Shown here piece by piece: positions 1-45,999 of a DNA stretch of 45,999 bases (positions within the stretch are counted from its first letter, which is position 1; the number at the start of each line of letters is the position of its first letter). Location of the stretch: UHGV virus genome UHGV-1315733; one strand, given 5' to 3'. A model generated the notes under the pieces. The model made no database searches. It was not told the origin of the DNA and saw only the letters and a list, made by a program, of their open reading frames with translations. The translations under genes were made by a program, and so were the position numbers. Source of the stretch: a virus.

Positions 1-160
1 CTTCTTTCAGCTCTGCTTTCTTCTGCTCGATCTCCGCTGCGTGTTCCTCTGCAAATTTCTGCATTGTTTCCAATGACGTTCCTTCGTTGTCTGAGATTTC
101 CTTTGCGGATAATCCGTAAGCGAAACTCTTAATAATTTCTTTTACTGTCTGCTCTGTCAT
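1..160 (-). CDS. Small lysis-cassette protein, N-terminal 53 codons (MTEQTVKEIIKSFAYGLSAKEIS...). Runs off the left window edge.
   Basis: ATG at 160..158, 3 nt downstream of the holin stop. Open to the window edge. If the contig is circular it ends 5 codons past the junction at a TAA overlapping the endolysin ATG. Confidence 0.4.
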   Translation of the reverse strand, partial: MTEQTVKEIIKSFAYGLSAKEISDNEGTSLETMQKFAEEHAAEIEQKKAELKE

Positions 161-162
161 AA

Positions 163-462
163 TTACTCTTCCTTTCCACTCTGCTTGATTAACTGGTTGA
201 CATAGTTACTTAATCCAGCCACTAAGATTCCTTGTACGATTGCGGTAAACAGTGCCATTGCGATATCCTGTCCTGTTCCGAGAGTACAAGTTGCAATCAC
301 GTAGATACCGCAGATCACAATTCCAGCAATGCCTAAGATGCTAGGAATATACTTGTCTGCGATAGTTTCAGACTGCTTGATTGCCATACCGATAAAGTAC
401 AGTACAATAGCTACAACAATAAGTTCCGGCTTTACATAGTTGATAATCTGCTCCATGTTCAT
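163..462 (-). CDS. Holin (about 100 aa, 2-3 TM helices)
   Basis: ORF 163..549 trimmed to MNMEQ (ATG 462), which follows RBS AAGGAGA at 7 nt. Hydrophobic helices and a charged C-terminus. Sits next to XhlA. Confidence 0.6.
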   Translation of the reverse strand: MNMEQIINYVKPELIVVAIVLYFIGMAIKQSETIADKYIPSILGIAGIVICGIYVIATCTLGTGQDIAMALFTAIVQGILVAGLSNYVNQLIKQSGKEE

Positions 463-467
463 TCTCC

Positions 468-779
468 TTATAATCCAATTTGCGTTGCTACCAATCCGAT
501 CACAAGTCCGAGAGCCGCTGTGAGAACATATTTGACTACTGTTCTCCACATTTCTCCATCTCTGCCCTCTAAGGCTTCCAGTCTCTCTCCTTGTTTCGCC
601 TGTTCGTTTGCCATACTTTCCATGTTATTTGCAAGTTTTTCAACAGATACTGTAAGTGCTGTGTTCTGTTTTACAGATTCCTCTAACAGCTCAATACGTC
701 TATTCTGTCTATGCTGCTCGTCCTCGATACGTTTGGCAAATTCTGTATGTTCTTCTCTTCCTACATATTCCATCACCAT
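468..779 (-). CDS. xhlA: XhlA-like hemolysin/holin-associated protein (coiled coil plus C-terminal TM)
   Basis: 103 aa. N-terminal charged coiled coil and a C-terminal TM (VVKYVLTAALGLVIGLVATQIGL), as in PBSX XhlA. Directly upstream of the holin. Confidence 0.5.
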   Translation of the reverse strand: MVMEYVGREEHTEFAKRIEDEQHRQNRRIELLEESVKQNTALTVSVEKLANNMESMANEQAKQGERLEALEGRDGEMWRTVVKYVLTAALGLVIGLVATQIGL

Positions 780-865
780 TCTCCTTAAATACTTATAGTT
801 CTGACTTAATGTTAATACAGCTAATTATGATATTTATGCAATCTTAATTTAAGTGTACTGGATTT

Positions 866-1153
866 TTGGGAAATGATTGTACCCATATTGAAGTCATAGA
901 TGAAATTAGCAATAAATTACAATATATTGTTATTGATTTAGGCACTATCAGTCTAGGTGAATCGGGATATTATCGCGTCAGTGATAATGAAAAATATCCG
1001 ATCTATACAAAAATAGTAGAAATCTCTTATTATTCATTAATAACACCAATTTCAGCAATAAATATATATCGTGGCGAAAACGGTGGTACTTATGTTTTCG
1101 GGTCTCCTAATACAGAAATACGAGATTTACAAATTCGGTGTTGGTATTGGTAA
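866..1153 (+). pseudogene. 5'-truncated duplicate of the RBP gene (silent cassette F). Outer boundary of the shufflon.
   Basis: 'IEVIDEISNKLQ' parallels 'LIGAVNELNSNKQ' in the expressed RBP. The C-terminus (ENGGTYVFGSPNTEIRD) matches cassette C (ENEPYVFSPKISTLTDSD). Ends in TAA TAA at site A. A degenerate site 'tagcaataaa' lies at 907-916. Confidence 0.45.
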
Positions 1154-1155
1154 TA

Positions 1156-1164
1156 AAATAGCAA
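1156..1164 (+). repeat. Shufflon recombination core, site A (AAATAGCAA, plus orientation)
   Basis: One of five exact copies of the 9-mer between 1.1 and 3.9 kb. Reading frame +1 gives 'aat agc aag' = NSK, which starts cassette A. The only plus-oriented site. Confidence 0.6.
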
Positions 1165-1429
1165 GACACAATCTGGTACAACTGGAGCTGTAGAAATTGC
1201 AGCAAACAGTACGCAAACAGTGGCTGTCGTTTTTAAAAAGCCATTCAATATCATACCGACAGTCGTGTGTACTTTGAAAAGTGGCTCAAACATTGCTACG
1301 TATGGTGATTTGACTGCGTTTGTAGATTACGCTTCTGTAACAAAAAATGGCTTTACAATAAAGCTTTCAAACGCTTGTACCACATCAGGTGCAAAACCAA
1401 GCATTTCTTGGATTGCAACCGTATCCTAA
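1157..1429 (+). other. Silent RBP C-terminal cassette A (90 codons, no start codon of its own)
   Basis: Open frame NSKTQSGTTGAVEIAANSTQTVAVVFKKPFNII...SWIATVS* begins at site A. Homologous to cassette B and the same length. ORF-track 1220..1429 is its GTG-initiated tail. Confidence 0.55.
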
Positions 1430-1554
1430 AATAACAAAAGCGTGATTTTTAACCGTATACACTCCCTATTTCATCACCAACACGACTTTTTTAAAAATGC
1501 ATCATTTTTACATATCTGTAAAACATAAATTTAATAAAAAAGAGCATAGCAAAC

Positions 1555-1580
1555 AAGCCATCGAGAAATGGCTTTTAAAA
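1555..1580. terminator. Hairpin plus T/A tract between cassette A and the recombinase gene (bidirectional)
   Basis: agccat-cgagaa-atggct followed by tttaaaaaa. Confidence 0.4.
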
Positions 1581-1603
1581 AATCAATATTGAATTAAGTC
1601 GTT

Positions 1604-2605
1604 TTATGCTATGTATCTTCTAAAAGATGCTTTTACATTAGATTCACTTACAGTTACATACATCATGGTTGTATCCGGCTTTTGGTGTCCGGCATAAGCC
1701 TGAATCTCTTGTAGCGGTATTCCTCTACTTCCAGCATCCGTGAGTAGGGTTCTTCGGAACTTATGCGGATGCGCATGAATATCTGTCTTTTTACCCAGTT
1801 TCGACAGCATTGACCATATAGCTTCCTTTCCCATTCGATTATGTGGTTTTCGATTTGATACAAATAACGCTGGATTCATATCATCCCTTGACATAAGATA
1901 CTTCTTGAGATGATATGCGCATTCATCCGTCAGATACACTTTTCTCTCTTTCTTTCCTTTTTCTCCGTAAATGATTACTTCCCTGTTTCCCCAGTCGATA
2001 TCACTACGATTCAGAGCTGTTACCTCACCGATACGTGCTGCTGTGGAGTACAAAAATTCCATAATTGCCACATCTCTCTGACTCTTAGCATTGCAACGTA
2101 GATGCTCCCTCTCTGCGGATGTAAACGGCTTTTTAATGCGCTGTGGCACTTTCATGTGCTTGATGCGTCTCATTGGATTCTTGCTGATAAATCCCTCGTC
2201 AGAAAGCCATCCAAAGAATGATGAAAAGTATCTTCTAAGCGTGTCCATGTACGAGATAGACACTTTCCTTGTCTCCTGATACATAGCAAGGTAGTAGCGG
2301 ATATCGTTTGTGGTTATGTCCTCAAATCTCTTGTTGAGATAGTTGACTAGCTTGGTTACACAGTCCACATAGCGGTCAATCGTACCTTGTGAGCAGTTCT
2401 CCAAGCGTTTACTTGCAATGAACAATTTGAGAATCTTATCCCAGTGAGATTGACTTGTTACCAATGAGGTACATTCCTCTTGAAGCTTAACTCCGTGGAA
2501 CGAAATATACAGCACATTCTCCAATTTGTGCATCTGTTCCTCGGTCAGTTCCTCTTGCATCATGTTTACAACATTTTTGATTATCATGTTAATGTCTTTT
2601 TCCAT
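1604..2605 (-). CDS. Tyrosine site-specific recombinase (XerD/Rci-like); candidate shufflon recombinase
   Basis: 333 aa. Arg box (FLYSTAARIGE), HxxR box (HPHKFRRT), catalytic Tyr region (TTMMYVTVS). Sits inside the cassette array, as the recombinase does in hsdS and Rci shufflons. Confidence 0.8.
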   Translation of the reverse strand: MEKDINMIIKNVVNMMQEELTEEQMHKLENVLYISFHGVKLQEECTSLVTSQSHWDKILKLFIASKRLENCSQGTIDRYVDCVTKLVNYLNKRFEDITTNDIRYYLAMYQETRKVSISYMDTLRRYFSSFFGWLSDEGFISKNPMRRIKHMKVPQRIKKPFTSAEREHLRCNAKSQRDVAIMEFLYSTAARIGEVTALNRSDIDWGNREVIIYGEKGKKERKVYLTDECAYHLKKYLMSRDDMNPALFVSNRKPHNRMGKEAIWSMLSKLGKKTDIHAHPHKFRRTLLTDAGSRGIPLQEIQAYAGHQKPDTTMMYVTVSESNVKASFRRYIA

Positions 2606-2700
2606 AAAAACACCCCTTTCTAAGCCAATTATGACTCAAAAAGAGGTGAAATTAAATGCTTTATTTCGGTTCATGAAATAGGGAGTTGATAATTTCCATC

Positions 2701-2973
2701 TTATGTCAAAGTGATTTTATATTGCGTTTTTCCAAAGCAGATTATTCCAATCTTATAACTGTTAGAGGTATTATTTTTCAACGTGATCGTATTGTAATCT
2801 TTTGATATTGAAGCGGTTACAGAAGCATCGACATTGATTGGCGAAAGGTATCCATTATTAAACCAATACATTGTTTTATTTATAGCTATTAATAATGACG
2901 TATGTCTATAGTCGTTCACAGCTAAAGTAACTGTCTGATTACCTGCTACACGTGTGTCGGCTACCTTGCTATT
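2701..2973 (-). other. Silent RBP cassette B (90 codons)
   Basis: Frame open from site B: (R)LNSKVADTRVAGNQTVTLAVNDYRH...KITLT*. ORF-track 2701..2919 is its C-terminal part. Homologous to cassette A. Confidence 0.55.
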
Positions 2974-2974
2974 T
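2966..2974 (-). repeat. Shufflon core, site B (TTGCTATTT on the plus strand)
   Basis: Exact 9-mer. The TAG inside the core is the stop of cassette D in frame 0. Frame +1 starts cassette B with NSK. Confidence 0.6.
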
Positions 2975-3226
2975 AATCTTTAGCGTTATAATTTTGAAAG
3001 TAAAAGCCCCTGTTGGACTGTTGTTTACAAAGCATAAAGACCAATTATTTGTTCCTTCTGTACCACTCACACCTCGTGAGATAGTGTATATCCATCCATT
3101 TCTATCTATTGATTGGATTGAAATAATCATGTATTCATCTGCATTCACACCTAAATCATACGTATCTTTTCCAGATTCGGCAGTGATAACTTTGTTAACA
3201 GATTCGATTATAGGAATATTGCTATT
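2969..3226 (-). other. Silent RBP cassette D (85 codons)
   Basis: NSNIPIIESVNKVITAESGKDTYDLGVNADEYMIISIQSIDRNGWIYTISRGVSGTEGTNNWSLCFVNNSPTGAFTFKIITLKIK*, translated by hand. Starts at site D and stops at the TAG in site B. Confidence 0.5.
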
Positions 3227-3227
3227 T
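3219..3227 (-). repeat. Shufflon core, site D
   Basis: Exact 'taaaatagcaa', identical to site A over 11 nt. Lies 3 nt after the stop of cassette C. Confidence 0.6.
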
Positions 3228-3230
3228 TAC

Positions 3231-3617
3231 TTAACAGATTTTGTCCATATCTGAATCCGTTAATGTTGAAATCTTTGGAGAAAAAACATAAGGTTCGTTT
3301 TCTGAATAGTAAGCAAGTATTTGTATTTGTAAAAGTTGTACTGACCGTTCTACCTTAATATAAATATGCAGTACGTTGTTACTTACTTTAAATCCAACTT
3401 TCATTCCTGCATTTTGCTTATTCATATTGACAGCATCACATCTATCTATATAATTTCTAGATGCATCAACACCATATTTTACAGAATAGATGTCTTCGCC
3501 AAACGCAACTAAAAGACTGGAAATATTCCACGTCGTATAACTAAAAGTTACTATCTCGACCCATGTATTAGAACCTATTCCATGAAGTAAGGCTTTATCT
3601 GATGTTGCATTGCTATT
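3231..3617 (-). other. Silent RBP cassette C (127 codons)
   Basis: NSNATSDKALLHGIGSNTWVEIVTFSYTTWNISS...DSDMDKIC*. Its last 64 aa equal ORF-track 3231..3425. Begins at site C. Confidence 0.55.
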
Positions 3618-3618
3618 T
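3610..3618 (-). repeat. Shufflon core, site C
   Basis: Exact 9-mer that overlaps the TAA stop of the expressed RBP gene (gaa taa ata gca atg). Confidence 0.6.
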
Positions 3619-4054
3619 ATTCAAAATAAAAGAATGAGATATATACATTCATGTTACTTGTCGAGTTGCCACTAAGAAAACTGGTAGTTGCTTTCCAATA
3701 ATTATTTTCACTACTTACAAAAGGTTTGATAATTGCGCTATTACTTCTGTAAGATACAATAATCGCTTTTCTGTCTATCTCCGTAGTTATAATGCCTTGT
3801 TTGTCTGCCAAGTATGTTTTGCTGACACTCTTTAATGCCCCCTGTTTATTGCTATTTAATTCATTAACTGCCCCGATCAAAGTCTTGTTAGTTGTTCCTA
3901 ACTTCGCGATAACTGCCGTAGTCATCTTATCGACAACATAATCCCATATCTTGTCCATCAGTGTACGCTTGTTTGCTTTACCGTCCGTGTCGAGAATCAT
4001 TAACTCATCATTGTCTTTCAGTGCTTCTTTAGTTGTGTACTTTGTCCATTCCAT
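3617..4054 (-). CDS. Receptor-binding-type small tail protein: constant 66-aa N-terminus fused to the currently expressed cassette E (79 aa)
   Basis: 145 aa. Lies downstream of the tail genes. Internal site E (ELNSNKQ) sits at aa 65-71. Size and layout resemble TP901-1-type RBPs (N-terminal anchor plus swappable head domain). Confidence 0.55.
   Translation of the reverse strand: MEWTKYTTKEALKDNDELMILDTDGKANKRTLMDKIWDYVVDKMTTAVIAKLGTTNKTLIGAVNELNSNKQGALKSVSKTYLADKQGIITTEIDRKAIIVSYRSNSAIIKPFVSSENNYWKATTSFLSGNSTSNMNVYISFFYFE
3849..3857 (-). repeat. Shufflon core, site E, inside the expressed RBP gene
   Basis: 'gaattaaatagcaataaac' read in frame +1 gives ELNSNKQ. This is the fusion point between the constant and variable parts. 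Confidence 0.6.
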
Positions 4055-4111
4055 GATTAATTCTCCTTTATTGAATCATTTATTAAAAGGGTAAGAGCAT
4101 TATTCATGCCC

Positions 4112-4312
4112 TTACGCCTCGTCAACCTTGTTTACTGTGATAAATTTTCTAATCGCATCTACATGAGTTTTGAGTTCAGCATCAACGATATAGAACGATT
4201 TCTTATTGTTGTGCGATACAAGATTTCCACTCTCGTCAATCTCGTCATAAGTAAATGTAGCTCTGTCCATTCCATTTACATTTAAAATTGAAAAACCACT
4301 AAGCTGTTTCAT
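4112..4312 (-). CDS. Small tail-associated protein (66 aa)
   Basis: Its start overlaps the stop of the 1678-aa tail protein. XkdX-like position. No motif recognised. Confidence 0.35.
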   Translation of the reverse strand: MKQLSGFSILNVNGMDRATFTYDEIDESGNLVSHNNKKSFYIVDAELKTHVDAIRKFITVNKVDEA

Positions 4313-7300
4313 TTAAAAGTTCCTCCTGTTCCTTAATCAAGGTTTCTAGTTCTGCGTTTAATATGTTCTCAGGGCTTTCAGGTAATTTTTCTTCCCTGTC
4401 AACATCTTCCTCAAGATTTACATATTCGTAATCTTTCTGTTTTGCTTTCAGTTCCCATGCAAATTTCAGATTCGGAGTTCCGTGCACAATGAAGTAATTC
4501 TCTTCCTTCTTTTCAATCCACAAATCTCCTTTCCCTTCTTTCTGCAAGAATACCTGGTACTCAATGCGTGTTGTTACGGTTTCCGTGAAGATATCTCCGA
4601 TTTCAACGATACATTCACCGTTCTCATCAGTAATTCCTTCACCGATGTCTCCAAACATTGGCGAAGCTGTTTCGTAGCAATATTGAAGTCTGTTTGAATA
4701 ATTCTCTGTTGGAACAACACGGTTTTTAGTTCCAGTTGTTTTTATTTCTCTTGGGCTTATATCTACATAATCATTAATATAATTACTTCCATTAATTCTA
4801 ATTGAAAGGCAACCTGTTGAGTTCTCGCTAATGCTGAATGTGTACGATTTTACTGTTGACATTGCATCAGACCATCCTTGTAAATCCTCAGCCCATCCAA
4901 TAGAGAAGCATTCCGGGGAAATTGAAGAACCGTATCCCCTTCCATTATTAGATGCTTTCATTCTCAAACCATGAAACCAACCGCCCATAAGGTCAACAAC
5001 CATACTGTCTGATGCGAGAAGTCCCATATTAGTATTATCAATATGCATCCCCATGCTTCCGATAGTGAATATTTCTTTCGAATTGTTACGGCCAACGATG
5101 AGCGCAGACGCTTTTTCTTTATCTAAATATATCGTGCTTCCATAAATCGAGCCTTTTTTGATGTTCAGTCCATCTTTATCCCATTTACCAACTTCCGCTC
5201 CTATGGCATCTAGTATCTGTATTGAGCCATTTTCATTGTTTACACCTCCCAATGTAAGTGTACCGCCCTTGCCATAAGAGAAGTTGATATACAACTGATC
5301 GCCTTGCATATATATCCCTTGTTTCTTCCCGTTATCAGTAAGTCTGTTAAACACTTCTTCGGAAGTCAGAGATTTGTTTAGCTTTTCTACAGCTGAATCG
5401 TCAGTATACTTAGTGGCTTTTGTCCAATCAGAAGAAACATAGTTGCCGCTAGCTCTTGCGGTTTTACATCTCATCAAGTCACCAGTGTCTCCTTGCGTCC
5501 AAAGGTCGCCAACATCATAAGGTGGCACAGGAGTTGTAATAAAGTTTCTTCTCTTACCGTCTGCGGTATCTTGCGCCTTTGATGCTGTTTCCATCGCAGA
5601 TACGATGTCTGCATCTTTCACTCTCACCCACTGATAAGATGTATCGACTTTCATATAGCGGTAAGTGAAACCTTTGTTCTTCCAAAAGAAGAGGTCACCA
5701 ACATGCTTCTGTCTTTCGTAAGCTGTAGTCCACTCAGATGCTGGATGGTTTGAATTCGCAGGCTCATAATCGTAATAGTACGTATCAATCTTTCCATCAA
5801 TCTGATTTTGGATATCTTCAATTTTCGGATCATAAATGTTTTCGATGAAGTCCGTTACTGTAGAATCGTCTGTATAATTATCTTTCTTCTGCCAATCACT
5901 TGCTACATACTCACCAGTTTCTCTGTCCTTTAGGCAGACAAGGATATCATTTCCAGTGAAATACAAATCATCCACGCTATACGGTGGCTTTGGCTGTGTT
6001 GAGAAAATCTGCGCTTTACCGTCAATCTCATCGAATACAGAGTCTGGAACTGGCATTTCTTCCCAATTTCCGCTTCTGTAGATGTATTCATCACCAGTTT
6101 TGGAATTCTTCCACAAGTCACCCTCATGAGTTGCTTTCTCGGTTTCCACAGTGATTGTGATATTTTTTCCACTAACATCTAAGATTTCATTCCCGTTTAT
6201 ATCGCAAAGAGGCTGTGTTTCTTTTCCAGTCCAATTAAGTGACGGGTCAGTAGGTTGGAACCAAGTTTCTATCTTCTGATCAATCTGATTCTTGATATTC
6301 TCAAGGTCGGCAGCATAAGTATTCTTAACAAAGTTATTGATTGCGGAATCATCTGTGTACTTGGTAGCCTTAACCCAATCGGATGCGACATAATCTCCGC
6401 TCTGACGCGAGGTCACGCATCGCATAAGATCTCCGTTTGTGCCTTGTACCCACAAGTCATCCTTATCATAAGGTGGATAAGGAGTTACACTGAATACACG
6501 TTTCTTTGTGACAGCAAGGTTCTTTGCAGCTTTCGCATCCGCATCACTTAACTTTGACCACGCTGAACCGTTCCAACGCATTGTTTCTTCGGTTTTTGAG
6601 TTGTACCATAAGTCGCCAGTATGCTTTGCTTTCAGTTCAGCTGTTGTCCATGAAGCTGCCGGATCAGCAGATTGATTGTATGTCTCAATCTTGCCATCAA
6701 TCTGATTCTGCAAGTCCTTATTGACTGTTTCCAGCTCTTTCTGTACCTCATTGGCTCTTGTATCGTCCGTGTACTTTGATGCCTTTTCCCAGTCTGATGC
6801 CGAGAAAGAAGCCGATTCACTTCTTGCAACACAGCAACGCATGATGTCACCATCATCACCCTGTACCCAAAGGTCACCTATGTCGTAAGGTGGCTGTGGA
6901 GTCACTACAAAGACTCTACGTTTATGATCTGCTGTATCCTGTGCTTTCTCCGCAGCTGCAAGTGCTTTTGAAATATCTGTATCCTGTACGATCTGCCACT
7001 TCCAAACCGCTCCGTCCTGTAAGAATCGGTAGGAATATCCAGTGGACTTCCAGAAGAAGAGATCACCTTCGTGGTTTTTTCTCTGCTCGTTGGTTGTCCA
7101 ATTCACAGCCGGTTCGTTCTGTAAGCTAGGTTCGTGGTCATAGAACCATGTTTCAATCTGTCCATCAATCTGACTCTGTAATTCCGCAATCTTTGGATCA
7201 TATACCGCAGAAATGAAGGTATTCAGTCCGCTATCGTCAGTGTACTTGGTTTTCTTCTGCCAGTCGGACTTTACACAACTTCCTTTATCTCTGCTTTCTA

Positions 7301-9335
7301 CACAAGTGAGAAGTTCCTGTGTATCTGCATCAAACCATAAGTCACCAACACGATACGGTGGAACAGGAGTGTTAATGAATATCTGTGCTTTGCCATCAAT
7401 CTCGTCAAAAACTTCATCCGGCACTTGCATCTTCATCCACTGACCGCCACGATAAATATACTCATCGTTCGTAGACAGATCTTTCCACAAGTCTCCTTCA
7501 TGTTCAGCCTTAGACTCTTCATACAGCAAAATGATTTCATTTCCGTTTACGTCAAGGATTGATTCGCCATTGACATCGCACCATGCCATTTCAACAGTTC
7601 CACCCCAGTTTACAGATGGATCTGTGCTCTGATACCATGTTTCAATCTTGTTCCGGACGGAGTTTTTAATCTCGTCCATATCTGTCTTGTAAATGTTAGT
7701 TACAAAATCATCTACAATACCATTGGAAATATCTTCCACAGACTTACCGGTGATGGATATTGACTCTGCATTGATGGTAACTCGTCCTGTCTCCGTATCA
7801 GCATAGAAGGTAATGTTTCCATTCTTGTCTTTTACAGTGAGAGAACCTGAGTTGATATAATCAGCATTAATACCGATAGCATACAAGATTCTTGTAATAA
7901 GGTCTCCTGTTAGGAATAATCCGTAAGGATATGTCTTACCGCCATCACTTGATATACCGATAGCTTCAGATGTGACCTTGATTACATTCTTGGACTCTTC
8001 TACTGTCGGCTTATCATGAATGTATGAGATTACGCTTCCGTCCGGCTGTACAACTTCTGTAGAATACATTCCAGAAGCACTCTCAAGTGTCTTATTCAGA
8101 TTATCGACAGCTGCTTCAAATTCTGTCTTATTCTGCTTGATTTCCTTTTTGGCTTTCTCATACACTTTTGTAGCTTCGCTGTAATAAGTGCTCTTCTGCC
8201 GTTCCGGATCCTTGATTCCGCAAGAAAATGAACTGCTGCCAAGATAATTAAACTCAAGAGATGTGATAAATGTTGGATAAACTTTGTCTTTCCGGTCTAC
8301 CACGCAAGCCAGATCCATGAATTCGATCGTTGGATCAGGGAAGAATTCTCCACTAAAACCTCTCAGCTTAACTCCGATCAATACATCTCCAATCAGATTG
8401 ATTGCATCATCTTCATGTCCTTCAATAAGAGGATTCGTGATTTCAAGTGCATAATCATCTGTACCTCTTATTAAGATTGTACTCTCGTTTTCTACTTTCT
8501 TTGTGGTCGCAATTCCAGTGATTACAACAGGATCTGTGCTAATGTCCGGATCTGACTGATAGTCCATCAAAATGCTATAGCCATCATCTTCCACTAAGTC
8601 ATCCCTATTTGTAATCTTCGATATTGCAGAAAAGTCGTAACTCTTAATAACAAGTGTTCCGTTCTGAATCACAGCATTACCAACGGAAAGCATTGCTATA
8701 TATCCGATTACTTCTCGGCAAGTCACTTTTTCCGGAGCCTGTTCAATCACGAAATCGTCATTGTTAAACTTCGGACTTCCAAGCATGATGTTACATGTAC
8801 TACACGCTTCTCTTAGAAGCTGCCCAGCTGTTGTTGGATAAGATAGCTTAGACGTGAAGTCTGCATCTGCTTTGTACATTGAATCATAACCTACAAGTTC
8901 TATCGTATCTCCAACCGCTGTTGGCTCAAGTACTGTAAATGTACCCTCGTTCAATCTCTCGATTCTTGATTTCGTCAGCATAATCGTGTTGCCATTGACA
9001 TCGAGAATTTCCTCACCTTTCACATCTCTCCATGCATCATAGCTTCTACTTTCGATGTCAGCTTCAGTGAAGAGTGAAATCTGTGCATAGTAAAAATCAT
9101 ACTTGGAAAATCTCTCATCGATGTTATCAATGACAAGCGTAACGGACTTGGAGAGAGCGGATCCCAGTGGGAATCCATCTCCTCCGTCTTCTGCGTATCC
9201 ATTACCGCTTATGAAGAAATCGTTATCCGAATCAAGATATAGTTTCTCACCGTTTTTCAGTGTAATCGATGCGTAAGCATAGAACGGACCGCCTGACTTT
9301 ATGATGTTTTTGAATTCGTTGCTTACATTCTTCAT
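4299..9335 (-). CDS. Large tail protein (1678 aa): Tal-like N-terminus, long array of about 90-270-aa repeats, lectin/fibre-like C-terminus
   Basis: Single uninterrupted ORF directly after the TMP and a Dit-like gene. Repeats of PPYxxGDLWxQGxxGDLMRC...SDWxKATKYTDDS...QIDGKIETW. Confidence 0.65.
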   Translation of the reverse strand: MKNVSNEFKNIIKSGGPFYAYASITLKNGEKLYLDSDNDFFISGNGYAEDGGDGFPLGSALSKSVTLVIDNIDERFSKYDFYYAQISLFTEADIESRSYDAWRDVKGEEILDVNGNTIMLTKSRIERLNEGTFTVLEPTAVGDTIELVGYDSMYKADADFTSKLSYPTTAGQLLREACSTCNIMLGSPKFNNDDFVIEQAPEKVTCREVIGYIAMLSVGNAVIQNGTLVIKSYDFSAISKITNRDDLVEDDGYSILMDYQSDPDISTDPVVITGIATTKKVENESTILIRGTDDYALEITNPLIEGHEDDAINLIGDVLIGVKLRGFSGEFFPDPTIEFMDLACVVDRKDKVYPTFITSLEFNYLGSSSFSCGIKDPERQKSTYYSEATKVYEKAKKEIKQNKTEFEAAVDNLNKTLESASGMYSTEVVQPDGSVISYIHDKPTVEESKNVIKVTSEAIGISSDGGKTYPYGLFLTGDLITRILYAIGINADYINSGSLTVKDKNGNITFYADTETGRVTINAESISITGKSVEDISNGIVDDFVTNIYKTDMDEIKNSVRNKIETWYQSTDPSVNWGGTVEMAWCDVNGESILDVNGNEIILLYEESKAEHEGDLWKDLSTNDEYIYRGGQWMKMQVPDEVFDEIDGKAQIFINTPVPPYRVGDLWFDADTQELLTCVESRDKGSCVKSDWQKKTKYTDDSGLNTFISAVYDPKIAELQSQIDGQIETWFYDHEPSLQNEPAVNWTTNEQRKNHEGDLFFWKSTGYSYRFLQDGAVWKWQIVQDTDISKALAAAEKAQDTADHKRRVFVVTPQPPYDIGDLWVQGDDGDIMRCCVARSESASFSASDWEKASKYTDDTRANEVQKELETVNKDLQNQIDGKIETYNQSADPAASWTTAELKAKHTGDLWYNSKTEETMRWNGSAWSKLSDADAKAAKNLAVTKKRVFSVTPYPPYDKDDLWVQGTNGDLMRCVTSRQSGDYVASDWVKATKYTDDSAINNFVKNTYAADLENIKNQIDQKIETWFQPTDPSLNWTGKETQPLCDINGNEILDVSGKNITITVETEKATHEGDLWKNSKTGDEYIYRSGNWEEMPVPDSVFDEIDGKAQIFSTQPKPPYSVDDLYFTGNDILVCLKDRETGEYVASDWQKKDNYTDDSTVTDFIENIYDPKIEDIQNQIDGKIDTYYYDYEPANSNHPASEWTTAYERQKHVGDLFFWKNKGFTYRYMKVDTSYQWVRVKDADIVSAMETASKAQDTADGKRRNFITTPVPPYDVGDLWTQGDTGDLMRCKTARASGNYVSSDWTKATKYTDDSAVEKLNKSLTSEEVFNRLTDNGKKQGIYMQGDQLYINFSYGKGGTLTLGGVNNENGSIQILDAIGAEVGKWDKDGLNIKKGSIYGSTIYLDKEKASALIVGRNNSKEIFTIGSMGMHIDNTNMGLLASDSMVVDLMGGWFHGLRMKASNNGRGYGSSISPECFSIGWAEDLQGWSDAMSTVKSYTFSISENSTGCLSIRINGSNYINDYVDISPREIKTTGTKNRVVPTENYSNRLQYCYETASPMFGDIGEGITDENGECIVEIGDIFTETVTTRIEYQVFLQKEGKGDLWIEKKEENYFIVHGTPNLKFAWELKAKQKDYEYVNLEEDVDREEKLPESPENILNAELETLIKEQEELLNETA
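5350..7660 (-). repeat. In-frame tandem super-repeats inside the tail-protein gene (two about 270-aa units, each with about 95-aa subunits)
   Basis: Protein segments at roughly aa 565-826 and aa 1023-1293 align along their full length. Coordinates are approximate. Confidence 0.5.
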
Positions 9336-9393
9336 TAATTCTACCTCTAACTATTTAAGGTCAGCGAATATCTCTAACGATATCCGGTGAAAT

Positions 9394-9777
9394 CTATAAC
9401 ACTGGATTTTCCGATGTTACTTGAAAACTCAGCTCATCCAGTTTCTCTTCGCCTTCTACTAAACTTACACATGGAGCATTAAAGTTTGCTGCATAAAACC
9501 TTTTGGTTTCCCATTTATCCTCATAAATGTTAAGGTGGAAAAAGTCAAATCCGCTCTTTCCCATAACCTCTTTGAGAATTTTGCTTGCGTCACTTACCTT
9601 AATGTCACTCCATTTCAGCTCATAAGCTTCTATTGTGAAGAGAGGGGAGTTTTTCATATTTCCCCTCATGGTTCTTCCTGAGTTTTCTGTAGAGGTAGTA
9701 GCGAATGAAATTTGATATCCGTCCTCATCCACATCTGGTGGTGTGAATGAGCCGAATTTTAAATAGTTCTGTGCCAT
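9394..9777 (-). CDS. Putative distal-tail (Dit-like) or tail-tip component, 127 aa
   Basis: Position between TMP and Tal only. Small for a Dit protein. Confidence 0.3.
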   Translation of the reverse strand: MAQNYLKFGSFTPPDVDEDGYQISFATTSTENSGRTMRGNMKNSPLFTIEAYELKWSDIKVSDASKILKEVMGKSGFDFFHLNIYEDKWETKRFYAANFNAPCVSLVEGEEKLDELSFQVTSENPVL

Positions 9778-9787
9778 ATTCTACCTC

Positions 9788-12700
9788 CTAAGCCATTTCA
9801 AACGGATTTCTTCCCGTCTGTGTTCTCATGTTCTTTCCTTCTTCAAGTACGGCCTTCGCAATCTGTCTACGGTTCAGATATACCGGCACTTCAATCTTGC
9901 GTGAGCTGTTACCAGTTTCTTCCCTTACAATCTTACGGATAAGGCTTTCAGGTGCTTCAATGTTGTTACCGCTTTTCTGGTCACCAAGTACCGCCATGAA
10001 CTCTTTGTTCGGTGGGATAACAGCACCCTGTGCAAGGTAAGGGATATGTGGAGCACTCCATTTTGATATATGGAATCCGATAGATGATACTCCAGTTAAT
10101 GATGTAACCCATGATGGAACTGATATGTTCATTTTGTTCAGTGCATTAGCAACGCCATTCTGCATGATCTGTGCAGCTCTAAGGAGTCCGTTCATCAATC
10201 CGATGATTCCGTTAATTGGAGATTTGATGATTGCTAACATGCCATTCCAAGCACCACCGAAGATATTCTTGATACCATCCCATGCCTGTTGCCAATCTCC
10301 TGATAAGACACCATTTACAAAATCAACGATTCCGCTAAATGCCTGTTTCACAGCTGCAACAATGTTCTGAATATTCGCAAGCCATGCATTCATGTAATCT
10401 CCAATTACACCAAAGTCTTTTACCCAATCCACCTTGAATACTCCGTCAAGCCATTTTGACAGCGGATCAAGTATTTGATTCTTGATGAAATTGAAGATAA
10501 TATTAATGTTCTGCTTAAATCCTTCAACGTATAACAGGATTCCACTCAATGCTTGCGCCCAATCCCCAGTGAAAACTCCTGTTAAAAATTGGATGATTCC
10601 ATCAAGCTGTTTGAGAACGCTATCTGCCATTCCAGTTACGCTGGCAACAATGGAAAGAAGCGTATCACCAATCCATGCCACTATAGGTGCAAGTACTGGA
10701 ATCACGTTCTCTATCAACCACTGTATAAGAGGAATAAGTACGTTATTCCACAGCCAATTAAGTCCATCAATCAGCCTTCCAATTTCGTCAATGATGTGGT
10801 CAATTGCATCGCCCACTGGTCCGTTTAAGACTTCATCGAACTTCTGCGCCCACTGATCAAGAATCGGTGCGATATACTGGTTATAGGTATCAAGAAGTGT
10901 TCCACCTATTTCTGATAAGCCACTTCCAACATCATTGATAAACGGTCCTATATGCTCATCATACAGTTCCGTCAGCTTATCTGCTAACTTCTGTACGAAG
11001 TCTTCTATAGATTGAGTAATCTCCTCTATTGGTTTCAGCGTGTTATTGATAGCTTCAATAATCTTATCTTTGTTCTCGATGATAGGTGTTGCAATCGCAT
11101 CCATTACATCTTTTGCAAAGCTTGTGGCAAGTAGAATAATTTCTCCGAACGCTGTGGTAAATATGCCAATAATATTGCCAGTAATGTTCTGTGCTGTCTG
11201 TGATCCGAATGTCTGTTGGAATATCTCTGCAATTGTTGCACTTAAATTTCCTACAATTATGGAAATCTCTGAGCCTAAATCGAACATCCTCACAAGCCAC
11301 TTCTTGATTCTGTCTGTATTCTCTTCTAAGTAGCTTTCAATACCTCCAACAACATTTGCTGCTATTGTTAACCCAATCGAAACAAATGAGCCTACTGTTT
11401 TGCCCATGTTATAAATGAACAATGTAGCGAATCTCTTAGCTGCTTCCTGAACATTTTTATCTGTGAAGATATCTTTGATGTGTTCTCCGATAGACTTAAG
11501 GTCTTTCTTCAGTTCTTCAAGTACTGGCTTGTAATCTCCAAGTCCATCCCAGAAACCATCCATAAAGATGTCTCTGATTTGTTTCAGCTTGTCCAATACG
11601 GAATCAAGCAAGGATGCAAACTTATTGTCGATTGGTACTTCTTCGAACAGTGGTCCAGAACCGCCACCAGCACCACCTCCACCACCACCGGATCCGCCAG
11701 AACCACTTCCTGAGTCCTGCTTATCCATTTTGTTGATATCATCAAGTGGTGATAAGTACTCTTCCGCAGCTTCCGTAGCTTCTTTTGTTCCGTCTGCTGC
11801 ATCTTTTGCACCGCTTGCCGTGTCCTTAAGACTTCCGGCATAATCTTTCTGTACTGCGATAGCTTTCGTGTATGTACTCTTTCCGGACAAGAATGAGAAG
11901 AACATACTTACATAACTTGCAGCTGTTGAAAGCATGTCAATGAACTTGCTGAGAATCGGTGCTACTACGCTAAGAATTGGTGCAAACGCTGTTGCAAGGC
12001 TGTTTTTAAGTGTCTCAAGACTTCCCCACAACATTGATATACTGTTGTTCGTGCTGCTAGAGTACTGTGCAAGGTTTGTGAATCCCTCTTTCATAGCACT
12101 GATTGCAGCTGAGAACGCTCTGAATGCTATGCTCATTAATAGTGACATTCCAAGCATTCTTCCAATGCTTAACTTCGCACCATTCGCAGCTTTCCCGGTT
12201 TTTGCGATAGACCTTGAAGCCTTTTCGCTTGCACTTGCCAACTTCTGCTGTGCCGGTGCCGCACTCATCAACTTCTGTTTGTAATCATCAATACTTCCTT
12301 TTACAGAATTGTAAGAAGTGTGAAGACGATTATTCATGTCAGCAAGTTTTCTCTCTTCTGCTTGCAATGTGCGCATACTGGAAGCTGCTTCTTGTGTCTT
12401 AGAGCCAAGCGTAAACGCTCCACCTGACGCTTCTAAGTCAGCTAATTCTGCTTTTGCATATTTGATTTCATTCTCAAGCTCTTCTATGTCATACTGCATC
12501 TTCTTGAAAGATGAACTGCCCTGTTTTCCCCCGGTAGAAAGAAATTTATCCTGTGCAGCTTTCAGCGAATTCAGTTTCTGAGTAGCCTGTGAAATCTGTG
12601 TTTGTATCTCTCTGTATTCATCTGTTGGTACTTTCTGCTCACCGTACTCAGCAATCTTTTTCTTCAGTTCAGATACTTTCTGCTCCTGTGCAGCATATTC

Positions 12701-12880
12701 ATTGTTTAACTTGGCGAATGCATCCGCTTGTTTGTTGAGAGCTGTCTTAGCTTTATTCCCCATATCATTAACGGAATTTGCCATTCTTCTGACAGCTGCT
12801 TCAACTTCTTTGCTTCCGGCTTTCATGCCGTCAGCGTTAATCTCTGTGTCAATTATGATATAGCCGTCGGCTTGTGCCAT
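9788..12880 (-). CDS. Tail tape measure protein (1030 aa)
   Basis: Long coiled-coil N-terminus, internal TM segments, a Gly-rich GGSGGGGGGAGGGSG linker and a C-terminal lysin-like region. Follows the chaperone pair. Confidence 0.8.
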   Translation of the reverse strand: MAQADGYIIIDTEINADGMKAGSKEVEAAVRRMANSVNDMGNKAKTALNKQADAFAKLNNEYAAQEQKVSELKKKIAEYGEQKVPTDEYREIQTQISQATQKLNSLKAAQDKFLSTGGKQGSSSFKKMQYDIEELENEIKYAKAELADLEASGGAFTLGSKTQEAASSMRTLQAEERKLADMNNRLHTSYNSVKGSIDDYKQKLMSAAPAQQKLASASEKASRSIAKTGKAANGAKLSIGRMLGMSLLMSIAFRAFSAAISAMKEGFTNLAQYSSSTNNSISMLWGSLETLKNSLATAFAPILSVVAPILSKFIDMLSTAASYVSMFFSFLSGKSTYTKAIAVQKDYAGSLKDTASGAKDAADGTKEATEAAEEYLSPLDDINKMDKQDSGSGSGGSGGGGGGAGGGSGPLFEEVPIDNKFASLLDSVLDKLKQIRDIFMDGFWDGLGDYKPVLEELKKDLKSIGEHIKDIFTDKNVQEAAKRFATLFIYNMGKTVGSFVSIGLTIAANVVGGIESYLEENTDRIKKWLVRMFDLGSEISIIVGNLSATIAEIFQQTFGSQTAQNITGNIIGIFTTAFGEIILLATSFAKDVMDAIATPIIENKDKIIEAINNTLKPIEEITQSIEDFVQKLADKLTELYDEHIGPFINDVGSGLSEIGGTLLDTYNQYIAPILDQWAQKFDEVLNGPVGDAIDHIIDEIGRLIDGLNWLWNNVLIPLIQWLIENVIPVLAPIVAWIGDTLLSIVASVTGMADSVLKQLDGIIQFLTGVFTGDWAQALSGILLYVEGFKQNINIIFNFIKNQILDPLSKWLDGVFKVDWVKDFGVIGDYMNAWLANIQNIVAAVKQAFSGIVDFVNGVLSGDWQQAWDGIKNIFGGAWNGMLAIIKSPINGIIGLMNGLLRAAQIMQNGVANALNKMNISVPSWVTSLTGVSSIGFHISKWSAPHIPYLAQGAVIPPNKEFMAVLGDQKSGNNIEAPESLIRKIVREETGNSSRKIEVPVYLNRRQIAKAVLEEGKNMRTQTGRNPFEMA

Positions 12881-12939
12881 TTCTAATCCTTTCCACCGCT
12901 AATTATCTGCGGTCAGCGAATATCTCTATTGATATCCGG

Positions 12940-13560
12940 TTATTTCTTTAATCCGAAGAGTTCACGAAGTTCCGCTTTCTCCGCTTCACTTCTCTGCGTA
13001 TTCTTCAGATGCAAGTCCACAATAGACTTATTATTTTTGTAGTATTCCTGTTCCCACTTCTCTAACTTCTTGCCTTTCCTCTTCTTGTCTCGGATGCTGA
13101 CTACTGTTGAGAATGTGCTTTCTCCGATTTCCATATAGAGTCCAAAGAATGTCCACCAGTGCATATACTCTGTGGCACGCACGTCATCGTTATTCACCTT
13201 ATTCACAGCCGGTATGATGATTGGTGCATCCTGTTCCCAGTCCATTGTCCTAGGTCTAGGTTTACCGTCATTCTTGATACCGCAGTCGATGAATTCACAC
13301 GCTTTTCTTGATGCTTCTTGCCAGTCCTTAGGTGGCATAGAATCAAAGTCAACATAGAGGATTCTAAGCATTGTAAATACTTTCTCCTGATCCTTCTCTT
13401 CTTCCGTCATTCCGAACTCAAAGATTTCAGGATCATTCATAGCAGAAAGAATATCCAATATCACCCTAAAATCAGAGCGTATCGAATATTCTTTTCCATT
13501 GACTTCTAAAGATGTGGGAAGTTTCCACGGATCCATATTAGTTGTGGTACTTGGCCACAT
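12940..13560 (-). CDS. Tail assembly chaperone, downstream partner (G-T-like region)
   Basis: 206 aa. Overlaps the upstream chaperone by 23 nt in the +1 frame. No obvious RBS of its own. Confidence 0.45.
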   Translation of the reverse strand: MWPSTTTNMDPWKLPTSLEVNGKEYSIRSDFRVILDILSAMNDPEIFEFGMTEEEKDQEKVFTMLRILYVDFDSMPPKDWQEASRKACEFIDCGIKNDGKPRPRTMDWEQDAPIIIPAVNKVNNDDVRATEYMHWWTFFGLYMEIGESTFSTVVSIRDKKRKGKKLEKWEQEYYKNNKSIVDLHLKNTQRSEAEKAELRELFGLKK

Positions 13561-13972
13561 ACTTATTCATGCGACTCTGTACCTTTTTTGTACGTGTGTT
13601 CATTTCGCGTTCGATTACTTTTGCAATGGATGAAAGCACGTTCTCAATGAACAGCTCTCCGTTCGCAAGAGGGGAAAATGCTCCGAGAATGGAAAAGAAA
13701 GCTTCTTTCGCATCCGCCCCAACGAGATAGGAGATTCTGTTCATGATTTCATCTTCTGCTGTTCTCATATCCGTTTCAGTAGGATTCTTCGGCAGCTGAT
13801 AAGAGTTGTAGAATTCAACTACTTCTTCATATCTCTTTACGATATTAGTATCTGTAGGGCTGAACTCGAACTTGCCAAGAACCTTGCCTCTCTTATTTTT
13901 GATCGTGTATTCCTTACTGCCATCGTCTACAATAATTTCATTTCCATGTGGTTTTACTAATTTGTTACTCAT
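13538..13972 (-). CDS. Tail assembly chaperone (gpG-like)
   Basis: 144 aa, acidic. Lies between the major tail protein and the TMP. Confidence 0.5.
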   Translation of the reverse strand: MSNKLVKPHGNEIIVDDGSKEYTIKNKRGKVLGKFEFSPTDTNIVKRYEEVVEFYNSYQLPKNPTETDMRTAEDEIMNRISYLVGADAKEAFFSILGAFSPLANGELFIENVLSSIAKVIEREMNTRTKKVQSRMNKYVAKYHN

Positions 13973-14070
13973 TTGATTTTTCCTTTCTATGTCGTGCGAA
14001 CAATGAGATACATTTCTTCACCTAAGACATCATGTATCACATTTCCCAGGGCATCGCGCCATAAGTCTAT

Positions 14071-14577
14071 TCACTCAATGTTTCCTGCTGCAAATACCGG
14101 TGCACCAGCTTTCAAAGATTCCGCTGTAACATAACCTTTTGTTCTCTCACCATCGTCTGTAACATCAAATGGGATATTAACACCGGTTGTATCTCCACCG
14201 TAGCTCTGCGGTTTCACCATTACTTCCTGGACATAAGCAAGATGTTTTGTTGCTGACGTATCCTCTACGATAACCTCGAGCATAAGTGTCTTGCACTCTT
14301 CACCTTTCAGACGATCCAGCGCAATAGATTTCAGCTTCGGATACAGCTTGGAAGATGGATCAGCGTAGAACGGATCAGCCGACATTGATGGTGCGTATCC
14401 GTTATCTGTTGTCTTTGTTTTTCCAAGAATGGTTTTCTTCTGCTCTGTATCCGGGTTCAGTTCTACAGACATTTCCTCGATATCATCACCGAGAATTGCC
14501 CACTCTGCGGTATCTGCTGTTTTCTTAAAAGATGCATCGAGATAATGCATTAATGCTTCACGCGCTAATTTAGACAT
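14071..14577 (-). CDS. Major tail (tube) protein
   Basis: 168 aa. Position between the head-tail joining genes and the chaperones. No sheath gene is present, so the virion is a siphovirus. Confidence 0.6.
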   Translation of the reverse strand: MSKLAREALMHYLDASFKKTADTAEWAILGDDIEEMSVELNPDTEQKKTILGKTKTTDNGYAPSMSADPFYADPSSKLYPKLKSIALDRLKGEECKTLMLEVIVEDTSATKHLAYVQEVMVKPQSYGGDTTGVNIPFDVTDDGERTKGYVTAESLKAGAPVFAAGNIE

Positions 14578-14592
14578 GTTTGTTATCCTCCG

Positions 14593-15105
14593 TTATTTCT
14601 TGTAAAATATGTTTCTGTATTTCAGTGAGATGCTAATAGCCCAGTCCTGAATGTTACCGTCACTTACATTGTCTAAGTGTGCCGGTGTGAGCCTTACAAT
14701 CTCTTCTATTTTTCTCTCTTCTGTAAGCACTGGATATTCTTCCAGTTTTACTTGTTCTCCATTAACGGTTACGGTCTGCTGTTCAAGCCACTTCCCAAGA
14801 GTGTCAAGGAATTCTTTGATACTGGCCTTAATCTTTGGAGAGTCGATTGAAGACCGGTAGATCACATAAAAAGGATAGTTGCACAACTGGTCTACTTTGC
14901 CAGTTACACTCTTCTTTTCCTGTGCAATCACCGCTCCTGTCACTGGATAGAAGGCAATACCGCCATCTTCATCTAGTGTGGAGAATCTTATCTTTTCATC
15001 TTCCTCTAATCCCGGAAAACTATTTAGAAGAGAAACGAGTGCATCTGTTACCGCATCGTAACCGTCTACATCGTACTTGACCGGTTTCTTACTTTCCTCC
15101 GGCAC
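14593..15105 (-). CDS. Head-tail joining/tail completion protein
   Basis: 170 aa. Position in an SPP1-like gp16/gp17 slot. Confidence 0.4.
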   Translation of the reverse strand: MPEESKKPVKYDVDGYDAVTDALVSLLNSFPGLEEDEKIRFSTLDEDGGIAFYPVTGAVIAQEKKSVTGKVDQLCNYPFYVIYRSSIDSPKIKASIKEFLDTLGKWLEQQTVTVNGEQVKLEEYPVLTEERKIEEIVRLTPAHLDNVSDGNIQDWAISISLKYRNIFYKK

Positions 15106-15544
15106 GTTTCTTCACTCCTTTCGCCCAAGACTTCACATTCTCTGTCTTTGCAGCATCAAACCAATGGTCTGTTGCGCGTGGATGCGCTGTCTTGTCAAAC
15201 ACAAGGTCTCTGTCCGTGACCACTTTCTTCGCTCCGGCTCTTGCCCACGGTGAGCCTGTGACAGGATCTACCATAACTTTTCCTTCATAGAGGAATCTTC
15301 CGTAAGGTGGAGCACCGGCAATTACTTGACCACTTCCTTGCATGGACCTGCTCATAATCGCAGACACGTTTCTCATGTTACCGTCACGAAACGGCATATA
15401 CTTTTCCATGTCAGTGAACACTCGACCATCTAGCCAGTTCTGTGCTTCCTGGAACTGCTTTTCAAATCGGTTCAAGCTGACATTTACTTTGATGTCACCT
15501 TTTACGATTGAGAAGCTTGGAAAATGAAATATCTTGCTTGCCAT
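15089..15544 (-). CDS. Head-tail joining protein (minor capsid/head closure family)
   Basis: Start trimmed to MASKIFHF. The ATG follows RBS GGAGG at 8 nt and overlaps the upstream stop. Confidence 0.45.
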   Translation of the reverse strand: MASKIFHFPSFSIVKGDIKVNVSLNRFEKQFQEAQNWLDGRVFTDMEKYMPFRDGNMRNVSAIMSRSMQGSGQVIAGAPPYGRFLYEGKVMVDPVTGSPWARAGAKKVVTDRDLVFDKTAHPRATDHWFDAAKTENVKSWAKGVKKRAGGK

Positions 15545-15545
15545 A

Positions 15546-15992
15546 TTACTTTCCTCCAATCTCAAAATGAGGAATCAGTGTGTAAGAACCTACGCTTGTG
15601 ATCAGAAAGACATTATCCATCTTCTTATTCAGATAATCATAGAATCCTTTGTTCGTGCGTGACGTATAGTCTTCATCAGCAATTACCGTTTCCGGATATT
15701 CGCCTTCTAAGAAGATGTCCCCTGTCGAGAATGTAATGGAATTCTCTTTGTTTTCCGTAGTTTTCCACACTTTCGGAGTGAGATAGGAAAGATTGCACAC
15801 TATCCTTTCTCCTTCACGCACCTTAAACGGTACATGAAGATTAGCTGTATCAGCCGTATCCAAACCAGTTTTGGCAACATTGGCTGCCTTATCCGTAATA
15901 AGTGTGACTCCGGATATAACATGAGGATACCAATATATGGCATCATTCTTGTCAGTGTATTTGTTGAATACAGTCACAGTCTTGTCATACAT
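15546..15992 (-). CDS. Head-tail adaptor/head closure protein
   Basis: 148 aa. Position only. Confidence 0.4.
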   Translation of the reverse strand: MYDKTVTVFNKYTDKNDAIYWYPHVISGVTLITDKAANVAKTGLDTADTANLHVPFKVREGERIVCNLSYLTPKVWKTTENKENSITFSTGDIFLEGEYPETVIADEDYTSRTNKGFYDYLNKKMDNVFLITSVGSYTLIPHFEIGGK

Positions 15993-16137
15993 CGGTATCC
16001 CCTCCTAATAGAATTCTTTTCCACATTCTTTGCACTTCCACACATGATGAGTCTTGTACTCATGGTCTCCGACCTCATCAAGGAAAGTTGAAGAATATGT
16101 TAATTTTTCGTGTCGGCATGTCAACCGCTTGAGCCAT

Positions 16138-16614
16138 CTAAATACCAGCATAGAGAAGGCACACTCCTTTCTTATCCACAACACCTTGCAGATATTCAGA
16201 AGCTACCTGTCTGATCAGAAGAGCTTCCACTTTCTTATCCATCGACGCTCGTGCATAGATGCTATCTGCTGTTCCGTTAGTCCCAGTGACGAAACTAATG
16301 CTTTCAGCACCTGACGTAATGGATGCTACTTGCTTCTTACTCACAGAACCGTCTTCGTGTTTTACCACTCCGACCGTATCCATTGATGCTTTTCTGATCG
16401 AGTCAATCTGATGCAGTGCTTCAGCAACCGCACAGACAGCTTTCTGAACCTTTGTATTAGCTTTCTCATCTTCCGGAAGACCATCGGCTAATCGGTCAAA
16501 GGTGATGCTGTCTACACGTTCGCTTGCTCGTTCTGCATACTTAGGAAACTCTTCCTCTGTCACGGCATCTCCAAAATATTTAGTTGTATAGAACTGATAG
16601 TCTGTGTATGCCAT
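16138..16614 (-). CDS. Head-tail connector (gp6-like)
   Basis: MAYTDYQFYTTKYFGD N-terminus typical of the phage gp6 connector family. RBS AAGGAG. Confidence 0.6.
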   Translation of the reverse strand: MAYTDYQFYTTKYFGDAVTEEEFPKYAERASERVDSITFDRLADGLPEDEKANTKVQKAVCAVAEALHQIDSIRKASMDTVGVVKHEDGSVSKKQVASITSGAESISFVTGTNGTADSIYARASMDKKVEALLIRQVASEYLQGVVDKKGVCLLYAGI

Positions 16615-16624
16615 GTGAATCTCC

Positions 16625-16771
16625 TTACTCAGCTTTTTTTCTTGTCTGCTGTTTCTTCTGTGGCTTTTCTGCTACTTCTTCGTATTTGTTAGGGTTGCTC
16701 TTCATACTGGCAATACTATCGGCATTGTCAGTAGAAAGATACAATCCTGTCTCTTTGTCCAAGAACTTCAT
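16625..16771 (-). CDS. Small Lys-rich ORF (48 aa) between the capsid and connector genes
   Basis: ATG 5 nt after the capsid stop. Below the ORF-track cutoff. Confidence 0.3.
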   Translation of the reverse strand: MKFLDKETGLYLSTDNADSIASMKSNPNKYEEVAEKPQKKQQTRKKAE

Positions 16772-16776
16772 CTTAA

Positions 16777-17628
16777 TTAACCACCAATTTTCTTATTTTT
16801 GAAGATAAGGTCCGGTGTAACGGATTTTGTTCCGAAGTGATAGAACAGTTCGATTCCGTAAGCGTTTGACAGTGGAATCTTCTCTGCATTGTAAGGATCT
16901 GACATTACTGGCTGCGCGATTGCACCGTCAACCATTACGAGAGCCTTAACATCTGTTGGAAGATGTACGCAAGAGTATGTCTTAACACCGTGGAAAGCGT
17001 AGAACTCTTCGTCAGCTGCTCCAACACCAGGAACTGTTACCTTGTCAAGGTATGTTCTGATTTTTCCGTAGTAGTCCGGATCCAGTACCATGTGCATCAT
17101 TGATCTTGGAACTCCGTCCACGTACTCATTCTTTGTTGTCTCACACTGCTGAATCATTTTCTCTGCAATCTCTTCAATTGCTGTGATTCCTGTCAGATCT
17201 ACTTCTGTAGCATCTGTACCAGCTACTTCGAAGAACTTTGTATCAAGCTCTGCTGCCATTCTAAGCGCATGGTTTGCTGTTCTCTTAGCAATAAGTCCTT
17301 CAACCCCAAGCAGAGAAACATCTTTCTGCTCTACTTCTTCTACGATCTCTCTGTCCTGATCGATTGGAATTGTTACCGGTTTACCTTTAACACCGTCACC
17401 CTTTGCAGCTGTTCTAGCTGTTCCGTAGTTCTTCGGTGTTGCGTTTGCAAATCTCTTTGCTTCTACTGTTCCGGCATGAGGATCACCAGAAAGCTCTGTG
17501 TTCTTCATTGCTCCGGAAATTGTAAGTTTCTGTACGTTCTCGATTACCTTTCCGTATTCCTCTGCAAGGAACATCTTTCCAGATGGATCGAGAAGCATGT
17601 TTAATGACTGAATTCTTGTATCTGCCAT
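16777..17628 (-). CDS. Major capsid protein
   Basis: 283 aa. Directly follows the scaffold gene. Composition looks HK97-fold-like. Confidence 0.65.
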   Translation of the reverse strand: MADTRIQSLNMLLDPSGKMFLAEEYGKVIENVQKLTISGAMKNTELSGDPHAGTVEAKRFANATPKNYGTARTAAKGDGVKGKPVTIPIDQDREIVEEVEQKDVSLLGVEGLIAKRTANHALRMAAELDTKFFEVAGTDATEVDLTGITAIEEIAEKMIQQCETTKNEYVDGVPRSMMHMVLDPDYYGKIRTYLDKVTVPGVGAADEEFYAFHGVKTYSCVHLPTDVKALVMVDGAIAQPVMSDPYNAEKIPLSNAYGIELFYHFGTKSVTPDLIFKNKKIGG

Positions 17629-17696
17629 GTTTGTATTCTCCTTTAACTTTTTAAGGTCAACGATTATCTCTGATTGATAACCGTTCTATCGCATGA

Positions 17697-18308
17697 CTAC
17701 CATACTGCCGGTGGTGTGTACACTGGAGTCTTACCATCTCCTCCACCTTTGTTTGTAGGTGTTGTGAAGGTCGGCACTTTCGGAGCATCTGTCGGTGCAA
17801 ATGCATCTTTCTTTGACTCTCTCAGCTCGTTCATGTAATCATCGAGTCCGAGGATTTTTTCACCTTCACGTTTCAGCCCTTTCTCTTTGATCATGCTGAT
17901 AATTCCTGTCTTAGCAAACTCAGATGTGAATTTCTCACCTGCCAGTGCTTTGACCAGAGCATCATTGAAGTCTCTCTCTTCAATCTTTGCTGCATAATCT
18001 TTCTCGCTGTTCGCAAGTTTTGTCTGCCACTCTTTCTCTGCGGTCTCTGCTTTGGTTTTCCACTCATCACGTTCTTTTGTGATAGCATCAAAGTCTTTGC
18101 CCTCAAATCCTTCAAGTGTAGACTTGGCTGTGTCATACTGTGTTTGAATGTTGTCTCTTTCCTGTGTGACTGTATCAAGCTTTCTTCCCTGTTTCTCAAA
18201 CTCGGCAAGAGTCTTGTAATTCTCATTCACACCGGTTTCGATTGTTTTCTTCTGCTCATCTGTAATCTCAAGACCAGCATCGGAAAGAATCTGAATAATG
18301 TTTTTCAT
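17697..18308 (-). CDS. Scaffolding protein
   Basis: 203 aa. Highly charged and helical (KE-rich). Sits immediately upstream of the capsid gene. Confidence 0.65.
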   Translation of the reverse strand: MKNIIQILSDAGLEITDEQKKTIETGVNENYKTLAEFEKQGRKLDTVTQERDNIQTQYDTAKSTLEGFEGKDFDAITKERDEWKTKAETAEKEWQTKLANSEKDYAAKIEERDFNDALVKALAGEKFTSEFAKTGIISMIKEKGLKREGEKILGLDDYMNELRESKKDAFAPTDAPKVPTFTTPTNKGGGDGKTPVYTPPAVW

Positions 18309-18389
18309 GTTTCATATCCTCCTCAACGTATTTTATTAACCGTTTCGTCCACGGTAGGGATTCAGACAGATAAACCTCTGTCAGGGTAA

Positions 18390-18430
18390 TCGTGGTTGAG
18401 GGAGTCGAACCCTCATAGCCATTACCACGC
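18390..18430 (-). ncRNA. tRNA-like minihelix (acceptor stem plus canonical T-arm, no D or anticodon arms) within a 318-nt structured intergenic region
   Basis: Minus strand GCGTGGT-aatggctat-GAGGG-TTCGACT-CCCTC-AACCACG-A, with the conserved TTCGA T-loop. Flanked by further hairpins (GGACAGATG...CATCTGTTC and AGCCTAC...GTAGGCT). Confidence 0.4.
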
Positions 18431-18626
18431 AAGAACAGATGCTATAGAAAGGCAGATTCACATCTGTCCCCAGCTCCATTAGGAGCAAAGCCTACCGAGA
18501 TGTGCGATACCTCTTAACAGGATTCCCCTAGTAGGCTATTTTCTAAAAAAGGAGGCGCAAAAATATGATATAATCTTCACCCAATATCCATTATGAATGT
18601 TTTTGATTACTTCGTTGTACCCATCT

Positions 18627-19853
18627 TTAACTCTTTTTCGCACTTTCGTATCTTCTTGCAGCAGCTGCACTCTTCATAGCTTGCTTTCTGTCCCACCGTG
18701 CGACCTTCAACCGTTCTGCATACTCTCTTAGGTCATTCTCTTCGCAAAATGCACTGTACCGCTTGTTCTGAAGCTTCAATGTGTGAGCCTTGCGGTCCAA
18801 CATATTCTGCAATTCAAACCTTGCCTTATCATCCTTACAGTTATCAACAGCTGTCTGCAAGTTCTGTATCTTCCGCTTGGTGTCACGGATCCTACGCTCC
18901 TGTGCTCTCTGTTTCTTCTGCAATTCCTCAACCTTATGGTTGTCAGCAAGAGTTATCTTCTTATCCTCATAAGGATTGTTCACTCCGTCACCACTTCCAA
19001 ATGAGTGCCTACAGTTCCAACCGCACAAGCCTTCACCAGTTCCGAAACCAGTTGTCTTAACGAAGTCCGGGAATCTCTTATCCTTTCCACTTCGTGAGTA
19101 GAACCGTCCTTGCCACCACAAGTGATTGCCAGGATTCATTCCGCCATTACCAGTACGTGCTCCTAAGTGAGCAGACACAAGAACGGTATCCCAGTTCATT
19201 TCTTCCATTCTCTTCATGGAGATGTCGGCAGCTGCTTGTCCCACTCCTGTCCTCACGATCATCATCGTTGCTGACTCAATGCTCATTCTGTACCCAGTAG
19301 GATAGTTCACTTTGAGTCCTACTTCTGTGATATTGTTAATTACATCTCTGACCGCTTGTGTGTACGATACTGCACCGGTAGACACAAGATGGTAGGCATT
19401 GTCCATCTGATTGATGAAAGTCCTCTGTGCATCCAGTGCTGTGGTCCGTGTGAAGTTGTTCCATTCTCCGGCAGTAGCAAGGTAATCTCTCTCAAGGATC
19501 CTGAGCATGGTTGGAGATTGCATCAGTGCTGTTGGAGTGAGTCCGGCTGCAATATACACAGCATCATCCCATTTCAGAGTATTGATACCAGCATCGACAA
19601 ATGCATCCTTAATCTCTTTCTGCTGTAACTTTGTCTTGTCCGCTATTTCCTTCTGGATATCCTCTAGCAGTTCACCAGACTCTTGAAGCACTTGTATCTG
19701 CCATCGGTCTGTCTGTGTCAGCAGATAGTCCTCACCTCTGCCGAGTCTCTTCATGATTCTCTCGATGATCATGTCCATAATAGTGCGATGAAGGGACGAA
19801 GATATCTCCTCCGCCCCTTCTGTTATTCTTTGTAAGTATTCAGGTGTTAGCAT
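18627..19853 (-). CDS. Head morphogenesis protein (SPP1 gp7/Mu F-like minor head protein)
   Basis: 408 aa. Position after the portal region. C-terminal basic coiled-coil tail. Confidence 0.6.
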   Translation of the reverse strand: MLTPEYLQRITEGAEEISSSLHRTIMDMIIERIMKRLGRGEDYLLTQTDRWQIQVLQESGELLEDIQKEIADKTKLQQKEIKDAFVDAGINTLKWDDAVYIAAGLTPTALMQSPTMLRILERDYLATAGEWNNFTRTTALDAQRTFINQMDNAYHLVSTGAVSYTQAVRDVINNITEVGLKVNYPTGYRMSIESATMMIVRTGVGQAAADISMKRMEEMNWDTVLVSAHLGARTGNGGMNPGNHLWWQGRFYSRSGKDKRFPDFVKTTGFGTGEGLCGWNCRHSFGSGDGVNNPYEDKKITLADNHKVEELQKKQRAQERRIRDTKRKIQNLQTAVDNCKDDKARFELQNMLDRKAHTLKLQNKRYSAFCEENDLREYAERLKVARWDRKQAMKSAAAARRYESAKKS

Positions 19854-19970
19854 TATTCCTCACCGTCTTTGTCATTTTTATCATCCTTTGTAATGATTGC
19901 AAAAAGCAAAATTGTTACGCAAATGATAAGAATATTCATAGTTGATACTGCCATATTGTCACCGCCTTGT

Positions 19971-20240
19971 TTATTCCTCTTTATGGCATGTATTGTAGAT
20001 TTTCACGTACACGTCCTCAAAAAGTTCCTGTTTATCTCCATTATATGTATATTCCGCGTAGAGTCCATCTCCACTGAACGTTGTGCTGGCAAGACATTTG
20101 TAATTCTGTAAAGTCTTGCAACTCCAAACAATATATACATTACTCAAATCAATTTCCGCATCTGGTCGGTTCTTCCGATACCATTCAACAAGCTTCTTTT
20201 TGCATACACTCTGAAAGTGATCCATTCCTGTGATAATCAT
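19971..20240 (-). CDS. Hypothetical protein (89 aa); member of the accessory island
   Basis: ORF only. Confidence 0.4.
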   Translation of the reverse strand: MIITGMDHFQSVCKKKLVEWYRKNRPDAEIDLSNVYIVWSCKTLQNYKCLASTTFSGDGLYAEYTYNGDKQELFEDVYVKIYNTCHKEE

Positions 20241-20242
20241 GA

Positions 20243-20569
20243 TTAAGCCTCCTCATAAATAATATCCAAACCATAAGCAACCGCAGCATCATGCTCAATC
20301 TTACATCCTCTTGCATTCTCCCAGCCTTTACAGAAGTACGCTGCATGGCACAGAGACATATTCTCTAAGGATTTAGCAAGGAAACATAATGGAATCTGAA
20401 CTACTCCACGTTCTTTCATAGATTCATTGCTGTACCATTCATCTGTGAAAAGAGTATTTACAATCTCATACCCTTTTCCCTCAAGAACCTTAATTGCCTT
20501 CTCTCTTGTTGCTACGATTTCTTCATCAGTCTTTCCAGCCATTGGCTGACTTAACATTGCTTTCTTCAT
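20243..20569 (-). CDS. DUF4406-like protein (nucleoside 2-deoxyribosyltransferase-like fold)
   Basis: Start trimmed to MKKAMLSQPMAGK, which follows RBS AGGAGG at 7 nt. The 'LSQPMAG' motif resembles the DUF4406/NDT-like 'YLAGPM.G' motif. Confidence 0.4.
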   Translation of the reverse strand: MKKAMLSQPMAGKTDEEIVATREKAIKVLEGKGYEIVNTLFTDEWYSNESMKERGVVQIPLCFLAKSLENMSLCHAAYFCKGWENARGCKIEHDAAVAYGLDIIYEEA

Positions 20570-20580
20570 AATTAGTCCTC

Positions 20581-21084
20581 CTACTCTGCAAACACCCAAT
20601 CTTCAGCAAGCATATCTGCTTGTGTCGGAACATACTGCTCACATTTTGTGTAATAAGAATCATTTTTAGATTCACATGCTTTTATGATTGAGTATTCCTC
20701 GCTATCAAATTTGTCTTCCCTTCTACCATCAAGGCAAGCTCCGAAAGTGGCATATGCAAGTTGTAAGAACATGTCTGACTCAAACGTCAATCGTCTTACA
20801 CGTTTCTTGTTCTTCACCTGCTTCATAGCTTCGTGAAATGAAAATGTATTCATGCCACCAAGTGCCGGACAGTTCGTGTCATCCGCAAAAATCCATTCAT
20901 CGGAACAAATATTGGAAAATGTATAATCTACACACTCAGTTCTACGAACATCAATGTCCTTACCGTCTTTCGTATGCATCAGAATTGACTGTGCCGGAAT
21001 ACACCAGTACCAGTATCCAGCCCATGACGGAAGTTTCACCTTTGCCCCATGCTTCATTGCTTCAAATGCTTCTTTAAATGTCAT
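20581..21084 (-). CDS. Tandem DUF2829 (Tad2-like, Thoeris anti-defence family) protein
   Basis: N-terminus MTFKEAFEAMKHGAKV...W.G and C-terminus ...ADMLAEDWVFAE match the DUF2829 hallmarks. An internal second 'MNTFSFHEAMKQVKNKKRV' suggests two fused domains. From memory of the family, not searched. Confidence 0.45.
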   Translation of the reverse strand: MTFKEAFEAMKHGAKVKLPSWAGYWYWCIPAQSILMHTKDGKDIDVRRTECVDYTFSNICSDEWIFADDTNCPALGGMNTFSFHEAMKQVKNKKRVRRLTFESDMFLQLAYATFGACLDGRREDKFDSEEYSIIKACESKNDSYYTKCEQYVPTQADMLAEDWVFAE

Positions 21085-21099
21085 CGTTCATTTCTCCTT

Positions 21100-21561
21100 T
21101 CATTTTGCTACTTTTACCATGCATCTAACTTCTTCACTTTCGTATTCTCGCTCCATTACTAGTTCATATTTTTCAACTTCGTAAAGGACATTCCCGATTA
21201 TATTGTGCTTTTTCTTGTATTCATAGATGGCTTGCTCTATAAAAAAGTTTATTTCTTCTCGGTTCTGCTTTTCTGCATTAGCATACAGCTCATCTCCGTG
21301 AAGTAACTTACTGCCACTTATTTTTGATTTCACATTGAACGCAAAAGCGACTTCCGGTATATATATTTCTGAACATGTAATAACAGCATTTATTCCAATA
21401 TTTGTTTCAAATGGCTTGGCCAAAATATCAGAAGGCATTATTACACGTTTTTCAGGAAATCTTATCTTGAATACCACATACTGCGTAATCGCAGTGATTA
21501 TTGTTCTTTTTTCTTCCTTGTACACATCAGGATGAAGAAATTTTAATATTGGCAGTATCAT
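21100..21561 (-). CDS. Hypothetical protein (154 aa)
   Basis: ORF 21100..21681 trimmed. Its N-terminal 40 codons are the translated tRNA gene. MILPILKF follows an AGGAGA RBS. Confidence 0.45.
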   Translation of the reverse strand: MILPILKFLHPDVYKEEKRTIITAITQYVVFKIRFPEKRVIMPSDILAKPFETNIGINAVITCSEIYIPEVAFAFNVKSKISGSKLLHGDELYANAEKQNREEINFFIEQAIYEYKKKHNIIGNVLYEVEKYELVMEREYESEEVRCMVKVAK

Positions 21562-21587
21562 TTCGCAATCACTCTCCTTGATCGAAA

Positions 21588-21659
21588 TCGGAACGGGAGG
21601 TATCGAACCTCCGACACGCTGGATATAAGCCAGTTGCTCTACCACTGAGCTACGTTCCG
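21588..21659 (-). tRNA. tRNA, anticodon UAU (Ile2-type, reads AUA)
   Basis: Minus strand CGGAACG-TA-GCTC-AGTGGTA-GAGC-A-ACTGG-CTTATAT-CCAGC-GTGTC-GGAGG-TTCGATA-CCTCC-CGTTCCG-A. Full cloverleaf with one A27.C43 mismatch, U33, A37 and discriminator A. No CCA is encoded. Confidence 0.7.
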
Positions 21660-22378
21660 TTAGCAGGTGGACAGTAATCAAACCACCTCTGCTACGGTTC
21701 TTTAGACAGTACGAAGAAAATAATAAACACTGTGACTATCGTGCAAAATGTGAATATTAAATCTTTGACGGAACTCCGCAGCTAAAATCCGTCTGTTACA
21801 TTTTTTCAAACACAATTAGGTCTTCACCTTATTCAATCATGGTAAAAGTCATATTCTGCCACTGTGATGATAGGTCTGAGCTTCTGAGAGCGACTCTTGG
21901 CTTCCTACCACTGTCAAAGCACACATGGGATTGATACCCATAAATTTCACGGTTCTTTCAGATAATGTTTTCGCCTATTTTGCACCCTTTGCATTGCTCA
22001 TATCGAAATTGCTTATTTAAGAACTTGCCATACCGCTACTTTAACGAACCTCTTGTGTTATACTCCGATTTCTCGGATTCAAGGCAAATCAGCTTATTGA
22101 GAATTTCCAGTTAGTCCGTAGTCTCTCACACCACTCACATCACTGGATTATTTCTGCACCGCAGACGTCTATTAATCACTGACCACAAGGATTCTGCATT
22201 TGACTTCTCTATGATGATACACTGCAAGGCATTGTTGATGGTTTCCGTCTTCACCAATGGAATCACTCCCACTAGAAAGAATCGGCTTATCCAATATCTC
22301 GAACAAGCCTATCTCGTCACCATTGCATCTCGGCATGACTGAAAAATCACTCTTCACCGAGGTAATCATATTTGAAAA

Positions 22379-22456
22379 TAGCCGTATAAGGATTTGAACC
22401 TCAATCTTTCACTTGAGTAGGGTAGAATGAACGCTTTGCCGTTAAGCTATACGGCT
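22379..22456 (-). pseudogene. Degenerate tRNA-like sequence (good acceptor, D-arm and T-arm; no foldable anticodon arm)
   Basis: AGCCGTA-TA-GCTT-AACGGCA-AAGC...TGAGG-TTCAAAT-CCTTA-TACGGCT. The central 28 nt do not form a 5-bp stem with a 7-nt loop. Confidence 0.35.
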
Positions 22457-22520
22457 TCCAACTACACTGTAGTAAGGAAAAATTTGTTATGAAAAAGATT
22501 TTTTCTCCGAGTTTCGGAGA

Positions 22521-22594
22521 GAGCTACCGTTCGGATTCGAACCGAAACCCTGTTGATTAAAAGTCAACCGCTCTACCATTTGAGCTATGATAGC
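22521..22594 (-). tRNA. tRNA-Lys (anticodon UUU)
   Basis: GCTATCA-TA-GCTC-AAATGGTA-GAGC-G-GTTGA-CTTTTAA-TCAAC-AGGGT-TTCGG-TTCGAAT-CCGAA-CGGTAGC-T. One A.C mismatch at the base of the acceptor stem. Confidence 0.6.
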
Positions 22595-22598
22595 TTAA

Positions 22599-22635
22599 AG
22601 CATCGAGCGTGAACCAAGAAAAAACGCTCGATGCT
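22599..22635. terminator. Perfect 11-bp inverted repeat hairpin between the tRNA array and the portal gene
   Basis: agcatcgagcg-tgaaccaagaaaaaa-cgctcgatgct followed by atattatttt. Could terminate either strand. Confidence 0.35.
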
Positions 22636-22861
22636 ATATTATTTTAGGTTCCCGGGGAGATGACAAGAAACCGGGAATAGGCCTGTCCCGGTTATGCTCC
22701 GAGTCTGTGTCCTACTAAGGAACAAGCCTTAACCGCCATCTGACGGTTAGTAGCAATATTTATAGTGCTGTACATTGCACTGTCAAGGAATGAAAAACGA
22801 ATGAACTTTTCGTCCTCAAGTACATAGTACCGTATTCGCTTGCTCTCATTGTCCCCATAAT

Positions 22862-24271
22862 TTACTCATCTTGGAATTTTTCAAAGAGAGTTTCGCCTTT
22901 GTCACTGGCTTCTTCAATCATTGCTTTCGCTTCTGGCTCTGTCATTCCTTCAAACTTCACGAAGTACATCCATGCCGGTACTTTTCCCTGTACTACATAG
23001 TTCCACCAACGTGCACGATCATCTTCAAGGTTGTACACAAGGTCTTCAAACTCGCAAGCTGTCTGATATCCGGAAGCCGGAATTGTTCCGTTCGCTGTTC
23101 CTGTAGCGTAGAGGATATATAAGATTCTGTGGATAACTCCATCATGATTCTTTCCATCTAAGATTGTACGGAATGACTCAATTGTGTGCAGCGTTCTTCT
23201 ATCGTCTGACTCCACTTGTGTTGCTGTCTGAATTCCTCTTGACTCATCAAACGAGAAGTATCCATTAGAGAATCCACACTTGTATCCGATGATGGATAGA
23301 TAGAAGTTGATGGCAGAAGTTCTTTCGGCTACCAATATAGTCGGTACATGTTCTTGAATCGTACCATCTGCATCCACTCCCATTTCAAGTCCTTGCACGA
23401 ATCGAGGGAGCTTGATTCCATTCTGATTAGCATATTGGATTACTGTCTGTGATACAAAAGTAACGTGCTGGCTGTCTTCCTGTTCGTCCCCCATCTTATT
23501 GAGTGCGATATCGAGCCATCTCAACTCTTCAATGCATTCAGCAAATACCGGTACAGTAAGAGGAGACTCCTTGTCGATTGCATTCGCATAAGGATTTCGC
23601 CAGTACACAAACAGCGGATATTCCAATCCTCTTACTTCCACTTCCGGAAGTATATCTTTCCACTCATCTACTTTCTCTAGGGAAATTTCAGATCCGATAC
23701 GGTTCTTATCTTCACTCTTGAATGCTTTTGATGAAATCTTATAGACTCTTTCACCATTCACATCCTCAAATCTGTGATATTCTGCTTTTGTGTAGTACCT
23801 GTTTCTCTTTTTGATGTACGAGAAGAACACTGCTGCAAGTACATCACCGTTGGTATTGGTGTCTGTGATGATGAAGTAGTCCGGATCCAGGAACTCAATT
23901 CCTTGTCCGTCCGTCTTGATCATCATTCCGCAAGTAGCACAGCTCTCTTCCTGTTTCTCTTGTAACGCGTTCAACACTTCATCAAACTTCTTCTTGAGCG
24001 CATCATTACCATCAATCTCAACATTGACATTGAACAGTGTAAGATTGGCAATCTCCCGGCAAATGACATTAGAGAACCTTGTCGGTTTGATTGTTCCGTC
24101 CATGCACCATGTCGGCAGTCCTGATCTCATGCCCTTATACAAATCTAAGGCAGTCTGCATTTCAGAAGAGCGACTAGCCTCAATTCCAAATATATCTCTT
24201 ACTTCGTTTACTCCAAACATTCTGTTAAATACCGCCTTAATTTTTTGTATTAGTCCCATTAGTATTTCCAC
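22862..24271 (-). CDS. Portal protein (SPP1 gp6-type)
   Basis: 469 aa. Immediately downstream of TerL. Length and composition fit the family. Confidence 0.7.
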   Translation of the reverse strand: MEILMGLIQKIKAVFNRMFGVNEVRDIFGIEASRSSEMQTALDLYKGMRSGLPTWCMDGTIKPTRFSNVICREIANLTLFNVNVEIDGNDALKKKFDEVLNALQEKQEESCATCGMMIKTDGQGIEFLDPDYFIITDTNTNGDVLAAVFFSYIKKRNRYYTKAEYHRFEDVNGERVYKISSKAFKSEDKNRIGSEISLEKVDEWKDILPEVEVRGLEYPLFVYWRNPYANAIDKESPLTVPVFAECIEELRWLDIALNKMGDEQEDSQHVTFVSQTVIQYANQNGIKLPRFVQGLEMGVDADGTIQEHVPTILVAERTSAINFYLSIIGYKCGFSNGYFSFDESRGIQTATQVESDDRRTLHTIESFRTILDGKNHDGVIHRILYILYATGTANGTIPASGYQTACEFEDLVYNLEDDRARWWNYVVQGKVPAWMYFVKFEGMTEPEAKAMIEEASDKGETLFEKFQDE

Positions 24272-25584
24272 CTCAACCGCCTACGCAAGAACGTGTAGAC
24301 ATAATATCTTGTATCATCCATCGCATGGTCATTCTCTTTGATCACTGTATCATTGTTCTTTTCCTCATCCCAACAATAGAGTCCAAACTCATTGATACAG
24401 CTTGTGCAATCCTTGTATATCTTCAGGAGTCCTTTATTCAGCATTGTTGTGACCACTCGGATTCCGTCCAGTACATCATTGTCAGCTTTCCTCACTGTGT
24501 ACTCTCCGTACTTCTTGATAACTTCAATGAAGGATGCTGCAGATGGATCTATGATGATACATGATACTTTTCTGTCTCCGATCAGTTCCTTTAGCATCTT
24601 GTAATAAGCTTCATCGTCTACACGCTTGCCGACCTCTCTACTGTTGTAGTACAGTTCTGCTTCACGCTGTGAGTGTTTCCCATCGAATGCCCACAGACCG
24701 GCTGAGAAAGGATTGACTGTACCGTAGTCGATTGACACAATGTATTCCAGTGCGCCACTCATGTGTTCATCGGTAACATGCTTTTCCTCATCAAACATTG
24801 AATAGACAAGTCCTTCAGCCACGCACCACAATCCTAAGATATAACGCTTGAAGAACACACCTACATACATACTTCGGTATCGTTCTTTAATTTTCTCGGA
24901 GAGCGATAGGTTATCGTCCATCGTGAAATGCAGATAGATGATGTGCTTCTCTTCACACTTATCTATCCAGTTGACCTTGAACCAGTGCCGAGGGTTGTCC
25001 GGGTTGCAGTTGAACCAGAACTTAGAACCGGTAACGGAACATCGTCCTGTTGCCTGGTTCACAAATGACTCCGGCATCAGAGCGACCTCATCGAAGAACA
25101 TACCGGCAAGAGTGATACCCTGGATCAGATCCTGTGACCTTTCATCCTTACCACCGAAGATGTAGAAGAAGTTCTGTACATCTCCCTTACTTACCACAAT
25201 TAGATTATCGGACCGATGGTCTACTACGGAATATCCTCGGCTCTTGAGCATCAGCTTAAGCCAGAAGAGTACGTTTCTTCGGAATGAACCGATAGTCTTT
25301 CCAGCCATACCGAAGTTCTGTTGATTGAAACTTTCCATTGCCCACAACACGTAGGACAGTGACATGCACAGCGTCTTACCACTTCGGATTGCTCCGTCCG
25401 CTATGATTCCATCTTTGTCCTTTACCGGACTACTAGGACACCACCATGTCAGCACCTGTTTCTGCTTTCTTGAGAAAGGCTTGAACTCAAATCCTTGTTT
25501 CTTAGCTTTCTCTTTCATGGCAGCAGCGCGTTTCATGATTCCTTGCCGGACAGAAGCTAATCTTTCCTCAAAGTTATTCATCAT
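24259..25584 (-). CDS. terL: Terminase large subunit
   Basis: Walker A (DGAIRSGKT). Start trimmed to MMNNFEE after RBS GAGGTG. Overlaps the TerS gene. Confidence 0.85.
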   Translation of the reverse strand: MMNNFEERLASVRQGIMKRAAAMKEKAKKQGFEFKPFSRKQKQVLTWWCPSSPVKDKDGIIADGAIRSGKTLCMSLSYVLWAMESFNQQNFGMAGKTIGSFRRNVLFWLKLMLKSRGYSVVDHRSDNLIVVSKGDVQNFFYIFGGKDERSQDLIQGITLAGMFFDEVALMPESFVNQATGRCSVTGSKFWFNCNPDNPRHWFKVNWIDKCEEKHIIYLHFTMDDNLSLSEKIKERYRSMYVGVFFKRYILGLWCVAEGLVYSMFDEEKHVTDEHMSGALEYIVSIDYGTVNPFSAGLWAFDGKHSQREAELYYNSREVGKRVDDEAYYKMLKELIGDRKVSCIIIDPSAASFIEVIKKYGEYTVRKADNDVLDGIRVVTTMLNKGLLKIYKDCTSCINEFGLYCWDEEKNNDTVIKENDHAMDDTRYYVYTFLRRRLRWKY

Positions 25585-26038
25585 CTGTCCACACCTCACT
25601 CGCTGTGGAATTCAGTGCATCCATGAAGTTGTCTTTTGCATCTTCATCAGTTCCATTGTCTTTGAACTGTGCTTCCAGTTTTGCAAGCTCAAGGTTCATC
25701 TTCCTATCGTCAACATTACGTTTCAGAAGTTCCTGTGCTGCTTTGGTTCGTTCAGACAATGATGCATCTAGGTCGAACTGATCTTTGATTTTCCCTCGCA
25801 TGACATCAGTTAGATACTTCATGATTTCCTCAATATCTGCTATGTCTTTACTTGCGATTTGCTCCTGTCTAGCGTTGATATAGTCGAGAATCTGTGGTTT
25901 GCGAAGGTTCTCACCGCCCATGCTCATTGCTGTTTTTTCACTGTATCCGGCATTCTTTGCTGCCTGTGTTGCGTTCCCCAGTTTCAGGTACTCATCACAG
26001 AACTTTTTCTGCTTAGGTGTTAGCTTATCCTTAGGCAC
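25574..26038 (-). CDS. terS: Terminase small subunit
   Basis: MPKDKLTPKQKKFCDEYLKLGNATQAAKNAGYS is the classic TerS HTH N-terminus. Confidence 0.8.
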   Translation of the reverse strand: MPKDKLTPKQKKFCDEYLKLGNATQAAKNAGYSEKTAMSMGGENLRKPQILDYINARQEQIASKDIADIEEIMKYLTDVMRGKIKDQFDLDASLSERTKAAQELLKRNVDDRKMNLELAKLEAQFKDNGTDEDAKDNFMDALNSTASEVWTDDE

Positions 26039-26040
26039 AT

Positions 26041-26253
26041 TTAACCACCACCCTTTTCTTTACTGTCTCTTTTCTCCCTGTGTTCCATTTGACACTTAAT
26101 CATCTGTAGTACATTCGTCCTCTCTGTATGTATCCCATGTCCTTGACGGAATAGTTCACACTGCAAGATGTTCCCACAGTGCGTGCATTCATCTGTTATC
26201 TCTCTGTTTGCAATCCTCAAGGCTTCACCTCGTCCCATATTTCTTTCAGGCAA
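26041..26253 (-). CDS. Hypothetical small Cys-containing protein (70 aa)
   Basis: ORF. Contains C..C and H..C spacing. Confidence 0.3.
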   Translation of the reverse strand: MPERNMGRGEALRIANREITDECTHCGNILQCELFRQGHGIHTERTNVLQMIKCQMEHREKRDSKEKGGG

Positions 26254-26471
26254 TTCACTATTTCAAGCTGTGATGTTGTTCTGATCAGTTCTAGATCTTT
26301 CTCTTTCCACTCTCCATGCCTGTCTCTTCCTAGTGCCGGAGTAGATAATATATAGATGTTAATGAGTCTGTTCTGTTCAGCTGAATAGAATTGTCTCTGA
26401 CTGTACTTTATAATCAAGCCTGTCTGCAAGATTGCTCTCTGTAGCTTCTTGGATATTCCATTGAGATTCAC
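26217..26471 (-). CDS. Hypothetical protein (84 aa)
   Basis: GTG start. The GTG follows RBS GGAGG at 8 nt. Confidence 0.35.
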   Translation of the reverse strand: MNLNGISKKLQRAILQTGLIIKYSQRQFYSAEQNRLINIYILSTPALGRDRHGEWKEKDLELIRTTSQLEIVNCLKEIWDEVKP

Positions 26472-26562
26472 CTTTCTACCTCCAAAATAAAAAAGATTCC
26501 ATGCATGTTACAATGTCTCTTATACCATTGTAACTGAATGAAATCTTTTCGTTGTACCCATA

Positions 26563-27309
26563 TTATAAATTAATATCTTCTTGTTCCATGTTCCAATCTT
26601 TAAGTTCTATACATAACTTATACGGACCACCATCTTTGGTTGCCAATACCTCATTCATAATAAGTCGATATGTATACCTGTTCCCATATAAGTCCTGAAA
26701 TCTCAATTCCGCTTTTTTCTCCCCAACATAGTTCTTCGCTGCAATACTCTCATCTTCTACATTTATTCCAGACGCAATATCAATAAATTCATAATCCCCC
26801 TCTTCTACCGCTTCACTTATAATCCAGCCACGTTTTTTTCCTTCTATATTCATCTTAACTTTTAATGCCGGTCCTCGTCCAATATTTTTTATTTGCAACA
26901 CATAATCGTTGTCTGAATAAACCTTTTCATATTCTAACAATATTAAATTGCATCTTTTTTTCGCTGCATCTTCACTATTTTCAAATTCTGTTTTGTGAAC
27001 TTTTTTAATAACAAAATAGGGTTTTACTGCTTCGCGTCTGTTGAGTTCAACCTGATCTTTCAATTCTTGTTTCTGAATCTCATAATCTTTTCTATCTTTT
27101 TCTTGCTGTAATTGAAATGTCCATTTAACTCCAAGTACAGTTGCTACTGCTCCCATCCCACTGCCTATATAACTTCCAAAAAATCCCAACCAGCTTGCTT
27201 TATTTATTGCGCTCGGGAAACTATTTTCAGCTACAAGCCAAGATACAATCAATCCTACAATAAATATCAATCCTATTATGCATAGCATCAACCAATTTTT
27301 CTTTTTCAT
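26563..27309 (-). CDS. Membrane protein (two N-terminal TM helices, 248 aa) in an AT-rich moron
   Basis: Markedly lower GC than its neighbours. TM helices at aa 6-27 and 40-62. Inverted repeat downstream. Confidence 0.55.
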   Translation of the reverse strand: MKKKNWLMLCIIGLIFIVGLIVSWLVAENSFPSAINKASWLGFFGSYIGSGMGAVATVLGVKWTFQLQQEKDRKDYEIQKQELKDQVELNRREAVKPYFVIKKVHKTEFENSEDAAKKRCNLILLEYEKVYSDNDYVLQIKNIGRGPALKVKMNIEGKKRGWIISEAVEEGDYEFIDIASGINVEDESIAAKNYVGEKKAELRFQDLYGNRYTYRLIMNEVLATKDGGPYKLCIELKDWNMEQEDINL

Positions 27310-27418
27310 AATCGCTTACAATATAAGCATGATGTAACATTACGTAATGATACACCATGCTTTTCCTCCTTAGATTTATTATACTAATATAAAAGTAATT
27401 TGTAACTTTTTCAACTAT

Positions 27419-27775
27419 TTACAATATACTTCTTCCAAGTAATGTCATTAATCTGTTGTACTCTTCAATCACCTTTCGTCTGTATCCTTGAAAGTCTTTC
27501 CGCTGCATAGGGATGTATTCTCTCTTGCAGATATTATCGTATCCAAGTCCTGTTGTCAGATTGATGAAGAGGAACTTTGCTATCTCCGGCTTTACGTTCT
27601 GGCAGCTTTGAAGAAGAAGGATTTGCTCATATCCAGTGGCTTTCCGGCAGTAGTCAATTATCTTCTTCCCTTGCTCATGAGTGATGTCGTAATCACTCAG
27701 ATAAGTTTCTCTCACGCTCAATGGTATCCACCTCCCACGCATGCTTTTATATCTATCCCAACTCTTGTCAGGCAT
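27419..27775 (-). CDS. Hypothetical protein (118 aa); possible late regulator by position
   Basis: ORF. No confident motif. Confidence 0.4.
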   Translation of the reverse strand: MPDKSWDRYKSMRGRWIPLSVRETYLSDYDITHEQGKKIIDYCRKATGYEQILLLQSCQNVKPEIAKFLFINLTTGLGYDNICKREYIPMQRKDFQGYRRKVIEEYNRLMTLLGRSIL

Positions 27776-27960
27776 TCGTTCGGATTTTCTTGTAAATACT
27801 CGCCTTGTGTCCTTATCAATTTCCTAGCCTGATATGCCGGACGGTTAAACTCTTCGCTTGCTTTCTTGTCTACCGGTCTTTCTGCCATTCCACCATAATG
27901 CTGTTGCAGATTCGCCTTGATCTCTGCCGGGCATCTTCTCGTCTCTGTACTTCTTTTCAC
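27718..27960 (-). CDS. Hypothetical protein (80 aa, GTG start)
   Basis: The GTG follows RBS GGAG at 9 nt. Overlaps the next gene by 58 nt. Confidence 0.3.
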   Translation of the reverse strand: MKRSTETRRCPAEIKANLQQHYGGMAERPVDKKASEEFNRPAYQARKLIRTQGEYLQENPNECLTRVGIDIKACVGGGYH

Positions 27961-28031
27961 TGTTCATCACTCCATTAACTCAAATCTGTATTTCTGCTTC
28001 ACATCTGGGTATTTCACGTGGTCAACTTCGC

Positions 28032-28220
28032 TCACAACCAAGTCCAAAGAAACGCAAGCGCAATCACAATTGCGTGAAATAATTTCCATGATACCCACGC
28101 AAGTTCACTTTTTTCGTTCCGGCGATTATTAATCAGGTATATCCATATCGCACTATAACCGATAATACCAACCACAATGCTTGCGATTCTTAACCCCAGC
28201 TTAATCTGTTCCATGCACAT
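28032..28220 (-). CDS. Small membrane protein (62 aa)
   Basis: Two hydrophobic helices. Confidence 0.4.
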   Translation of the reverse strand: MCMEQIKLGLRIASIVVGIIGYSAIWIYLINNRRNEKSELAWVSWKLFHAIVIALAFLWTWL

Positions 28221-28692
28221 GCTCCTCTTCTAACAACTCAGGATTGTCAAATATGTTGCCTACAACTTCCATCTCATTTAACTTGATGTACGTGTCCGTA
28301 AGTGGCATCGAATAACAGAACGGCTCGCATTTACTTAATTCATCCGTTGGAATCACTTCATAATGCCATCCAATTACACTGTCTATTACTCCTTCGCTTT
28401 CCACTTCTATGACGTCAAACTCTCCGAATACTGCTTTTACAAGATCATCCGGATTACCATGACACATCAAAATGTCGTTTTCCCATATTTCCTCGCCTTT
28501 TAAATCAGTCAAATTCGCATATCGGCAAATCGTATTTTCATCAATCAGAAATTCACCCTCAAGACTTTTATCGTAAATATAATTCTCGTCACTAAGATAG
28601 CCATGTACCCATGTTCCGTTGAGATGCTCATTACCTGAAGTTGCATGAATATGTTTCGCTCTGAAAAGCATTTCTCTATTCATAACTGTCAA
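28201..28692 (-). CDS. YopX family protein
   Basis: 'MLFRAKHI...GTWVHGY' matches the YopX signature (LFRGK...G.WVYG). Confidence 0.6.
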   Translation of the reverse strand: MTVMNREMLFRAKHIHATSGNEHLNGTWVHGYLSDENYIYDKSLEGEFLIDENTICRYANLTDLKGEEIWENDILMCHGNPDDLVKAVFGEFDVIEVESEGVIDSVIGWHYEVIPTDELSKCEPFCYSMPLTDTYIKLNEMEVVGNIFDNPELLEEEHVHGTD

Positions 28693-29131
28693 CCACTTCC
28701 AGCTTCTTCAAGTCCTCGATTAACCATATCTCTTCATTGCCTTCCCATTTGACCATTGGAAAGTCTACATCAAAACGGCGATTTAAACTAAACCAATTAG
28801 TAAGACCGTCTTTATATGTAAATAAAGTACCATCTTTATCTCTTACGATGTATTTGAATTCTTCTTTAAGATATTCCAAAAAAGCTCTGTCCTTTTTGCT
28901 TATCACTATCACTGGCTTTTCGATGTATTCGGATTCTGCCCATTTTTTTAATGCTCCACAACACGTGTCATCATTATATGTACCACCTTTATACAACGCA
29001 CAGCAATCACATTTGATAATATTGCAATTGATTGGATTCCCGGTAGCTTTAGATACTGCAATATTAGGTTCATTACACGCAAGCTCCGCAAGCTCTCTTG
29101 CATATTTTTCTTTATTTCTCATTTCTTTCAC
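28676..29131 (-). CDS. Hypothetical Cys-rich protein (151 aa)
   Basis: ORF with CNIIKCDCCALYKGG...CCG. Confidence 0.4.
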   Translation of the reverse strand: MKEMRNKEKYARELAELACNEPNIAVSKATGNPINCNIIKCDCCALYKGGTYNDDTCCGALKKWAESEYIEKPVIVISKKDRAFLEYLKEEFKYIVRDKDGTLFTYKDGLTNWFSLNRRFDVDFPMVKWEGNEEIWLIEDLKKLEVVDSYE

Positions 29132-29441
29132 CTCGTTTCACAATGTCGATAGCGTTATCAATGGCGTTTGCGATATTCATATAAGCATAATCATTATCTG
29201 TATCACCAGTGTTTGCTACGGTTAGGTAATAACGCATTTTCAAATTTCTAAGCTCTCTTACAACTTTCTCCACATCAAACGCTGTCGGTTGTTCCTCTAC
29301 TGCTTTCATGCACTCTTGTATTGTCTCGTAGATTTCTTTCTGACACTTACTGTCATTGTATCCGAACGGAGCTTCTTGCAGAGCATAATCATTCAAGTGG
29401 AGTATCAGCTTATCCGCATCAATTAATCTGCTCATAATCAT
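29112..29441 (-). CDS. Hypothetical protein (109 aa)
   Basis: ORF. Confidence 0.4.
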   Translation of the reverse strand: MIMSRLIDADKLILHLNDYALQEAPFGYNDSKCQKEIYETIQECMKAVEEQPTAFDVEKVVRELRNLKMRYYLTVANTGDTDNDYAYMNIANAIDNAIDIVKRGERNEK

Positions 29442-29788
29442 TCTCCTTTGTACGGCTTCGGTAGTGGCATCCAGGCAACAATTGATTTTGTCGTATGTTC
29501 ATAGATTCCTTGAAAGTTTCCATTTTCCCAATATCTCATTTCTGTTACTATTCCGCTGTAAAAACATACAATTACATCCGTGTTATCCTCCGGCAACCTC
29601 TCACTCACTGGAATCCACTTCTGACTTTGCAGCGCAATAGCAATTTTCGCAAGTTCGATAGCGTCAATCCATTCTCCACATTTTTCTTTTTCCTCAAACT
29701 CAGCTAACTTCTCAATAGCTTCTGACAGCTTGTTCTTGTCTTTAATTACTGCTTTTCCACAGTGGTATGTTGTTAATCTCTCTTTCAT
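29438..29788 (-). CDS. DUF551 protein (paralog 1)
   Basis: WIPVSERLPE...AWMPLPKPYKGE C-terminal motif. Confidence 0.55.
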   Translation of the reverse strand: MKERLTTYHCGKAVIKDKNKLSEAIEKLAEFEEKEKCGEWIDAIELAKIAIALQSQKWIPVSERLPEDNTDVIVCFYSGIVTEMRYWENGNFQGIYEHTTKSIVAWMPLPKPYKGE

Positions 29789-30063
29789 TCCCTCACCTCT
29801 TCCAGCAAGCCATTCACAACCAATTCACACTCAATCTCGGTTGCTGTTCGCTTGTCGCTGAATTTACAGTTTGGATTCTTGTGGATCCTTGCATCTTTGA
29901 TCGGCCACTCAGTTTCAGTAAAATGCTTACTGTCCACAAACATCACTCTGTGTCCGTTCTTCACGCAGAGATAGTAACTCTCTGCGCTTTTCGGAAGTCC
30001 TCGGCAAGGCTTGAATCCGAATCTCACAAACTCACTTGCCTTTACTACTGGTTTTAGTCTCAT
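29785..30063 (-). CDS. Hypothetical protein (92 aa)
   Basis: ORF with start/stop overlaps on both sides. Confidence 0.4.
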   Translation of the reverse strand: MRLKPVVKASEFVRFGFKPCRGLPKSAESYYLCVKNGHRVMFVDSKHFTETEWPIKDARIHKNPNCKFSDKRTATEIECELVVNGLLEEVRE

Positions 30064-30338
30064 TTTTTTCTTCCTCTGTGATACTTCACTTTATTGTTTT
30101 TGATTGCATCCCATACAATCTTTTTAAATTCTTCATCTGTAATCGCTATTACTTTCCCATGTTCCAATCTTCTTTCTTCAACAAGATATATAGCGTTGCT
30201 CACCTTGTCCAAATCAAGTATTGCGATATCTTCAGGATGCATAAATAAAATGTGTTTATTTGACAGCTCTATTTTTAGCATGGCTTCTTCAAGCGCTCTT
30301 ATAAAGTCTTTACCATTCATCTTCGCTATCCTTTCCAA
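30060..30338 (-). CDS. Hypothetical protein (92 aa)
   Basis: ORF. Confidence 0.4.
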   Translation of the reverse strand: MERIAKMNGKDFIRALEEAMLKIELSNKHILFMHPEDIAILDLDKVSNAIYLVEERRLEHGKVIAITDEEFKKIVWDAIKNNKVKYHRGRKK

Positions 30339-30686
30339 CTAAACAGTTATAACTGCCGGATTTACAACGCCGTTACCGTCATATCCATAATCTTTGTTGT
30401 GCCATTTTCTTAGACATTCTCCGTATTCCCAGTATTGAGAAAGAATACTGACAGCTGCTCCGTACATAAATCCTGTAATTCCTTCTTTATCCGCTTCATA
30501 GCTCAGCTGCTTTGCATTATCAACAATAACTTTCATTTCGTCTTCTTCTGATGCTTCTATCTTCTCTTCCATCATTCCAGCCCATCTTTCAGCATATGTG
30601 AAACACGCTCTACCGTATGGATCACTGTTTTTTTCATACCAGTCTTTATATTCCTGTTCTTTACCTTTTACAATTTTCATCTTCAT
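30339..30686 (-). CDS. Hypothetical protein (115 aa)
   Basis: ORF. RBS AAGGAG. Confidence 0.4.
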   Translation of the reverse strand: MKMKIVKGKEQEYKDWYEKNSDPYGRACFTYAERWAGMMEEKIEASEEDEMKVIVDNAKQLSYEADKEGITGFMYGAAVSILSQYWEYGECLRKWHNKDYGYDGNGVVNPAVITV

Positions 30687-30825
30687 TCTCCTTTACATAA
30701 TCCGGGCACTCTACCGCATATTCGTAGCTGTCTATATCATCGCACTGAATATTGCATTGGTCTTTTATCTGACATTCCAGACAGCACGCATTCTGTCCAT
30801 ACAAGCAATAATTCTTGCATCCCAT
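30661..30825 (-). CDS. Small Cys-rich ORF (54 aa: MGCKNYCLYGQNACCLECQIKDQCNIQCDD...)
   Basis: ATG directly after the upstream stop. Below the ORF-track cutoff. Nine Cys residues. Confidence 0.25.
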   Translation of the reverse strand: MGCKNYCLYGQNACCLECQIKDQCNIQCDDIDSYEYAVECPDYVKENEDENCKR

Positions 30826-31524
30826 TTACTGTTCCTCTCCATATTTGAATTCGCACTTAATCTGTCTAGCTGAAACAATCATATTCACGAAATCATCTGC
30901 ATGGTTAATTTCAATATTTACCGGAATTCCAAAATCATCAAACATCTTAATTTCATAATGCTCGTCCACTAACTCCAAAACATTGGCGAAATCATTGTCC
31001 TCGTCTGGAAATCCATCGAGAATATCTCTGATTTCATCTTCGATGTTTGACAGTAATGAAATCATCGGAACATTGACTGTTCTCTGCGGAATTACAAGTC
31101 TTCTAGTTGCCTCTCCGCAAGTCAGAAGTAGCTCATATTCGCACTCGTAATATCCTTCTGTCAGATAAGCATTTTCCGGGAATTCGTCCGTCACCGTCGG
31201 TTTGTTTTTACTGCTTTCTTGGATGTCATACGGCACATAGTAGTCAATTACATGCCCTTCTTCGAAAGTTTCCATATCGAAGACCTCATGCTCTTTTTCC
31301 AACAGTGTGACGTTCTCCCGGAATCTGTCAAATTCCGCTGTATTGCCTTTCTTAGCATCAACCTTGAAGAATGATTTGAATTCTCCGGTATCAACATTCT
31401 TTCTGCCGATTATACTCGCATAAATGTCCGGAATTGCTGTTCCTCTGCATTCAAGTTCAAGTTTATTTGGTAACACCAAACCTTTCGCTTCTAAATCTTC
31501 TCTTGCTATTCCTGTTAATTTCAT
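30826..31524 (-). CDS. Hypothetical acidic protein (232 aa from MKLTGIARE)
   Basis: Start trimmed to the ATG that follows RBS AAGGAGAAAGGA. Confidence 0.45.
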   Translation of the reverse strand: MKLTGIAREDLEAKGLVLPNKLELECRGTAIPDIYASIIGRKNVDTGEFKSFFKVDAKKGNTAEFDRFRENVTLLEKEHEVFDMETFEEGHVIDYYVPYDIQESSKNKPTVTDEFPENAYLTEGYYECEYELLLTCGEATRRLVIPQRTVNVPMISLLSNIEDEIRDILDGFPDEDNDFANVLELVDEHYEIKMFDDFGIPVNIEINHADDFVNMIVSARQIKCEFKYGEEQ

Positions 31525-31553
31525 AATTCGTTCCTTTCTCCTTAAAAAAGCGT

Positions 31554-31590
31554 AAAAAATACCAACCACCGAATATTGATGGTTGGTAGG
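31554..31590 (-). terminator. Rho-independent terminator after the cyclase-like gene
   Basis: Minus strand TACCAACCA-tcaatattcgg-TGGTTGGTA then TTTTTT, directly after the stop at 31594. Confidence 0.6.
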
Positions 31591-31593
31591 AAA

Positions 31594-32265
31594 TTATGAA
31601 AAATATTGTTCTGCCTTTTCCATGTGTTCATTTATTTTTTCTAATGGATAATCAATCTCATAATAATGTGCTTTTGAGTATTCAAAGTATTTTTTTATGG
31701 CACTTTTAACCGACTTACCTTTTGACGGTGAAAACCACTTGTACCAACGATGCGCAAATTCTTTACTCGCAATCCGTACTGACTCGTCACAGTAAATTCC
31801 AAACGGAGGTGCCATTTTTTCTCCCTTGCTCGCTTGAATCATTGGTAAACCTAATAAAATATTATCTACATAATCTTGATCCTTTGTAAAAGATGCAGAG
31901 CATGAACGTGGTATATCTTTTCCGTGAATCACTGGTCCGTATGCAATCGCTCCCTTGATTAAAAATTTATGGTAATCTACGTTTTCATTTATAAGTACAT
32001 CACTTAGTGAATAAAACAACTTGTTAATAAACTTCTTCATTGCATCTTCACTTTCAGAAACTATATAAGCTCCATCCATCATAGGATATACTGATATACT
32101 CGCCGTTTTTGCTTCAATAATTGCTGCATGCAATTTACAAATAAAAATCGAGCTGGTTCTCACCGAACTTCCCATGCAACTTTTTGTTCCCATGATATCT
32201 ACCCATAGTACATATTCATTTTTCATATCCGGGAAATCTGCATCATTAAAATATATGTTTGCCAT
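31594..32265 (-). CDS. Class III nucleotidyl-cyclase-like (CHD-fold) protein, 223 aa
   Basis: Motifs line up with the cyclase palm: 'VLWVDIMGTKS' (F.DI.GFT), 'MMDGAYIVS' (GDAYM) and 'FLIKGAIAYGPVIHG' (R.GihtGpvv.G). Own promoter and terminator. Confidence 0.35.
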   Translation of the reverse strand: MANIYFNDADFPDMKNEYVLWVDIMGTKSCMGSSVRTSSIFICKLHAAIIEAKTASISVYPMMDGAYIVSESEDAMKKFINKLFYSLSDVLINENVDYHKFLIKGAIAYGPVIHGKDIPRSCSASFTKDQDYVDNILLGLPMIQASKGEKMAPPFGIYCDESVRIASKEFAHRWYKWFSPSKGKSVKSAIKKYFEYSKAHYYEIDYPLEKINEHMEKAEQYFS

Positions 32266-32298
32266 TGGCATTTCCTCCCTGTATATTTCTATACAGAA

Positions 32299-32307
32299 AT
32301 TATACCA
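32299..32307 (-). promoter_or_regulatory. Extended -10 element (TGgTATAAT) upstream of the cyclase-like gene
   Basis: Minus strand tggTATAAT about 30 nt before the RBS GGGAGG. A TTGACA lies 24 nt upstream, which is too far for a proper -35. Confidence 0.3.
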
Positions 32308-32357
32308 TCCCAACCATCAATATTCAATTGTCAAGGTGCTTTCATGATTTTTCTCCA

Positions 32358-32498
32358 CGTTTACAAATATCTAAAGCACAATGCATACATCTTTTGCTCC
32401 CAGTCGCACCGAGATAAAAGCTCGTCAAAATCCTTTTCCGGCATGAACTTTATCCCGTAATGCAATCTGGATATGAATTTATATAATTCTTCAAACAT
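32358..32498 (-). CDS. Small ORF (46 aa, MFEELYKFISRLHYG...)
   Basis: The ATG follows RBS GGAG at 5 nt. Below cutoff. Confidence 0.25.
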
Positions 32499-32500
32499 TG

Positions 32501-32893
32501 CTACTCCTTGTATTTCTTCAAAATCTCTGTAATTGCTTTCATGTGTCTAGCTACTTCCGGAAGATCTTCATCACTGATTTTCCCAATGCGATCTTTTCTT
32601 TTCGATTCAGTTAACTCAAATATTCCGTCCTGAATATCTCTAAATGTCTTAGCAAGAAAAGTTTCTCTCGCAGCTTCACTATCACACTCATAAAATACTT
32701 CTCTTTTGTCATGTTCTCCAAACTTATCCGTAAAGAATTTGGTTCGCTTTGGAGTGATTCTTGTAATTTGTGCCGGAAAAATCAGTTTATGCCGGAATGA
32801 TAAACCCCATCCGTAGCTTACTTCTCTTGCAATCCCGACCCAATTTCCAACTTTCAATGTGTCTTTGTCTATCTCTTTTAATTCAATTCTCAT
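32501..32893 (-). CDS. Hypothetical protein (130 aa)
   Basis: ORF. Confidence 0.4.
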   Translation of the reverse strand: MRIELKEIDKDTLKVGNWVGIAREVSYGWGLSFRHKLIFPAQITRITPKRTKFFTDKFGEHDKREVFYECDSEAARETFLAKTFRDIQDGIFELTESKRKDRIGKISDEDLPEVARHMKAITEILKKYKE

Positions 32894-32934
32894 TTTTTCT
32901 CACCTATGCAAATCTCAATTGTTCCTGTGTATCG

Positions 32935-34104
32935 TTAATTCATTTCGCTTTCAAGAAAGTCTTCAATGCTCATCTGTCCTTTAATGTGTCCTACACCAGA
33001 CTTTTCCTCTTCCATCCTTTGCTTCTTATACTCGTTGTATTTCTTTCTGTACTCATAGCTTTTACCGAAAATGTTCCATGCTGCTTTAACGACATTCGGC
33101 TCATAAGGTCTTATTTTCTCCAAATCATCTACAGCTTTGTATGATATAGGGCAACCACAACATCCTGTTCTTGTCAGTCCGTATACCTCATAAGCATCGG
33201 AATACTTGATTCCGTAGTAGTTTTTGTACCATTCCTTATCCTTGTCTGATACATAGTAGAGCGGTCTTAAACGATACTGTCCGCTTGCAGTCTCGGTGAA
33301 GCACAATGCTGTGTTATCTTTTCTAGGAACTGATCTCATTCCACCCTCATCTCTTCGCTCTCCAGTTATTACCATGTCGTATGATTTCTGAACTTTATGG
33401 GCAATCTGCTTTTTGCAGTAGTCACAACATTTCGCACTTATCATAAAATCCGGTGGGCATTCCTCAATGAAATCACGCATGTATTTTGATGAATTAATTA
33501 CCAGCTGAATGTTCGGTCTTGGTTCTCCTTTAGAATTACAGCAACAAAGAAAGTTGATTAAGCTCTCACACTTCGGATATCTTTCTTTCAGCTCTTTTCT
33601 CTTTGCTTCTTTATCCTCTGCCTGGTCATACTCTTGAGCAATAGACAGCGGAACTCCTTTTTTCTGCCAATCAGATAATCCTCCAGACATAATCTTTGAT
33701 ACGAACGGAATTCCATATTTTCTTGTGGATTGCACGATGTTGATTTTCGGTCTTACTTCTTCAATCTCGACACCATATTTCTCAGCAACATATTTCACAT
33801 GGTCTTTCGTTGCTTTCATCTCCAATCCAGTGTTGAAAAACACATATTTGATTGGTGGAAGTTCAAATATCCGTCTCGTCCTTTCAATCAGGTCAATCAT
33901 AATGTCACTATCAGCACCGCCAGAGTAGGAACAAATAGCATTAGGATGTTCCCTCAATCTTTTTGCGATAATACTCTTAATTGCTTCAAATTTCGCCGGA
34001 GAATCAAAGTCTGCATAATCCGGTCTATCTGTGTATACTTTACTTACTCCTGTTTTCATCTTCTCGAAAGGAGCCGATATATCTTTGCCCGGCCGGAGCT
34101 CCAA
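32935..34104 (-). CDS. PAPS-reductase/DndC-like PP-loop ATP pyrophosphatase family protein with a Cys-rich C-terminal region
   Basis: PP-loop 'SYSGGADSD'. 389 aa. Cys clusters (CCCNSKG, CCDYCKK, CCGCP). Confidence 0.6.
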   Translation of the reverse strand: MELRPGKDISAPFEKMKTGVSKVYTDRPDYADFDSPAKFEAIKSIIAKRLREHPNAICSYSGGADSDIMIDLIERTRRIFELPPIKYVFFNTGLEMKATKDHVKYVAEKYGVEIEEVRPKINIVQSTRKYGIPFVSKIMSGGLSDWQKKGVPLSIAQEYDQAEDKEAKRKELKERYPKCESLINFLCCCNSKGEPRPNIQLVINSSKYMRDFIEECPPDFMISAKCCDYCKKQIAHKVQKSYDMVITGERRDEGGMRSVPRKDNTALCFTETASGQYRLRPLYYVSDKDKEWYKNYYGIKYSDAYEVYGLTRTGCCGCPISYKAVDDLEKIRPYEPNVVKAAWNIFGKSYEYRKKYNEYKKQRMEEEKSGVGHIKGQMSIEDFLESEMN

Positions 34105-34124
34105 CTCCTTTCTGTAATTTAATG

Positions 34125-34283
34125 TTATTTATAGCAAAGCGTATCAACCAACTCTGCTACAAGATCTACACACTGTTCACTTATGCTATCTCGCTGCGTC
34201 ACATCTTCTGCACAATTAATATCGTTTGCATCGATAAATTCATGCAGTTTGCAAAGTATCTGTTCTTCTCTTACCGTCATCAT
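34125..34283 (-). CDS. Small protein (52 aa from MMTVREEQ)
   Basis: ATGA start/stop overlap with the upstream gene. RBS GAGGTG. Confidence 0.35.
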   Translation of the reverse strand: MMTVREEQILCKLHEFIDANDINCAEDVTQRDSISEQCVDLVAELVDTLCYK

Positions 34284-34684
34284 CACTTCACCTCGTTTAC
34301 CAACTGTTTGACTCTCGGTTCGTAAGGTTTTGGAAGCTTCATCCATGCTGTTACTTTTCCGTCAATTTCGAAATATCTGGCATCACGACAGTTATCGCGC
34401 ACTTCATACCATCCTTCTGGAATCCAAAAATCATCTTCCTCTTCGATGTATTCCCAATTATCCGGTATTCCGTCTTCCGTGCACCATCCAGAGTCTTCGG
34501 AAGTTACATGGTGGTATGGTATATATATTGCTTTCAAGACTGTACTGCATCGTCCTTTTTTCACAGTCGCAAGCACTTCGTCAGAGTACTGTCTTTCCTT
34601 GCATTTAGGCACTGTATTTTTATTCCATTGTCCCATAACTCTATTACACCTCATTCGCAAGCTGGAACCCCATTCTTGCCACAT
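34283..34684 (-). CDS. DUF551 protein (paralog 2)
   Basis: ...VTAWMKLPKPYEPR C-terminal motif. Confidence 0.5.
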   Translation of the reverse strand: MWQEWGSSLRMRCNRVMGQWNKNTVPKCKERQYSDEVLATVKKGRCSTVLKAIYIPYHHVTSEDSGWCTEDGIPDNWEYIEEEDDFWIPEGWYEVRDNCRDARYFEIDGKVTAWMKLPKPYEPRVKQLVNEVK

Positions 34685-34877
34685 TCTTCAAGTTTTCCCT
34701 AATCAATGCTTTGTTTGGACTTCTGTGTGTATCAAGGAACTTCCACAACTCTTGTCTTTCAGTCGGTTCATTTGCAACGTAATCAGCCATGTACTCATAC
34801 TCAGCTTTTGCGACTTTCAAACACTGAATCATGTAATCTATCTTTTCTCCTATGTTCATCATTGCTTCACCATCCAT
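34644..34877 (-). CDS. Hypothetical protein (77 aa)
   Basis: ORF. Confidence 0.35.
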   Translation of the reverse strand: MDGEAMMNIGEKIDYMIQCLKVAKAEYEYMADYVANEPTERQELWKFLDTHRSPNKALIRENLKNVARMGFQLANEV

Positions 34878-35422
34878 CTATTCTCACATACCGCAAAGTA
34901 ATCACCCACATGCTCCGAGCAGTACTTTGCAAGTATCTCTTTTATTTCATCGTTCAGGTTGATTCCATCCTGAAGTGCTTCTGAGCGAACGGTTGAGCCA
35001 TCGCCGCCATCAATAATTCGGCAATATAACTTGCTTTCCACTTCAACCTCTTTCTTCTCATGCTCTTTCTTCCGCTGTTTGAGGATTTCAAGTACTTCGT
35101 CAGGATGTTCCGCCCTGAAAGTTCTGCACTCATAAGCACCTCTTTCTTTACCGATTGGACATTTTCTACAAGGCACACTACACATCTCAGCTTGAATTCT
35201 AATTGCTTCTTCTGCTGTCAGTTCGTCCTCAACTAATCCTTCAAGCATTCCGTCTGTCCACATATAGTCATCTTCTACAACTTTGTAGTAACCATCATGC
35301 ACAGATGTAATCGTTACAATCTTTTTATTTGTCATTTCATCAATTGGGTATAAACCGCCATACATCACCGATATTTTTAATCTACTTCTAACCTTTACCT
35401 TGTCTCCGACTTTATATTTCAT
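34859..35422 (-). CDS. Hypothetical protein (187 aa from MKYKVGDK)
   Basis: Trimmed start has RBS AGAGAGG. The 21-codon upstream extension has no RBS. Confidence 0.4.
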   Translation of the reverse strand: MKYKVGDKVKVRSRLKISVMYGGLYPIDEMTNKKIVTITSVHDGYYKVVEDDYMWTDGMLEGLVEDELTAEEAIRIQAEMCSVPCRKCPIGKERGAYECRTFRAEHPDEVLEILKQRKKEHEKKEVEVESKLYCRIIDGGDGSTVRSEALQDGINLNDEIKEILAKYCSEHVGDYFAVCENRWMVKQ

Positions 35423-35540
35423 TTCGTGCCTCTCTTTCTCAGTTTTTCTGACAGATTCTTTCTCTTCTGTTTCTTCTCTTTCCATCGTCTCAGGTACTCA
35501 ATCTGCGCCTGATCCTCTTTCTCTTGTCTGTTCATGGTCT

Positions 35541-36008
35541 TTATCCCTTGTACAGATTCGGAATCGGCATCCATGCTGTAACTCTGTACAGTGAGCATCC
35601 ACCGTGTCCATTTGAATATCTATCCCACTCAAGGTATCCATACTGTCTGTCAAGCCAGTGCTTTTCCTCATCCTCATCAAATACCTTGATATAACATCCA
35701 ACGCTGTATTCTCTGTATCCGTTACCGCTCTTGGATGCGATTGTTGTAAGGACATCACTTTCATCTTCCGGGAGTCTTTCCGTTACTGGAATCCATCTAC
35801 AATCCTCATCGGCATCATCAATCTTACACATCTTCTCGACATACTTTCTGACATTCTCGGTTGCCAGTAGGATTCCTTCATCCTTGCGATCAGGGTTCAG
35901 CTCATCCGCTCTTTCTCCCTTTAGTTCTTCCTCGGCTTCATTCAGCCACGAAAGAAATTCTTCTACATCAAGTGTCTTACCCATTGTTTCTCCTTCCACC
36001 GGTTGCAA
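35541..36008 (-). CDS. DUF551 protein (paralog 3)
   Basis: RWIPVTERLPE...VTAWMPIPNLYKG. Confidence 0.55.
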   Translation of the reverse strand: MQPVEGETMGKTLDVEEFLSWLNEAEEELKGERADELNPDRKDEGILLATENVRKYVEKMCKIDDADEDCRWIPVTERLPEDESDVLTTIASKSGNGYREYSVGCYIKVFDEDEEKHWLDRQYGYLEWDRYSNGHGGCSLYRVTAWMPIPNLYKG

Positions 36009-36312
36009 CGTACTCTCCGTAGCTCATACCATGCTGCTTTGCTTCAGCTGCGACTCTTACTAATTCGCTTCGATACTTCGGTTCTTTTGCGCCTTTTACT
36101 TTCTTCGGTTTGGCTTGCTTTCGTTTCATTGCCAGTTCCTTTTTCTGTTCAGGACTCAAGGCTCTGTATCTTGCCTTTCCTCTCTCGCAGCACTGTCTCC
36201 GGCTTCTTTCTTCTCCGCAAGCCTTGCTACAACACTTCTTCCGGTTGCCGACTATCTCAAATTCTTTTCCGCAGACTGAACATACCGCCCAGCCACTTTT
36301 TATCTCTGCCAT
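35977..36312 (-). CDS. Zinc-ribbon protein (111 aa), basic
   Basis: CSVCGKEF...CCSKACGEE... Lys/Arg-rich. Confidence 0.4.
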   Translation of the reverse strand: MAEIKSGWAVCSVCGKEFEIVGNRKKCCSKACGEERSRRQCCERGKARYRALSPEQKKELAMKRKQAKPKKVKGAKEPKYRSELVRVAAEAKQHGMSYGEYVATGGRRNNG

Positions 36313-36318
36313 TCTTAA

Positions 36319-37116
36319 TCACCTTCCAAGTAGCTTGCTCTCCAAATCATCCATGTCATACTGTCTTCGCTCAAAGTTGTTATTGTTCTTCATCTGCTTC
36401 TTGAACTTCTCATCGTACTTTCCCTCAAGGATCTTAGCAAAGTTGTCCGGATTGATGAACCAATCGAAGTTCAGTGAGAACCTTGTATCTGTCTTTCCCT
36501 GAAGGAATTCACTCTGTTTGACCTTATCAACAGCTTGTATCACTTTCTCTTCTCCGAATTGCTCAAGTAAGGCAATCAGTGAAGTGCATCTCTTAGAACC
36601 CTGGTTGATGCGGTAAATCATTTTGATTCCGTAAGGCTCTAGCTGATTCCATGCATCGATGATGGATTGAATGCTATGCTGCTTTATAGATACGTTAGTA
36701 TCTATATATTCTTTCTTTCTTCCTTTCTTCCCTTCTTCTATTGTTGTCACTTGCTTGTCACTTGCTTGTCGGTTGCTTGTCAGTTGCTTGTCACTTTGCG
36801 TGTCACTCGATTGATACGAACAGTAATTATTTACCGTAAATACGCTGAATTTGTTATATTTTTTGCTTGTCACTTCGCCTGTCGATTCTAGGTGTTTTAT
36901 TGCTGTTCTTATCTCTCTAACTGAAAGGTTGGTTTCTTCAGATAATTTGGCTAAAGAAGATACGAATGACCCCCTTTTTATCTCAATTCCTAAGAAAAAT
37001 CCGTCCTTCCAGTTCGCTTTTAAAAGCATGTGTATGAACAATCTGGAAGTGTTTTTGTCTTTGTACCACCCCCACTCGAGAAGTGACCGATTAATCTTTA
37101 TGTAATCGCCTTTCAT
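36319..37116 (-). CDS. Replisome organizer/replication initiator (DnaD-like N-terminus, conserved phage C-terminus)
   Basis: N-terminus GDYIKINRSLLEWGWYKD..SRLFIHMLLKANW. C-terminus IQSIIDAWNQ...FLQGKTD...NFDWFINPDNF. Iterons lie in the linker-coding region. Confidence 0.7.
   Translation of the reverse strand: MKGDYIKINRSLLEWGWYKDKNTSRLFIHMLLKANWKDGFFLGIEIKRGSFVSSLAKLSEETNLSVREIRTAIKHLESTGEVTSKKYNKFSVFTVNNYCSYQSSDTQSDKQLTSNRQASDKQVTTIEEGKKGRKKEYIDTNVSIKQHSIQSIIDAWNQLEPYGIKMIYRINQGSKRCTSLIALLEQFGEEKVIQAVDKVKQSEFLQGKTDTRFSLNFDWFINPDNFAKILEGKYDEKFKKQMKNNNNFERRQYDMDDLESKLLGR
36744..36885. repeat. Iteron array (putative origin) inside the replisome-organizer gene
   Basis: cacttgcttgt / cacttgcttgt / cggttgcttgt / cagttgcttgt / cactttgcgtgt, plus ttgcttgtcacttcgcctgtcg about 40 nt further on. 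Confidence 0.55.
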
Positions 37117-37414
37117 ATAATTTCATCCAATCTTCCATTGTCATTGTGACCAGCCAATCCTTGTGATTCTTCCGATGCATTACCGTAGGCATTTCGCCCT
37201 CTCTCGCATTGTTTATGGACTGTTTCACAGCTTCATAGATGTTAAGCTTCTCTACCCTCTTGCACTCAATATGGATGCCAGGAAGACCGACTACATCCGC
37301 ATCTCCATTGGATCCACAGAACTGCTGCCCTCTCCGGCAATCATATCCGTATCTGTCTTTAAGCAGATTTGCTAACTCTCTTTCTCCCTCTTTCCCTTTT
37401 CGGTTTGAGTTCAT
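37091..37414 (-). CDS. Holliday-junction resolvase-like PD-(D/E)xK nuclease (Hjc/RecU-like)
   Basis: KGKEGERELANLL...GSNGDADVVGLPGIHIECKR matches the Hjc pattern (GxxxE...D...E.K). Confidence 0.45.
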   Translation of the reverse strand: MNSNRKGKEGERELANLLKDRYGYDCRRGQQFCGSNGDADVVGLPGIHIECKRVEKLNIYEAVKQSINNAREGEMPTVMHRKNHKDWLVTMTMEDWMKLYERRLHKD

Positions 37415-37733
37415 CTGTGTCTACCTCCATGTTGCAATTCTTGGCTGTTCGCCTTGCTGTTTTTAGTGCCAAGCCGATACTCTTCAGCCGGCTTTCTTCT
37501 TGTCTGATGTACTTCATCAGCATCATTCTCTCTTCTAAGATGTTCATGTCTGGAACGAAGTACCCTCTTCCATCTTGCATGTTGAGAATTGGTATATCTC
37601 GTCTTGCATAATGGATCATGTCTCTAATTGTTCTATCGTCTATTCCGGTCAGATCAGACAGCTCGGCTCTTGTAATTGCTCTGTCATGTCCGGTTCTGAT
37701 GTAATCTAATATGTCAATATCGTAAGTCTGCAT
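37359..37733 (-). CDS. Winged-helix DNA-binding protein (124 aa)
   Basis: ITRAELSDLTGIDDRTIRDMIHYARR is HTH-like. Basic C-terminus. Confidence 0.4.
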   Translation of the reverse strand: MQTYDIDILDYIRTGHDRAITRAELSDLTGIDDRTIRDMIHYARRDIPILNMQDGRGYFVPDMNILEERMMLMKYIRQEESRLKSIGLALKTARRTAKNCNMEVDTDELKPKRERGRKRVSKSA

Positions 37734-37863
37734 TGTTCTCCTTTCTCTCCCCGGACAAGCCGAGGAGATGAATCATCATGGCTCTGATTAAGGATTGTGA
37801 CATACTGTTTCAGTCAGCCATTAGGAGTTTATATATCAACCTTATCCGCTAGGTTAATACCGG

Positions 37864-38172
37864 TTATAGCCAAGACTTTCCGAATACCTCTCTGAACTCT
37901 TCTCTGCTGCCTATATGCTCTTCGAAATATCGTTGAGCCATCTGCTTAAGCTCCAAGTCCAGTCCATGATTCGGATTGTCATGTACGCTCCCCTTTTGAA
38001 ATTCATGGAGATACGGTGCAAGGGGAATCACAAATCCGTATCTCTCAGATATCTTTCTTCTGCTGCCACAAAAGATATGGTGTATGTGTGGATAAGGATA
38101 TCCAGTGAAGAAGCAGTGGTCCATATCGTCAGTAAACACGCTCTTCAATCGTTTAGCCAATGTCCACGCCAT
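37864..38172 (-). CDS. Hypothetical His/Cys-containing protein (102 aa)
   Basis: ORF with CFFTG..HIHHIF.G. Confidence 0.35.
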   Translation of the reverse strand: MAWTLAKRLKSVFTDDMDHCFFTGYPYPHIHHIFCGSRRKISERYGFVIPLAPYLHEFQKGSVHDNPNHGLDLELKQMAQRYFEEHIGSREEFREVFGKSWL

Positions 38173-38728
38173 ACCTTTCTTTCAGTAATCTCTTTTCATC
38201 CGGTGTGGCAATCTCTGATGCTGTAAGTCCTGCTTCTTTGCAACTTGTAATAAGTCCATCAATGAGCCTTGCCATCTCTGATGTATCGTAGGTACTTGAA
38301 CCTCTTAATAGCTTGTATGTTCTGTACACGATACCGTCCAAGCCTTGCCTTACTTGTGATGTCGGCATCAGATGATATTCTGTTGCTTGCATCACTTTCT
38401 TTTCTGCATCTTCCGTATCCGGTACTGTCATGTATATCGGCTTTCCTTCAATGATCTCCGGCTCTCCGTAATGAATCAGCATCAAGTTATGCATTTCTGC
38501 ATTAGATGTGTTCATTACCTTTGCAAGCTTGGTGAGTAGTACCCAGTAGTAAGCATTTGCATCAAGACTTCTTTTCTTCCTGTATGGCTTTATTTCAAGG
38601 CTTAAAACCTCTTTGCCTTTCAATTCCTCGTAAGTCTCAAGAAAGTCCTCATTTGGCTCAAATAGAATGGTCAGACGATGCGTTACGAAGTCGATGATTG
38701 GTTCTTTGAGCTTTCCGGTGAAGCGCAT
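38153..38728 (-). CDS. NinB/Orf-like recombination mediator
   Basis: 'KKRSLDANAYYWVLL' parallels lambda Orf 'RNRSLDQNRKLWACL'. Adjacent to the SSAP. Confidence 0.45.
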   Translation of the reverse strand: MRFTGKLKEPIIDFVTHRLTILFEPNEDFLETYEELKGKEVLSLEIKPYRKKRSLDANAYYWVLLTKLAKVMNTSNAEMHNLMLIHYGEPEIIEGKPIYMTVPDTEDAEKKVMQATEYHLMPTSQVRQGLDGIVYRTYKLLRGSSTYDTSEMARLIDGLITSCKEAGLTASEIATPDEKRLLKERYGVDIG

Positions 38729-39348
38729 TACTCATCACCATACTTCTGTTTCAATGCATTGAGCATCATGGCTGCTTCTTCCTCTGTTAGTTCTTCCCAG
38801 GTCTTTCCATTGCCAGCAACCCAAGCATCGCCATCGACACCATGACTTGTACATATTTGCTTGATTGTTTTGATTTTTGCAGCGGATGCACGTTTCTTTA
38901 ACGTTTCCGGAATGAATGGTTCGTTGTGGTTCTCTTCTTTCAGCCACAGATCAAATCCTAGTCCGGTATGGATAGCAACACACTTTACAAATGCTCTGCA
39001 CATGCTGTTCCATACTCTCTGCTGTGTCATTGAATTATCCTTTACCGGATTGCTTCCATTCATTACAGGTGTCTGCATGAAGTACGTGTTCTCATCAATA
39101 ACAACCTTAATCAGTGTCTCGTAACATCTGTTTTTATTTCCGTTCTTATCAGAGAACTCTACATCTGTCTTTCTAAGGCTGCTACCGGTTACTGGATCCG
39201 GTACTGGTTCCCAGTAAACCTTGTCTGCTCCATGCATTCTCAAAAGGTTGATACATGTTGCCCAGTTTAGATAATCAAGTCCGTCTCTTTTCTTACAGTA
39301 CTTCTTGATATCTACATTTCTAAGTTCTTCGTAGCTTTCAAGTGGCAT
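38728..39348 (-). CDS. Putative single-strand annealing protein (Erf/Sak-type)
   Basis: 206 aa. Sits with the NinB-like and Hjc-like genes. 'YLNWATCINLL' region. Family not confirmed. Confidence 0.35.
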   Translation of the reverse strand: MPLESYEELRNVDIKKYCKKRDGLDYLNWATCINLLRMHGADKVYWEPVPDPVTGSSLRKTDVEFSDKNGNKNRCYETLIKVVIDENTYFMQTPVMNGSNPVKDNSMTQQRVWNSMCRAFVKCVAIHTGLGFDLWLKEENHNEPFIPETLKKRASAAKIKTIKQICTSHGVDGDAWVAGNGKTWEELTEEEAAMMLNALKQKYGDE

Positions 39349-39530
39349 TACAATCCGCTCCTTTCTTCATCTATCCAGTTGCCGGAGAAGAACCACTCGA
39401 CAAGTTCTTTTCTAAACTCTTCCTGGTCTTCTTCTGTTCCTTTTAGGCAACGCTCTAATGCATAATCAAATGCTTCCTCTTCTGTTACGATTGTTCCTTC
39501 TTCCGGTCCGATGCCTCTATAAACTTTCAT
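39348..39530 (-). CDS. Hypothetical acidic protein (60 aa)
   Basis: ORF with an ATGA overlap. Confidence 0.35.
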   Translation of the reverse strand: MKVYRGIGPEEGTIVTEEEAFDYALERCLKGTEEDQEEFRKELVEWFFSGNWIDEERSGL

Positions 39531-39690
39531 GTTCCTTCACCCCAATGATGAGTTTCACTGTATCAAGTTCAACGAATCCACCCTTCTTCTCAGCTTTCTC
39601 AATGTAAGCTTTAAGTGTTTCCATGCGTGCATCTGTCTTGCACAGCTCTACAAATTTATCTATACTTACCTCTAATGTTTTTTCTCCCAT
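39517..39690 (-). CDS. Small ORF (57 aa, MGEKTLEVSIDKFVELCKTD...)
   Basis: The ATG follows RBS AGGAGA at 6 nt. Below cutoff. Confidence 0.35.
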   Translation of the reverse strand: MGEKTLEVSIDKFVELCKTDARMETLKAYIEKAEKKGGFVELDTVKLIIGVKEHESL

Positions 39691-39776
39691 TGCTTTCTCC
39701 TCTCTGAAATGTTATTATTAAGTTGGTTTTATAGCCGAGTGCCTGAAGGTTGCCGCCTTTATCATGGCACTCTTTT

Positions 39777-39989
39777 TTAATATCCGAAGATAACCCATGT
39801 TGCGATTCCTAAGACAACTACCAATACCATCGCAACTACTGTCATAACCGCTGACGTTGTTTCTTCTCTGTCATCATGCTCAATTCTTCTTGGCTGTCTC
39901 TTGGTATTAACTATCTGGATTGCTCTTCTTTGGATGTCGATCATATCGATCTGATTCATTTTTCTCACCTTCTTTCTGAAATGATGCAC
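39777..39989 (-). CDS. Small membrane protein (70 aa, C-terminal TM)
   Basis: Basic N-terminus. TM AVMTVVAMVLVVVLGIATWVIFGY. Confidence 0.4.
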   Translation of the reverse strand: MHHFRKKVRKMNQIDMIDIQRRAIQIVNTKRQPRRIEHDDREETTSAVMTVVAMVLVVVLGIATWVIFGY

Positions 39990-40049
39990 ACGGAATACAT
40001 CTGCTTCTTTCCATGCATCTGTTTCTCTTTTTGCAGTAACTACAATCTC

Positions 40050-40298
40050 TCATATCACTTCCCTACCGATCTTCGCCTTTTCCTCATCAGTGATTTTGAG
40101 TACCCTTAGGATTTCTCGTAATTCACTGATTCGGATGTTGTCTGGCTGACTTAATCTCTGGTACAGAGTACTTGGCGGGATACCGGTCAGTTTTGAAAGC
40201 TTCTGAGTATCGATAGCTGTCATAGTCTTTCCTGACTCGATGATTGCGAGAAGTGTTCTGTTCTGCCTTTCTCTTTCAGATGTCTTTAACTTCGGCAT
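40050..40298 (-). CDS. HTH DNA-binding protein (82 aa)
   Basis: 'KLSKLTGIPPSTLYQRL' HTH. Second gene of the early leftward operon. Confidence 0.5.
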   Translation of the reverse strand: MPKLKTSERERQNRTLLAIIESGKTMTAIDTQKLSKLTGIPPSTLYQRLSQPDNIRISELREILRVLKITDEEKAKIGREVI

Positions 40299-40302
40299 CC
40301 AA

Positions 40303-40509
40303 TCACTTCCTTTTTGATTTCTTCTCTGTAATCAGCTCATCAACCGTACATCCAAGTATGTCAGCAACTTTCTTAATGCTTTTTACTGTAGGACTTACGC
40401 TTTTTCCCCATTTACAGATGCTTCCCTTTGACAACTCAGCTTGTTCCTCAAGTTTGTTTATTGAGATTCCACGCTTTTTAGCTCGTTCAAAAATGTTGTC
40501 GTAAATCAC
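40303..40509 (-). CDS. Cro-like XRE-family HTH repressor (68 aa)
   Basis: 'ISINKLEEQAELSKGSICKWG' XRE HTH. Transcribed toward the lytic genes. Confidence 0.65.
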   Translation of the reverse strand: MIYDNIFERAKKRGISINKLEEQAELSKGSICKWGKSVSPTVKSIKKVADILGCTVDELITEKKSKRK

Positions 40510-40539
40510 GTTTTCACCTCCGCTTTTTTAGTGCGTAGG

Positions 40540-40554
40540 TTCTGAAAAAATCAC
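40540..40554 (+). promoter_or_regulatory. Operator-like motif O1 (TTCTGAAAAAATCAC)
   Basis: One of three copies (two inverted) of TTCTGAAAAAAWCRC in the switch region. Confidence 0.45.
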
Positions 40555-40562
40555 TAAAAATA

Positions 40563-40591
40563 TTGACTAATCTCTGAAAATATCCTATAAT
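40563..40591 (+). promoter_or_regulatory. Near-consensus sigma-70 promoter reading rightward (TTGACT-17-TATAAT)
   Basis: -35 at 40563-68 and -10 at 40586-91. Confidence 0.5.
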
Positions 40592-40646
40592 TTGAATTAC
40601 CACAAACAAATTAAATAAAGCACTTTTGACACTCTGTTTATTTTTT

Positions 40647-40662
40647 GCGTTTTTTTCAGAAC
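40647..40662 (-). promoter_or_regulatory. Operator-like motif O2 (inverted copy)
   Basis: gcgtttttttcagaac is the reverse complement of GTTCTGAAAAAAACGC. Lies between the two -10 elements. Confidence 0.45.
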
Positions 40663-40672
40663 CCATAATTGT

Positions 40673-40700
40673 ATTATACGCGATATATTCAGAAAGTCAA
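40673..40700 (-). promoter_or_regulatory. Near-consensus sigma-70 promoter reading leftward (TTGACT-16/17-TATAAT) toward the cro-like gene
   Basis: On the minus strand: -35 at 40700..40695 and -10 at 40678..40673. Confidence 0.5.
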
Positions 40701-40710
40701 GTGGTTTTTT

Positions 40711-40728
40711 GCGATTTTTTCAGAAAGG
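40711..40728 (-). promoter_or_regulatory. Operator-like motif O3 (inverted copy)
   Basis: gcgattttttcagaaagg. Overlaps the RBS of the cI-like gene. Confidence 0.4.
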
Positions 40729-40737
40729 ATGGAAACC

Positions 40738-41112
40738 ATGAAAGAACGTATCAAAAGCTTATGTAAAGAGCATGGAATTTCTATGAATAAGCTAGAAGAA
40801 ACACTTGGATTCGGAAAGGGATACATAAGTAAATTAGGAAACACTACACCGAATACTGCTAAAATCAAGTTGATTGCTGATTATTTTAATGTATCTGTTG
40901 ATTACCTTATGACAGGTGAGGAGAATGAATCAGAAAAATACTATCTGAATGAGGAAACTGCTAAAGTTGCTCAAGAAATTTTTGAAAACAAGGAACTTAG
41001 AACACTATTCGATGTTCAGAAAGACATGGATCCAGACGATTTAAGAGCATTACACAACATGGCTCTCGCACTGAAACGAAAGGAACGTGGTGACTTTGAC
41101 ACCGGATGTTAA
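40738..41112 (+). CDS. cI-like XRE-family repressor (124 aa)
   Basis: Start trimmed to MKERIK after RBS AAAGGA. HTH 'ISMNKLEETLGFGKGYISKL'. Transcribed toward the integrase. Confidence 0.65.
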   Translation: MKERIKSLCKEHGISMNKLEETLGFGKGYISKLGNTTPNTAKIKLIADYFNVSVDYLMTGEENESEKYYLNEETAKVAQEIFENKELRTLFDVQKDMDPDDLRALHNMALALKRKERGDFDTGC

Positions 41113-41494
41113 CATCATCCTTATGGACTTTCCAAAAGGGAAAGGACATGAAATGGTAGTGCCGAATGAAGATGGCAGTTATACCATATTTATCAATGCA
41201 GCACTCAACTATGAGTCACAGCAAGCAGCACTTAAACATGCTATGAGTCACATTGAAAACGATGATTTCTATAAAGAAGATGTGCAAGAGATAGAATATC
41301 TGGCTCATACTACTACGAAAGCACCTGATCCGGTTATATCAGCATACAGTAAATGTATGGAGCAGAACCGTACTAGACGAAAAAGAGGACGTAGAAGAAG
41401 AACCAGAGATACACAGCGCATTGATTTTATTCGTGAGCATTGTGACACATTCCGACTTGCCGAATATAACTACTTATATGGCAAGGATTTATAA
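41087..41494 (+). CDS. ImmA/IrrE-like (DUF955-like) protein with a degenerate HExxH
   Basis: 'IFINAALNYESQQAALKHAMSHIEND' parallels the ImmA 'I.IN..L....Q...AHELGH' region, but E is replaced by A. Follows the repressor as in ImmR/ImmA pairs. Confidence 0.35.
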   Translation: MVTLTPDVNIILMDFPKGKGHEMVVPNEDGSYTIFINAALNYESQQAALKHAMSHIENDDFYKEDVQEIEYLAHTTTKAPDPVISAYSKCMEQNRTRRKRGRRRRTRDTQRIDFIREHCDTFRLAEYNYLYGKDL

Positions 41495-41507
41495 TGAGGA
41501 ATGAGTT

Positions 41508-42488
41508 ATGAAACCTAGTCAATTTAATCTCATCAGAAGAATGTGGATTCGTGCAACAAGGTACAGATACCGTGAAAAGATTGCAAGAAAGAACAGGACG
41601 AAGGAATTAAAGCTTATCCGCAAGCAAGAAAAGAATGCTCAGAGAGTTTGGAGAAAAGAACAACGAAAGTTATGCACACAAATGTATCCAGTTCCTAAAG
41701 TTATCCACACTTCTCGCTTCTATAGGAATATAACTATTGCTATTTTCTTTGGATGGTTTATTCTTTGGTTCTATGTGATAAGTATACCTACAAGACCATC
41801 TGACAGTTTTCTTGATTCACTATTTCTTCTTTCTGGGTGGGTTATGTTTATTCCATACCCACTGATTCGATATCTGACAAAGAAGAAAAAAGAGACAGTA
41901 AAACAGGATATGATGAACTGTCCTTTCTGTGGATCCGTGATAGTAAGCAGTTGTAACTTCTGCACAGCTTGCGGTTCTTCATTGATTCCGCAGCAACCCA
42001 AAATTGATCCAATGCCAAAAGAACAAAGAAAGGAGAAGATTTGTTCAGCTTGTGGTTCTGTAATAGATATTAATTCTAAATTCTGTCCATGTTGCGGATA
42101 TAAGATTGTGAAGAAGGAAACAGCTATTCCTACTGGTATGAAATTCACATCGGACCATGTTGCTAATAGAAAAGTGATATATAGTCCTCCCAAATTTGAA
42201 ATAGAAGATACTCAACCAGTAACTAGCAAGCCTGTAGCAGAAATTATAGAAGAACCAGTACAAGATATCACCAAGGATGAAGAAGCTAAATCAACCAGCT
42301 TATCTAAAGAAGAAAGAGACGCGCTGATTCAATTCTACAAGGAACAATATAAACAGAAAAAGAGATTAGAGCAAAAAGCTAGGATGGATGAAAGTGATCG
42401 TCTTCGCAGAATTAAGAGTCAGAATTATAAACTTAAAAAGGAAGATGACAAGGAAAATCGTGACCAATATGATGAATTAACAAAATAA
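41508..42488 (+). CDS. Membrane protein with two C4 zinc ribbons and a Lys/Glu-rich tail (326 aa)
   Basis: Basic N-terminus, two TM helices, CPFCGSV...CNFCTACG and CSACGSV...CPCCGYK. RBS GAGGAA. Confidence 0.55.
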   Translation: MKPSQFNLIRRMWIRATRYRYREKIARKNRTKELKLIRKQEKNAQRVWRKEQRKLCTQMYPVPKVIHTSRFYRNITIAIFFGWFILWFYVISIPTRPSDSFLDSLFLLSGWVMFIPYPLIRYLTKKKKETVKQDMMNCPFCGSVIVSSCNFCTACGSSLIPQQPKIDPMPKEQRKEKICSACGSVIDINSKFCPCCGYKIVKKETAIPTGMKFTSDHVANRKVIYSPPKFEIEDTQPVTSKPVAEIIEEPVQDITKDEEAKSTSLSKEERDALIQFYKEQYKQKKRLEQKARMDESDRLRRIKSQNYKLKKEDDKENRDQYDELTK

Positions 42489-42578
42489 GGATATAACTCC
42501 CGGAAGGGATTTATATAAAGCGCGTGGTGCGCTTAGAAAACAAGGCTCTATCACAAAAAGAAAGAGAGGGAAACACGA

Positions 42579-43157
42579 ATGAAAAAGAAAGGTGGATGTT
42601 TAAAAACTGTATTAATTGTTATCGGCGTAATTATTATACTCGGTATCATAGGTTCTGTTATTGGTGGAAAGGATGACGGACCTAAAAAGGTAAACAGTGA
42701 CACTTCTACTGACGCAACGCAAGATGCTTCAAAGAATGAATCAGAACCGGAACAGACTGTATTTAACGTTGGAGATACTGTGAATCTCAATGATGTTGAA
42801 ATTACACTTGTGAACATCACCGAATCTGCCGGTGGGGAATATACTACCCCTGACGAAGGAAACGAGTTCTTAATCCTTGAGTTTGAGATTGCAAACAACT
42901 CATCAAAAGATATCAGCATCAGCTCCGTAATGAATTTCGAAGCCTATTGCGATGATTACTCTCTAACACAAGATCTTGTTGGACTTCAAGCCCCTGAAGC
43001 CAGTGGAAAGAATCAGCTTGATGGAAGTGTTGCTGCTGGAAAGAAGATGAACGGTGTGATTGCATATCAGGTACCTACAACTTTCTCGAAATTCGAGGTT
43101 AGCGTTGCTCCTGATTTCTGGTCATCAAAAGATATTCAGTTTGTTTACAGTAAATAG
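42579..43157 (+). CDS. DUF4352-like membrane-anchored protein (192 aa)
   Basis: N-terminal TM anchor, Ser/Thr/Asp-rich linker and beta-rich C-terminal domain (EFLILEFEIANNS...). RBS AGAGAGGGAAA. Confidence 0.45.
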   Translation: MKKKGGCLKTVLIVIGVIIILGIIGSVIGGKDDGPKKVNSDTSTDATQDASKNESEPEQTVFNVGDTVNLNDVEITLVNITESAGGEYTTPDEGNEFLILEFEIANNSSKDISISSVMNFEAYCDDYSLTQDLVGLQAPEASGKNQLDGSVAAGKKMNGVIAYQVPTTFSKFEVSVAPDFWSSKDIQFVYSK

Positions 43158-43203
43158 TTAATTTGCGGTGTTTGGAACAAGGTTCATTTGCATGAGAGGA
43201 ACC

Positions 43204-43377
43204 ATGAATACAAAAGAATACGTTTATGACAACAAACTTTCTTCCTTATCCGATGCAGAATTGAGAGCTTATGGAAGAGAACTACTGTCAAGACAATATG
43301 CCGGTGAAGAACTTACAGATAAGTTATATACAGAATTAAGAGATGTATGTAGCGAATTTGTAAACAGAGATAATTAA
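43204..43377 (+). CDS. Small protein (57 aa from MNTKEYVYDNK)
   Basis: Trimmed start follows RBS AGAGGAA. Confidence 0.35.
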   Translation: MNTKEYVYDNKLSSLSDAELRAYGRELLSRQYAGEELTDKLYTELRDVCSEFVNRDN

Positions 43378-43385
43378 ATAAAATA

Positions 43386-43415
43386 AAACCGCTCCTGTTG
43401 GCGCAGGAACGGTTG
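43386..43415. terminator. Hairpin between the lysogeny morons and the integrase (better terminator on the minus strand)
   Basis: ccgctcctg-ttggcg-caggaacgg. On the minus strand it is followed by ttttattttattt. Confidence 0.35.
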
Positions 43416-43545
43416 ATACACAACTCCGAAGAGCAATGCGAATTATATGAACAGTAATATTGTATCATCTTCGGAGCAGTCAATCAATCAGAACTGTTGT
43501 TCTATTGTATGGCTGTTATTTTTATACTTAAAAGGAGATGATTAT

Positions 43546-44649
43546 ATGGCAACAGCTAAGAAGTTACCTTCCGGATCCTGGAGATGTCAGGTATTCAGCC
43601 ACTATGAAATTGTCTTAGATAAAAACGGAAAACCTGTTATTGATCCGAAAACGAAGAAACAGAAACAGAAAAGAATCTATAAGTCTTTCACTTGTGATGA
43701 TCCATCGGCAAGAGGAAAAAGAAAAGCTGAAGCAATGGCTGCTGAATGGGCAGATAACAAAGAAATCAAGAAAGATGAAGAAGTACAAATGACTTTCGGT
43801 GATGCACTAGAAAAGTACATCCAGGAACGGTCCGCTGTCCTCTCACCGTCCAGCATCAGAAAGTACAAGAGTATGCAACGTAATTGCATGGTACCGCTCA
43901 AAGAGTATCAGCTAAAGGAAATCACACAAAGCGTAATTCAAAAGGTGATTAATAAGGCATCTACAGAGCTGTCACCTAAGTCTGTTCGTGACATGAATGG
44001 ACTGATCAGCGCGGTAATGAAAAGATTTCGTCCGGGAATTGTAATCAATATCACTCTTCCAAAAAAACTCAGGAGCAACATTTACATTCCTACAGAAGTG
44101 GACATTAAGAAGATTGTTCGTGCATCAGAAGGAACTATCATGGAAGTGCCAATTCTCCTCGCAGCGTTTGGAGCTATGCGAAGAGGTGAGATCTGTGCAT
44201 TACAGAAGTCCGACATCAAGAATCACACGATACACGTTACAAAAACAATGGTTATGAATGTTGAGGGCGAATGGATTGTGAAAGCACCTAAGTCTTATGC
44301 TGGTGACAGATATGTGAATTATCCATCATTCGTAATCGAGAAGTTCTTGGAACTTTCAACCGACACTGTAGACATGAATCCGAATACATTAACAACATCA
44401 TTTGGAAATCTCCTTAAGAAATTAGAGATACCTCACTTCCGATTCCACGACTTAAGGCATTACAACGCTTCTGTTCAACATGCGCTAGGAATACCAGATG
44501 CGTATATCATGCAATCTGGTGGATGGGGAAATGATTCGGTGCTGAAAGAAGTCTACCGTCACACTCTTCCGGACATGGAAGATAAAATGAATAAGATTGC
44601 AATCAACTATTTTGAGTCTATGCAACACGAAATGCAACACGAAACATAA
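43546..44649 (+). CDS. int: Tyrosine integrase
   Basis: Start trimmed to MATAKKLPSGSWR after RBS AAAGGAGA. C-terminal catalytic region FRFHDLRHY...VLKEVYRHT. Its 3' end overlaps the arm-type repeat. Confidence 0.85.
   Translation: MATAKKLPSGSWRCQVFSHYEIVLDKNGKPVIDPKTKKQKQKRIYKSFTCDDPSARGKRKAEAMAAEWADNKEIKKDEEVQMTFGDALEKYIQERSAVLSPSSIRKYKSMQRNCMVPLKEYQLKEITQSVIQKVINKASTELSPKSVRDMNGLISAVMKRFRPGIVINITLPKKLRSNIYIPTEVDIKKIVRASEGTIMEVPILLAAFGAMRRGEICALQKSDIKNHTIHVTKTMVMNVEGEWIVKAPKSYAGDRYVNYPSFVIEKFLELSTDTVDMNPNTLTTSFGNLLKKLEIPHFRFHDLRHYNASVQHALGIPDAYIMQSGGWGNDSVLKEVYRHTLPDMEDKMNKIAINYFESMQHEMQHET
44618..44641 (+). repeat. 24-bp direct repeat, copy 1 (ctatgcaacacgaaatgcaacacg, itself two tandem 12-mers); candidate integrase arm-type site
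   Basis: Exact second copy at 44835-44858. Encodes the last residues of Int (MQHEMQHE). Confidence 0.55.
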
Positions 44650-44679
44650 CAATCATTGATTTTACATGGGTTTTAGCAC

Positions 44680-44711
44680 TTTCTATGGGAGTTCGATTCT
44701 CTCATCCCCTG
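44680..44711 (+). other. tRNA 3' fragment (T-arm plus 3' acceptor strand); candidate att core
   Basis: GGGAG-TTCGATT-CTCTC-ATCCCCT-G, with no matching 5' half upstream. Followed by a tRNA-type terminator. Confidence 0.5.
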
Positions 44712-44716
44712 TAAAG

Positions 44717-44751
44717 CCAGTAATCGTTATGGTTACTGGTTTTTTTGTTTT
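44717..44751 (+). terminator. Rho-independent terminator
   Basis: ccagtaa-tcgttatgg-ttactgg then tttttttgttttt. Confidence 0.65.
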
Positions 44752-44834
44752 TCCCAGTAAATACAAGGGTTTCACAGATTCTAGCATATTAGAATAATTC
44801 TTATAAGTTAGAGGAATTATACGATATTGGAAAA

Positions 44835-44858
44835 CTATGCAACACGAAATGCAACACG
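44835..44858 (+). repeat. 24-bp direct repeat, copy 2
   Basis: Identical to 44618-44641. Confidence 0.55.
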
Positions 44859-44887
44859 GAAATAGAAGAAGATGATGCAATATTAAT

Positions 44888-44921
44888 GCCCCAGAGTCAA
44901 ATACTCCGGGGCATCTTTTTT
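44888..44921. terminator. Hairpin terminator (bidirectional) at the 3' end of the endolysin gene
   Basis: gccccagag-tcaaata-ctccggggc then atctttttt. The T-run overlaps the endolysin stop codon on the other strand. Confidence 0.5.
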
Positions 44922-45990
44922 ACTCAATCCAAGCCTGGAACTTGTCAATGAATCTGTATTTATCTCCTGCATATCCGTCCATGCCACTTGCTTTCAGTGT
45001 ATCGACCTGATCTGCATAGAAGTTCTTGTTGTTCTGTACAGAAACTCTGTAGTGAACCATCTTGTACTTATATCCATCCGGTGTGATGTAATACAACTCA
45101 ATAGCAAGAATCTCTGAACCATCTCCGAGGATTCCATTCTTCTTGTCATTCAGATCATAGCTGTTGCCGAATGTAAGATATGGCAACCAGCCGCTCTTTC
45201 TTGTATATACTCTACAACGGATACTTCCTTTGCTTACTTTAATGGCAAGCCACTTGATCGAAACATCATCTCCTTTGCCAGCCCAGTCGATTTTATTCAC
45301 CACTGGTGGCCACCATCTGTCTGTGAAAGCCTGATATGTAATATCGACCTGTCCTAAGTCTTTCTTCTCTACCGGCTTAGATGGTGCTGACGGTGTTACT
45401 GGTGTAGCACTGCCACCGAACTCCATGTAGCAATAGTTGACATCTACTCTTCCACTGACTCCATCTACCTGTCCATCTGAGGAATACTGCCAAATTGCAT
45501 ACTGACCATTGTATGTATCTTCCGGGAGATTCTTATATCTTGCCATCCACTCAACATACTTTCCACGAACGTTGCCAAGATAGTTGTTGAACCAGCTCAA
45601 TGAAGCGTAGATTCCTGGAGTATATCCAGCTGCCTTGAGTCCTTCGCAGACAATCTCACACGCTTTAGGTGCGTATCCCTGTGTGCCTGGTTCCTCAACA
45701 TCAAGGAAAATAGGTAACTGGAAGGTGTGACCTTTAATCAATCTTAAGATATGAGCAAGCTCGCTCTGTGCCTGTCTGTCACAAGTCGCATAGCTATACA
45801 GATAGACTCCCACCGGAATTCCAAGTCTTTCACACTCTGCAAGGTTTCTCACCCACTGTTTATCGTCCTGTGATGCGATATCATCTCCATATCCGCATCT
45901 AAGGATAGCTCCGGCACAACCTGATGCCTTGACTCTTTCCCAGTTAATGACTCCGTTATGATGGCTAACATCAATGATAAGTTTACTCAT
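44920..45990 (-). CDS. GH25 muramidase endolysin with a C-terminal cell-wall-binding region
   Basis: 'MSKLIIDVSHHNGVINWERVKASG' is the GH25 signature N-terminus. The ATG at 45990 is preferred over the GTG at the window edge. Linker TPVTPSAPSKP. Confidence 0.8.
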   Translation of the reverse strand: MSKLIIDVSHHNGVINWERVKASGCAGAILRCGYGDDIASQDDKQWVRNLAECERLGIPVGVYLYSYATCDRQAQSELAHILRLIKGHTFQLPIFLDVEEPGTQGYAPKACEIVCEGLKAAGYTPGIYASLSWFNNYLGNVRGKYVEWMARYKNLPEDTYNGQYAIWQYSSDGQVDGVSGRVDVNYCYMEFGGSATPVTPSAPSKPVEKKDLGQVDITYQAFTDRWWPPVVNKIDWAGKGDDVSIKWLAIKVSKGSIRCRVYTRKSGWLPYLTFGNSYDLNDKKNGILGDGSEILAIELYYITPDGYKYKMVHYRVSVQNNKNFYADQVDTLKASGMDGYAGDKYRFIDKFQAWIE

Positions 45991-45999
45991 ACCAGCCAC

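Follow-up and report, generated by a model that had tools for sequence, protein, structure and literature searches.

A probably complete genome of a temperate Mediterraneibacter phage in its non-integrated attP form, with a tRNA-Trp integration site

The window, as we call the whole 45,999-bp stretch of viral DNA analyzed here, carries the full set of modules of a temperate phage (repressor/cro, replication, TerS/TerL/portal, head, tail, lysis, and int). Apart from the attachment region, which is set out further below, its features are as follows.

1–160, minus strand: 5' part (codons 1–53 and the first base of codon 54) of a 58-aa lysis-cassette gene, assigned by its identity to intact genes once joined
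163–456, minus strand: holin of 97 aa, Phage_holin_5_2 (PF16079, E 1.5e-27)
903–3861: shufflon of six invertible cassettes and a seventh invertible segment
1604–2605, minus strand: tyrosine recombinase of 333 aa, inside the seventh invertible segment (1461–2686)
3617–4054, minus strand: putative tail-tip protein of 145 aa with alternative C-termini from the six cassettes, its role assigned from gene position only
4299–19853, minus strand: siphovirus-type head and tail genes, namely minor head, scaffold, 283-aa putative capsid, adaptor, tail completion, 1030-aa tape measure, and 1678-aa tail protein
21588–22594, minus strand: RNA island with tRNA-Lys(UUU), a tRNA called Gly(ACC) by ARAGORN, a ROOL RNA (21798–22385), and tRNA-Ile(UAU)
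22862–26038, minus strand: packaging genes for small terminase, large terminase, and portal (phrog_51, phrog_2, phrog_533)
28201–28692: YopX-like protein
36319–39348, minus strand: recombination and replication genes, namely a Sak-type SSAP, a NinB/Orf-like protein, a PDDEXK nuclease, and a DnaD-like replication initiator
40303–40509, minus strand: Cro-like HTH regulator, first gene of a divergent minus-strand lytic unit
40738–41112, plus strand: CI-like HTH repressor, opening the plus-strand lysogeny operon whose last gene is int (phrog_8, phrog_4; Pfam HTH_19/HTH_3)
43546–44649, plus strand: tyrosine integrase Int of 367 aa (phrog_1, PF00589, PF14659)
44920–45990, minus strand: GH25 endolysin of 356 aa (PF01183, E 4.6e-25), the exact protein being present in 166 contig blocks
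45983–45999, minus strand: 3' part of the 58-aa lysis-cassette gene, likewise assigned by the identity of the joined gene, its stop overlapping the endolysin start codon

The two ends of the window meet inside the lysis cassette. The 58-aa gene begins at a minus-strand ATG at position 160, runs off position 1, and resumes in frame at 45999, reaching a TAA at 45985–45983 that lies within ATGAGTAA and overlaps the endolysin ATG at 45990. Once rejoined, this 177-nt gene (58 aa, ending in AELKEGGWYE before the stop) is nucleotide-identical to uninterrupted genes in independent contigs (L001, L003, L008, L010, and L011), bearing out the proposal of the initial annotation that the partial open reading frame at 1–160 continues across the end-to-start junction, and leaving no sign of an unrelated continuation. 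The order of 97-aa holin, 58-aa protein, and GH25 endolysin, described there as the usual one, recurs in every contig retrieved. When the last 3 kb and first 3 kb of the window were used together as a BLAST query, alignments ran unbroken from 45999 to 1, with 100% identity over 4164 nt in L011 and 99.9% over 3913 nt in L010, and L001–L009 also aligned; the window ends abut without a missing or duplicated base. Both the junction 49-mer and the first 43 nt of the window are internal in all IMG/VR contigs matched, and at the places where host DNA might have continued beyond the edges, independent contigs carry the opposite edge of the window. Self-BLAST found no long repeats in the window, terminal or internal. 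Independent contigs match the window over its entire length, at 99% identity or more, along an overlapping path of L159, L163, L162, L012, and L010. We used this multi-contig tiling path because looking up the YopX-like protein returned short Logan contigs only, which made it impossible to walk one lysogen contig from end to end; matches to the window at 26–33 kb were likewise short Logan contigs only. Judging from these other assemblies, the source molecule was probably circular.

The state of the genome can be read from the DNA between the 3' end of int and the endolysin gene, which holds four features.

44620–44643, plus strand: P arm, a tandem 12-mer pair, putatively arm-type sites for Int, lying in the 3' end of the int gene and encoding MQHEMQHE
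44687–44712, plus strand: attP core of 26 bp, extended to 27 in most hosts, matching host tRNA-Trp(CCA) exactly from the T-arm through the 3' acceptor strand and discriminator to the base that follows
44713–44743, plus strand: hairpin and T-run directly 3' of the core (inverted repeat I4), found in attL directly after the tRNA
44837–44860, plus strand: P' arm, a second tandem 12-mer pair (second unit with 1 mismatch) that stays on the endolysin side in attL

The 12-mer ATGCAACACGAA occurs four times in the window (0.35 expected), always in the att region, as two tandem pairs flanking the core at 43–67 bp upstream and 125–148 bp downstream, and a 24-mer, CTATGCAACACGAAATGCAACACG, is present at 44618–44641 and 44835–44858 (0 expected). 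Between them, the 25-mer GGGAGTTCGATTCTCTCATCCCCTG has its single occurrence in the window at 44687–44711, with 0 expected by chance. The initial annotation had named this sequence as the 3' end of the host tRNA serving as integration target, and it matches the tRNA-Trp(CCA) gene of Mediterraneibacter; the identity of the core with a host tRNA end stood, and its length was revised from 25 bp to 26–27 bp (44687–44712/13). The block shared with the host starts at the first T-stem base and runs through the tRNA 3' end.

All four sites expected of a reaction in which attP and attB yield attL and attR with an identical core were recovered. The attP form is present in the window and in L010, L011, L014, and L022/L177. 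Nine contigs (L001–L009) carry attL, consisting of the tRNA gene, core, and endolysin side, with a complete tRNA-Trp(CCA) that ends exactly at the core, and nine (L012, L013, and L015–L021) carry attR, in which int and the core are followed by bacterial DNA with Rce1-like, FtsX/ABC, and HisKA genes, or with SUKH/Imm70. An empty attB was found in two Mediterraneibacter sp. MAGs, L105 and L129, with both flanks matching in L105. Attachment-site patterns specific to attP had no match in the JGI metagenome contigs scanned, which we take as a limit of that collection, given that the protein look-up did reach attP-carrying JGI contigs.

Most public contigs of this phage are integrated, including 9 of 11 endolysin loci and 9 of 10 Int loci among those shown, and the window might on that basis be a prophage cut from a bacterial chromosome, its edges being arbitrary or att sites. 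We consider the chance of this close to negligible. The window contains no host gene, all of its annotated genes being phage-type, in agreement with the earlier remark that bacterial genes are absent, and it corresponds to the DNA between both core copies in lysogens. Whereas int and the endolysin gene lie at opposite ends of the prophage, about 46 kb apart, in lysogens, they are separated by 270 bp here, and the edges of the window are joined to each other in other contigs. The window has one core copy, with no second, flanked by both adjacent arms, in contrast to the hybrid attL and attR of lysogens, which have one arm each; it is therefore an attP, as the region downstream of int had been described.

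A circular form could also be produced during assembly, if the loop were closed through the short direct repeat formed by the core. Such a repeat, of 26–27 bp, does flank the prophage, and De Bruijn assemblers can collapse repeats no longer than k, yet we think this explanation very improbable, as the P arm–core–P' arm junction recurs in at least four other assemblies (JGI 3300007098, JGI 3300045988, ENA ERZ28629289, and IMG/VR 3300007108), one of them from a diverged relative (L014, 96–97% identity in the att region), and as 24 more distant family members have the same two-arm layout. Contig names such as k119 and k141 also suggest k-mers far above 27, which would be unable to bridge a 27-bp repeat. 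The attP form was recovered repeatedly, which speaks for continued excision of the phage in vivo.

Taken together, these data lead us to conclude, with a probability of roughly 93%, that the window is the complete 45,999-bp unit of a temperate phage of siphovirus type whose hosts are Mediterraneibacter faecis and its close relatives, that it is in the non-integrated attP form, and that it derives from an assembly, circular or circularly permuted, whose arbitrary opening fell inside the 58-aa lysis gene. It is possible, though we think it the less probable case, that this genome unit is real but that the molecule sampled was a replicative concatemer, terminally redundant headful virion DNA, or a tandem double lysogen. 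The phage encodes TerS (Pfam Terminase_2) and TerL (Terminase_6N), one of the closest GenBank relatives of the latter carrying a PBSX-family terminase annotation; enzymes of this kind often use headful packaging, which yields permuted ends, and no cos site or fixed terminus is evident in the window. Nothing in the sequence speaks against these forms, and a free monomeric circle, a concatemer, permuted virion DNA, and a tandem lysogen all give the same circular contig, which leaves the conclusion of a complete, non-integrated unit unaffected. A plasmid-prophage or satellite was rejected, given no partition genes, a full structural module, and integration in many genomes.

Completeness here means completeness for this variant, because integrated copies are 0.6–2.9 kb longer and have a mosaic early region. 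In three contigs both ends of the prophage are present, with spans, taken from contig coordinates, of 46,617 bp (JAIHPO010000003.1), 46,657 bp (NODE_136_length_61427), and 48,941 bp (WAMP18-1 scaffold_3); as the variants are mosaic, the match of these prophages (46.6–48.9 kb, n = 3) to the 45,999-bp window in length and content is approximate. An identical endolysin and an identical tape measure protein are both assigned by NCBI to an M. faecis MAG. It is a very common phage of the gut bacterium Mediterraneibacter faecis, and its proteins are found in 166–322 contig blocks each, across hundreds of public gut assemblies. Neither half of the window had a megablast match among 50,697 GenBank phage records; the closest TerL at the protein level, about 60% identical, belongs to Streptococcus phages EJ-1 and MismyG, and the closest Int, 51% identical, lies in an unannotated faecal contig.

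The most likely start of the integrase is at 43546, giving the 367-aa form that is on record in 253 contig blocks, vs only 1 contig for a 400-aa form from the first in-frame ATG, at 43447, which we rejected. Catalytic residues are visible in the motifs AMRRGE, HDLRH, GGW, and VYRH and are invariant in the family alignment. An AlphaFold model (pLDDT 85.9) has three domains, with a three-stranded sheet and helix at residues 1–80 preceding the core-binding and catalytic domains, and structural alignment matches it with full-length lambda Int over 346–379 columns at about 16–18% identity. For the core-binding and catalytic domains, the best match of solved structure is the Tn1549 Int (6emy, E 3.5e-11, TM 0.57–0.65). 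Residues 1–85 had no Pfam or PDB sequence match, including none to the Pfam arm-binding-domain models, and conservation in the family alignment is highest at the N-terminus. Among the small open reading frames close to int and to the immunity region, none matches any known family of excisionases, which is weak evidence of absence because Xis proteins are small and diverse.

These features are consistent with a Campbell-type mechanism in which the 367-aa Int would recombine the 26-bp attP core (44687–44712) with its exact counterpart at the 3' end of the tRNA-Trp(CCA) gene in the host. The products would be an attL made of the host 5' part, core, and phage P' arm, in which the tRNA gene stays intact and the hairpin and T-run of the P' arm may replace its own terminator, and an attR made of int, the P arm, core, and host DNA. 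The ATGCAACACGAA pairs are candidate arm-type sites for the Int N-terminal domain, strand exchange would probably take place in the 7-nt T-loop, with the flanking T-stem arms acting as core-type sites, and we suppose that an excisionase exists.

Integration into the 3' end of a tRNA gene is ordinary, textbook phage biology, and nothing here overturns current understanding. As in systems with heterobivalent integrases of the lambda type, the Int is predicted from its model to have three domains, the N-terminal one with a putative arm-binding fold, and putative arm-type repeats lie on both sides of a core identical to attB, with hybrid attL and attR in lysogens. The system departs from lambda in having just two tandem sites in each arm, all of them direct repeats, and in the location of its P pair within the coding sequence of int; the outer arm sites of attP span about 240 bp, integration is directed to a tRNA gene and not to an intergenic site, and we identified no Xis, IHF, or Fis sites. 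Phages and islands whose integrases target tRNA genes likewise share a block running from the T-stem through the 3' end and regenerate a complete tRNA gene, the target here being tRNA-Trp(CCA) of Mediterraneibacter; Williams is said to have classified such integrases in 2002 by T-loop or 3'-end sublocation. Integrases of the Tn1549/Tn916 family act on AT-rich sites with little sequence specificity. The present Int differs from these integrases of Firmicutes conjugative transposons in its fixed 26-bp tRNA core, and is only 15–16% identical to them. The value of these results is practical rather than conceptual, in that the exact genome unit, host, attP, attB, attL, and attR sequences, and integrase are now fixed for a common prophage, and this Int with its attP, like related pairs, could be put to use for site-specific integration in Lachnospiraceae.

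We also compared 80 IMG/VR loci with an Int 48–100% identical to this one. The 12-mer has 166 matches on the int strand in these loci and 2 on the other strand, where about 1 per strand is expected. The position of the first pair at the int 3' end is kept in 69 of the 80; it is read in the MQHE frame in 37 loci and in the CNTK frame in 26, and lies 64–82 nt past the stop codon in 6. Of the 46 loci whose downstream DNA is long enough, 24 have a second pair 203–218 bp after the first, with a tRNA fragment between the two. Integrated relatives have complete Cys, Pro, Leu, or Trp tRNA genes on the opposite strand abutting int, the tRNA differing between subfamilies. The core between the pairs changes across the family while the position and spacing of the 12-mer persist. 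Lambda and HK022 share arm-type sites and differ in core specificity, and the present family likewise retains a single arm motif, with conservation of its N-terminal domain, as its core target varies. We lean, by a modest degree, towards reading this Lachnospiraceae phage Int family as built on a modular attP scaffold, in which fixed ATGCAACACGAA tandem pairs 203–218 bp apart, the first usually within the int 3' coding sequence in either of two frames, would accept swapped tRNA 3' fragments (Trp, Cys, Pro, Leu) as cores in either orientation. If the arms and N-terminal domain are truly interchangeable, retargeting would need changes in the core and core-binding domain only, and the family would offer a natural set of orthogonal tools for integration into gut Firmicutes in which genetic manipulation is difficult.

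Beyond its attachment system, the genome combines a shufflon with a ROOL RNA flanked by phage tRNAs, so that an inducible M. faecis lysogen would give ready experimental access to the shufflon and the ROOL RNA, both poorly understood. The same seven shufflon segments occur in four permutations in the window, L011, L005, and L006, and as the layout differs in almost every contig, the window represents one arrangement among many. Among real contigs, the putative tail-tip protein has a constant stretch of 68 aa followed by 11 different complete C-termini and one truncated form. The cassettes are bounded by short sites of about 9–11 bp with the crossover motif TTGCTATTT(A/T), and the recombinase segment by a second kind of inverted repeat, CTCCCTATTTCAT. 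A tyrosine recombinase beside invertible cassettes with short sites is also the arrangement of Min of p15B, Rci of R64, and the Rin shufflon of Bifidobacterium prophages (Mavrich et al. 2018, PMC6109161), and Rin-like systems similarly swap C-termini on the constant N-terminus of a tail receptor-binding protein. Rin differs in its host (Bifidobacterium vs Firmicutes/Lachnospiraceae here) and in its rix motif (TTCCCTAACCC vs TTGCTATTT(A/T) here), and this phage differs from Rin, Min, and Rci in that one of its invertible segments contains the recombinase gene itself.

The ROOL RNA matches RF03087 at 369.7 bits, against a gathering score of 99.1, over model positions 1–574 of 574. Its discoverers describe the same context, adjoining tRNAs within a prophage (Weinberg et al. 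2017, PMC5737381), and there is nothing unusual about the copy reported here, its carrier being a well-delimited, complete phage that is evidently active and whose host species is known.

The two edges of the window are neighbours in the phage genome, with nothing missing or duplicated between them. A minus-strand ORF with its ATG at position 160 runs off position 1 and resumes in frame from 45999, its TAA stop falling within ATGAGTAA and overlapping the endolysin start at 45990; five independent contigs carry the joined gene (177 nt, 58 aa, MTEQ...AELKEGGWYE) in one piece and with an identical nucleotide sequence. A 6-kb probe built from the last 3 kb and the first 3 kb aligned across the junction without a break to 11 database contigs (L011, L010 and L001-L009; 100% over 4164 nt in L011), and neither a terminal repeat nor a long internal repeat was found in the whole window. 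Other assemblies cover every base of the window at no less than 99% identity, with long alignments that overlap round the full circle; the early region (26-33 kb) is the most variable, and there the window's variant is matched by short contigs only.

The 45,999-bp sequence (36-44% G+C) holds nearly all of its genes on the minus strand, the exception being a plus-strand block at about 40.7-44.6 kb, where GC skew and AT skew both flip sign. PHROG and Pfam scans recovered a complete temperate siphovirus-type gene set: a CI-like repressor and divergent Cro-like regulator; a Sak-type annealing protein, NinB-like protein, PDDEXK nuclease and DnaD-like initiator for replication and recombination; small terminase, large terminase and portal for packaging; a minor head protein, scaffold, adaptor and tail completion protein; a tape measure of 1030 aa and a tail protein of 1678 aa; holin and GH25 endolysin for lysis; and a tyrosine integrase. 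Since the edges join each other, the gene set is full and all bases are covered elsewhere, the initial annotation of a complete, circularly closed temperate phage genome holds, as do its proposals that the partial ORF at position 1 continues in frame across the junction and that the window is free of bacterial genes.

The integration region is arranged as follows.

43546-44649, plus strand: int, 367-aa tyrosine integrase
44620-44643: first tandem pair of a 12-mer, within the int 3' end and coding MQHEMQHE
44687-44712: core, GGGAGTTCGATTCTCTCATCCCCTGT
44837-44860: second tandem pair of the 12-mer
44920-45990, minus strand: GH25 endolysin

The core downstream of int occurs once in the window, with no copy expected by chance. 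The exact endolysin protein was found in 166 contig blocks and the 367-aa integrase in 253. In nine endolysin-bearing contigs phage sequence ends at the core (attL), and a complete tRNA-Trp(CCA) gene has this core as its 3' end, with bacterial genes for DHDPS, a xanthine-dehydrogenase-type operon, an aldehyde dehydrogenase and HrcA beyond the tRNA. Nine Int-bearing contigs show the opposite junction (attR), where int and the DNA after it reach the same core and then run into other bacterial genes. Two Mediterraneibacter MAGs carry the empty attB, in which the tRNA is followed directly by the attR-side flank, and the attB contig L105 matches on both flanks. Placed side by side, attP, attB, attL and attR agree exactly with the Campbell model. 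On the tRNA, the core runs from the first T-stem base through the T-loop (TTCGATT, where the 7-bp overlap of strand exchange would be predicted to lie) and the 3' strands of the T-stem and acceptor stem, as far as one or two bases past the discriminator. The P' arm puts a hairpin and T-run immediately 3' of the regenerated tRNA. The region downstream of int had been called attP-like and a host tRNA 3' end proposed as the target; both are borne out by the single core with both arms, by the separately recovered attL, attR and attB forms, and by the tRNA-Trp(CCA) gene seen in attL contigs and empty attB MAGs.

These data exclude the reading of the window as a slice of an integrated prophage: a single core is present with both arms around it, host genes are absent, and the two edges are continuous with one another. 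Closure of the circle as an artefact, through a loop at the 26-27-bp repeat, is unlikely given that at least four other assemblies, as well as a diverged relative, also contain the attP junction, and that 24 more distant family members show the identical layout. The excised, complete phage genome is confirmed as both observation and interpretation: although very prevalent and not described before, this is an ordinary temperate phage that integrates at a tRNA gene, here in the excised state. Monomer circle, concatemer, permuted virion DNA and tandem lysogen would all look alike from sequence alone.

Three contigs carry both prophage ends. By contig coordinates, and counting both flanking cores in full, their prophages span 46,617 bp (JAIHPO010000003.1), 46,657 bp (NODE_136_length_61427) and 48,941 bp (WAMP18-1 scaffold_3); the expected span for the window's variant is 45,999 + 26 bp. 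A relative in attP form at 93-99% identity (L014, ena:ERZ28629289 scaffold_49) differs in its immunity module (HTH plus ImmA/M78 peptidase) and has a tail protein of 1531 aa; at 53,923 bp its scaffold exceeds one genome unit and may therefore contain a terminal overlap. A degraded prophage remnant occupies the same tRNA-Trp site in L008 (ena:ERZ27301628:k141_29515, 1-5977), where a deletion of about 40 kb (window 389-40362) has brought the lysogeny module (window 44459-40363) up against window 388-1 and the endolysin; its Int ends at window 44459, and 139 nt of unrelated sequence lie at the contig start.

The 12-mer ATGCAACACGAA has four copies in the window against 0.35 expected by chance, and in lysogens attR, the int end, retains the first pair and attL, the endolysin end, the second. 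As a test for functional sites, we collected Int homologues, aligned 32 of them and searched 80 IMG/VR loci (L173-L252; Int identity 48-100%). With up to one mismatch allowed, the int strand gave 166 matches to the 12-mer and the opposite strand two, against about one per strand expected by chance. Of the 80 loci, 69 have the first pair at the 3' end of int: it encodes MQHE in 37 and, in another frame, CNTK in 26, while in six it is non-coding, 64-82 nt beyond the stop codon. Where enough downstream DNA was available (46 loci), a second pair was present 203-218 bp downstream in 24. The tRNA 3' fragment between the pairs depends on the subfamily and occurs in either orientation, and complete tRNA-Cys, -Pro, -Leu or -Trp genes abut integrated relatives. 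A DNA word kept irrespective of reading frame, at constant distances on either side of a core that varies, is the pattern predicted for arm sites that bind a protein. In one subfamily (L208, L212 and L213, Int C-terminus SHEGSHK), a variant tandem 12-mer, GGTTCTCACGAA, takes its place.

Conservation in the 32-homologue alignment is highest over the first 20 residues of Int. An AlphaFold model (pLDDT 85.9) places a sheet-plus-helix N-domain before core-binding and catalytic domains, and among solved structures it is closest to Tn1549 Int and full-length lambda Int. No Pfam model matches the N-domain and our searches found no excisionase; Int binding to the arm sites and the control of directionality are therefore inferences.

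NCBI lists an identical endolysin (MFR4613128.1) and tape measure (MFR4613142.1) from a Mediterraneibacter faecis MAG, and WP_226875248.1, within the 90%-identity cluster of the window's Int, is likewise named M. faecis; no similar phage was found in GenBank at the DNA level. The attR contigs have two distinct, unrelated flanks, and thus at least two host lineages have been lysogenised. One neighbourhood carries Rce1-like, FtsX and HisKA genes and the other a SUKH/Imm70 immunity-gene array, the latter resembling [Ruminococcus] torques ATCC 27756; contigs L013/L015 differ from L012/L016-L021 from base 11168 on. More than 120 species-level genomes share the 40-nt 3' half of the tRNA-Trp exactly, and their titles are almost all of Lachnospiraceae or allied Clostridia genera.

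Variation is also seen in the tail genes. The large tail protein (4299-9335, minus strand) is 1531, 1220 or about 1100 aa long in otherwise near-identical phages (homologues in L001, L011, L014, L153 and L157), and the window's copy has about five repeats of a ~170-aa module (...ETW..DPS..NW...HEGDLW...PPY..GDLW...SDW.K..KYTDDS), which suggests that modules are gained and lost through repeat-to-repeat recombination. In one lysogen (L155, ena:ERZ28760580:contig_1241, 13324-14571), an IS110-family transposase (DEDD_Tnp_IS110 / Transposase_20) interrupts a 127-aa gene between the tape measure and tail protein genes.

A shufflon occupies window 903-3861, with its recombinase gene at 1604-2605 and the putative tail-tip gene at 3617-4054, both on the minus strand. 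The same seven segments stand in four orders and orientations in four otherwise near-identical contigs (the window, L011, L005 and L006), and segment number is lower or higher in further contigs. Six cassettes supply alternative C-termini for the small tail protein, and the seventh invertible segment (1461-2686) encodes a 333-aa tyrosine recombinase. The segment borders share a crossover motif, TTGCTATTT(A/T), and the recombinase segment is flanked by its own inverted repeat, CTCCCTATTTCAT. Across contigs the small tail gene, which is adjacent, joins an invariant N-terminus of 68 aa, with GAVNELNS as its last residues, to 11 different complete C-termini, an arrangement analogous to the Rin shufflon known from Bifidobacterium prophages (PMC6109161).

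The products of genes 20581-21084 and 30339-30686 (both minus strand) are candidate anti-defence proteins of anti-Thoeris type, as homologues in related contigs match Tad2-like (PF11195) and Tad4 (PF25186) in precomputed Pfam annotation. A full-length ROOL RNA (RF03087, 369.7 bits) lies at 21798-22385 on the minus strand amid three phage tRNAs called by ARAGORN, the same tRNA-neighbouring context already reported for this RNA class (PMC5737381).

21588-21659: tRNA-Ile(UAU)
22379-22456: tRNA-Gly(ACC)
22521-22594: tRNA-Lys(UUU)

Two of these anticodons, Gly(ACC) and Ile(UAU), are unusual; the 'Gly' tRNA shares 7 nt with the ROOL 5' end.

Follow-up and report, generated by a model that had tools for sequence, protein, structure and literature searches.

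A probable tyrosine recombinase shufflon at the tail module of a Mediterraneibacter faecis prophage

The window analyzed here is the 45,999-nucleotide sequence of virus genome UHGV-1315733, an apparently complete siphovirus-type prophage whose host is Mediterraneibacter faecis, a gut member of the Lachnospiraceae. At positions 3617 to 4054 on the minus strand, the window carries a gene of 145 codons that matches the tape-measure gene and a 1678-aa tail gene in strand and order. Its coexpression with the tail operon is uncertain, since a terminator-like hairpin stands between it and the tail genes. The first 66 codons form a constant region, for which structure prediction gave a β-hairpin and a long helix ending at a putative recombination site. 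This constant N-terminus was 96 to 100% identical across 292 protein clusters, in which it was joined to dozens of different C-termini. The coding features of the locus are as follows, with fusions of the constant region to a given cassette written as const-A, const-B, and so on:

3858..4054, minus strand: constant region, made up of codons 1 to 66 (MEWTKY...GAVNEL) of ORF 3617..4054 together with the start codon and ribosome-binding site
3617..3856, minus strand: cassette E, 79 aa, the C-terminal head expressed in the window (ORF; const-E model)
3231..3617, minus strand: cassette C, silent, 128 aa (exact const-C fusion, 194 aa, in public assemblies)
2969..3226, minus strand: cassette D, silent, 85 aa (exact const-D fusion, 151 aa, in 12 contigs)
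2701..2973, minus strand: cassette B, silent, 90 aa, its 3' end tied to an r site (see below) (exact const-B fusion, 156 aa, found)
1157..1429, plus strand: cassette A, silent, 90 aa, H-type lectin domain (exact const-A fusion in 12 contigs)
905..1153, plus strand: cassette G, silent, 82 aa (exact const-G fusion, 148 aa, in 8 contigs)
1604..2605, minus strand: XerC/D/XerA-like tyrosine recombinase, 333 aa, presumed invertase (Pfam Phage_integrase, 3.6e-30, and SAM-like domain)

The 9-mer AAATAGCAA occurred five times within positions 1156 to 3857 and once more, at a distance, at 41737. By chance, 0.78 copies are expected in the whole 46-kb window, and six copies were reached in 0 of 100 shuffles. 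An original prediction made from the sequence had placed the five clustered copies, and each was found at the position and on the strand given there:

3849..3857, minus strand: expression site S(E), AAATAGCAA inside the expressed gene (in sister loci, the partners joined to the constant region at this point include A, B, D, G, and V)
3610..3618, minus strand: site S(C) (core match)
3219..3227, minus strand: site S(D) (core match; its last base is the end of contigs L114 and L144)
2966..2974, minus strand: site S(B) (core match; its last base is the end of contigs L125 and L126)
1156..1164, plus strand: site S(A); no other intact site has the orientation opposite to that of S(E) (core match)
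903..912, plus strand: terminal site adjoining the lysis genes, with a 1-nt insertion, AAATTAGCAA (sister loci carry the exact core, gatgAAATAGCAA)

Across 111 unique sites, the sequence logo read AT-n-AAATAGCAA, with a conserved stretch of 12 to 14 nt. Site E falls within the coding sequence of the 145-aa protein and reads ELNSNKQ, as had been proposed. The frame a-aat-agc-aa was likewise predicted to open an ORF beginning N-S-(K/N) at every site, and it does so for cassettes A (90 aa), B (90 aa), D (85 aa), C (128 aa), and E (79 aa). When positions and frames in the window were drawn at random, approximately 12% were open for at least 79 codons, giving a probability of ∼2.5e-5 that all five would be open by chance. 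Other details of the prediction required revision. Frame 0 was said to stop the preceding segment, which holds at site B only; E, C, and G end at a TAA that overlaps or precedes the core. A degenerate sixth copy, reported at 907-916, does exist as an altered site but is a normal core with an inserted T at 903-912. ORF 866..1153, described as a 5'-truncated copy of the gene, has an upstream flank without similarity to the constant region; it is instead the sixth cassette, G, to which the constant region is fused directly in locus L009. The cassettes were also thought to be mutually homologous, but no BLASTP match was detected among them at E ≤ 0.01.

The 333-aa protein is the sole recombinase in the locus and, as originally predicted, is a tyrosine recombinase rather than a Gin/Cin-type serine invertase: alignment to Pyrococcus abyssi XerA (4a8e) showed that the R, K, HxxR, H, and Y residues are kept. 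It comprises Phage_integrase and SAM-like core-binding domains without an arm-binding domain, and its NCBIfam matches were to Xer, integron-integrase, or generic tyrosine-invertase models, all below their cutoffs. Since the prophage encodes a separate canonical integrase of 400 aa (43447..44649), the 333-aa enzyme appears to be a second, dedicated recombinase, and we infer that it catalyzes the cassette exchanges. Its position between site A and the block of sites B, D, C, and E, noted previously, recurs between convergent arrays in 21 of 21 charted related loci. These convergent arrays, with the core AAATAG(C/T)AA, were found in relatives whose recombinases are 60 to 100% identical. When a phage collection was searched with the recombinase by tblastn (E ≤ 1e-20), the matches were confined to Clostridia-type and uncultured gut phages.

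Public assemblies of the same prophage strongly support exchange at these sites. In the assembly collection, 278 blocks contained the exact recombinase sequence. Where segments were 100% identical, loci differed only in the order and orientation of their cassettes, all junctions fell at cores, and the recombinase was observed in both orientations relative to the tail/holin backbone. Inversions between inverted sites lead from the order in the window to the two full-content permutations, L008 in 4 steps and L009 in 6. The six fusions predicted in silico (A, B, C, D, E, and G) were all found as exact proteins, with contig counts of 12, 3, 12, 3, 6, and 8 (including 12 for A, 12 for D, and 8 for G). 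Variants lacking some cassettes or the recombinase were also observed (L002, L104, and L110). Given that the sites on each side are direct repeats and that these loss variants exist, any inversion bias is not absolute. Across 23 loci, we counted ∼50 cassette types, all open in the Asn-Ser frame, with 2 to 15 or more cassettes per strain and up to 16 core copies in one related locus.

Because these arrangements come mostly from short-read metagenome assemblies, one could ask whether the permutations are assembly artifacts at a short repeat. We give this almost no weight: the repeat is 9 nt, far under assembly k-mer sizes, and in-frame junctions recur across independent MEGAHIT, SPAdes, Logan, JGI, and NCBI records, with every one of the cassettes open in the same frame. 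The ends of several contigs are informative in this respect. Contigs L114, L125, L126, and L144 break off exactly at the final base of a core, and the ends of L108 and L109 lie in an r site; since a 9-nt repeat alone cannot break an assembly at k = 141, such ends imply alternative continuations within one sample and point to the coexistence of mixed arrangements within populations. Two different fusions in a single sample were not found among the ∼55 samples listed.

The arrangements were compared between samples and not within a clone, which, together with the strain-dependent cassette content and a chimeric locus that combines two clades (L102), would also fit evolutionary mosaics built up slowly by general recombination (RecA or phage) and by exchange between phages. 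The 333-aa enzyme would then have another role, for example in resolving dimers or in a second kind of integration. We consider such mosaics very unlikely. The breakpoints are base-exact at a sequence of 9 to 14 nt, far too short for homologous recombination, the permuted segments are otherwise 100% identical, and contigs end on the last core base. In addition, the recombinase lies between the arrays in all the charted loci, flanked by a conserved, clade-specific inverted pair of sites.

Taken together, these data support the central claim of the original prediction, a tyrosine recombinase shufflon that provides an invariant 66-aa N-terminus with different C-terminal cassettes: the permuted assemblies, the exact fusions, and the separate integrase all agree with it. 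We put the probability that the locus is a multiple-inversion system varying the C-terminal tip of a small tail protein at roughly 0.86. In the mechanism we propose, the small gene, which lies downstream of the genes for the tape measure and the 1678-aa tail protein, encodes the constant N-terminus, and the helix of this N-terminus ends at the asymmetric recombination site AT-n-AAATAGCAA. The six promoterless cassettes all open with the common site in the common Asn-Ser frame and form two arrays facing the central XerC/D-like recombinase. Recombination between any two opposed sites would invert the intervening DNA, recombinase gene included, and thereby bring a new cassette behind the constant region. 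The E, C, D, and B sites are direct repeats, and E × A is the only one-step inversion in the window. Cassette A would thus be one inversion from expression and cassettes B, C, and D two, while direct exchange of E with B, C, or D would delete DNA. If its site is inactivated by the 1-nt insertion, cassette G would be locked out in the window.

A second, inverted pair of sites, missed by the original prediction, flanks the recombinase. Its arms lie at 1456-1474 and 2673-2691 and share the core ATGAAATAGGGAGT:

2673..2686, plus strand: r site (ATGAAATAGGGAGT), upstream arm (inverted repeat I1; junction swaps in sister loci)
1461..1474, minus strand: r site (ATGAAATAGGGAGT on the minus strand), downstream arm (inverted repeat; contig L108 ends at its last base)

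Independent flips of the recombinase were observed at these sites. In each of two contig pairs, L146/L147 and L130/L131, the members are identical to the last base of the 14-mer r site (2673..2686) and then continue into opposite ends of the recombinase module. An r × r flip was also seen in a clade with a 60% identical recombinase and a different r sequence, and across clades with 60 to 100% identical recombinases the r pair is conserved in position, not in sequence. The r sites share the left part, ATnAAATAG, with the S sites and differ in the bases that follow; r × r recombination flips the recombinase gene alone. The differing bases probably lie in the strand-exchange spacer, which would keep S and r sites from recombining with each other. 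This placement is supported by two rare S × r deletion junctions, in which the bases at positions 7-8 are those of either S or r. It is possible, though we advance the idea only tentatively, that one tyrosine recombinase acts on two incompatible site classes and that the r switch is a governor that resets or shuts off recombinase expression relative to transcription coming in from the tail gene. If this were true, a lineage would be able to lock or unlock its tail-tip type.

The fusion proteins themselves offer some indication of function. const-A matched Pfam H_lectin (1.7e-8; 34.9 bits against a cutoff of 24) and the C-terminal third of PHROG 14469, "tail fiber protein" (1e-7). For the other five isoforms, no Pfam or PHROG family was found. 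AlphaFold modeled const-E with a β-sandwich at residues 74 to 144 (pLDDT, ∼90), and the const-A prediction had a pLDDT of 46. The suggested likeness to TP901-1/p2-type receptor-binding proteins (RBPs) stands only in general form, as a helix followed by a β-sandwich head. Fold matches were weak; those with names were mostly to tail-fiber or tailspike tips. With an H-type lectin among a diverse set of heads, the cassette swap most likely serves to vary the carbohydrate receptor recognized by the virion tail tip, i.e., host range. This reading would make the variable protein a virion component and an RBP. A genuine shufflon could instead target a lysogen surface lectin, an exclusion protein, or a lysis-module accessory. 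The gene sits at the tail/lysis boundary, past the terminator-like hairpin, and its constant part is just 66 aa; the five isoforms without a family and the weak fold matches also fit such a target. However, we regard this alternative as unlikely given the strand and order shared with the tail genes, the tail-fiber and lectin matches of const-A, the tail-fiber and tailspike tips among the named folds, and the equal layout found at the RBP position in published Rin systems (PMC6109161 and PMC8778435).

The original prediction regarded the arrangement as undescribed in Gram-positive siphophages. This was not correct: the Rin shufflon is already known from prophages of Bifidobacterium breve and Bifidobacterium longum (Mavrich et al. 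2018, PMC6109161) and from clade-1 prophages of Eggerthella lenta (PMC8778435). As here, Rin systems have a phage-encoded, armless XerD-like tyrosine recombinase separate from the prophage integrase, a likeness drawn at the superfamily level. They also have a constant RBP N-terminus (Rc) with promoterless variable cassettes (Rv) of ∼80 to 100 aa and little mutual similarity, a short asymmetric repeat (8 to 11 bp, "rix") inside the gene and before each cassette, and hosts among human-gut Gram-positive bacteria. Some E. lenta cassettes carry H-type lectin domains, as does cassette A. In contrast, Rin hosts are Actinomycetota whereas the host here belongs to the Bacillota (Lachnospiraceae); Rin sites are TTCCCTAACCC or TTCCGTAT, unrelated to AAATAGCAA; and the Rin constant part is 168 aa or a large Rc, compared with 66 aa. 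The Rin recombinase lies at one edge of the array, whereas the recombinase here is central and inverted with every event, which is an architectural and not a mechanistic difference. The locus here also has a second site class that flips the recombinase gene alone and a far larger cassette pool (∼50 types in 23 loci; core up to 16 times per locus). The locus is thus a variant of the Rin kind in Lachnospiraceae, with the central recombinase, the two site classes, and the very large cassette pool as its new features.

Other shufflons share parts of this design. The R64/IncI shufflon of pilV uses the Rci tyrosine recombinase and 19-bp sfx sites, with rci outside the invertible segments. Rci is strictly inversion biased, its sfx sites are asymmetric with one arm and the spacer conserved, and its target is the conjugative-pilus tip adhesin on a plasmid. 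There, too, multiple inversion by a tyrosine recombinase swaps a C-terminal adhesin segment on a constant N-terminus and changes surface-receptor specificity; however, the target here belongs to the tail module of a phage, the site is conserved over 12 to 14 nt and unrelated in sequence, and deletion variants were seen. In phase-variable type I hsdS loci (pneumococcal SpnD39III/creX), a tyrosine recombinase lies among inverted target-recognition cassettes, and inversion shuffles specificity domains. The target in that case is the restriction specificity subunit, and the repeats, which are longer, form part of the homologous coding sequence; the recombinase gene of such loci is not known to have a class of sites of its own. 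The phage-encoded Gin (Mu), Cin (P1), and Min (p15B) inversions likewise exchange the C-terminal part of a tail fiber and alter host range, and Min is also a multicassette shufflon, but these rely on serine invertases, assisted by an enhancer and Fis. The original prediction also set the locus apart from diversity-generating retroelements, and the variation seen consists of swaps of entire cassettes at fixed sites. A 2026 preprint described an active tail-fiber shufflon in a BV01-like Phocaeicola vulgatus phage, with three cassettes, six isoforms, and the motif TGGGAGAACT (PMC13596623). It resembles the present locus as a multicassette system at the distal end of a carbohydrate-binding tail-fiber gene in a gut temperate phage, with directional motifs (10 bp there) and an adjacent recombinase; its host is a member of the Bacteroidota, and its recombinase flanks the region (PMC13596623).

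Two further features concern the recombinase gene and are consistent with the r switch as a governor, as are the conserved position of the r pair and its flips in two clades:

2611..2648, minus strand: 17-bp stem-loop and trailing T-run, with 5 nt between its end and the ATG of the recombinase gene (terminator-like site)

This stem-loop covers the ribosome-binding site of the recombinase and, judged from its sequence, may be an attenuator. The orientation of the recombinase is reversed by every cassette inversion, yet codirectionality with the constant gene was common, being observed in 38 of 49 loci (48 distinct, one contig having been fetched twice).

The window is a siphovirus-type prophage that encodes a large terminase, a portal, a tape measure protein (1030 aa), a 1678-aa tail protein and a 66-aa protein, together with the small tail gene and its cassettes, an XhlA-like protein, a holin and, at the far end (43447..44649), a canonical 400-aa integrase. 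Beyond the part equivalent to the window, sister loci from public assemblies run on into a GH25 endolysin and then into host genes. NCBI and UniRef labels assign a host gene flanking the sister prophages (DHDPS, dihydrodipicolinate synthase) and several of the fusion proteins described below to Mediterraneibacter faecis, so the host is a Lachnospiraceae species. A blastn search of window positions 800-4400 against 50,697 phage records returned zero matches. Sites of two classes, cassette sites (S) and a second class (r), are arranged around the gene for a 333-aa tyrosine recombinase (1604..2605, minus strand):

1156-1164, plus strand: S(A), exact core AAATAGCAA
1461-1474 and 2673-2686: r sites, ATGAAATAGGGAGT, an inverted pair bracketing the recombinase gene
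2966-2974, minus strand: S(B), exact core AAATAGCAA
3219-3227, minus strand: S(D), exact core AAATAGCAA
3610-3618, minus strand: S(C), exact core AAATAGCAA
3849-3857, minus strand: S(E), exact core AAATAGCAA

The five exact cores lie where the original prediction had placed them, and ORF and frame analysis confirmed that site E, the expression site, falls within the 145-aa gene 3617..4054 (minus strand), whose first 66 residues form a constant N-terminus (const). The core is expected 0.78 times in the whole window, and none of 100 shuffles reached six copies. A sixth exact copy at 41737-41745 (minus strand) was rejected as a functional site: it lies 38 kb away inside a zinc-ribbon ORF (41508..42488), opens just 24 codons, has no neighbouring partner and is probably a chance occurrence. 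At each of the five sites, the frame a-aat-agc-aa opens an ORF that starts N-S-(K/N) and extends for 90 (A), 90 (B), 85 (D), 128 (C) or 79 (E) aa; end to end, these cassettes cover 2701-3857 (minus strand) and 1157-1429 (plus strand). Since some 12% of positions and frames drawn at random from this gene-dense window open at least 79 codons, five of five would arise by chance with a probability of ∼2.5 × 10^-5. Two finer points were revised. The additional core copy previously described as degenerate exists, but as AAATTAGCAA at 903-912, and sister loci carry an exact core at the same place, indicating a 1-nt insertion in the window. Frame 0 was said to supply the stop codon of the preceding segment, which holds at site B but at none of the other sites.

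In public assemblies, 278 blocks are recorded as carrying a recombinase protein of exactly this sequence. Across ten long loci, the recombinase points with the tail/holin backbone in some and against it in others, and the product of the small gene measures 156, 151, 148, 145, 105 or 73 aa. When window segments were mapped onto sister loci, 100%-identical cassettes were recovered in varying orders and orientations, with all junctions at cores.

Cassette order in the window and in three sister loci (const, constant N-terminus; rec, recombinase gene; A to E and G, cassettes)
Window: const E C D B, rec, A G
L008: const E D G A, rec, B C
L009: const G D A, rec, B E C
L003: const A, rec (inverted), B E

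In a breadth-first model that allowed inversions only between sites of opposite orientation, L008 was reached in four steps and L009 in six. Six fusion proteins, each joining the 66 constant residues to A, B, C, D, E or G, were then built from the window alone and searched for by exact sequence. All six are present as exact proteins, on 12, 3, 12, 3, 6 and 8 contigs. A homology search returned 292 protein clusters, many of which match the first 48% of the query at 96 to 100% identity but bear no relation to the rest of it. Some contigs stop at the final base of a core (L114, L125, L144 and the 44.8-kb L126 of ERZ27287567, assembled with k = 141, which stops at site B); L122 stops inside a core, and the ends of L108 and L109 fall in an r site. 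Because a 9-nt repeat is unable to break such assemblies, these ends are most simply read as branch points within one sample, where one left flank leads into at least two right flanks. Among the ∼55 samples listed, none contained two fusions; different isoforms were found only in neighbouring accession numbers (for example, G in ERZ27287563, A in ERZ27287565 and D in ERZ27287567). Given the permuted identical cassettes, the junctions at cores and the recovery of all six predicted fusions, the core of the shufflon prediction is supported, although several of its details required correction. Judged by comparison between public assemblies, the locus is a natural shufflon with good evidence behind it and is abundant in the gut.

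The r pair had been overlooked in the original prediction. In sister loci, the module between the r sites is flipped independently of the cassettes: L146 and L147, both const-B, are base-identical from the tail gene through the last base of the r 14-mer and then enter opposite ends of the recombinase module, and L130 and L131 are likewise identical to the end of the 14-mer before diverging. An inverted pair occupies the equivalent position in all clades examined, with one arm ∼80 nt ahead of the recombinase ORF and the other ∼130 nt past its end, and with a clade-specific sequence (ATGAAATGGGAG, GAAATCGGAGATT, TAAATGGGAAGAGGAAAA and ATTAAATCCGCAGTCTAT). The pair lies at about 5880-5940 and 7110-7140 in L026, L033, L069 and L090, and a flipped module was detected in L089, from a clade with 60% recombinase identity.

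The S and r sites have AT-n-AAAT(AG) in common and differ in the bases that follow (AGCAAT in S, AGGGAG in r). In two rare S × r deletion products, the differing positions (7-8; CA in S, GG in r) carry the r version (L104) or the S version (L110). Such hybrids would be expected from strand exchange across a heteroduplex spacer, which leads us to read the site as arm, spacer and arm: a conserved 7-nt arm, a spacer of ∼6 nt and an unconserved second arm. Spacer heterology keeps lox spacer variants apart, and by likeness it may also keep S and r apart. Both products (L104:4960-5300 and L110:3100-3162) have lost the recombinase through r × S recombination, with one hybrid retaining AAATAGGGA and the other AAATAGCAA, and both prophages are predicted to be fixed as const-A. 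The recombinase and the constant gene are co-directional in 38 of 49 loci, which include one contig fetched twice and are not independent samples. This bias contrasts with the expectation that each cassette inversion reverses the recombinase, and is only suggestive of selection or of resetting by the r switch. No description of an orthogonal r switch was found in the literature searched.

The recombinase comprises a SAM-like core-binding domain and a catalytic domain, in which R, K, HxxR, H and Y (the catalytic tyrosine, within ...TTMMYV) align to XerA, and has no arm-binding domain. The const-E model (mean pLDDT 81) contains a short beta-hairpin, a helix (33-71) reaching as far as the site, and a beta head of six strands (pLDDT ∼90). 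Its fold matches are weak, with tail-fibre or tailspike tips making up most of those that carry a name (among them AP22 gp53, the Pam1 tailspike, pyocin fibres and gp53-like C-terminal domains). A const-E profile search of PDB sequences gave nothing meaningful, the top match being AcrIIA4 (E = 0.2). The const-A model was of low confidence (pLDDT 46) because of a shallow alignment; its sequence scores above the Pfam threshold for an H-type lectin domain and also aligns with a tail-fibre PHROG, over the C-terminal part of that family. On this evidence, we infer that a receptor-binding tail tip is the best reading of the small tail protein. The cassettes had been described as mutually homologous, but BLASTP among the six window cassettes (A to E and G) gave zero matches, and the supposed truncated gene copy on the holin side aligned with the constant gene no better than the shuffle mean; both claims were rejected.

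IMG/VR contains 107 relatives of the recombinase, 80 of which were fetched. Loci with 60 to 100% identical recombinases share a common design, two arrays of Asn-Ser-framed cassettes of 75 to 110 aa converging on the recombinase, with a core of AAATAGCAA or AAATAGTAA present in up to 16 copies in one locus. In the 23 loci with recombinases at least 99% identical, ∼50 types of cassette fall into 36 sequence clusters. The number of cassettes varies between 2 and at least 15, and the recombinase is wholly absent from two variants, L104 and L110, indicating that deletions between direct repeats do occur. No repeated-core arrays were found at 30 to 40% identical recombinases (Paenibacillus, Desulfosporosinus and phages phiCp-D, TPELB_ph1 and phiCs5676-1). 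In the cultured Clostridium perfringens phage phiCp-D (21639-22616) and the cultured Terrisporobacter phage TPELB_ph1 (17645-18640), a 30%-identical XerC/D-like "integrase" sits where the recombinase does in the window, after the last tail gene and before the holin, with no cassette arrays visible; TPELB_ph1 has an additional, separate integrase.

Several individual loci are unusual. L102:4698-7613 is chimeric, with a const-A expression site whose core is of the GCAA type, together with a window-type r site, on one side, and five GTAA-core cassettes plus the r site of a clade with 93% recombinase identity on the other; it may be partly inactive through mismatched sites. In proteins P0138 and P0140, an A-like lectin cassette has lost its stop codon and runs on past the following site into cassette E (...IATVLWNSNKQGALK...), giving a two-head ORF. 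Cassette c4 (L024, L029 and L032) is 279 aa long, about three times the usual length; in L029 and L032 it is the expressed cassette, joined to the constant region. L011 (CAVBVT010000014.1), with a recombinase 76% identical to that of the window, is binned as "Eggerthellaceae bacterium." Its locus G+C content is 43.6%, below that expected of Eggerthellaceae, and we therefore doubt the label and suspect a binning error.

The arrangement had been thought undescribed; however, Rin systems of the same kind are known, so the locus is not new in kind. The Rin shufflon of Bifidobacterium prophages, described in 2018, combines an armless tyrosine invertase, a constant Rc and variable Rv cassettes with 11-bp asymmetric rix sites, and its inversions were observed between genomes and in reads (PMC6109161). 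Eggerthella lenta prophages carry a Rin shufflon whose repeat is 8 bp long and whose cassettes include H-type lectins (PMC8778435), and a shufflon in a BV01-like Phocaeicola phage was reported in 2026 (PMC13596623). Relative to the Rin systems, the window locus differs in host phylum, in its unrelated site sequence and very short constant part, in the placement of the recombinase between convergent arrays, whereby it is inverted at every event, in a further class of sites that serves the recombinase gene alone and in the unusually large cassette pool. Our literature search found nothing combining phage, shufflon and Lachnospiraceae, and no description in Bacillota phages. Tyrosine-recombinase tail-tip shufflons extend past Actinomycetota phages and occur commonly in those infecting abundant Lachnospiraceae of the gut (107 related loci in IMG/VR alone, and 278 public assembly blocks with the window's recombinase). 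A single prophage can present many alternative, putatively carbohydrate-binding heads, which bears on host-range prediction, strain tracking and, because contigs break at recombination sites, gut virome assembly. The very short site (7-nt arm plus ∼6-nt spacer) and the natural, putatively incompatible site classes may interest recombinase engineers, and the short site and paired classes bear on how armless tyrosine invertases favour inversion over deletion.

Two terminator-like hairpins were also observed on the minus strand of the window. One (2611-2648) ends 5 nt ahead of the recombinase ATG and covers its ribosome-binding site, and the other (4091-4115) sits between the 66-aa gene and the constant gene.

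Follow-up and report, generated by a model that had tools for sequence, protein, structure and literature searches.

A ROOL RNA with an abutting tRNA-like element and a tandem Tad2-fold gene in a variable island of a phage head-morphogenesis operon

In virus genome UHGV-1315733, of which a stretch of 45,999 nt was analysed (the window), the portal gene (22862–24271) and the MuF-like gene (18627–19853) are separated by 3,008 nt, with all genes on the minus strand. The locus raises the question of what kind of segment fills this gap. A sequence-only reading had proposed an accessory island placed between the portal and head-morphogenesis genes, and the elements which it listed were indeed found there, on the minus strand. 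Its view that the two flanking genes are normally contiguous also held. Many distant relatives have the two genes side by side, and among 18 portal relatives from bacterial genomes, each carrying both genes, they lie 5–60 nt apart in nine; in the other nine the gap is 0.1–0.6 kb and contains no tRNA or ROOL RNA. The G+C content of the island is 0.38–0.39, compared with 0.43–0.45 on both sides.

The cargo of the island is mosaic among near-identical phages. In phages whose TerL, portal, MuF and MCP are 95–100% identical, the alleles of the Tad2-like protein share 31–96% identity and those of orf153 46–94%, while the DUF4406 and DUF6275 genes are present or absent. As the site is empty or nearly so in the 18 relatives and its content varies among isogenic genomes, the segment can be grouped with moron-type islands. 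It resembles phage morons and anti-defence islands in its insertion between conserved genes, lower G+C content, own promoter-like sites and variable cargo. It differs from them in combining an RNA cassette with protein cargo, the counter-defence role of its members being putative. All of the island components are members of known families.

The best explanation, to which a probability of roughly 75% is given, is that the segment is a variable accessory slot of about 3 kb within the late head operon of a siphophage that infects gut Clostridia, and that it holds two modules. The identities of the elements, their arrangement, conservation, structural covariation and mosaicism are observed, and the mode of RNA processing, ligand binding and any part in anti-defence are proposed. 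The first (about 22786–21588) would be a non-coding RNA cassette with, in order, a promoter and conserved leader, tRNA-Lys(UUU), a tRNA-like processing handle fused to a ROOL RNA, two hairpins (HP1 and HP2) and tRNA-Ile(UAU). The second (21561–19971) would be a tightly packed four-gene operon encoding orf153, a tandem Tad2-fold protein, a DUF4406 NDT-like protein and a DUF6275 protein.

A full-length ROOL RNA (Rfam RF03087) of 588 nt, at 21798–22385 on the minus strand, takes up more of the island than any other element. The sequence-only reading had overlooked it, and its presence changes what the island is. It was identified by cmscan with 369.7 bits against a gathering cut-off of 99.1 (E = 3.6e-86), covers model positions 1–574 of 574 and occupies a seemingly 'empty' stretch of 720 nt between two of the tRNAs. 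ROOL RNAs sit in phage tRNA arrays and form cages (PMC5737381, PMC12286853, PMC12990946), with members seen by cryo-EM to assemble into a homo-octameric nanocage (PMC12286853, PMC12515178). RNA cargos on the ROOL 3' end, a tRNA precursor included, are reported to leave cage assembly undisturbed (PMC12515178). The copy described here is like those of phage and prophage tRNA arrays in its phage setting among tRNAs and its full-length, high-scoring match (PMC5737381, PMC12286853, PMC12990946). It differs from described examples in three ways: its 5' neighbour is a non-decoding tRNA-like element that joins helix P1 without a spacer base, a conserved 3' hairpin (HP1) lies beyond the Rfam model, and the cassette is located inside a head-morphogenesis operon beside a Tad2-family gene. 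The literature consulted places ROOL only 'near' or 'within tRNA arrays'.

Another cage-forming RNA, GOLLD, shares the phage genomic and ecological setting and the physical linkage to tRNAs (PMC12286853), but is unrelated to ROOL in sequence and fold and forms another kind of nanocage. In GOLLD tRNAs can sit inside a linker, whereas here the tRNA-like element is external, at the ROOL 5' end, and a Rfam search of 19500–23300 gave no GOLLD match. For comparison of ROOL loci, 120 IMG/VR loci were collected by a ROOL core pattern, and homologues were found by nhmmer in 83 of these. A ROOL on a Paraclostridium sordellii plasmid (331 bits) lacks any tRNA and is equipped with a promoter-like site and an intrinsic terminator of its own; the tRNA is thus not part of the ROOL fold and accompanies embedding in arrays.

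The element abutting the ROOL RNA (22379–22456, minus strand, 78 nt) had been taken for a degenerate tRNA. A tRNA-shaped element is present (Rfam tRNA 52.8 bits; ARAGORN 'Gly acc'), but it is a conserved structure fused to the ROOL 5' end rather than an independent gene in decay. P1 begins right after its discriminator base, and this junction is fixed across relatives. Across 18 relatives, 95.6% of the cells of the cloverleaf are paired (34–53% in slid controls), and compensatory changes occur in 11 of 21 pairs, a level reached by none of 500 shuffles. These changes touch all four stems (acceptor, D, anticodon and T), so that the element has a maintained tRNA-like structure and, given also the fixed junction, is not in neutral decay. 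The anticodon loop is 14 nt long (13 nt against 6 in the Rfam tRNA alignment) where a decoding tRNA has 7 nt and a definable anticodon, and the ARAGORN calls in near-identical relatives vary between Gly acc, Gly ccc, '???' cccc, Pyl cta and no call at all. For these two reasons it was classed as tRNA-like and not as a tRNA, and with such a loop it is very likely unable to decode.

In 53 of 61 distinct phage loci the 5' end of ROOL borders directly on a tRNA or tRNA-like helix, as seen from a T-loop motif within 40 nt upstream in 53 of the 61 distinct flanks (0.01 expected), and at least six of the eight exceptional flanks still have an acceptor-plus-T-like minihelix. The tRNAs called by ARAGORN in 49 IMG/VR ROOL loci end 7–10 nt inside the start of the Rfam model and represent at least 11 different anticodon types. 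On the other side, a tRNA begins between −8 and +11 nt from the ROOL 3' end in about 40 loci.

The two remaining tRNAs are canonical, as had been proposed. tRNA-Lys(UUU) (22521–22594, minus strand; ARAGORN ttt) and tRNA-Ile(UAU) (21588–21659, minus strand; ARAGORN tat) score 64.5 and 65.6 bits, respectively, against the Rfam tRNA model (RF00005, cut-off 29), and both fold into cloverleaves at minimum free energy, the latter with a z-score of −3.1. None of the three tRNA or tRNA-like genes encodes a CCA end, and each is followed by U-rich sequence. The slot of tRNA-Ile holds, in some isogenic relatives, a tRNA-like element with a 6-nt loop. In the window, AUA makes up 23% of the Ile codons and AAA 52% of the Lys codons. 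The two genuine tRNAs may supply decoding of AUA and AAA, replace host tRNAs cut by defence nucleases, or both; phage tRNAs can serve in counter-defence (PMC10264068, PMC11555353).

Several putative signals accompany these RNAs, all on the minus strand. By direct reading of the sequence, a sigma-70-like promoter (TTGACA-16-TATAAA) was placed at the head of the cassette (22759–22786); it was missed by the consensus scan, whose rule accepts only second hexamers that end in T. It is overlapped by a conserved 54-nt array-leader element (AGTGCAAYGYAC..GATAAATATTG..AACCGTCAGATGGCGGTTAAG; 22728–22781), which also opens the tRNA-ROOL arrays of over 25 loci from different phage backbones and is conserved at the level of sequence, no covariation being detected within it. 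A hairpin followed by a T-run (CCGGGA..TCCCGG TTTCTTGT), also read directly, is terminator- or attenuator-like (22663–22691). A second promoter-like site (TTTGCA-16-TATTAT, 21720–21747; consensus scan 9/12) between ROOL and tRNA-Ile is a weak candidate, as the scan finds no more such sites in the region than shuffling predicts.

Just 3' of ROOL lies HP1 (GACGG-ATTTTAGCTGCGGAGTT-CCGTC, 21767–21793). Its loop core, TTTAG[CT]TGCGG, occurs in 17 distinct sequence contexts 11–67 nt downstream of ROOL and only once elsewhere in 2.15 Mb of fetched loci, where no hairpin is formed. Twelve distinct HP1 hairpins were found, with stems of 5–7 bp and at least eight different stem sequences; a stem of at least 5 bp occurs at 18% of random positions. 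The second hairpin, HP2 (TAGCA-GA-GGTGG-TTTGATTACTGT-CCACC-TGCTA, 21661–21694), is a leader hairpin immediately 5' of tRNA-Ile. It is conserved in relatives, with three stem versions (GGTGG/CCACC, GGCGG/CCGCC and CGACAG/CTGTCG) around the loop core GATTACTG.

The use of tRNAs as punctuation, with tRNA-like elements directing the processing of RNA ends, is known from mitochondrial polycistrons and from MALAT1-mascRNA. The present locus would work in a like manner, as an element with the shape of a tRNA lies directly against a large RNA that is not one, and tRNA-processing endonucleases would therefore define the end of that large RNA; it differs in being a bacterial phage system for which cleavage is proposed from the architecture. 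ROOL would be released from a polycistronic transcript by the enzymes of tRNA maturation. The tRNA-like element would serve as the handle, keeping its acceptor, D, anticodon and T stems for processing only. With the handle 5' of the large RNA, the cut would be made by RNase Z rather than RNase P, and cleavage after the discriminator of this CCA-less element would generate the ROOL 5' end exactly at P1 in a single step. HP1 stands where an abutting 3' tRNA sits in other ROOL loci. However, the invariant 11-nt core of its loop would be needless in a mere 3'-protective hairpin, which counts against so simple a reading of the 3' side.

It is also conceivable, if rather unlikely, that the tRNA-like element stays covalently attached and is displayed outside the ROOL octamer, where it would lure tRNA-binding proteins (such as anticodon nucleases or modification enzymes) in multivalent fashion, as bait or decoy, or offer a docking point for the ribosome or EF-Tu. 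The retention of all four stems, that of the anticodon included, and the conservation of the enlarged C-rich loop within the clade exceed what recognition by RNase Z or RNase P needs. Relatives also keep downstream non-decoding tRNA-like elements with 6-nt loops, and the cage is reported to tolerate cargos, including a tRNA precursor, fused to the ROOL 3' end (PMC12515178). Against this, the true tRNAs that lie against ROOL elsewhere, with 11 or more anticodon types, must be freed to decode, so that the same junction geometry argues for cleavage, and the plasmid ROOL functions without any tRNA.

In the protein-coding module, the gene at 20581–21084 (minus strand, 167 aa) encodes two fused DUF2829 domains, in agreement with the earlier proposal. 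Pfam PF11195 matches in two stretches (66.8 bits against 25, E = 2.6e-18), both the C-terminal LAEDW and the N-terminal helix motif are present, 1,754 homologues were found, and a protein of 67% identity is named 'Thoeris anti-defense Tad2 family protein' by NCBI. A Foldseek search of the PDB with the AF2 model (pLDDT 83) returned Tad2 structures for all 21 matches with E ≤ 1.4e-3 (best 5e-5; TM-score on target 0.55–0.74, probability 1.0), namely those of SPO1 Tad2, ModTad2 and SptTad2, which makes the predicted Tad2 fold a solid assignment. Pfam family, fold and both motifs are thus shared with known Tad2 proteins (SPO1 Gp34.65, HgmTad2/AcrIIA7, ModTad2, SptTad2), but two domains occupy one chain here, whereas the solved examples are homotetramers of ~90-aa chains.

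Tad2 is known as a signal sponge (bioRxiv 10.1101/2023.05.01.538930, 10.1101/2023.11.15.567273), and the protein had been suggested to sequester gcADPR. This part of the proposal is weak for the present allele. When the ligand contacts of SPO1 Tad2 (W25, N26, W73, S76 and D79; bioRxiv 10.1101/2023.05.01.538930) were compared, the non-canonical C-terminal domain was found to have F, E, Y and T at the first four, with only D79 kept; one of five contacts is unchanged and two are swapped for other aromatics. With these replacements gcADPR binding is doubtful and the sponge function uncertain; canonical gcADPR is probably not a ligand of this allele. The N-terminal domain has W and A, then Y, at the contact positions and an invariant residue set of its own. 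The motif GWNG[KR] is kept in 73 of 88 related proteins, and GW..SQ.DML.EDW is also kept by most of the Tad2 alleles examined. Most likely, the tandem protein would sequester a nucleotide-derived immune signal.

The adjoining gene (20243–20569, minus strand) encodes a DUF4406/NDT-superfamily-like protein of 108 aa, preceded by AGGAGG 7 nt before the ATG. The assignment made from the sequence stands, with a marginal Pfam score (24.9 bits against a cut-off of 22) and a match to PHROG 355 'nucleoside 2-deoxyribosyltransferase' (E = 9e-21). Residues S7, M10, L64 and E92 are invariant in 10 homologues. A profile search of the PDB gave only the CMP N-glycosidase 4JEN, at a non-significant E of 0.71, and within this match E92 aligns with the Glu of the enzyme. 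The N-terminal S-x-P-M-x-G is a further likeness to the NDT superfamily, but the island protein is much shorter. A nucleotide-binding or anti-defence role for it would be pure inference.

The 89-aa protein (19971–20240, minus strand) had been noted as an unknown protein; it matches DUF6275 (PF19791, 96.4 bits against 22.6, E = 9e-28; PHROG 918, E = 3e-30), a family whose genes often adjoin those of tandem-Tad2 proteins. The ORF reported as an unknown protein of 154 aa does exist but encodes 153 aa (orf153; minus strand, ATG at 21561, end at 21100), and a longer version of 193 aa, starting upstream of this ATG, overlaps tRNA-Ile. Searches of Pfam, PHROG, NCBIfam and PADLOC gave no match for this orphan. 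Just 28 homologues were found in a set of 5.8 billion proteins, and its AF2 model (pLDDT 68) has no fold match. Beyond the four genes, direct reading of the sequence identified a putative hydrophobic ORF of 33 aa (MAVSTMNILIICVTILLFAIITKDDKNDKDGEE; 19853–19954, minus strand), whose stop overlaps the MuF start (TAATG) and whose DNA is 88–100% conserved in isogenic relatives.

The products of this module could also have a non-defence role. One rival explanation, which is considered improbable, is that the four ORFs are head-assembly accessory or capsid-packaged proteins, which would account for their fixed place in head modules, and that the ROOL/tRNA neighbourhood is a coincidence of a shared permissive slot. 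Homologues of the tandem-Tad2, DUF6275 and DUF4406 genes do recur downstream of TerL, portal and MuF in numerous phages that have neither ROOL nor tRNAs (of 79 loci with these genes only 9 have ROOL), and a functional link between the RNA and protein modules is therefore not required. The four ORFs are also co-oriented with the late operon and tightly packed, and none matches a PADLOC model. However, immune-signal sponges are the only proteins for which a Tad2 fold is known, relatives build heads without these genes, and presence or absence together with allelic divergence to 31–96% identity in isogenic phages is the pattern of arms-race cargo and not of assembly factors.

The sequence-only reading as a whole, namely a plain tRNA array (two live genes and one decayed pseudogene) for codon compensation beside an anti-Thoeris Tad2 gcADPR sponge and an NDT/SLOG-like binder, is very unlikely: its tRNAs and domain matches are real, the Tad2 fold was confirmed and the AUA and AAA shares favour it, but these shares are those of the window, the 588-nt ROOL is left out, each of the four stems of the 'pseudogene' shows compensatory changes and its junction with ROOL is fixed, the gcADPR contacts are replaced in this allele, and no ligand-binding structure is significantly linked to the DUF4406 protein.

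Within the preferred reading of an accessory slot with a ROOL/tRNA cassette and a tandem-Tad2 operon, a broader and only tentative proposal may be put forward, for which the odds are well short of even. Phage ROOLs would be made by tRNA punctuation, being transcribed within tRNA arrays and excised at tRNAs that join P1 without a spacer, with RNase Z and RNase P making the cuts; in the lineage of the present phage the 5' tRNA would have become a decoding-dead handle whose structure is maintained, and the conserved HP1 would have replaced the 3' tRNA. The ROOL cassette would share a hypervariable slot with domain-shuffled Tad2-family alleles, which may point to a role in the arms race. If this is true, ROOL would be part of that conflict, for example by protecting or sequestering tRNAs from tRNA-targeting defences, rather than serving a housekeeping function.

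All genes in the island part of the window are oriented on the minus strand. The island lies between the portal gene (22862-24271, minus strand; PHROG 533, E 2e-78, with no Pfam match) and a gene for a MuF/gp7-like 'minor capsid protein 2' (18627-19853, minus strand; PF06152, E 4e-74). The spacing between these two genes is 3,008 nt, and the G+C content of the island is 0.38-0.39 compared with 0.43-0.45 alongside. It had been proposed from the sequence alone that the head module is normally contiguous, and this holds for 19 portal relatives of 33-78% identity, taken from bacterial genomes of Lachnospiraceae, Oscillospiraceae and other Clostridia: the portal-MuF gap was 5-60 nt in nine of them and 0.1-0.6 kb in another nine, with MuF missing from one locus, and neither a tRNA nor a ROOL RNA was found between portal and MuF in these relatives (n = 19). 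The items listed in the sequence-only reading were all recovered in the island. The island is thus real, with every component being a member of a known family. The most fitting description is an accessory slot that combines a ROOL/tRNA cassette, which has a tRNA-like handle of the processing type, with a four-gene operon, which encodes among others a divergent tandem Tad2-fold protein. Component identities, architecture, covariation and mosaicism are established by the analysis, while maturation by RNase Z/P, sequestration of a ligand and any counter-defence role are proposals. At its MuF end, a 33-aa hydrophobic ORF (MAVSTMNILIICVTILLFAIITKDDKNDKDGEE; 19853-19954, minus strand) has a stop codon overlapping the MuF start codon (TAATG); its DNA is kept in isogenic relatives, and the product may be a small membrane peptide with translation coupled to MuF.

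Between the odd tRNA and tRNA-Ile, a stretch of 720 nt to which the sequence-only reading assigned nothing was found by Rfam to contain a full-length ROOL RNA (21798-22385, minus strand; RF03087, 369.7 bits, E 3.6e-86), matching model positions 1-574 of 574 with a score well above the gathering cut-off of 99.1. ROOL is a large phage and bacterial RNA which forms an octameric nanocage, and its position has been described as 'near' or 'within' tRNA arrays (PMC5737381; PMC12286853; PMC12990946; PMC12515178). When the island and ROOL alone were compared by blastn with 50,697 GenBank phages, no ROOL-level match was obtained. A predicted 65-aa ORF (22172-22369, minus strand) lies wholly within the ROOL model match and was discarded as spurious and almost certainly non-coding.

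The odd tRNA (78 nt; 22379-22456, minus strand; ARAGORN and Rfam), referred to here as the handle, adjoins the 5' end of ROOL, with its discriminator base (22379) placed immediately before helix P1 of ROOL (TTTTCAAATATGATTACC, 22378-22361). A ROOL core pattern recovered 120 IMG/VR loci, in 83 of which ROOL was confirmed by nhmmer. At 49 of the IMG/VR loci ARAGORN placed the end of a tRNA 7-10 nt inside the start of the Rfam model, meaning that the tRNA abuts P1. These abutting tRNAs comprise at least 11 anticodon types (Trp, Met, Tyr, Asn, Lys with two anticodons, Gly, Gln, Glu, Ile and one unassigned). Among 61 distinct flanks, 53 have a T-loop motif at a distance of up to 40 nt on the upstream side of the ROOL 5' motif (expected, 0.01), and at least six of the eight flanks lacking the motif still have an acceptor-plus-T-like minihelix. 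At some of the loci that satisfy the motif test the tRNA is reduced, for example to a D-armless mini-tRNA or to the 3' half of a tRNA.

The handle had previously been read as a degenerate tRNA. The element is indeed present, but it does not resemble a decayed gene, being a covarying cloverleaf fused to ROOL P1. Across 18 sequences of the window's clade, 95.6% of cells in the cloverleaf are paired and compensatory changes are seen in 11 of 21 pairs; none of 500 shuffles reached the observed value, and slid controls gave 34-53%. The anticodon loop is C-rich and 14 nt long, and the anticodons called by ARAGORN conflict among near-identical relatives. The conserved cloverleaf, the long loop and the conflicting calls together indicate that the handle is under structural selection but is very unlikely to take part in decoding.

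A ROOL standing alone was identified on the Paraclostridium sordellii plasmid NZ_CP080292.1 (locus L219, 3734-4282; 331 bits). Only an 85-nt core was matched there by blastn, with the full ROOL at that locus being confirmed by Rfam. A promoter-like site immediately precedes it, an intrinsic terminator follows it and no tRNA flanks it. This indicates that the tRNA is separate from the ROOL fold and accompanies its embedding in polycistronic arrays. This ROOL is not annotated in the plasmid record, and the same core match was found on four further P. sordellii plasmids.

At the other end of ROOL, approximately 40 loci have a tRNA starting within -8 to +11 nt of its 3' end. The RNase Z of Bacillus prefers CCA-less tRNAs which are followed by a U-rich sequence. 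From the abutting tRNAs, the conserved handle and the plasmid ROOL without a tRNA, we infer that ROOL is released by tRNA punctuation. RNase Z would cut after the discriminator of a CCA-less, U-followed tRNA or tRNA-like element and so free ROOL, placing its 5' end at P1, while the 3' cut would fall to RNase P where a tRNA abuts the 3' end. As the junction coordinates are fixed, this precise model of maturation is open to a direct test by RNase Z/P assays and RNA-end mapping.

In the window, the next tRNA downstream of ROOL is 138 nt away, and two conserved hairpins are located in between. The first, HP1 (21767-21793, minus strand), lies outside the Rfam ROOL model and has an invariant loop core, TTTAG[CT]TGCGG, which 17 distinct sequence contexts show 11-67 nt 3' of ROOL. 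Elsewhere in 2.15 Mb of fetched loci the motif is matched once, at a site that forms no hairpin. Twelve distinct HP1 hairpins have stems of 5-7 bp, with at least eight different stem sequences that covary freely, and HP1-bearing loci have no abutting 3' tRNA. RNAalifold predicted nothing from an ungapped HP1 alignment, because differences in loop length shift the 3' arms; it was replaced by an explicit stem search with a random-position control, in which a stem of at least 5 bp was found at 18% of positions. HP1 was also observed in 12 of the compared loci. Pairing of the HP1 loop with the leader of the tRNA-like handle, for which one G-U-rich match of 11 nt was the sole candidate, was rejected since this leader is missing from other HP1-bearing clades. 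The accessible part of the ROOL literature contains no mention of a base-to-base tRNA fusion, a decoding-dead handle or HP1; priority for these features is uncertain, as the structural paper of Ling et al. is represented there by a commentary.

The second hairpin, HP2 (21661-21694, minus strand), is directly 5' of tRNA-Ile and has the loop core GATTACTG. Its layout is AGAACCGTAGCAG-stem-TTGATTACTG-stem-GCTAA, with three covarying versions of the stem, and it was also seen in other loci (L014, L030 and L073 among them). HP1 and HP2 are separated by a region with a weak promoter-like site, TTTGCA-16-TATTAT. In some isogenic relatives the slot of tRNA-Ile(tat) (21588-21659) is occupied by a tRNA-like element with a 6-nt anticodon loop, GCGAGA or GCAAGA. 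This element, observed in seven of the compared loci, is a second non-decoding tRNA-like kept beside ROOL.

On the 5' side, a promoter-like site, TTGACA-16-TATAAA (22759-22786, minus strand), overlaps a 54-nt element (22728-22781, minus strand) which stands at the head of tRNA-ROOL arrays in many phage backbones and occurs in more than 25 loci. The element is conserved in sequence and no covariation was found in it, and the claim that it is a structured RNA was dropped. Given this lack of covariation it may act at the level of DNA, as a promoter, operator or recombination site, or it may be a conserved RNA leader. With a promoter-like site and an element common to many backbones, the RNA cassette appears to be transferable as a unit and to carry its own start.

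The two genuine tRNAs of the cassette, tRNA-Lys(ttt) (22521-22594, minus strand) and tRNA-Ile(tat) (21588-21659, minus strand), were confirmed by ARAGORN and Rfam where the sequence-only reading had placed them. Codon compensation is one possible role of these tRNAs: in the ORFs of the window, AUA is used at 16.8 per 1000 and provides 23% of the codons for Ile, and AAA provides 52% of those for Lys. Host tRNAs cut by defence nucleases can be replaced by phage tRNAs (PMC10264068; PMC11555353), and such replacement is a possibility for the tRNAs described here.

Among phages with 95-100% identical TerL, portal, MuF and MCP, the slot always contains ROOL and tRNAs while the protein cargo varies: Tad2 alleles share 31-96% identity, alleles of orf153 (an orphan protein gene) share 46-94%, and DUF4406 and DUF6275 are present or absent among phages with near-identical structural genes. 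The order tRNAs, ROOL, tandem-Tad2, DUF4406, DUF6275 is also found at loci without the structural genes of the window. ROOL lies inside head modules elsewhere too, being located between MuF and the scaffold gene in distant phages. In a set of eight such loci ROOL is just upstream of the scaffold gene, and between MuF and scaffold where MuF falls within the locus; portal (~35%) and MuF (~47-56%) identities are low where these genes are included, and ROOL is flanked base-to-base by tRNA-Met (5') and tRNA-Ser (3'). In the reverse direction, when 79 viral loci were collected around homologues of tandem-Tad2, only nine contained ROOL, so an obligate linkage of ROOL with tandem-Tad2 was rejected. 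In about half of the 79 loci Tad2 has DUF6275 and/or DUF4406 as a direct neighbour, and the genes usually follow TerL, portal and MuF. These proteins thus form an accessory group that recurs in head modules independently of ROOL, and in the lineage of the window the RNA cassette occupies the same slot.

The 167-aa protein of the operon has two Tad2-like (PF11195) stretches, as proposed in the sequence-only reading, and belongs to a tandem DUF2829 family with 1,754 homologues; a 67%-identical Agathobacter protein is named 'Thoeris anti-defense Tad2 family protein' by NCBI. Its AF2 model (pLDDT 83) matched only Tad2 among solved structures (best E 5e-5, probability 1.0), namely SPO1 Tad2, ModTad2 with His-ADPR and SptTad2 with cGG. 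The assignment of the Tad2 fold is solid, but the ligand-contact residues of the window allele do not fit the role of a gcADPR sponge suggested earlier. SPO1 Tad2 contacts 1''-3' gcADPR through W25, N26, W73, S76, T78 and D79 (bioRxiv 10.1101/2023.05.01.538930). The C-terminal domain of most family members keeps RKGWNGK and GWLASQADMLAEDW, with GWNG[KR] in 73 of 88 distinct proteins of the collected loci, whereas in the window allele RRLTFESD and QYVPTQADMLAEDW take their place. This corresponds to W25->F, N26->E, W73->Y and S76->T, with D79 kept, and the loss of these canonical contact residues makes gcADPR binding doubtful. Another ligand is plausible, since the family already spans gcADPR, His-ADPR and cyclic dinucleotides (bioRxiv 10.1101/2023.11.15.567273). 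The protein may sequester such a ligand, and any role of the island in counter-defence would likewise be putative. In phages with near-identical structural genes the alleles are shuffled, combining three N-domain with three C-domain types; the window allele has the third C-domain type.

None of the four island proteins was matched by NCBIfam or PADLOC. The orphan ORF, orf153 (21100-21561, minus strand), is 153 aa long rather than the 154 aa first given and, as first described, has no family match (Pfam, PHROG, NCBIfam, PADLOC). Only 28 homologues were found among 5.8 billion proteins, and its AF2 model was of low confidence (pLDDT 68) with no fold match (best E 4). Translation most probably begins at an ATG (21561) that is preceded by GGAGAG. 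A longer ORF of 193 aa (21100-21681, minus strand) spans the tRNA-Ile gene and was rejected as spurious; public members of the family (P0121-P0123, P0125) are often called at 193 aa, from an upstream TTG through tRNA-Ile.

The 108-aa DUF4406 protein, with its upstream AGGAGG RBS, was correctly recognized from sequence; it passes the Pfam cut-off marginally and matches PHROG 355 clearly. S7, M10, L64 and E92 are conserved in a 10-member alignment. Neither sequence nor profile searches against PDB were significant, the profile reaching the NDT-superfamily CMP N-glycosidase 4JEN at E 0.71. In IMGVR_UViG_3300045988_017805, a phage near-identical to that of the window (Tad2 99%, TerL 99%), the DUF4406 gene (~6516-6840) has an in-frame stop (..FCKG*ENARG..) and appears to be dispensable. 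The 89-aa protein, formerly listed as unknown, is a clear member of DUF6275 (Pfam). One 233-aa metagenomic protein (P0043) consists of a canonical tandem-Tad2 fused in frame to DUF6275, a hint that the two neighbouring genes may be functionally connected; as it comes from a single 784-nt contig, it could be an assembly artefact.

For annotation, a search for ROOL or GOLLD is advisable wherever the tRNA cluster of a phage contains a long 'empty' gap, and odd tRNAs beside these RNAs should not be written off as pseudogenes. The near-isogenic phages, which differ mainly in island cargo, form a series suited to genetic tests, and comparison of the shuffled tandem-Tad2 alleles could uncover new ligand specificities in the Tad2 family. 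The cages of ROOL and GOLLD have been solved, and this locus and its relatives provide concrete handles on the function of these RNAs.
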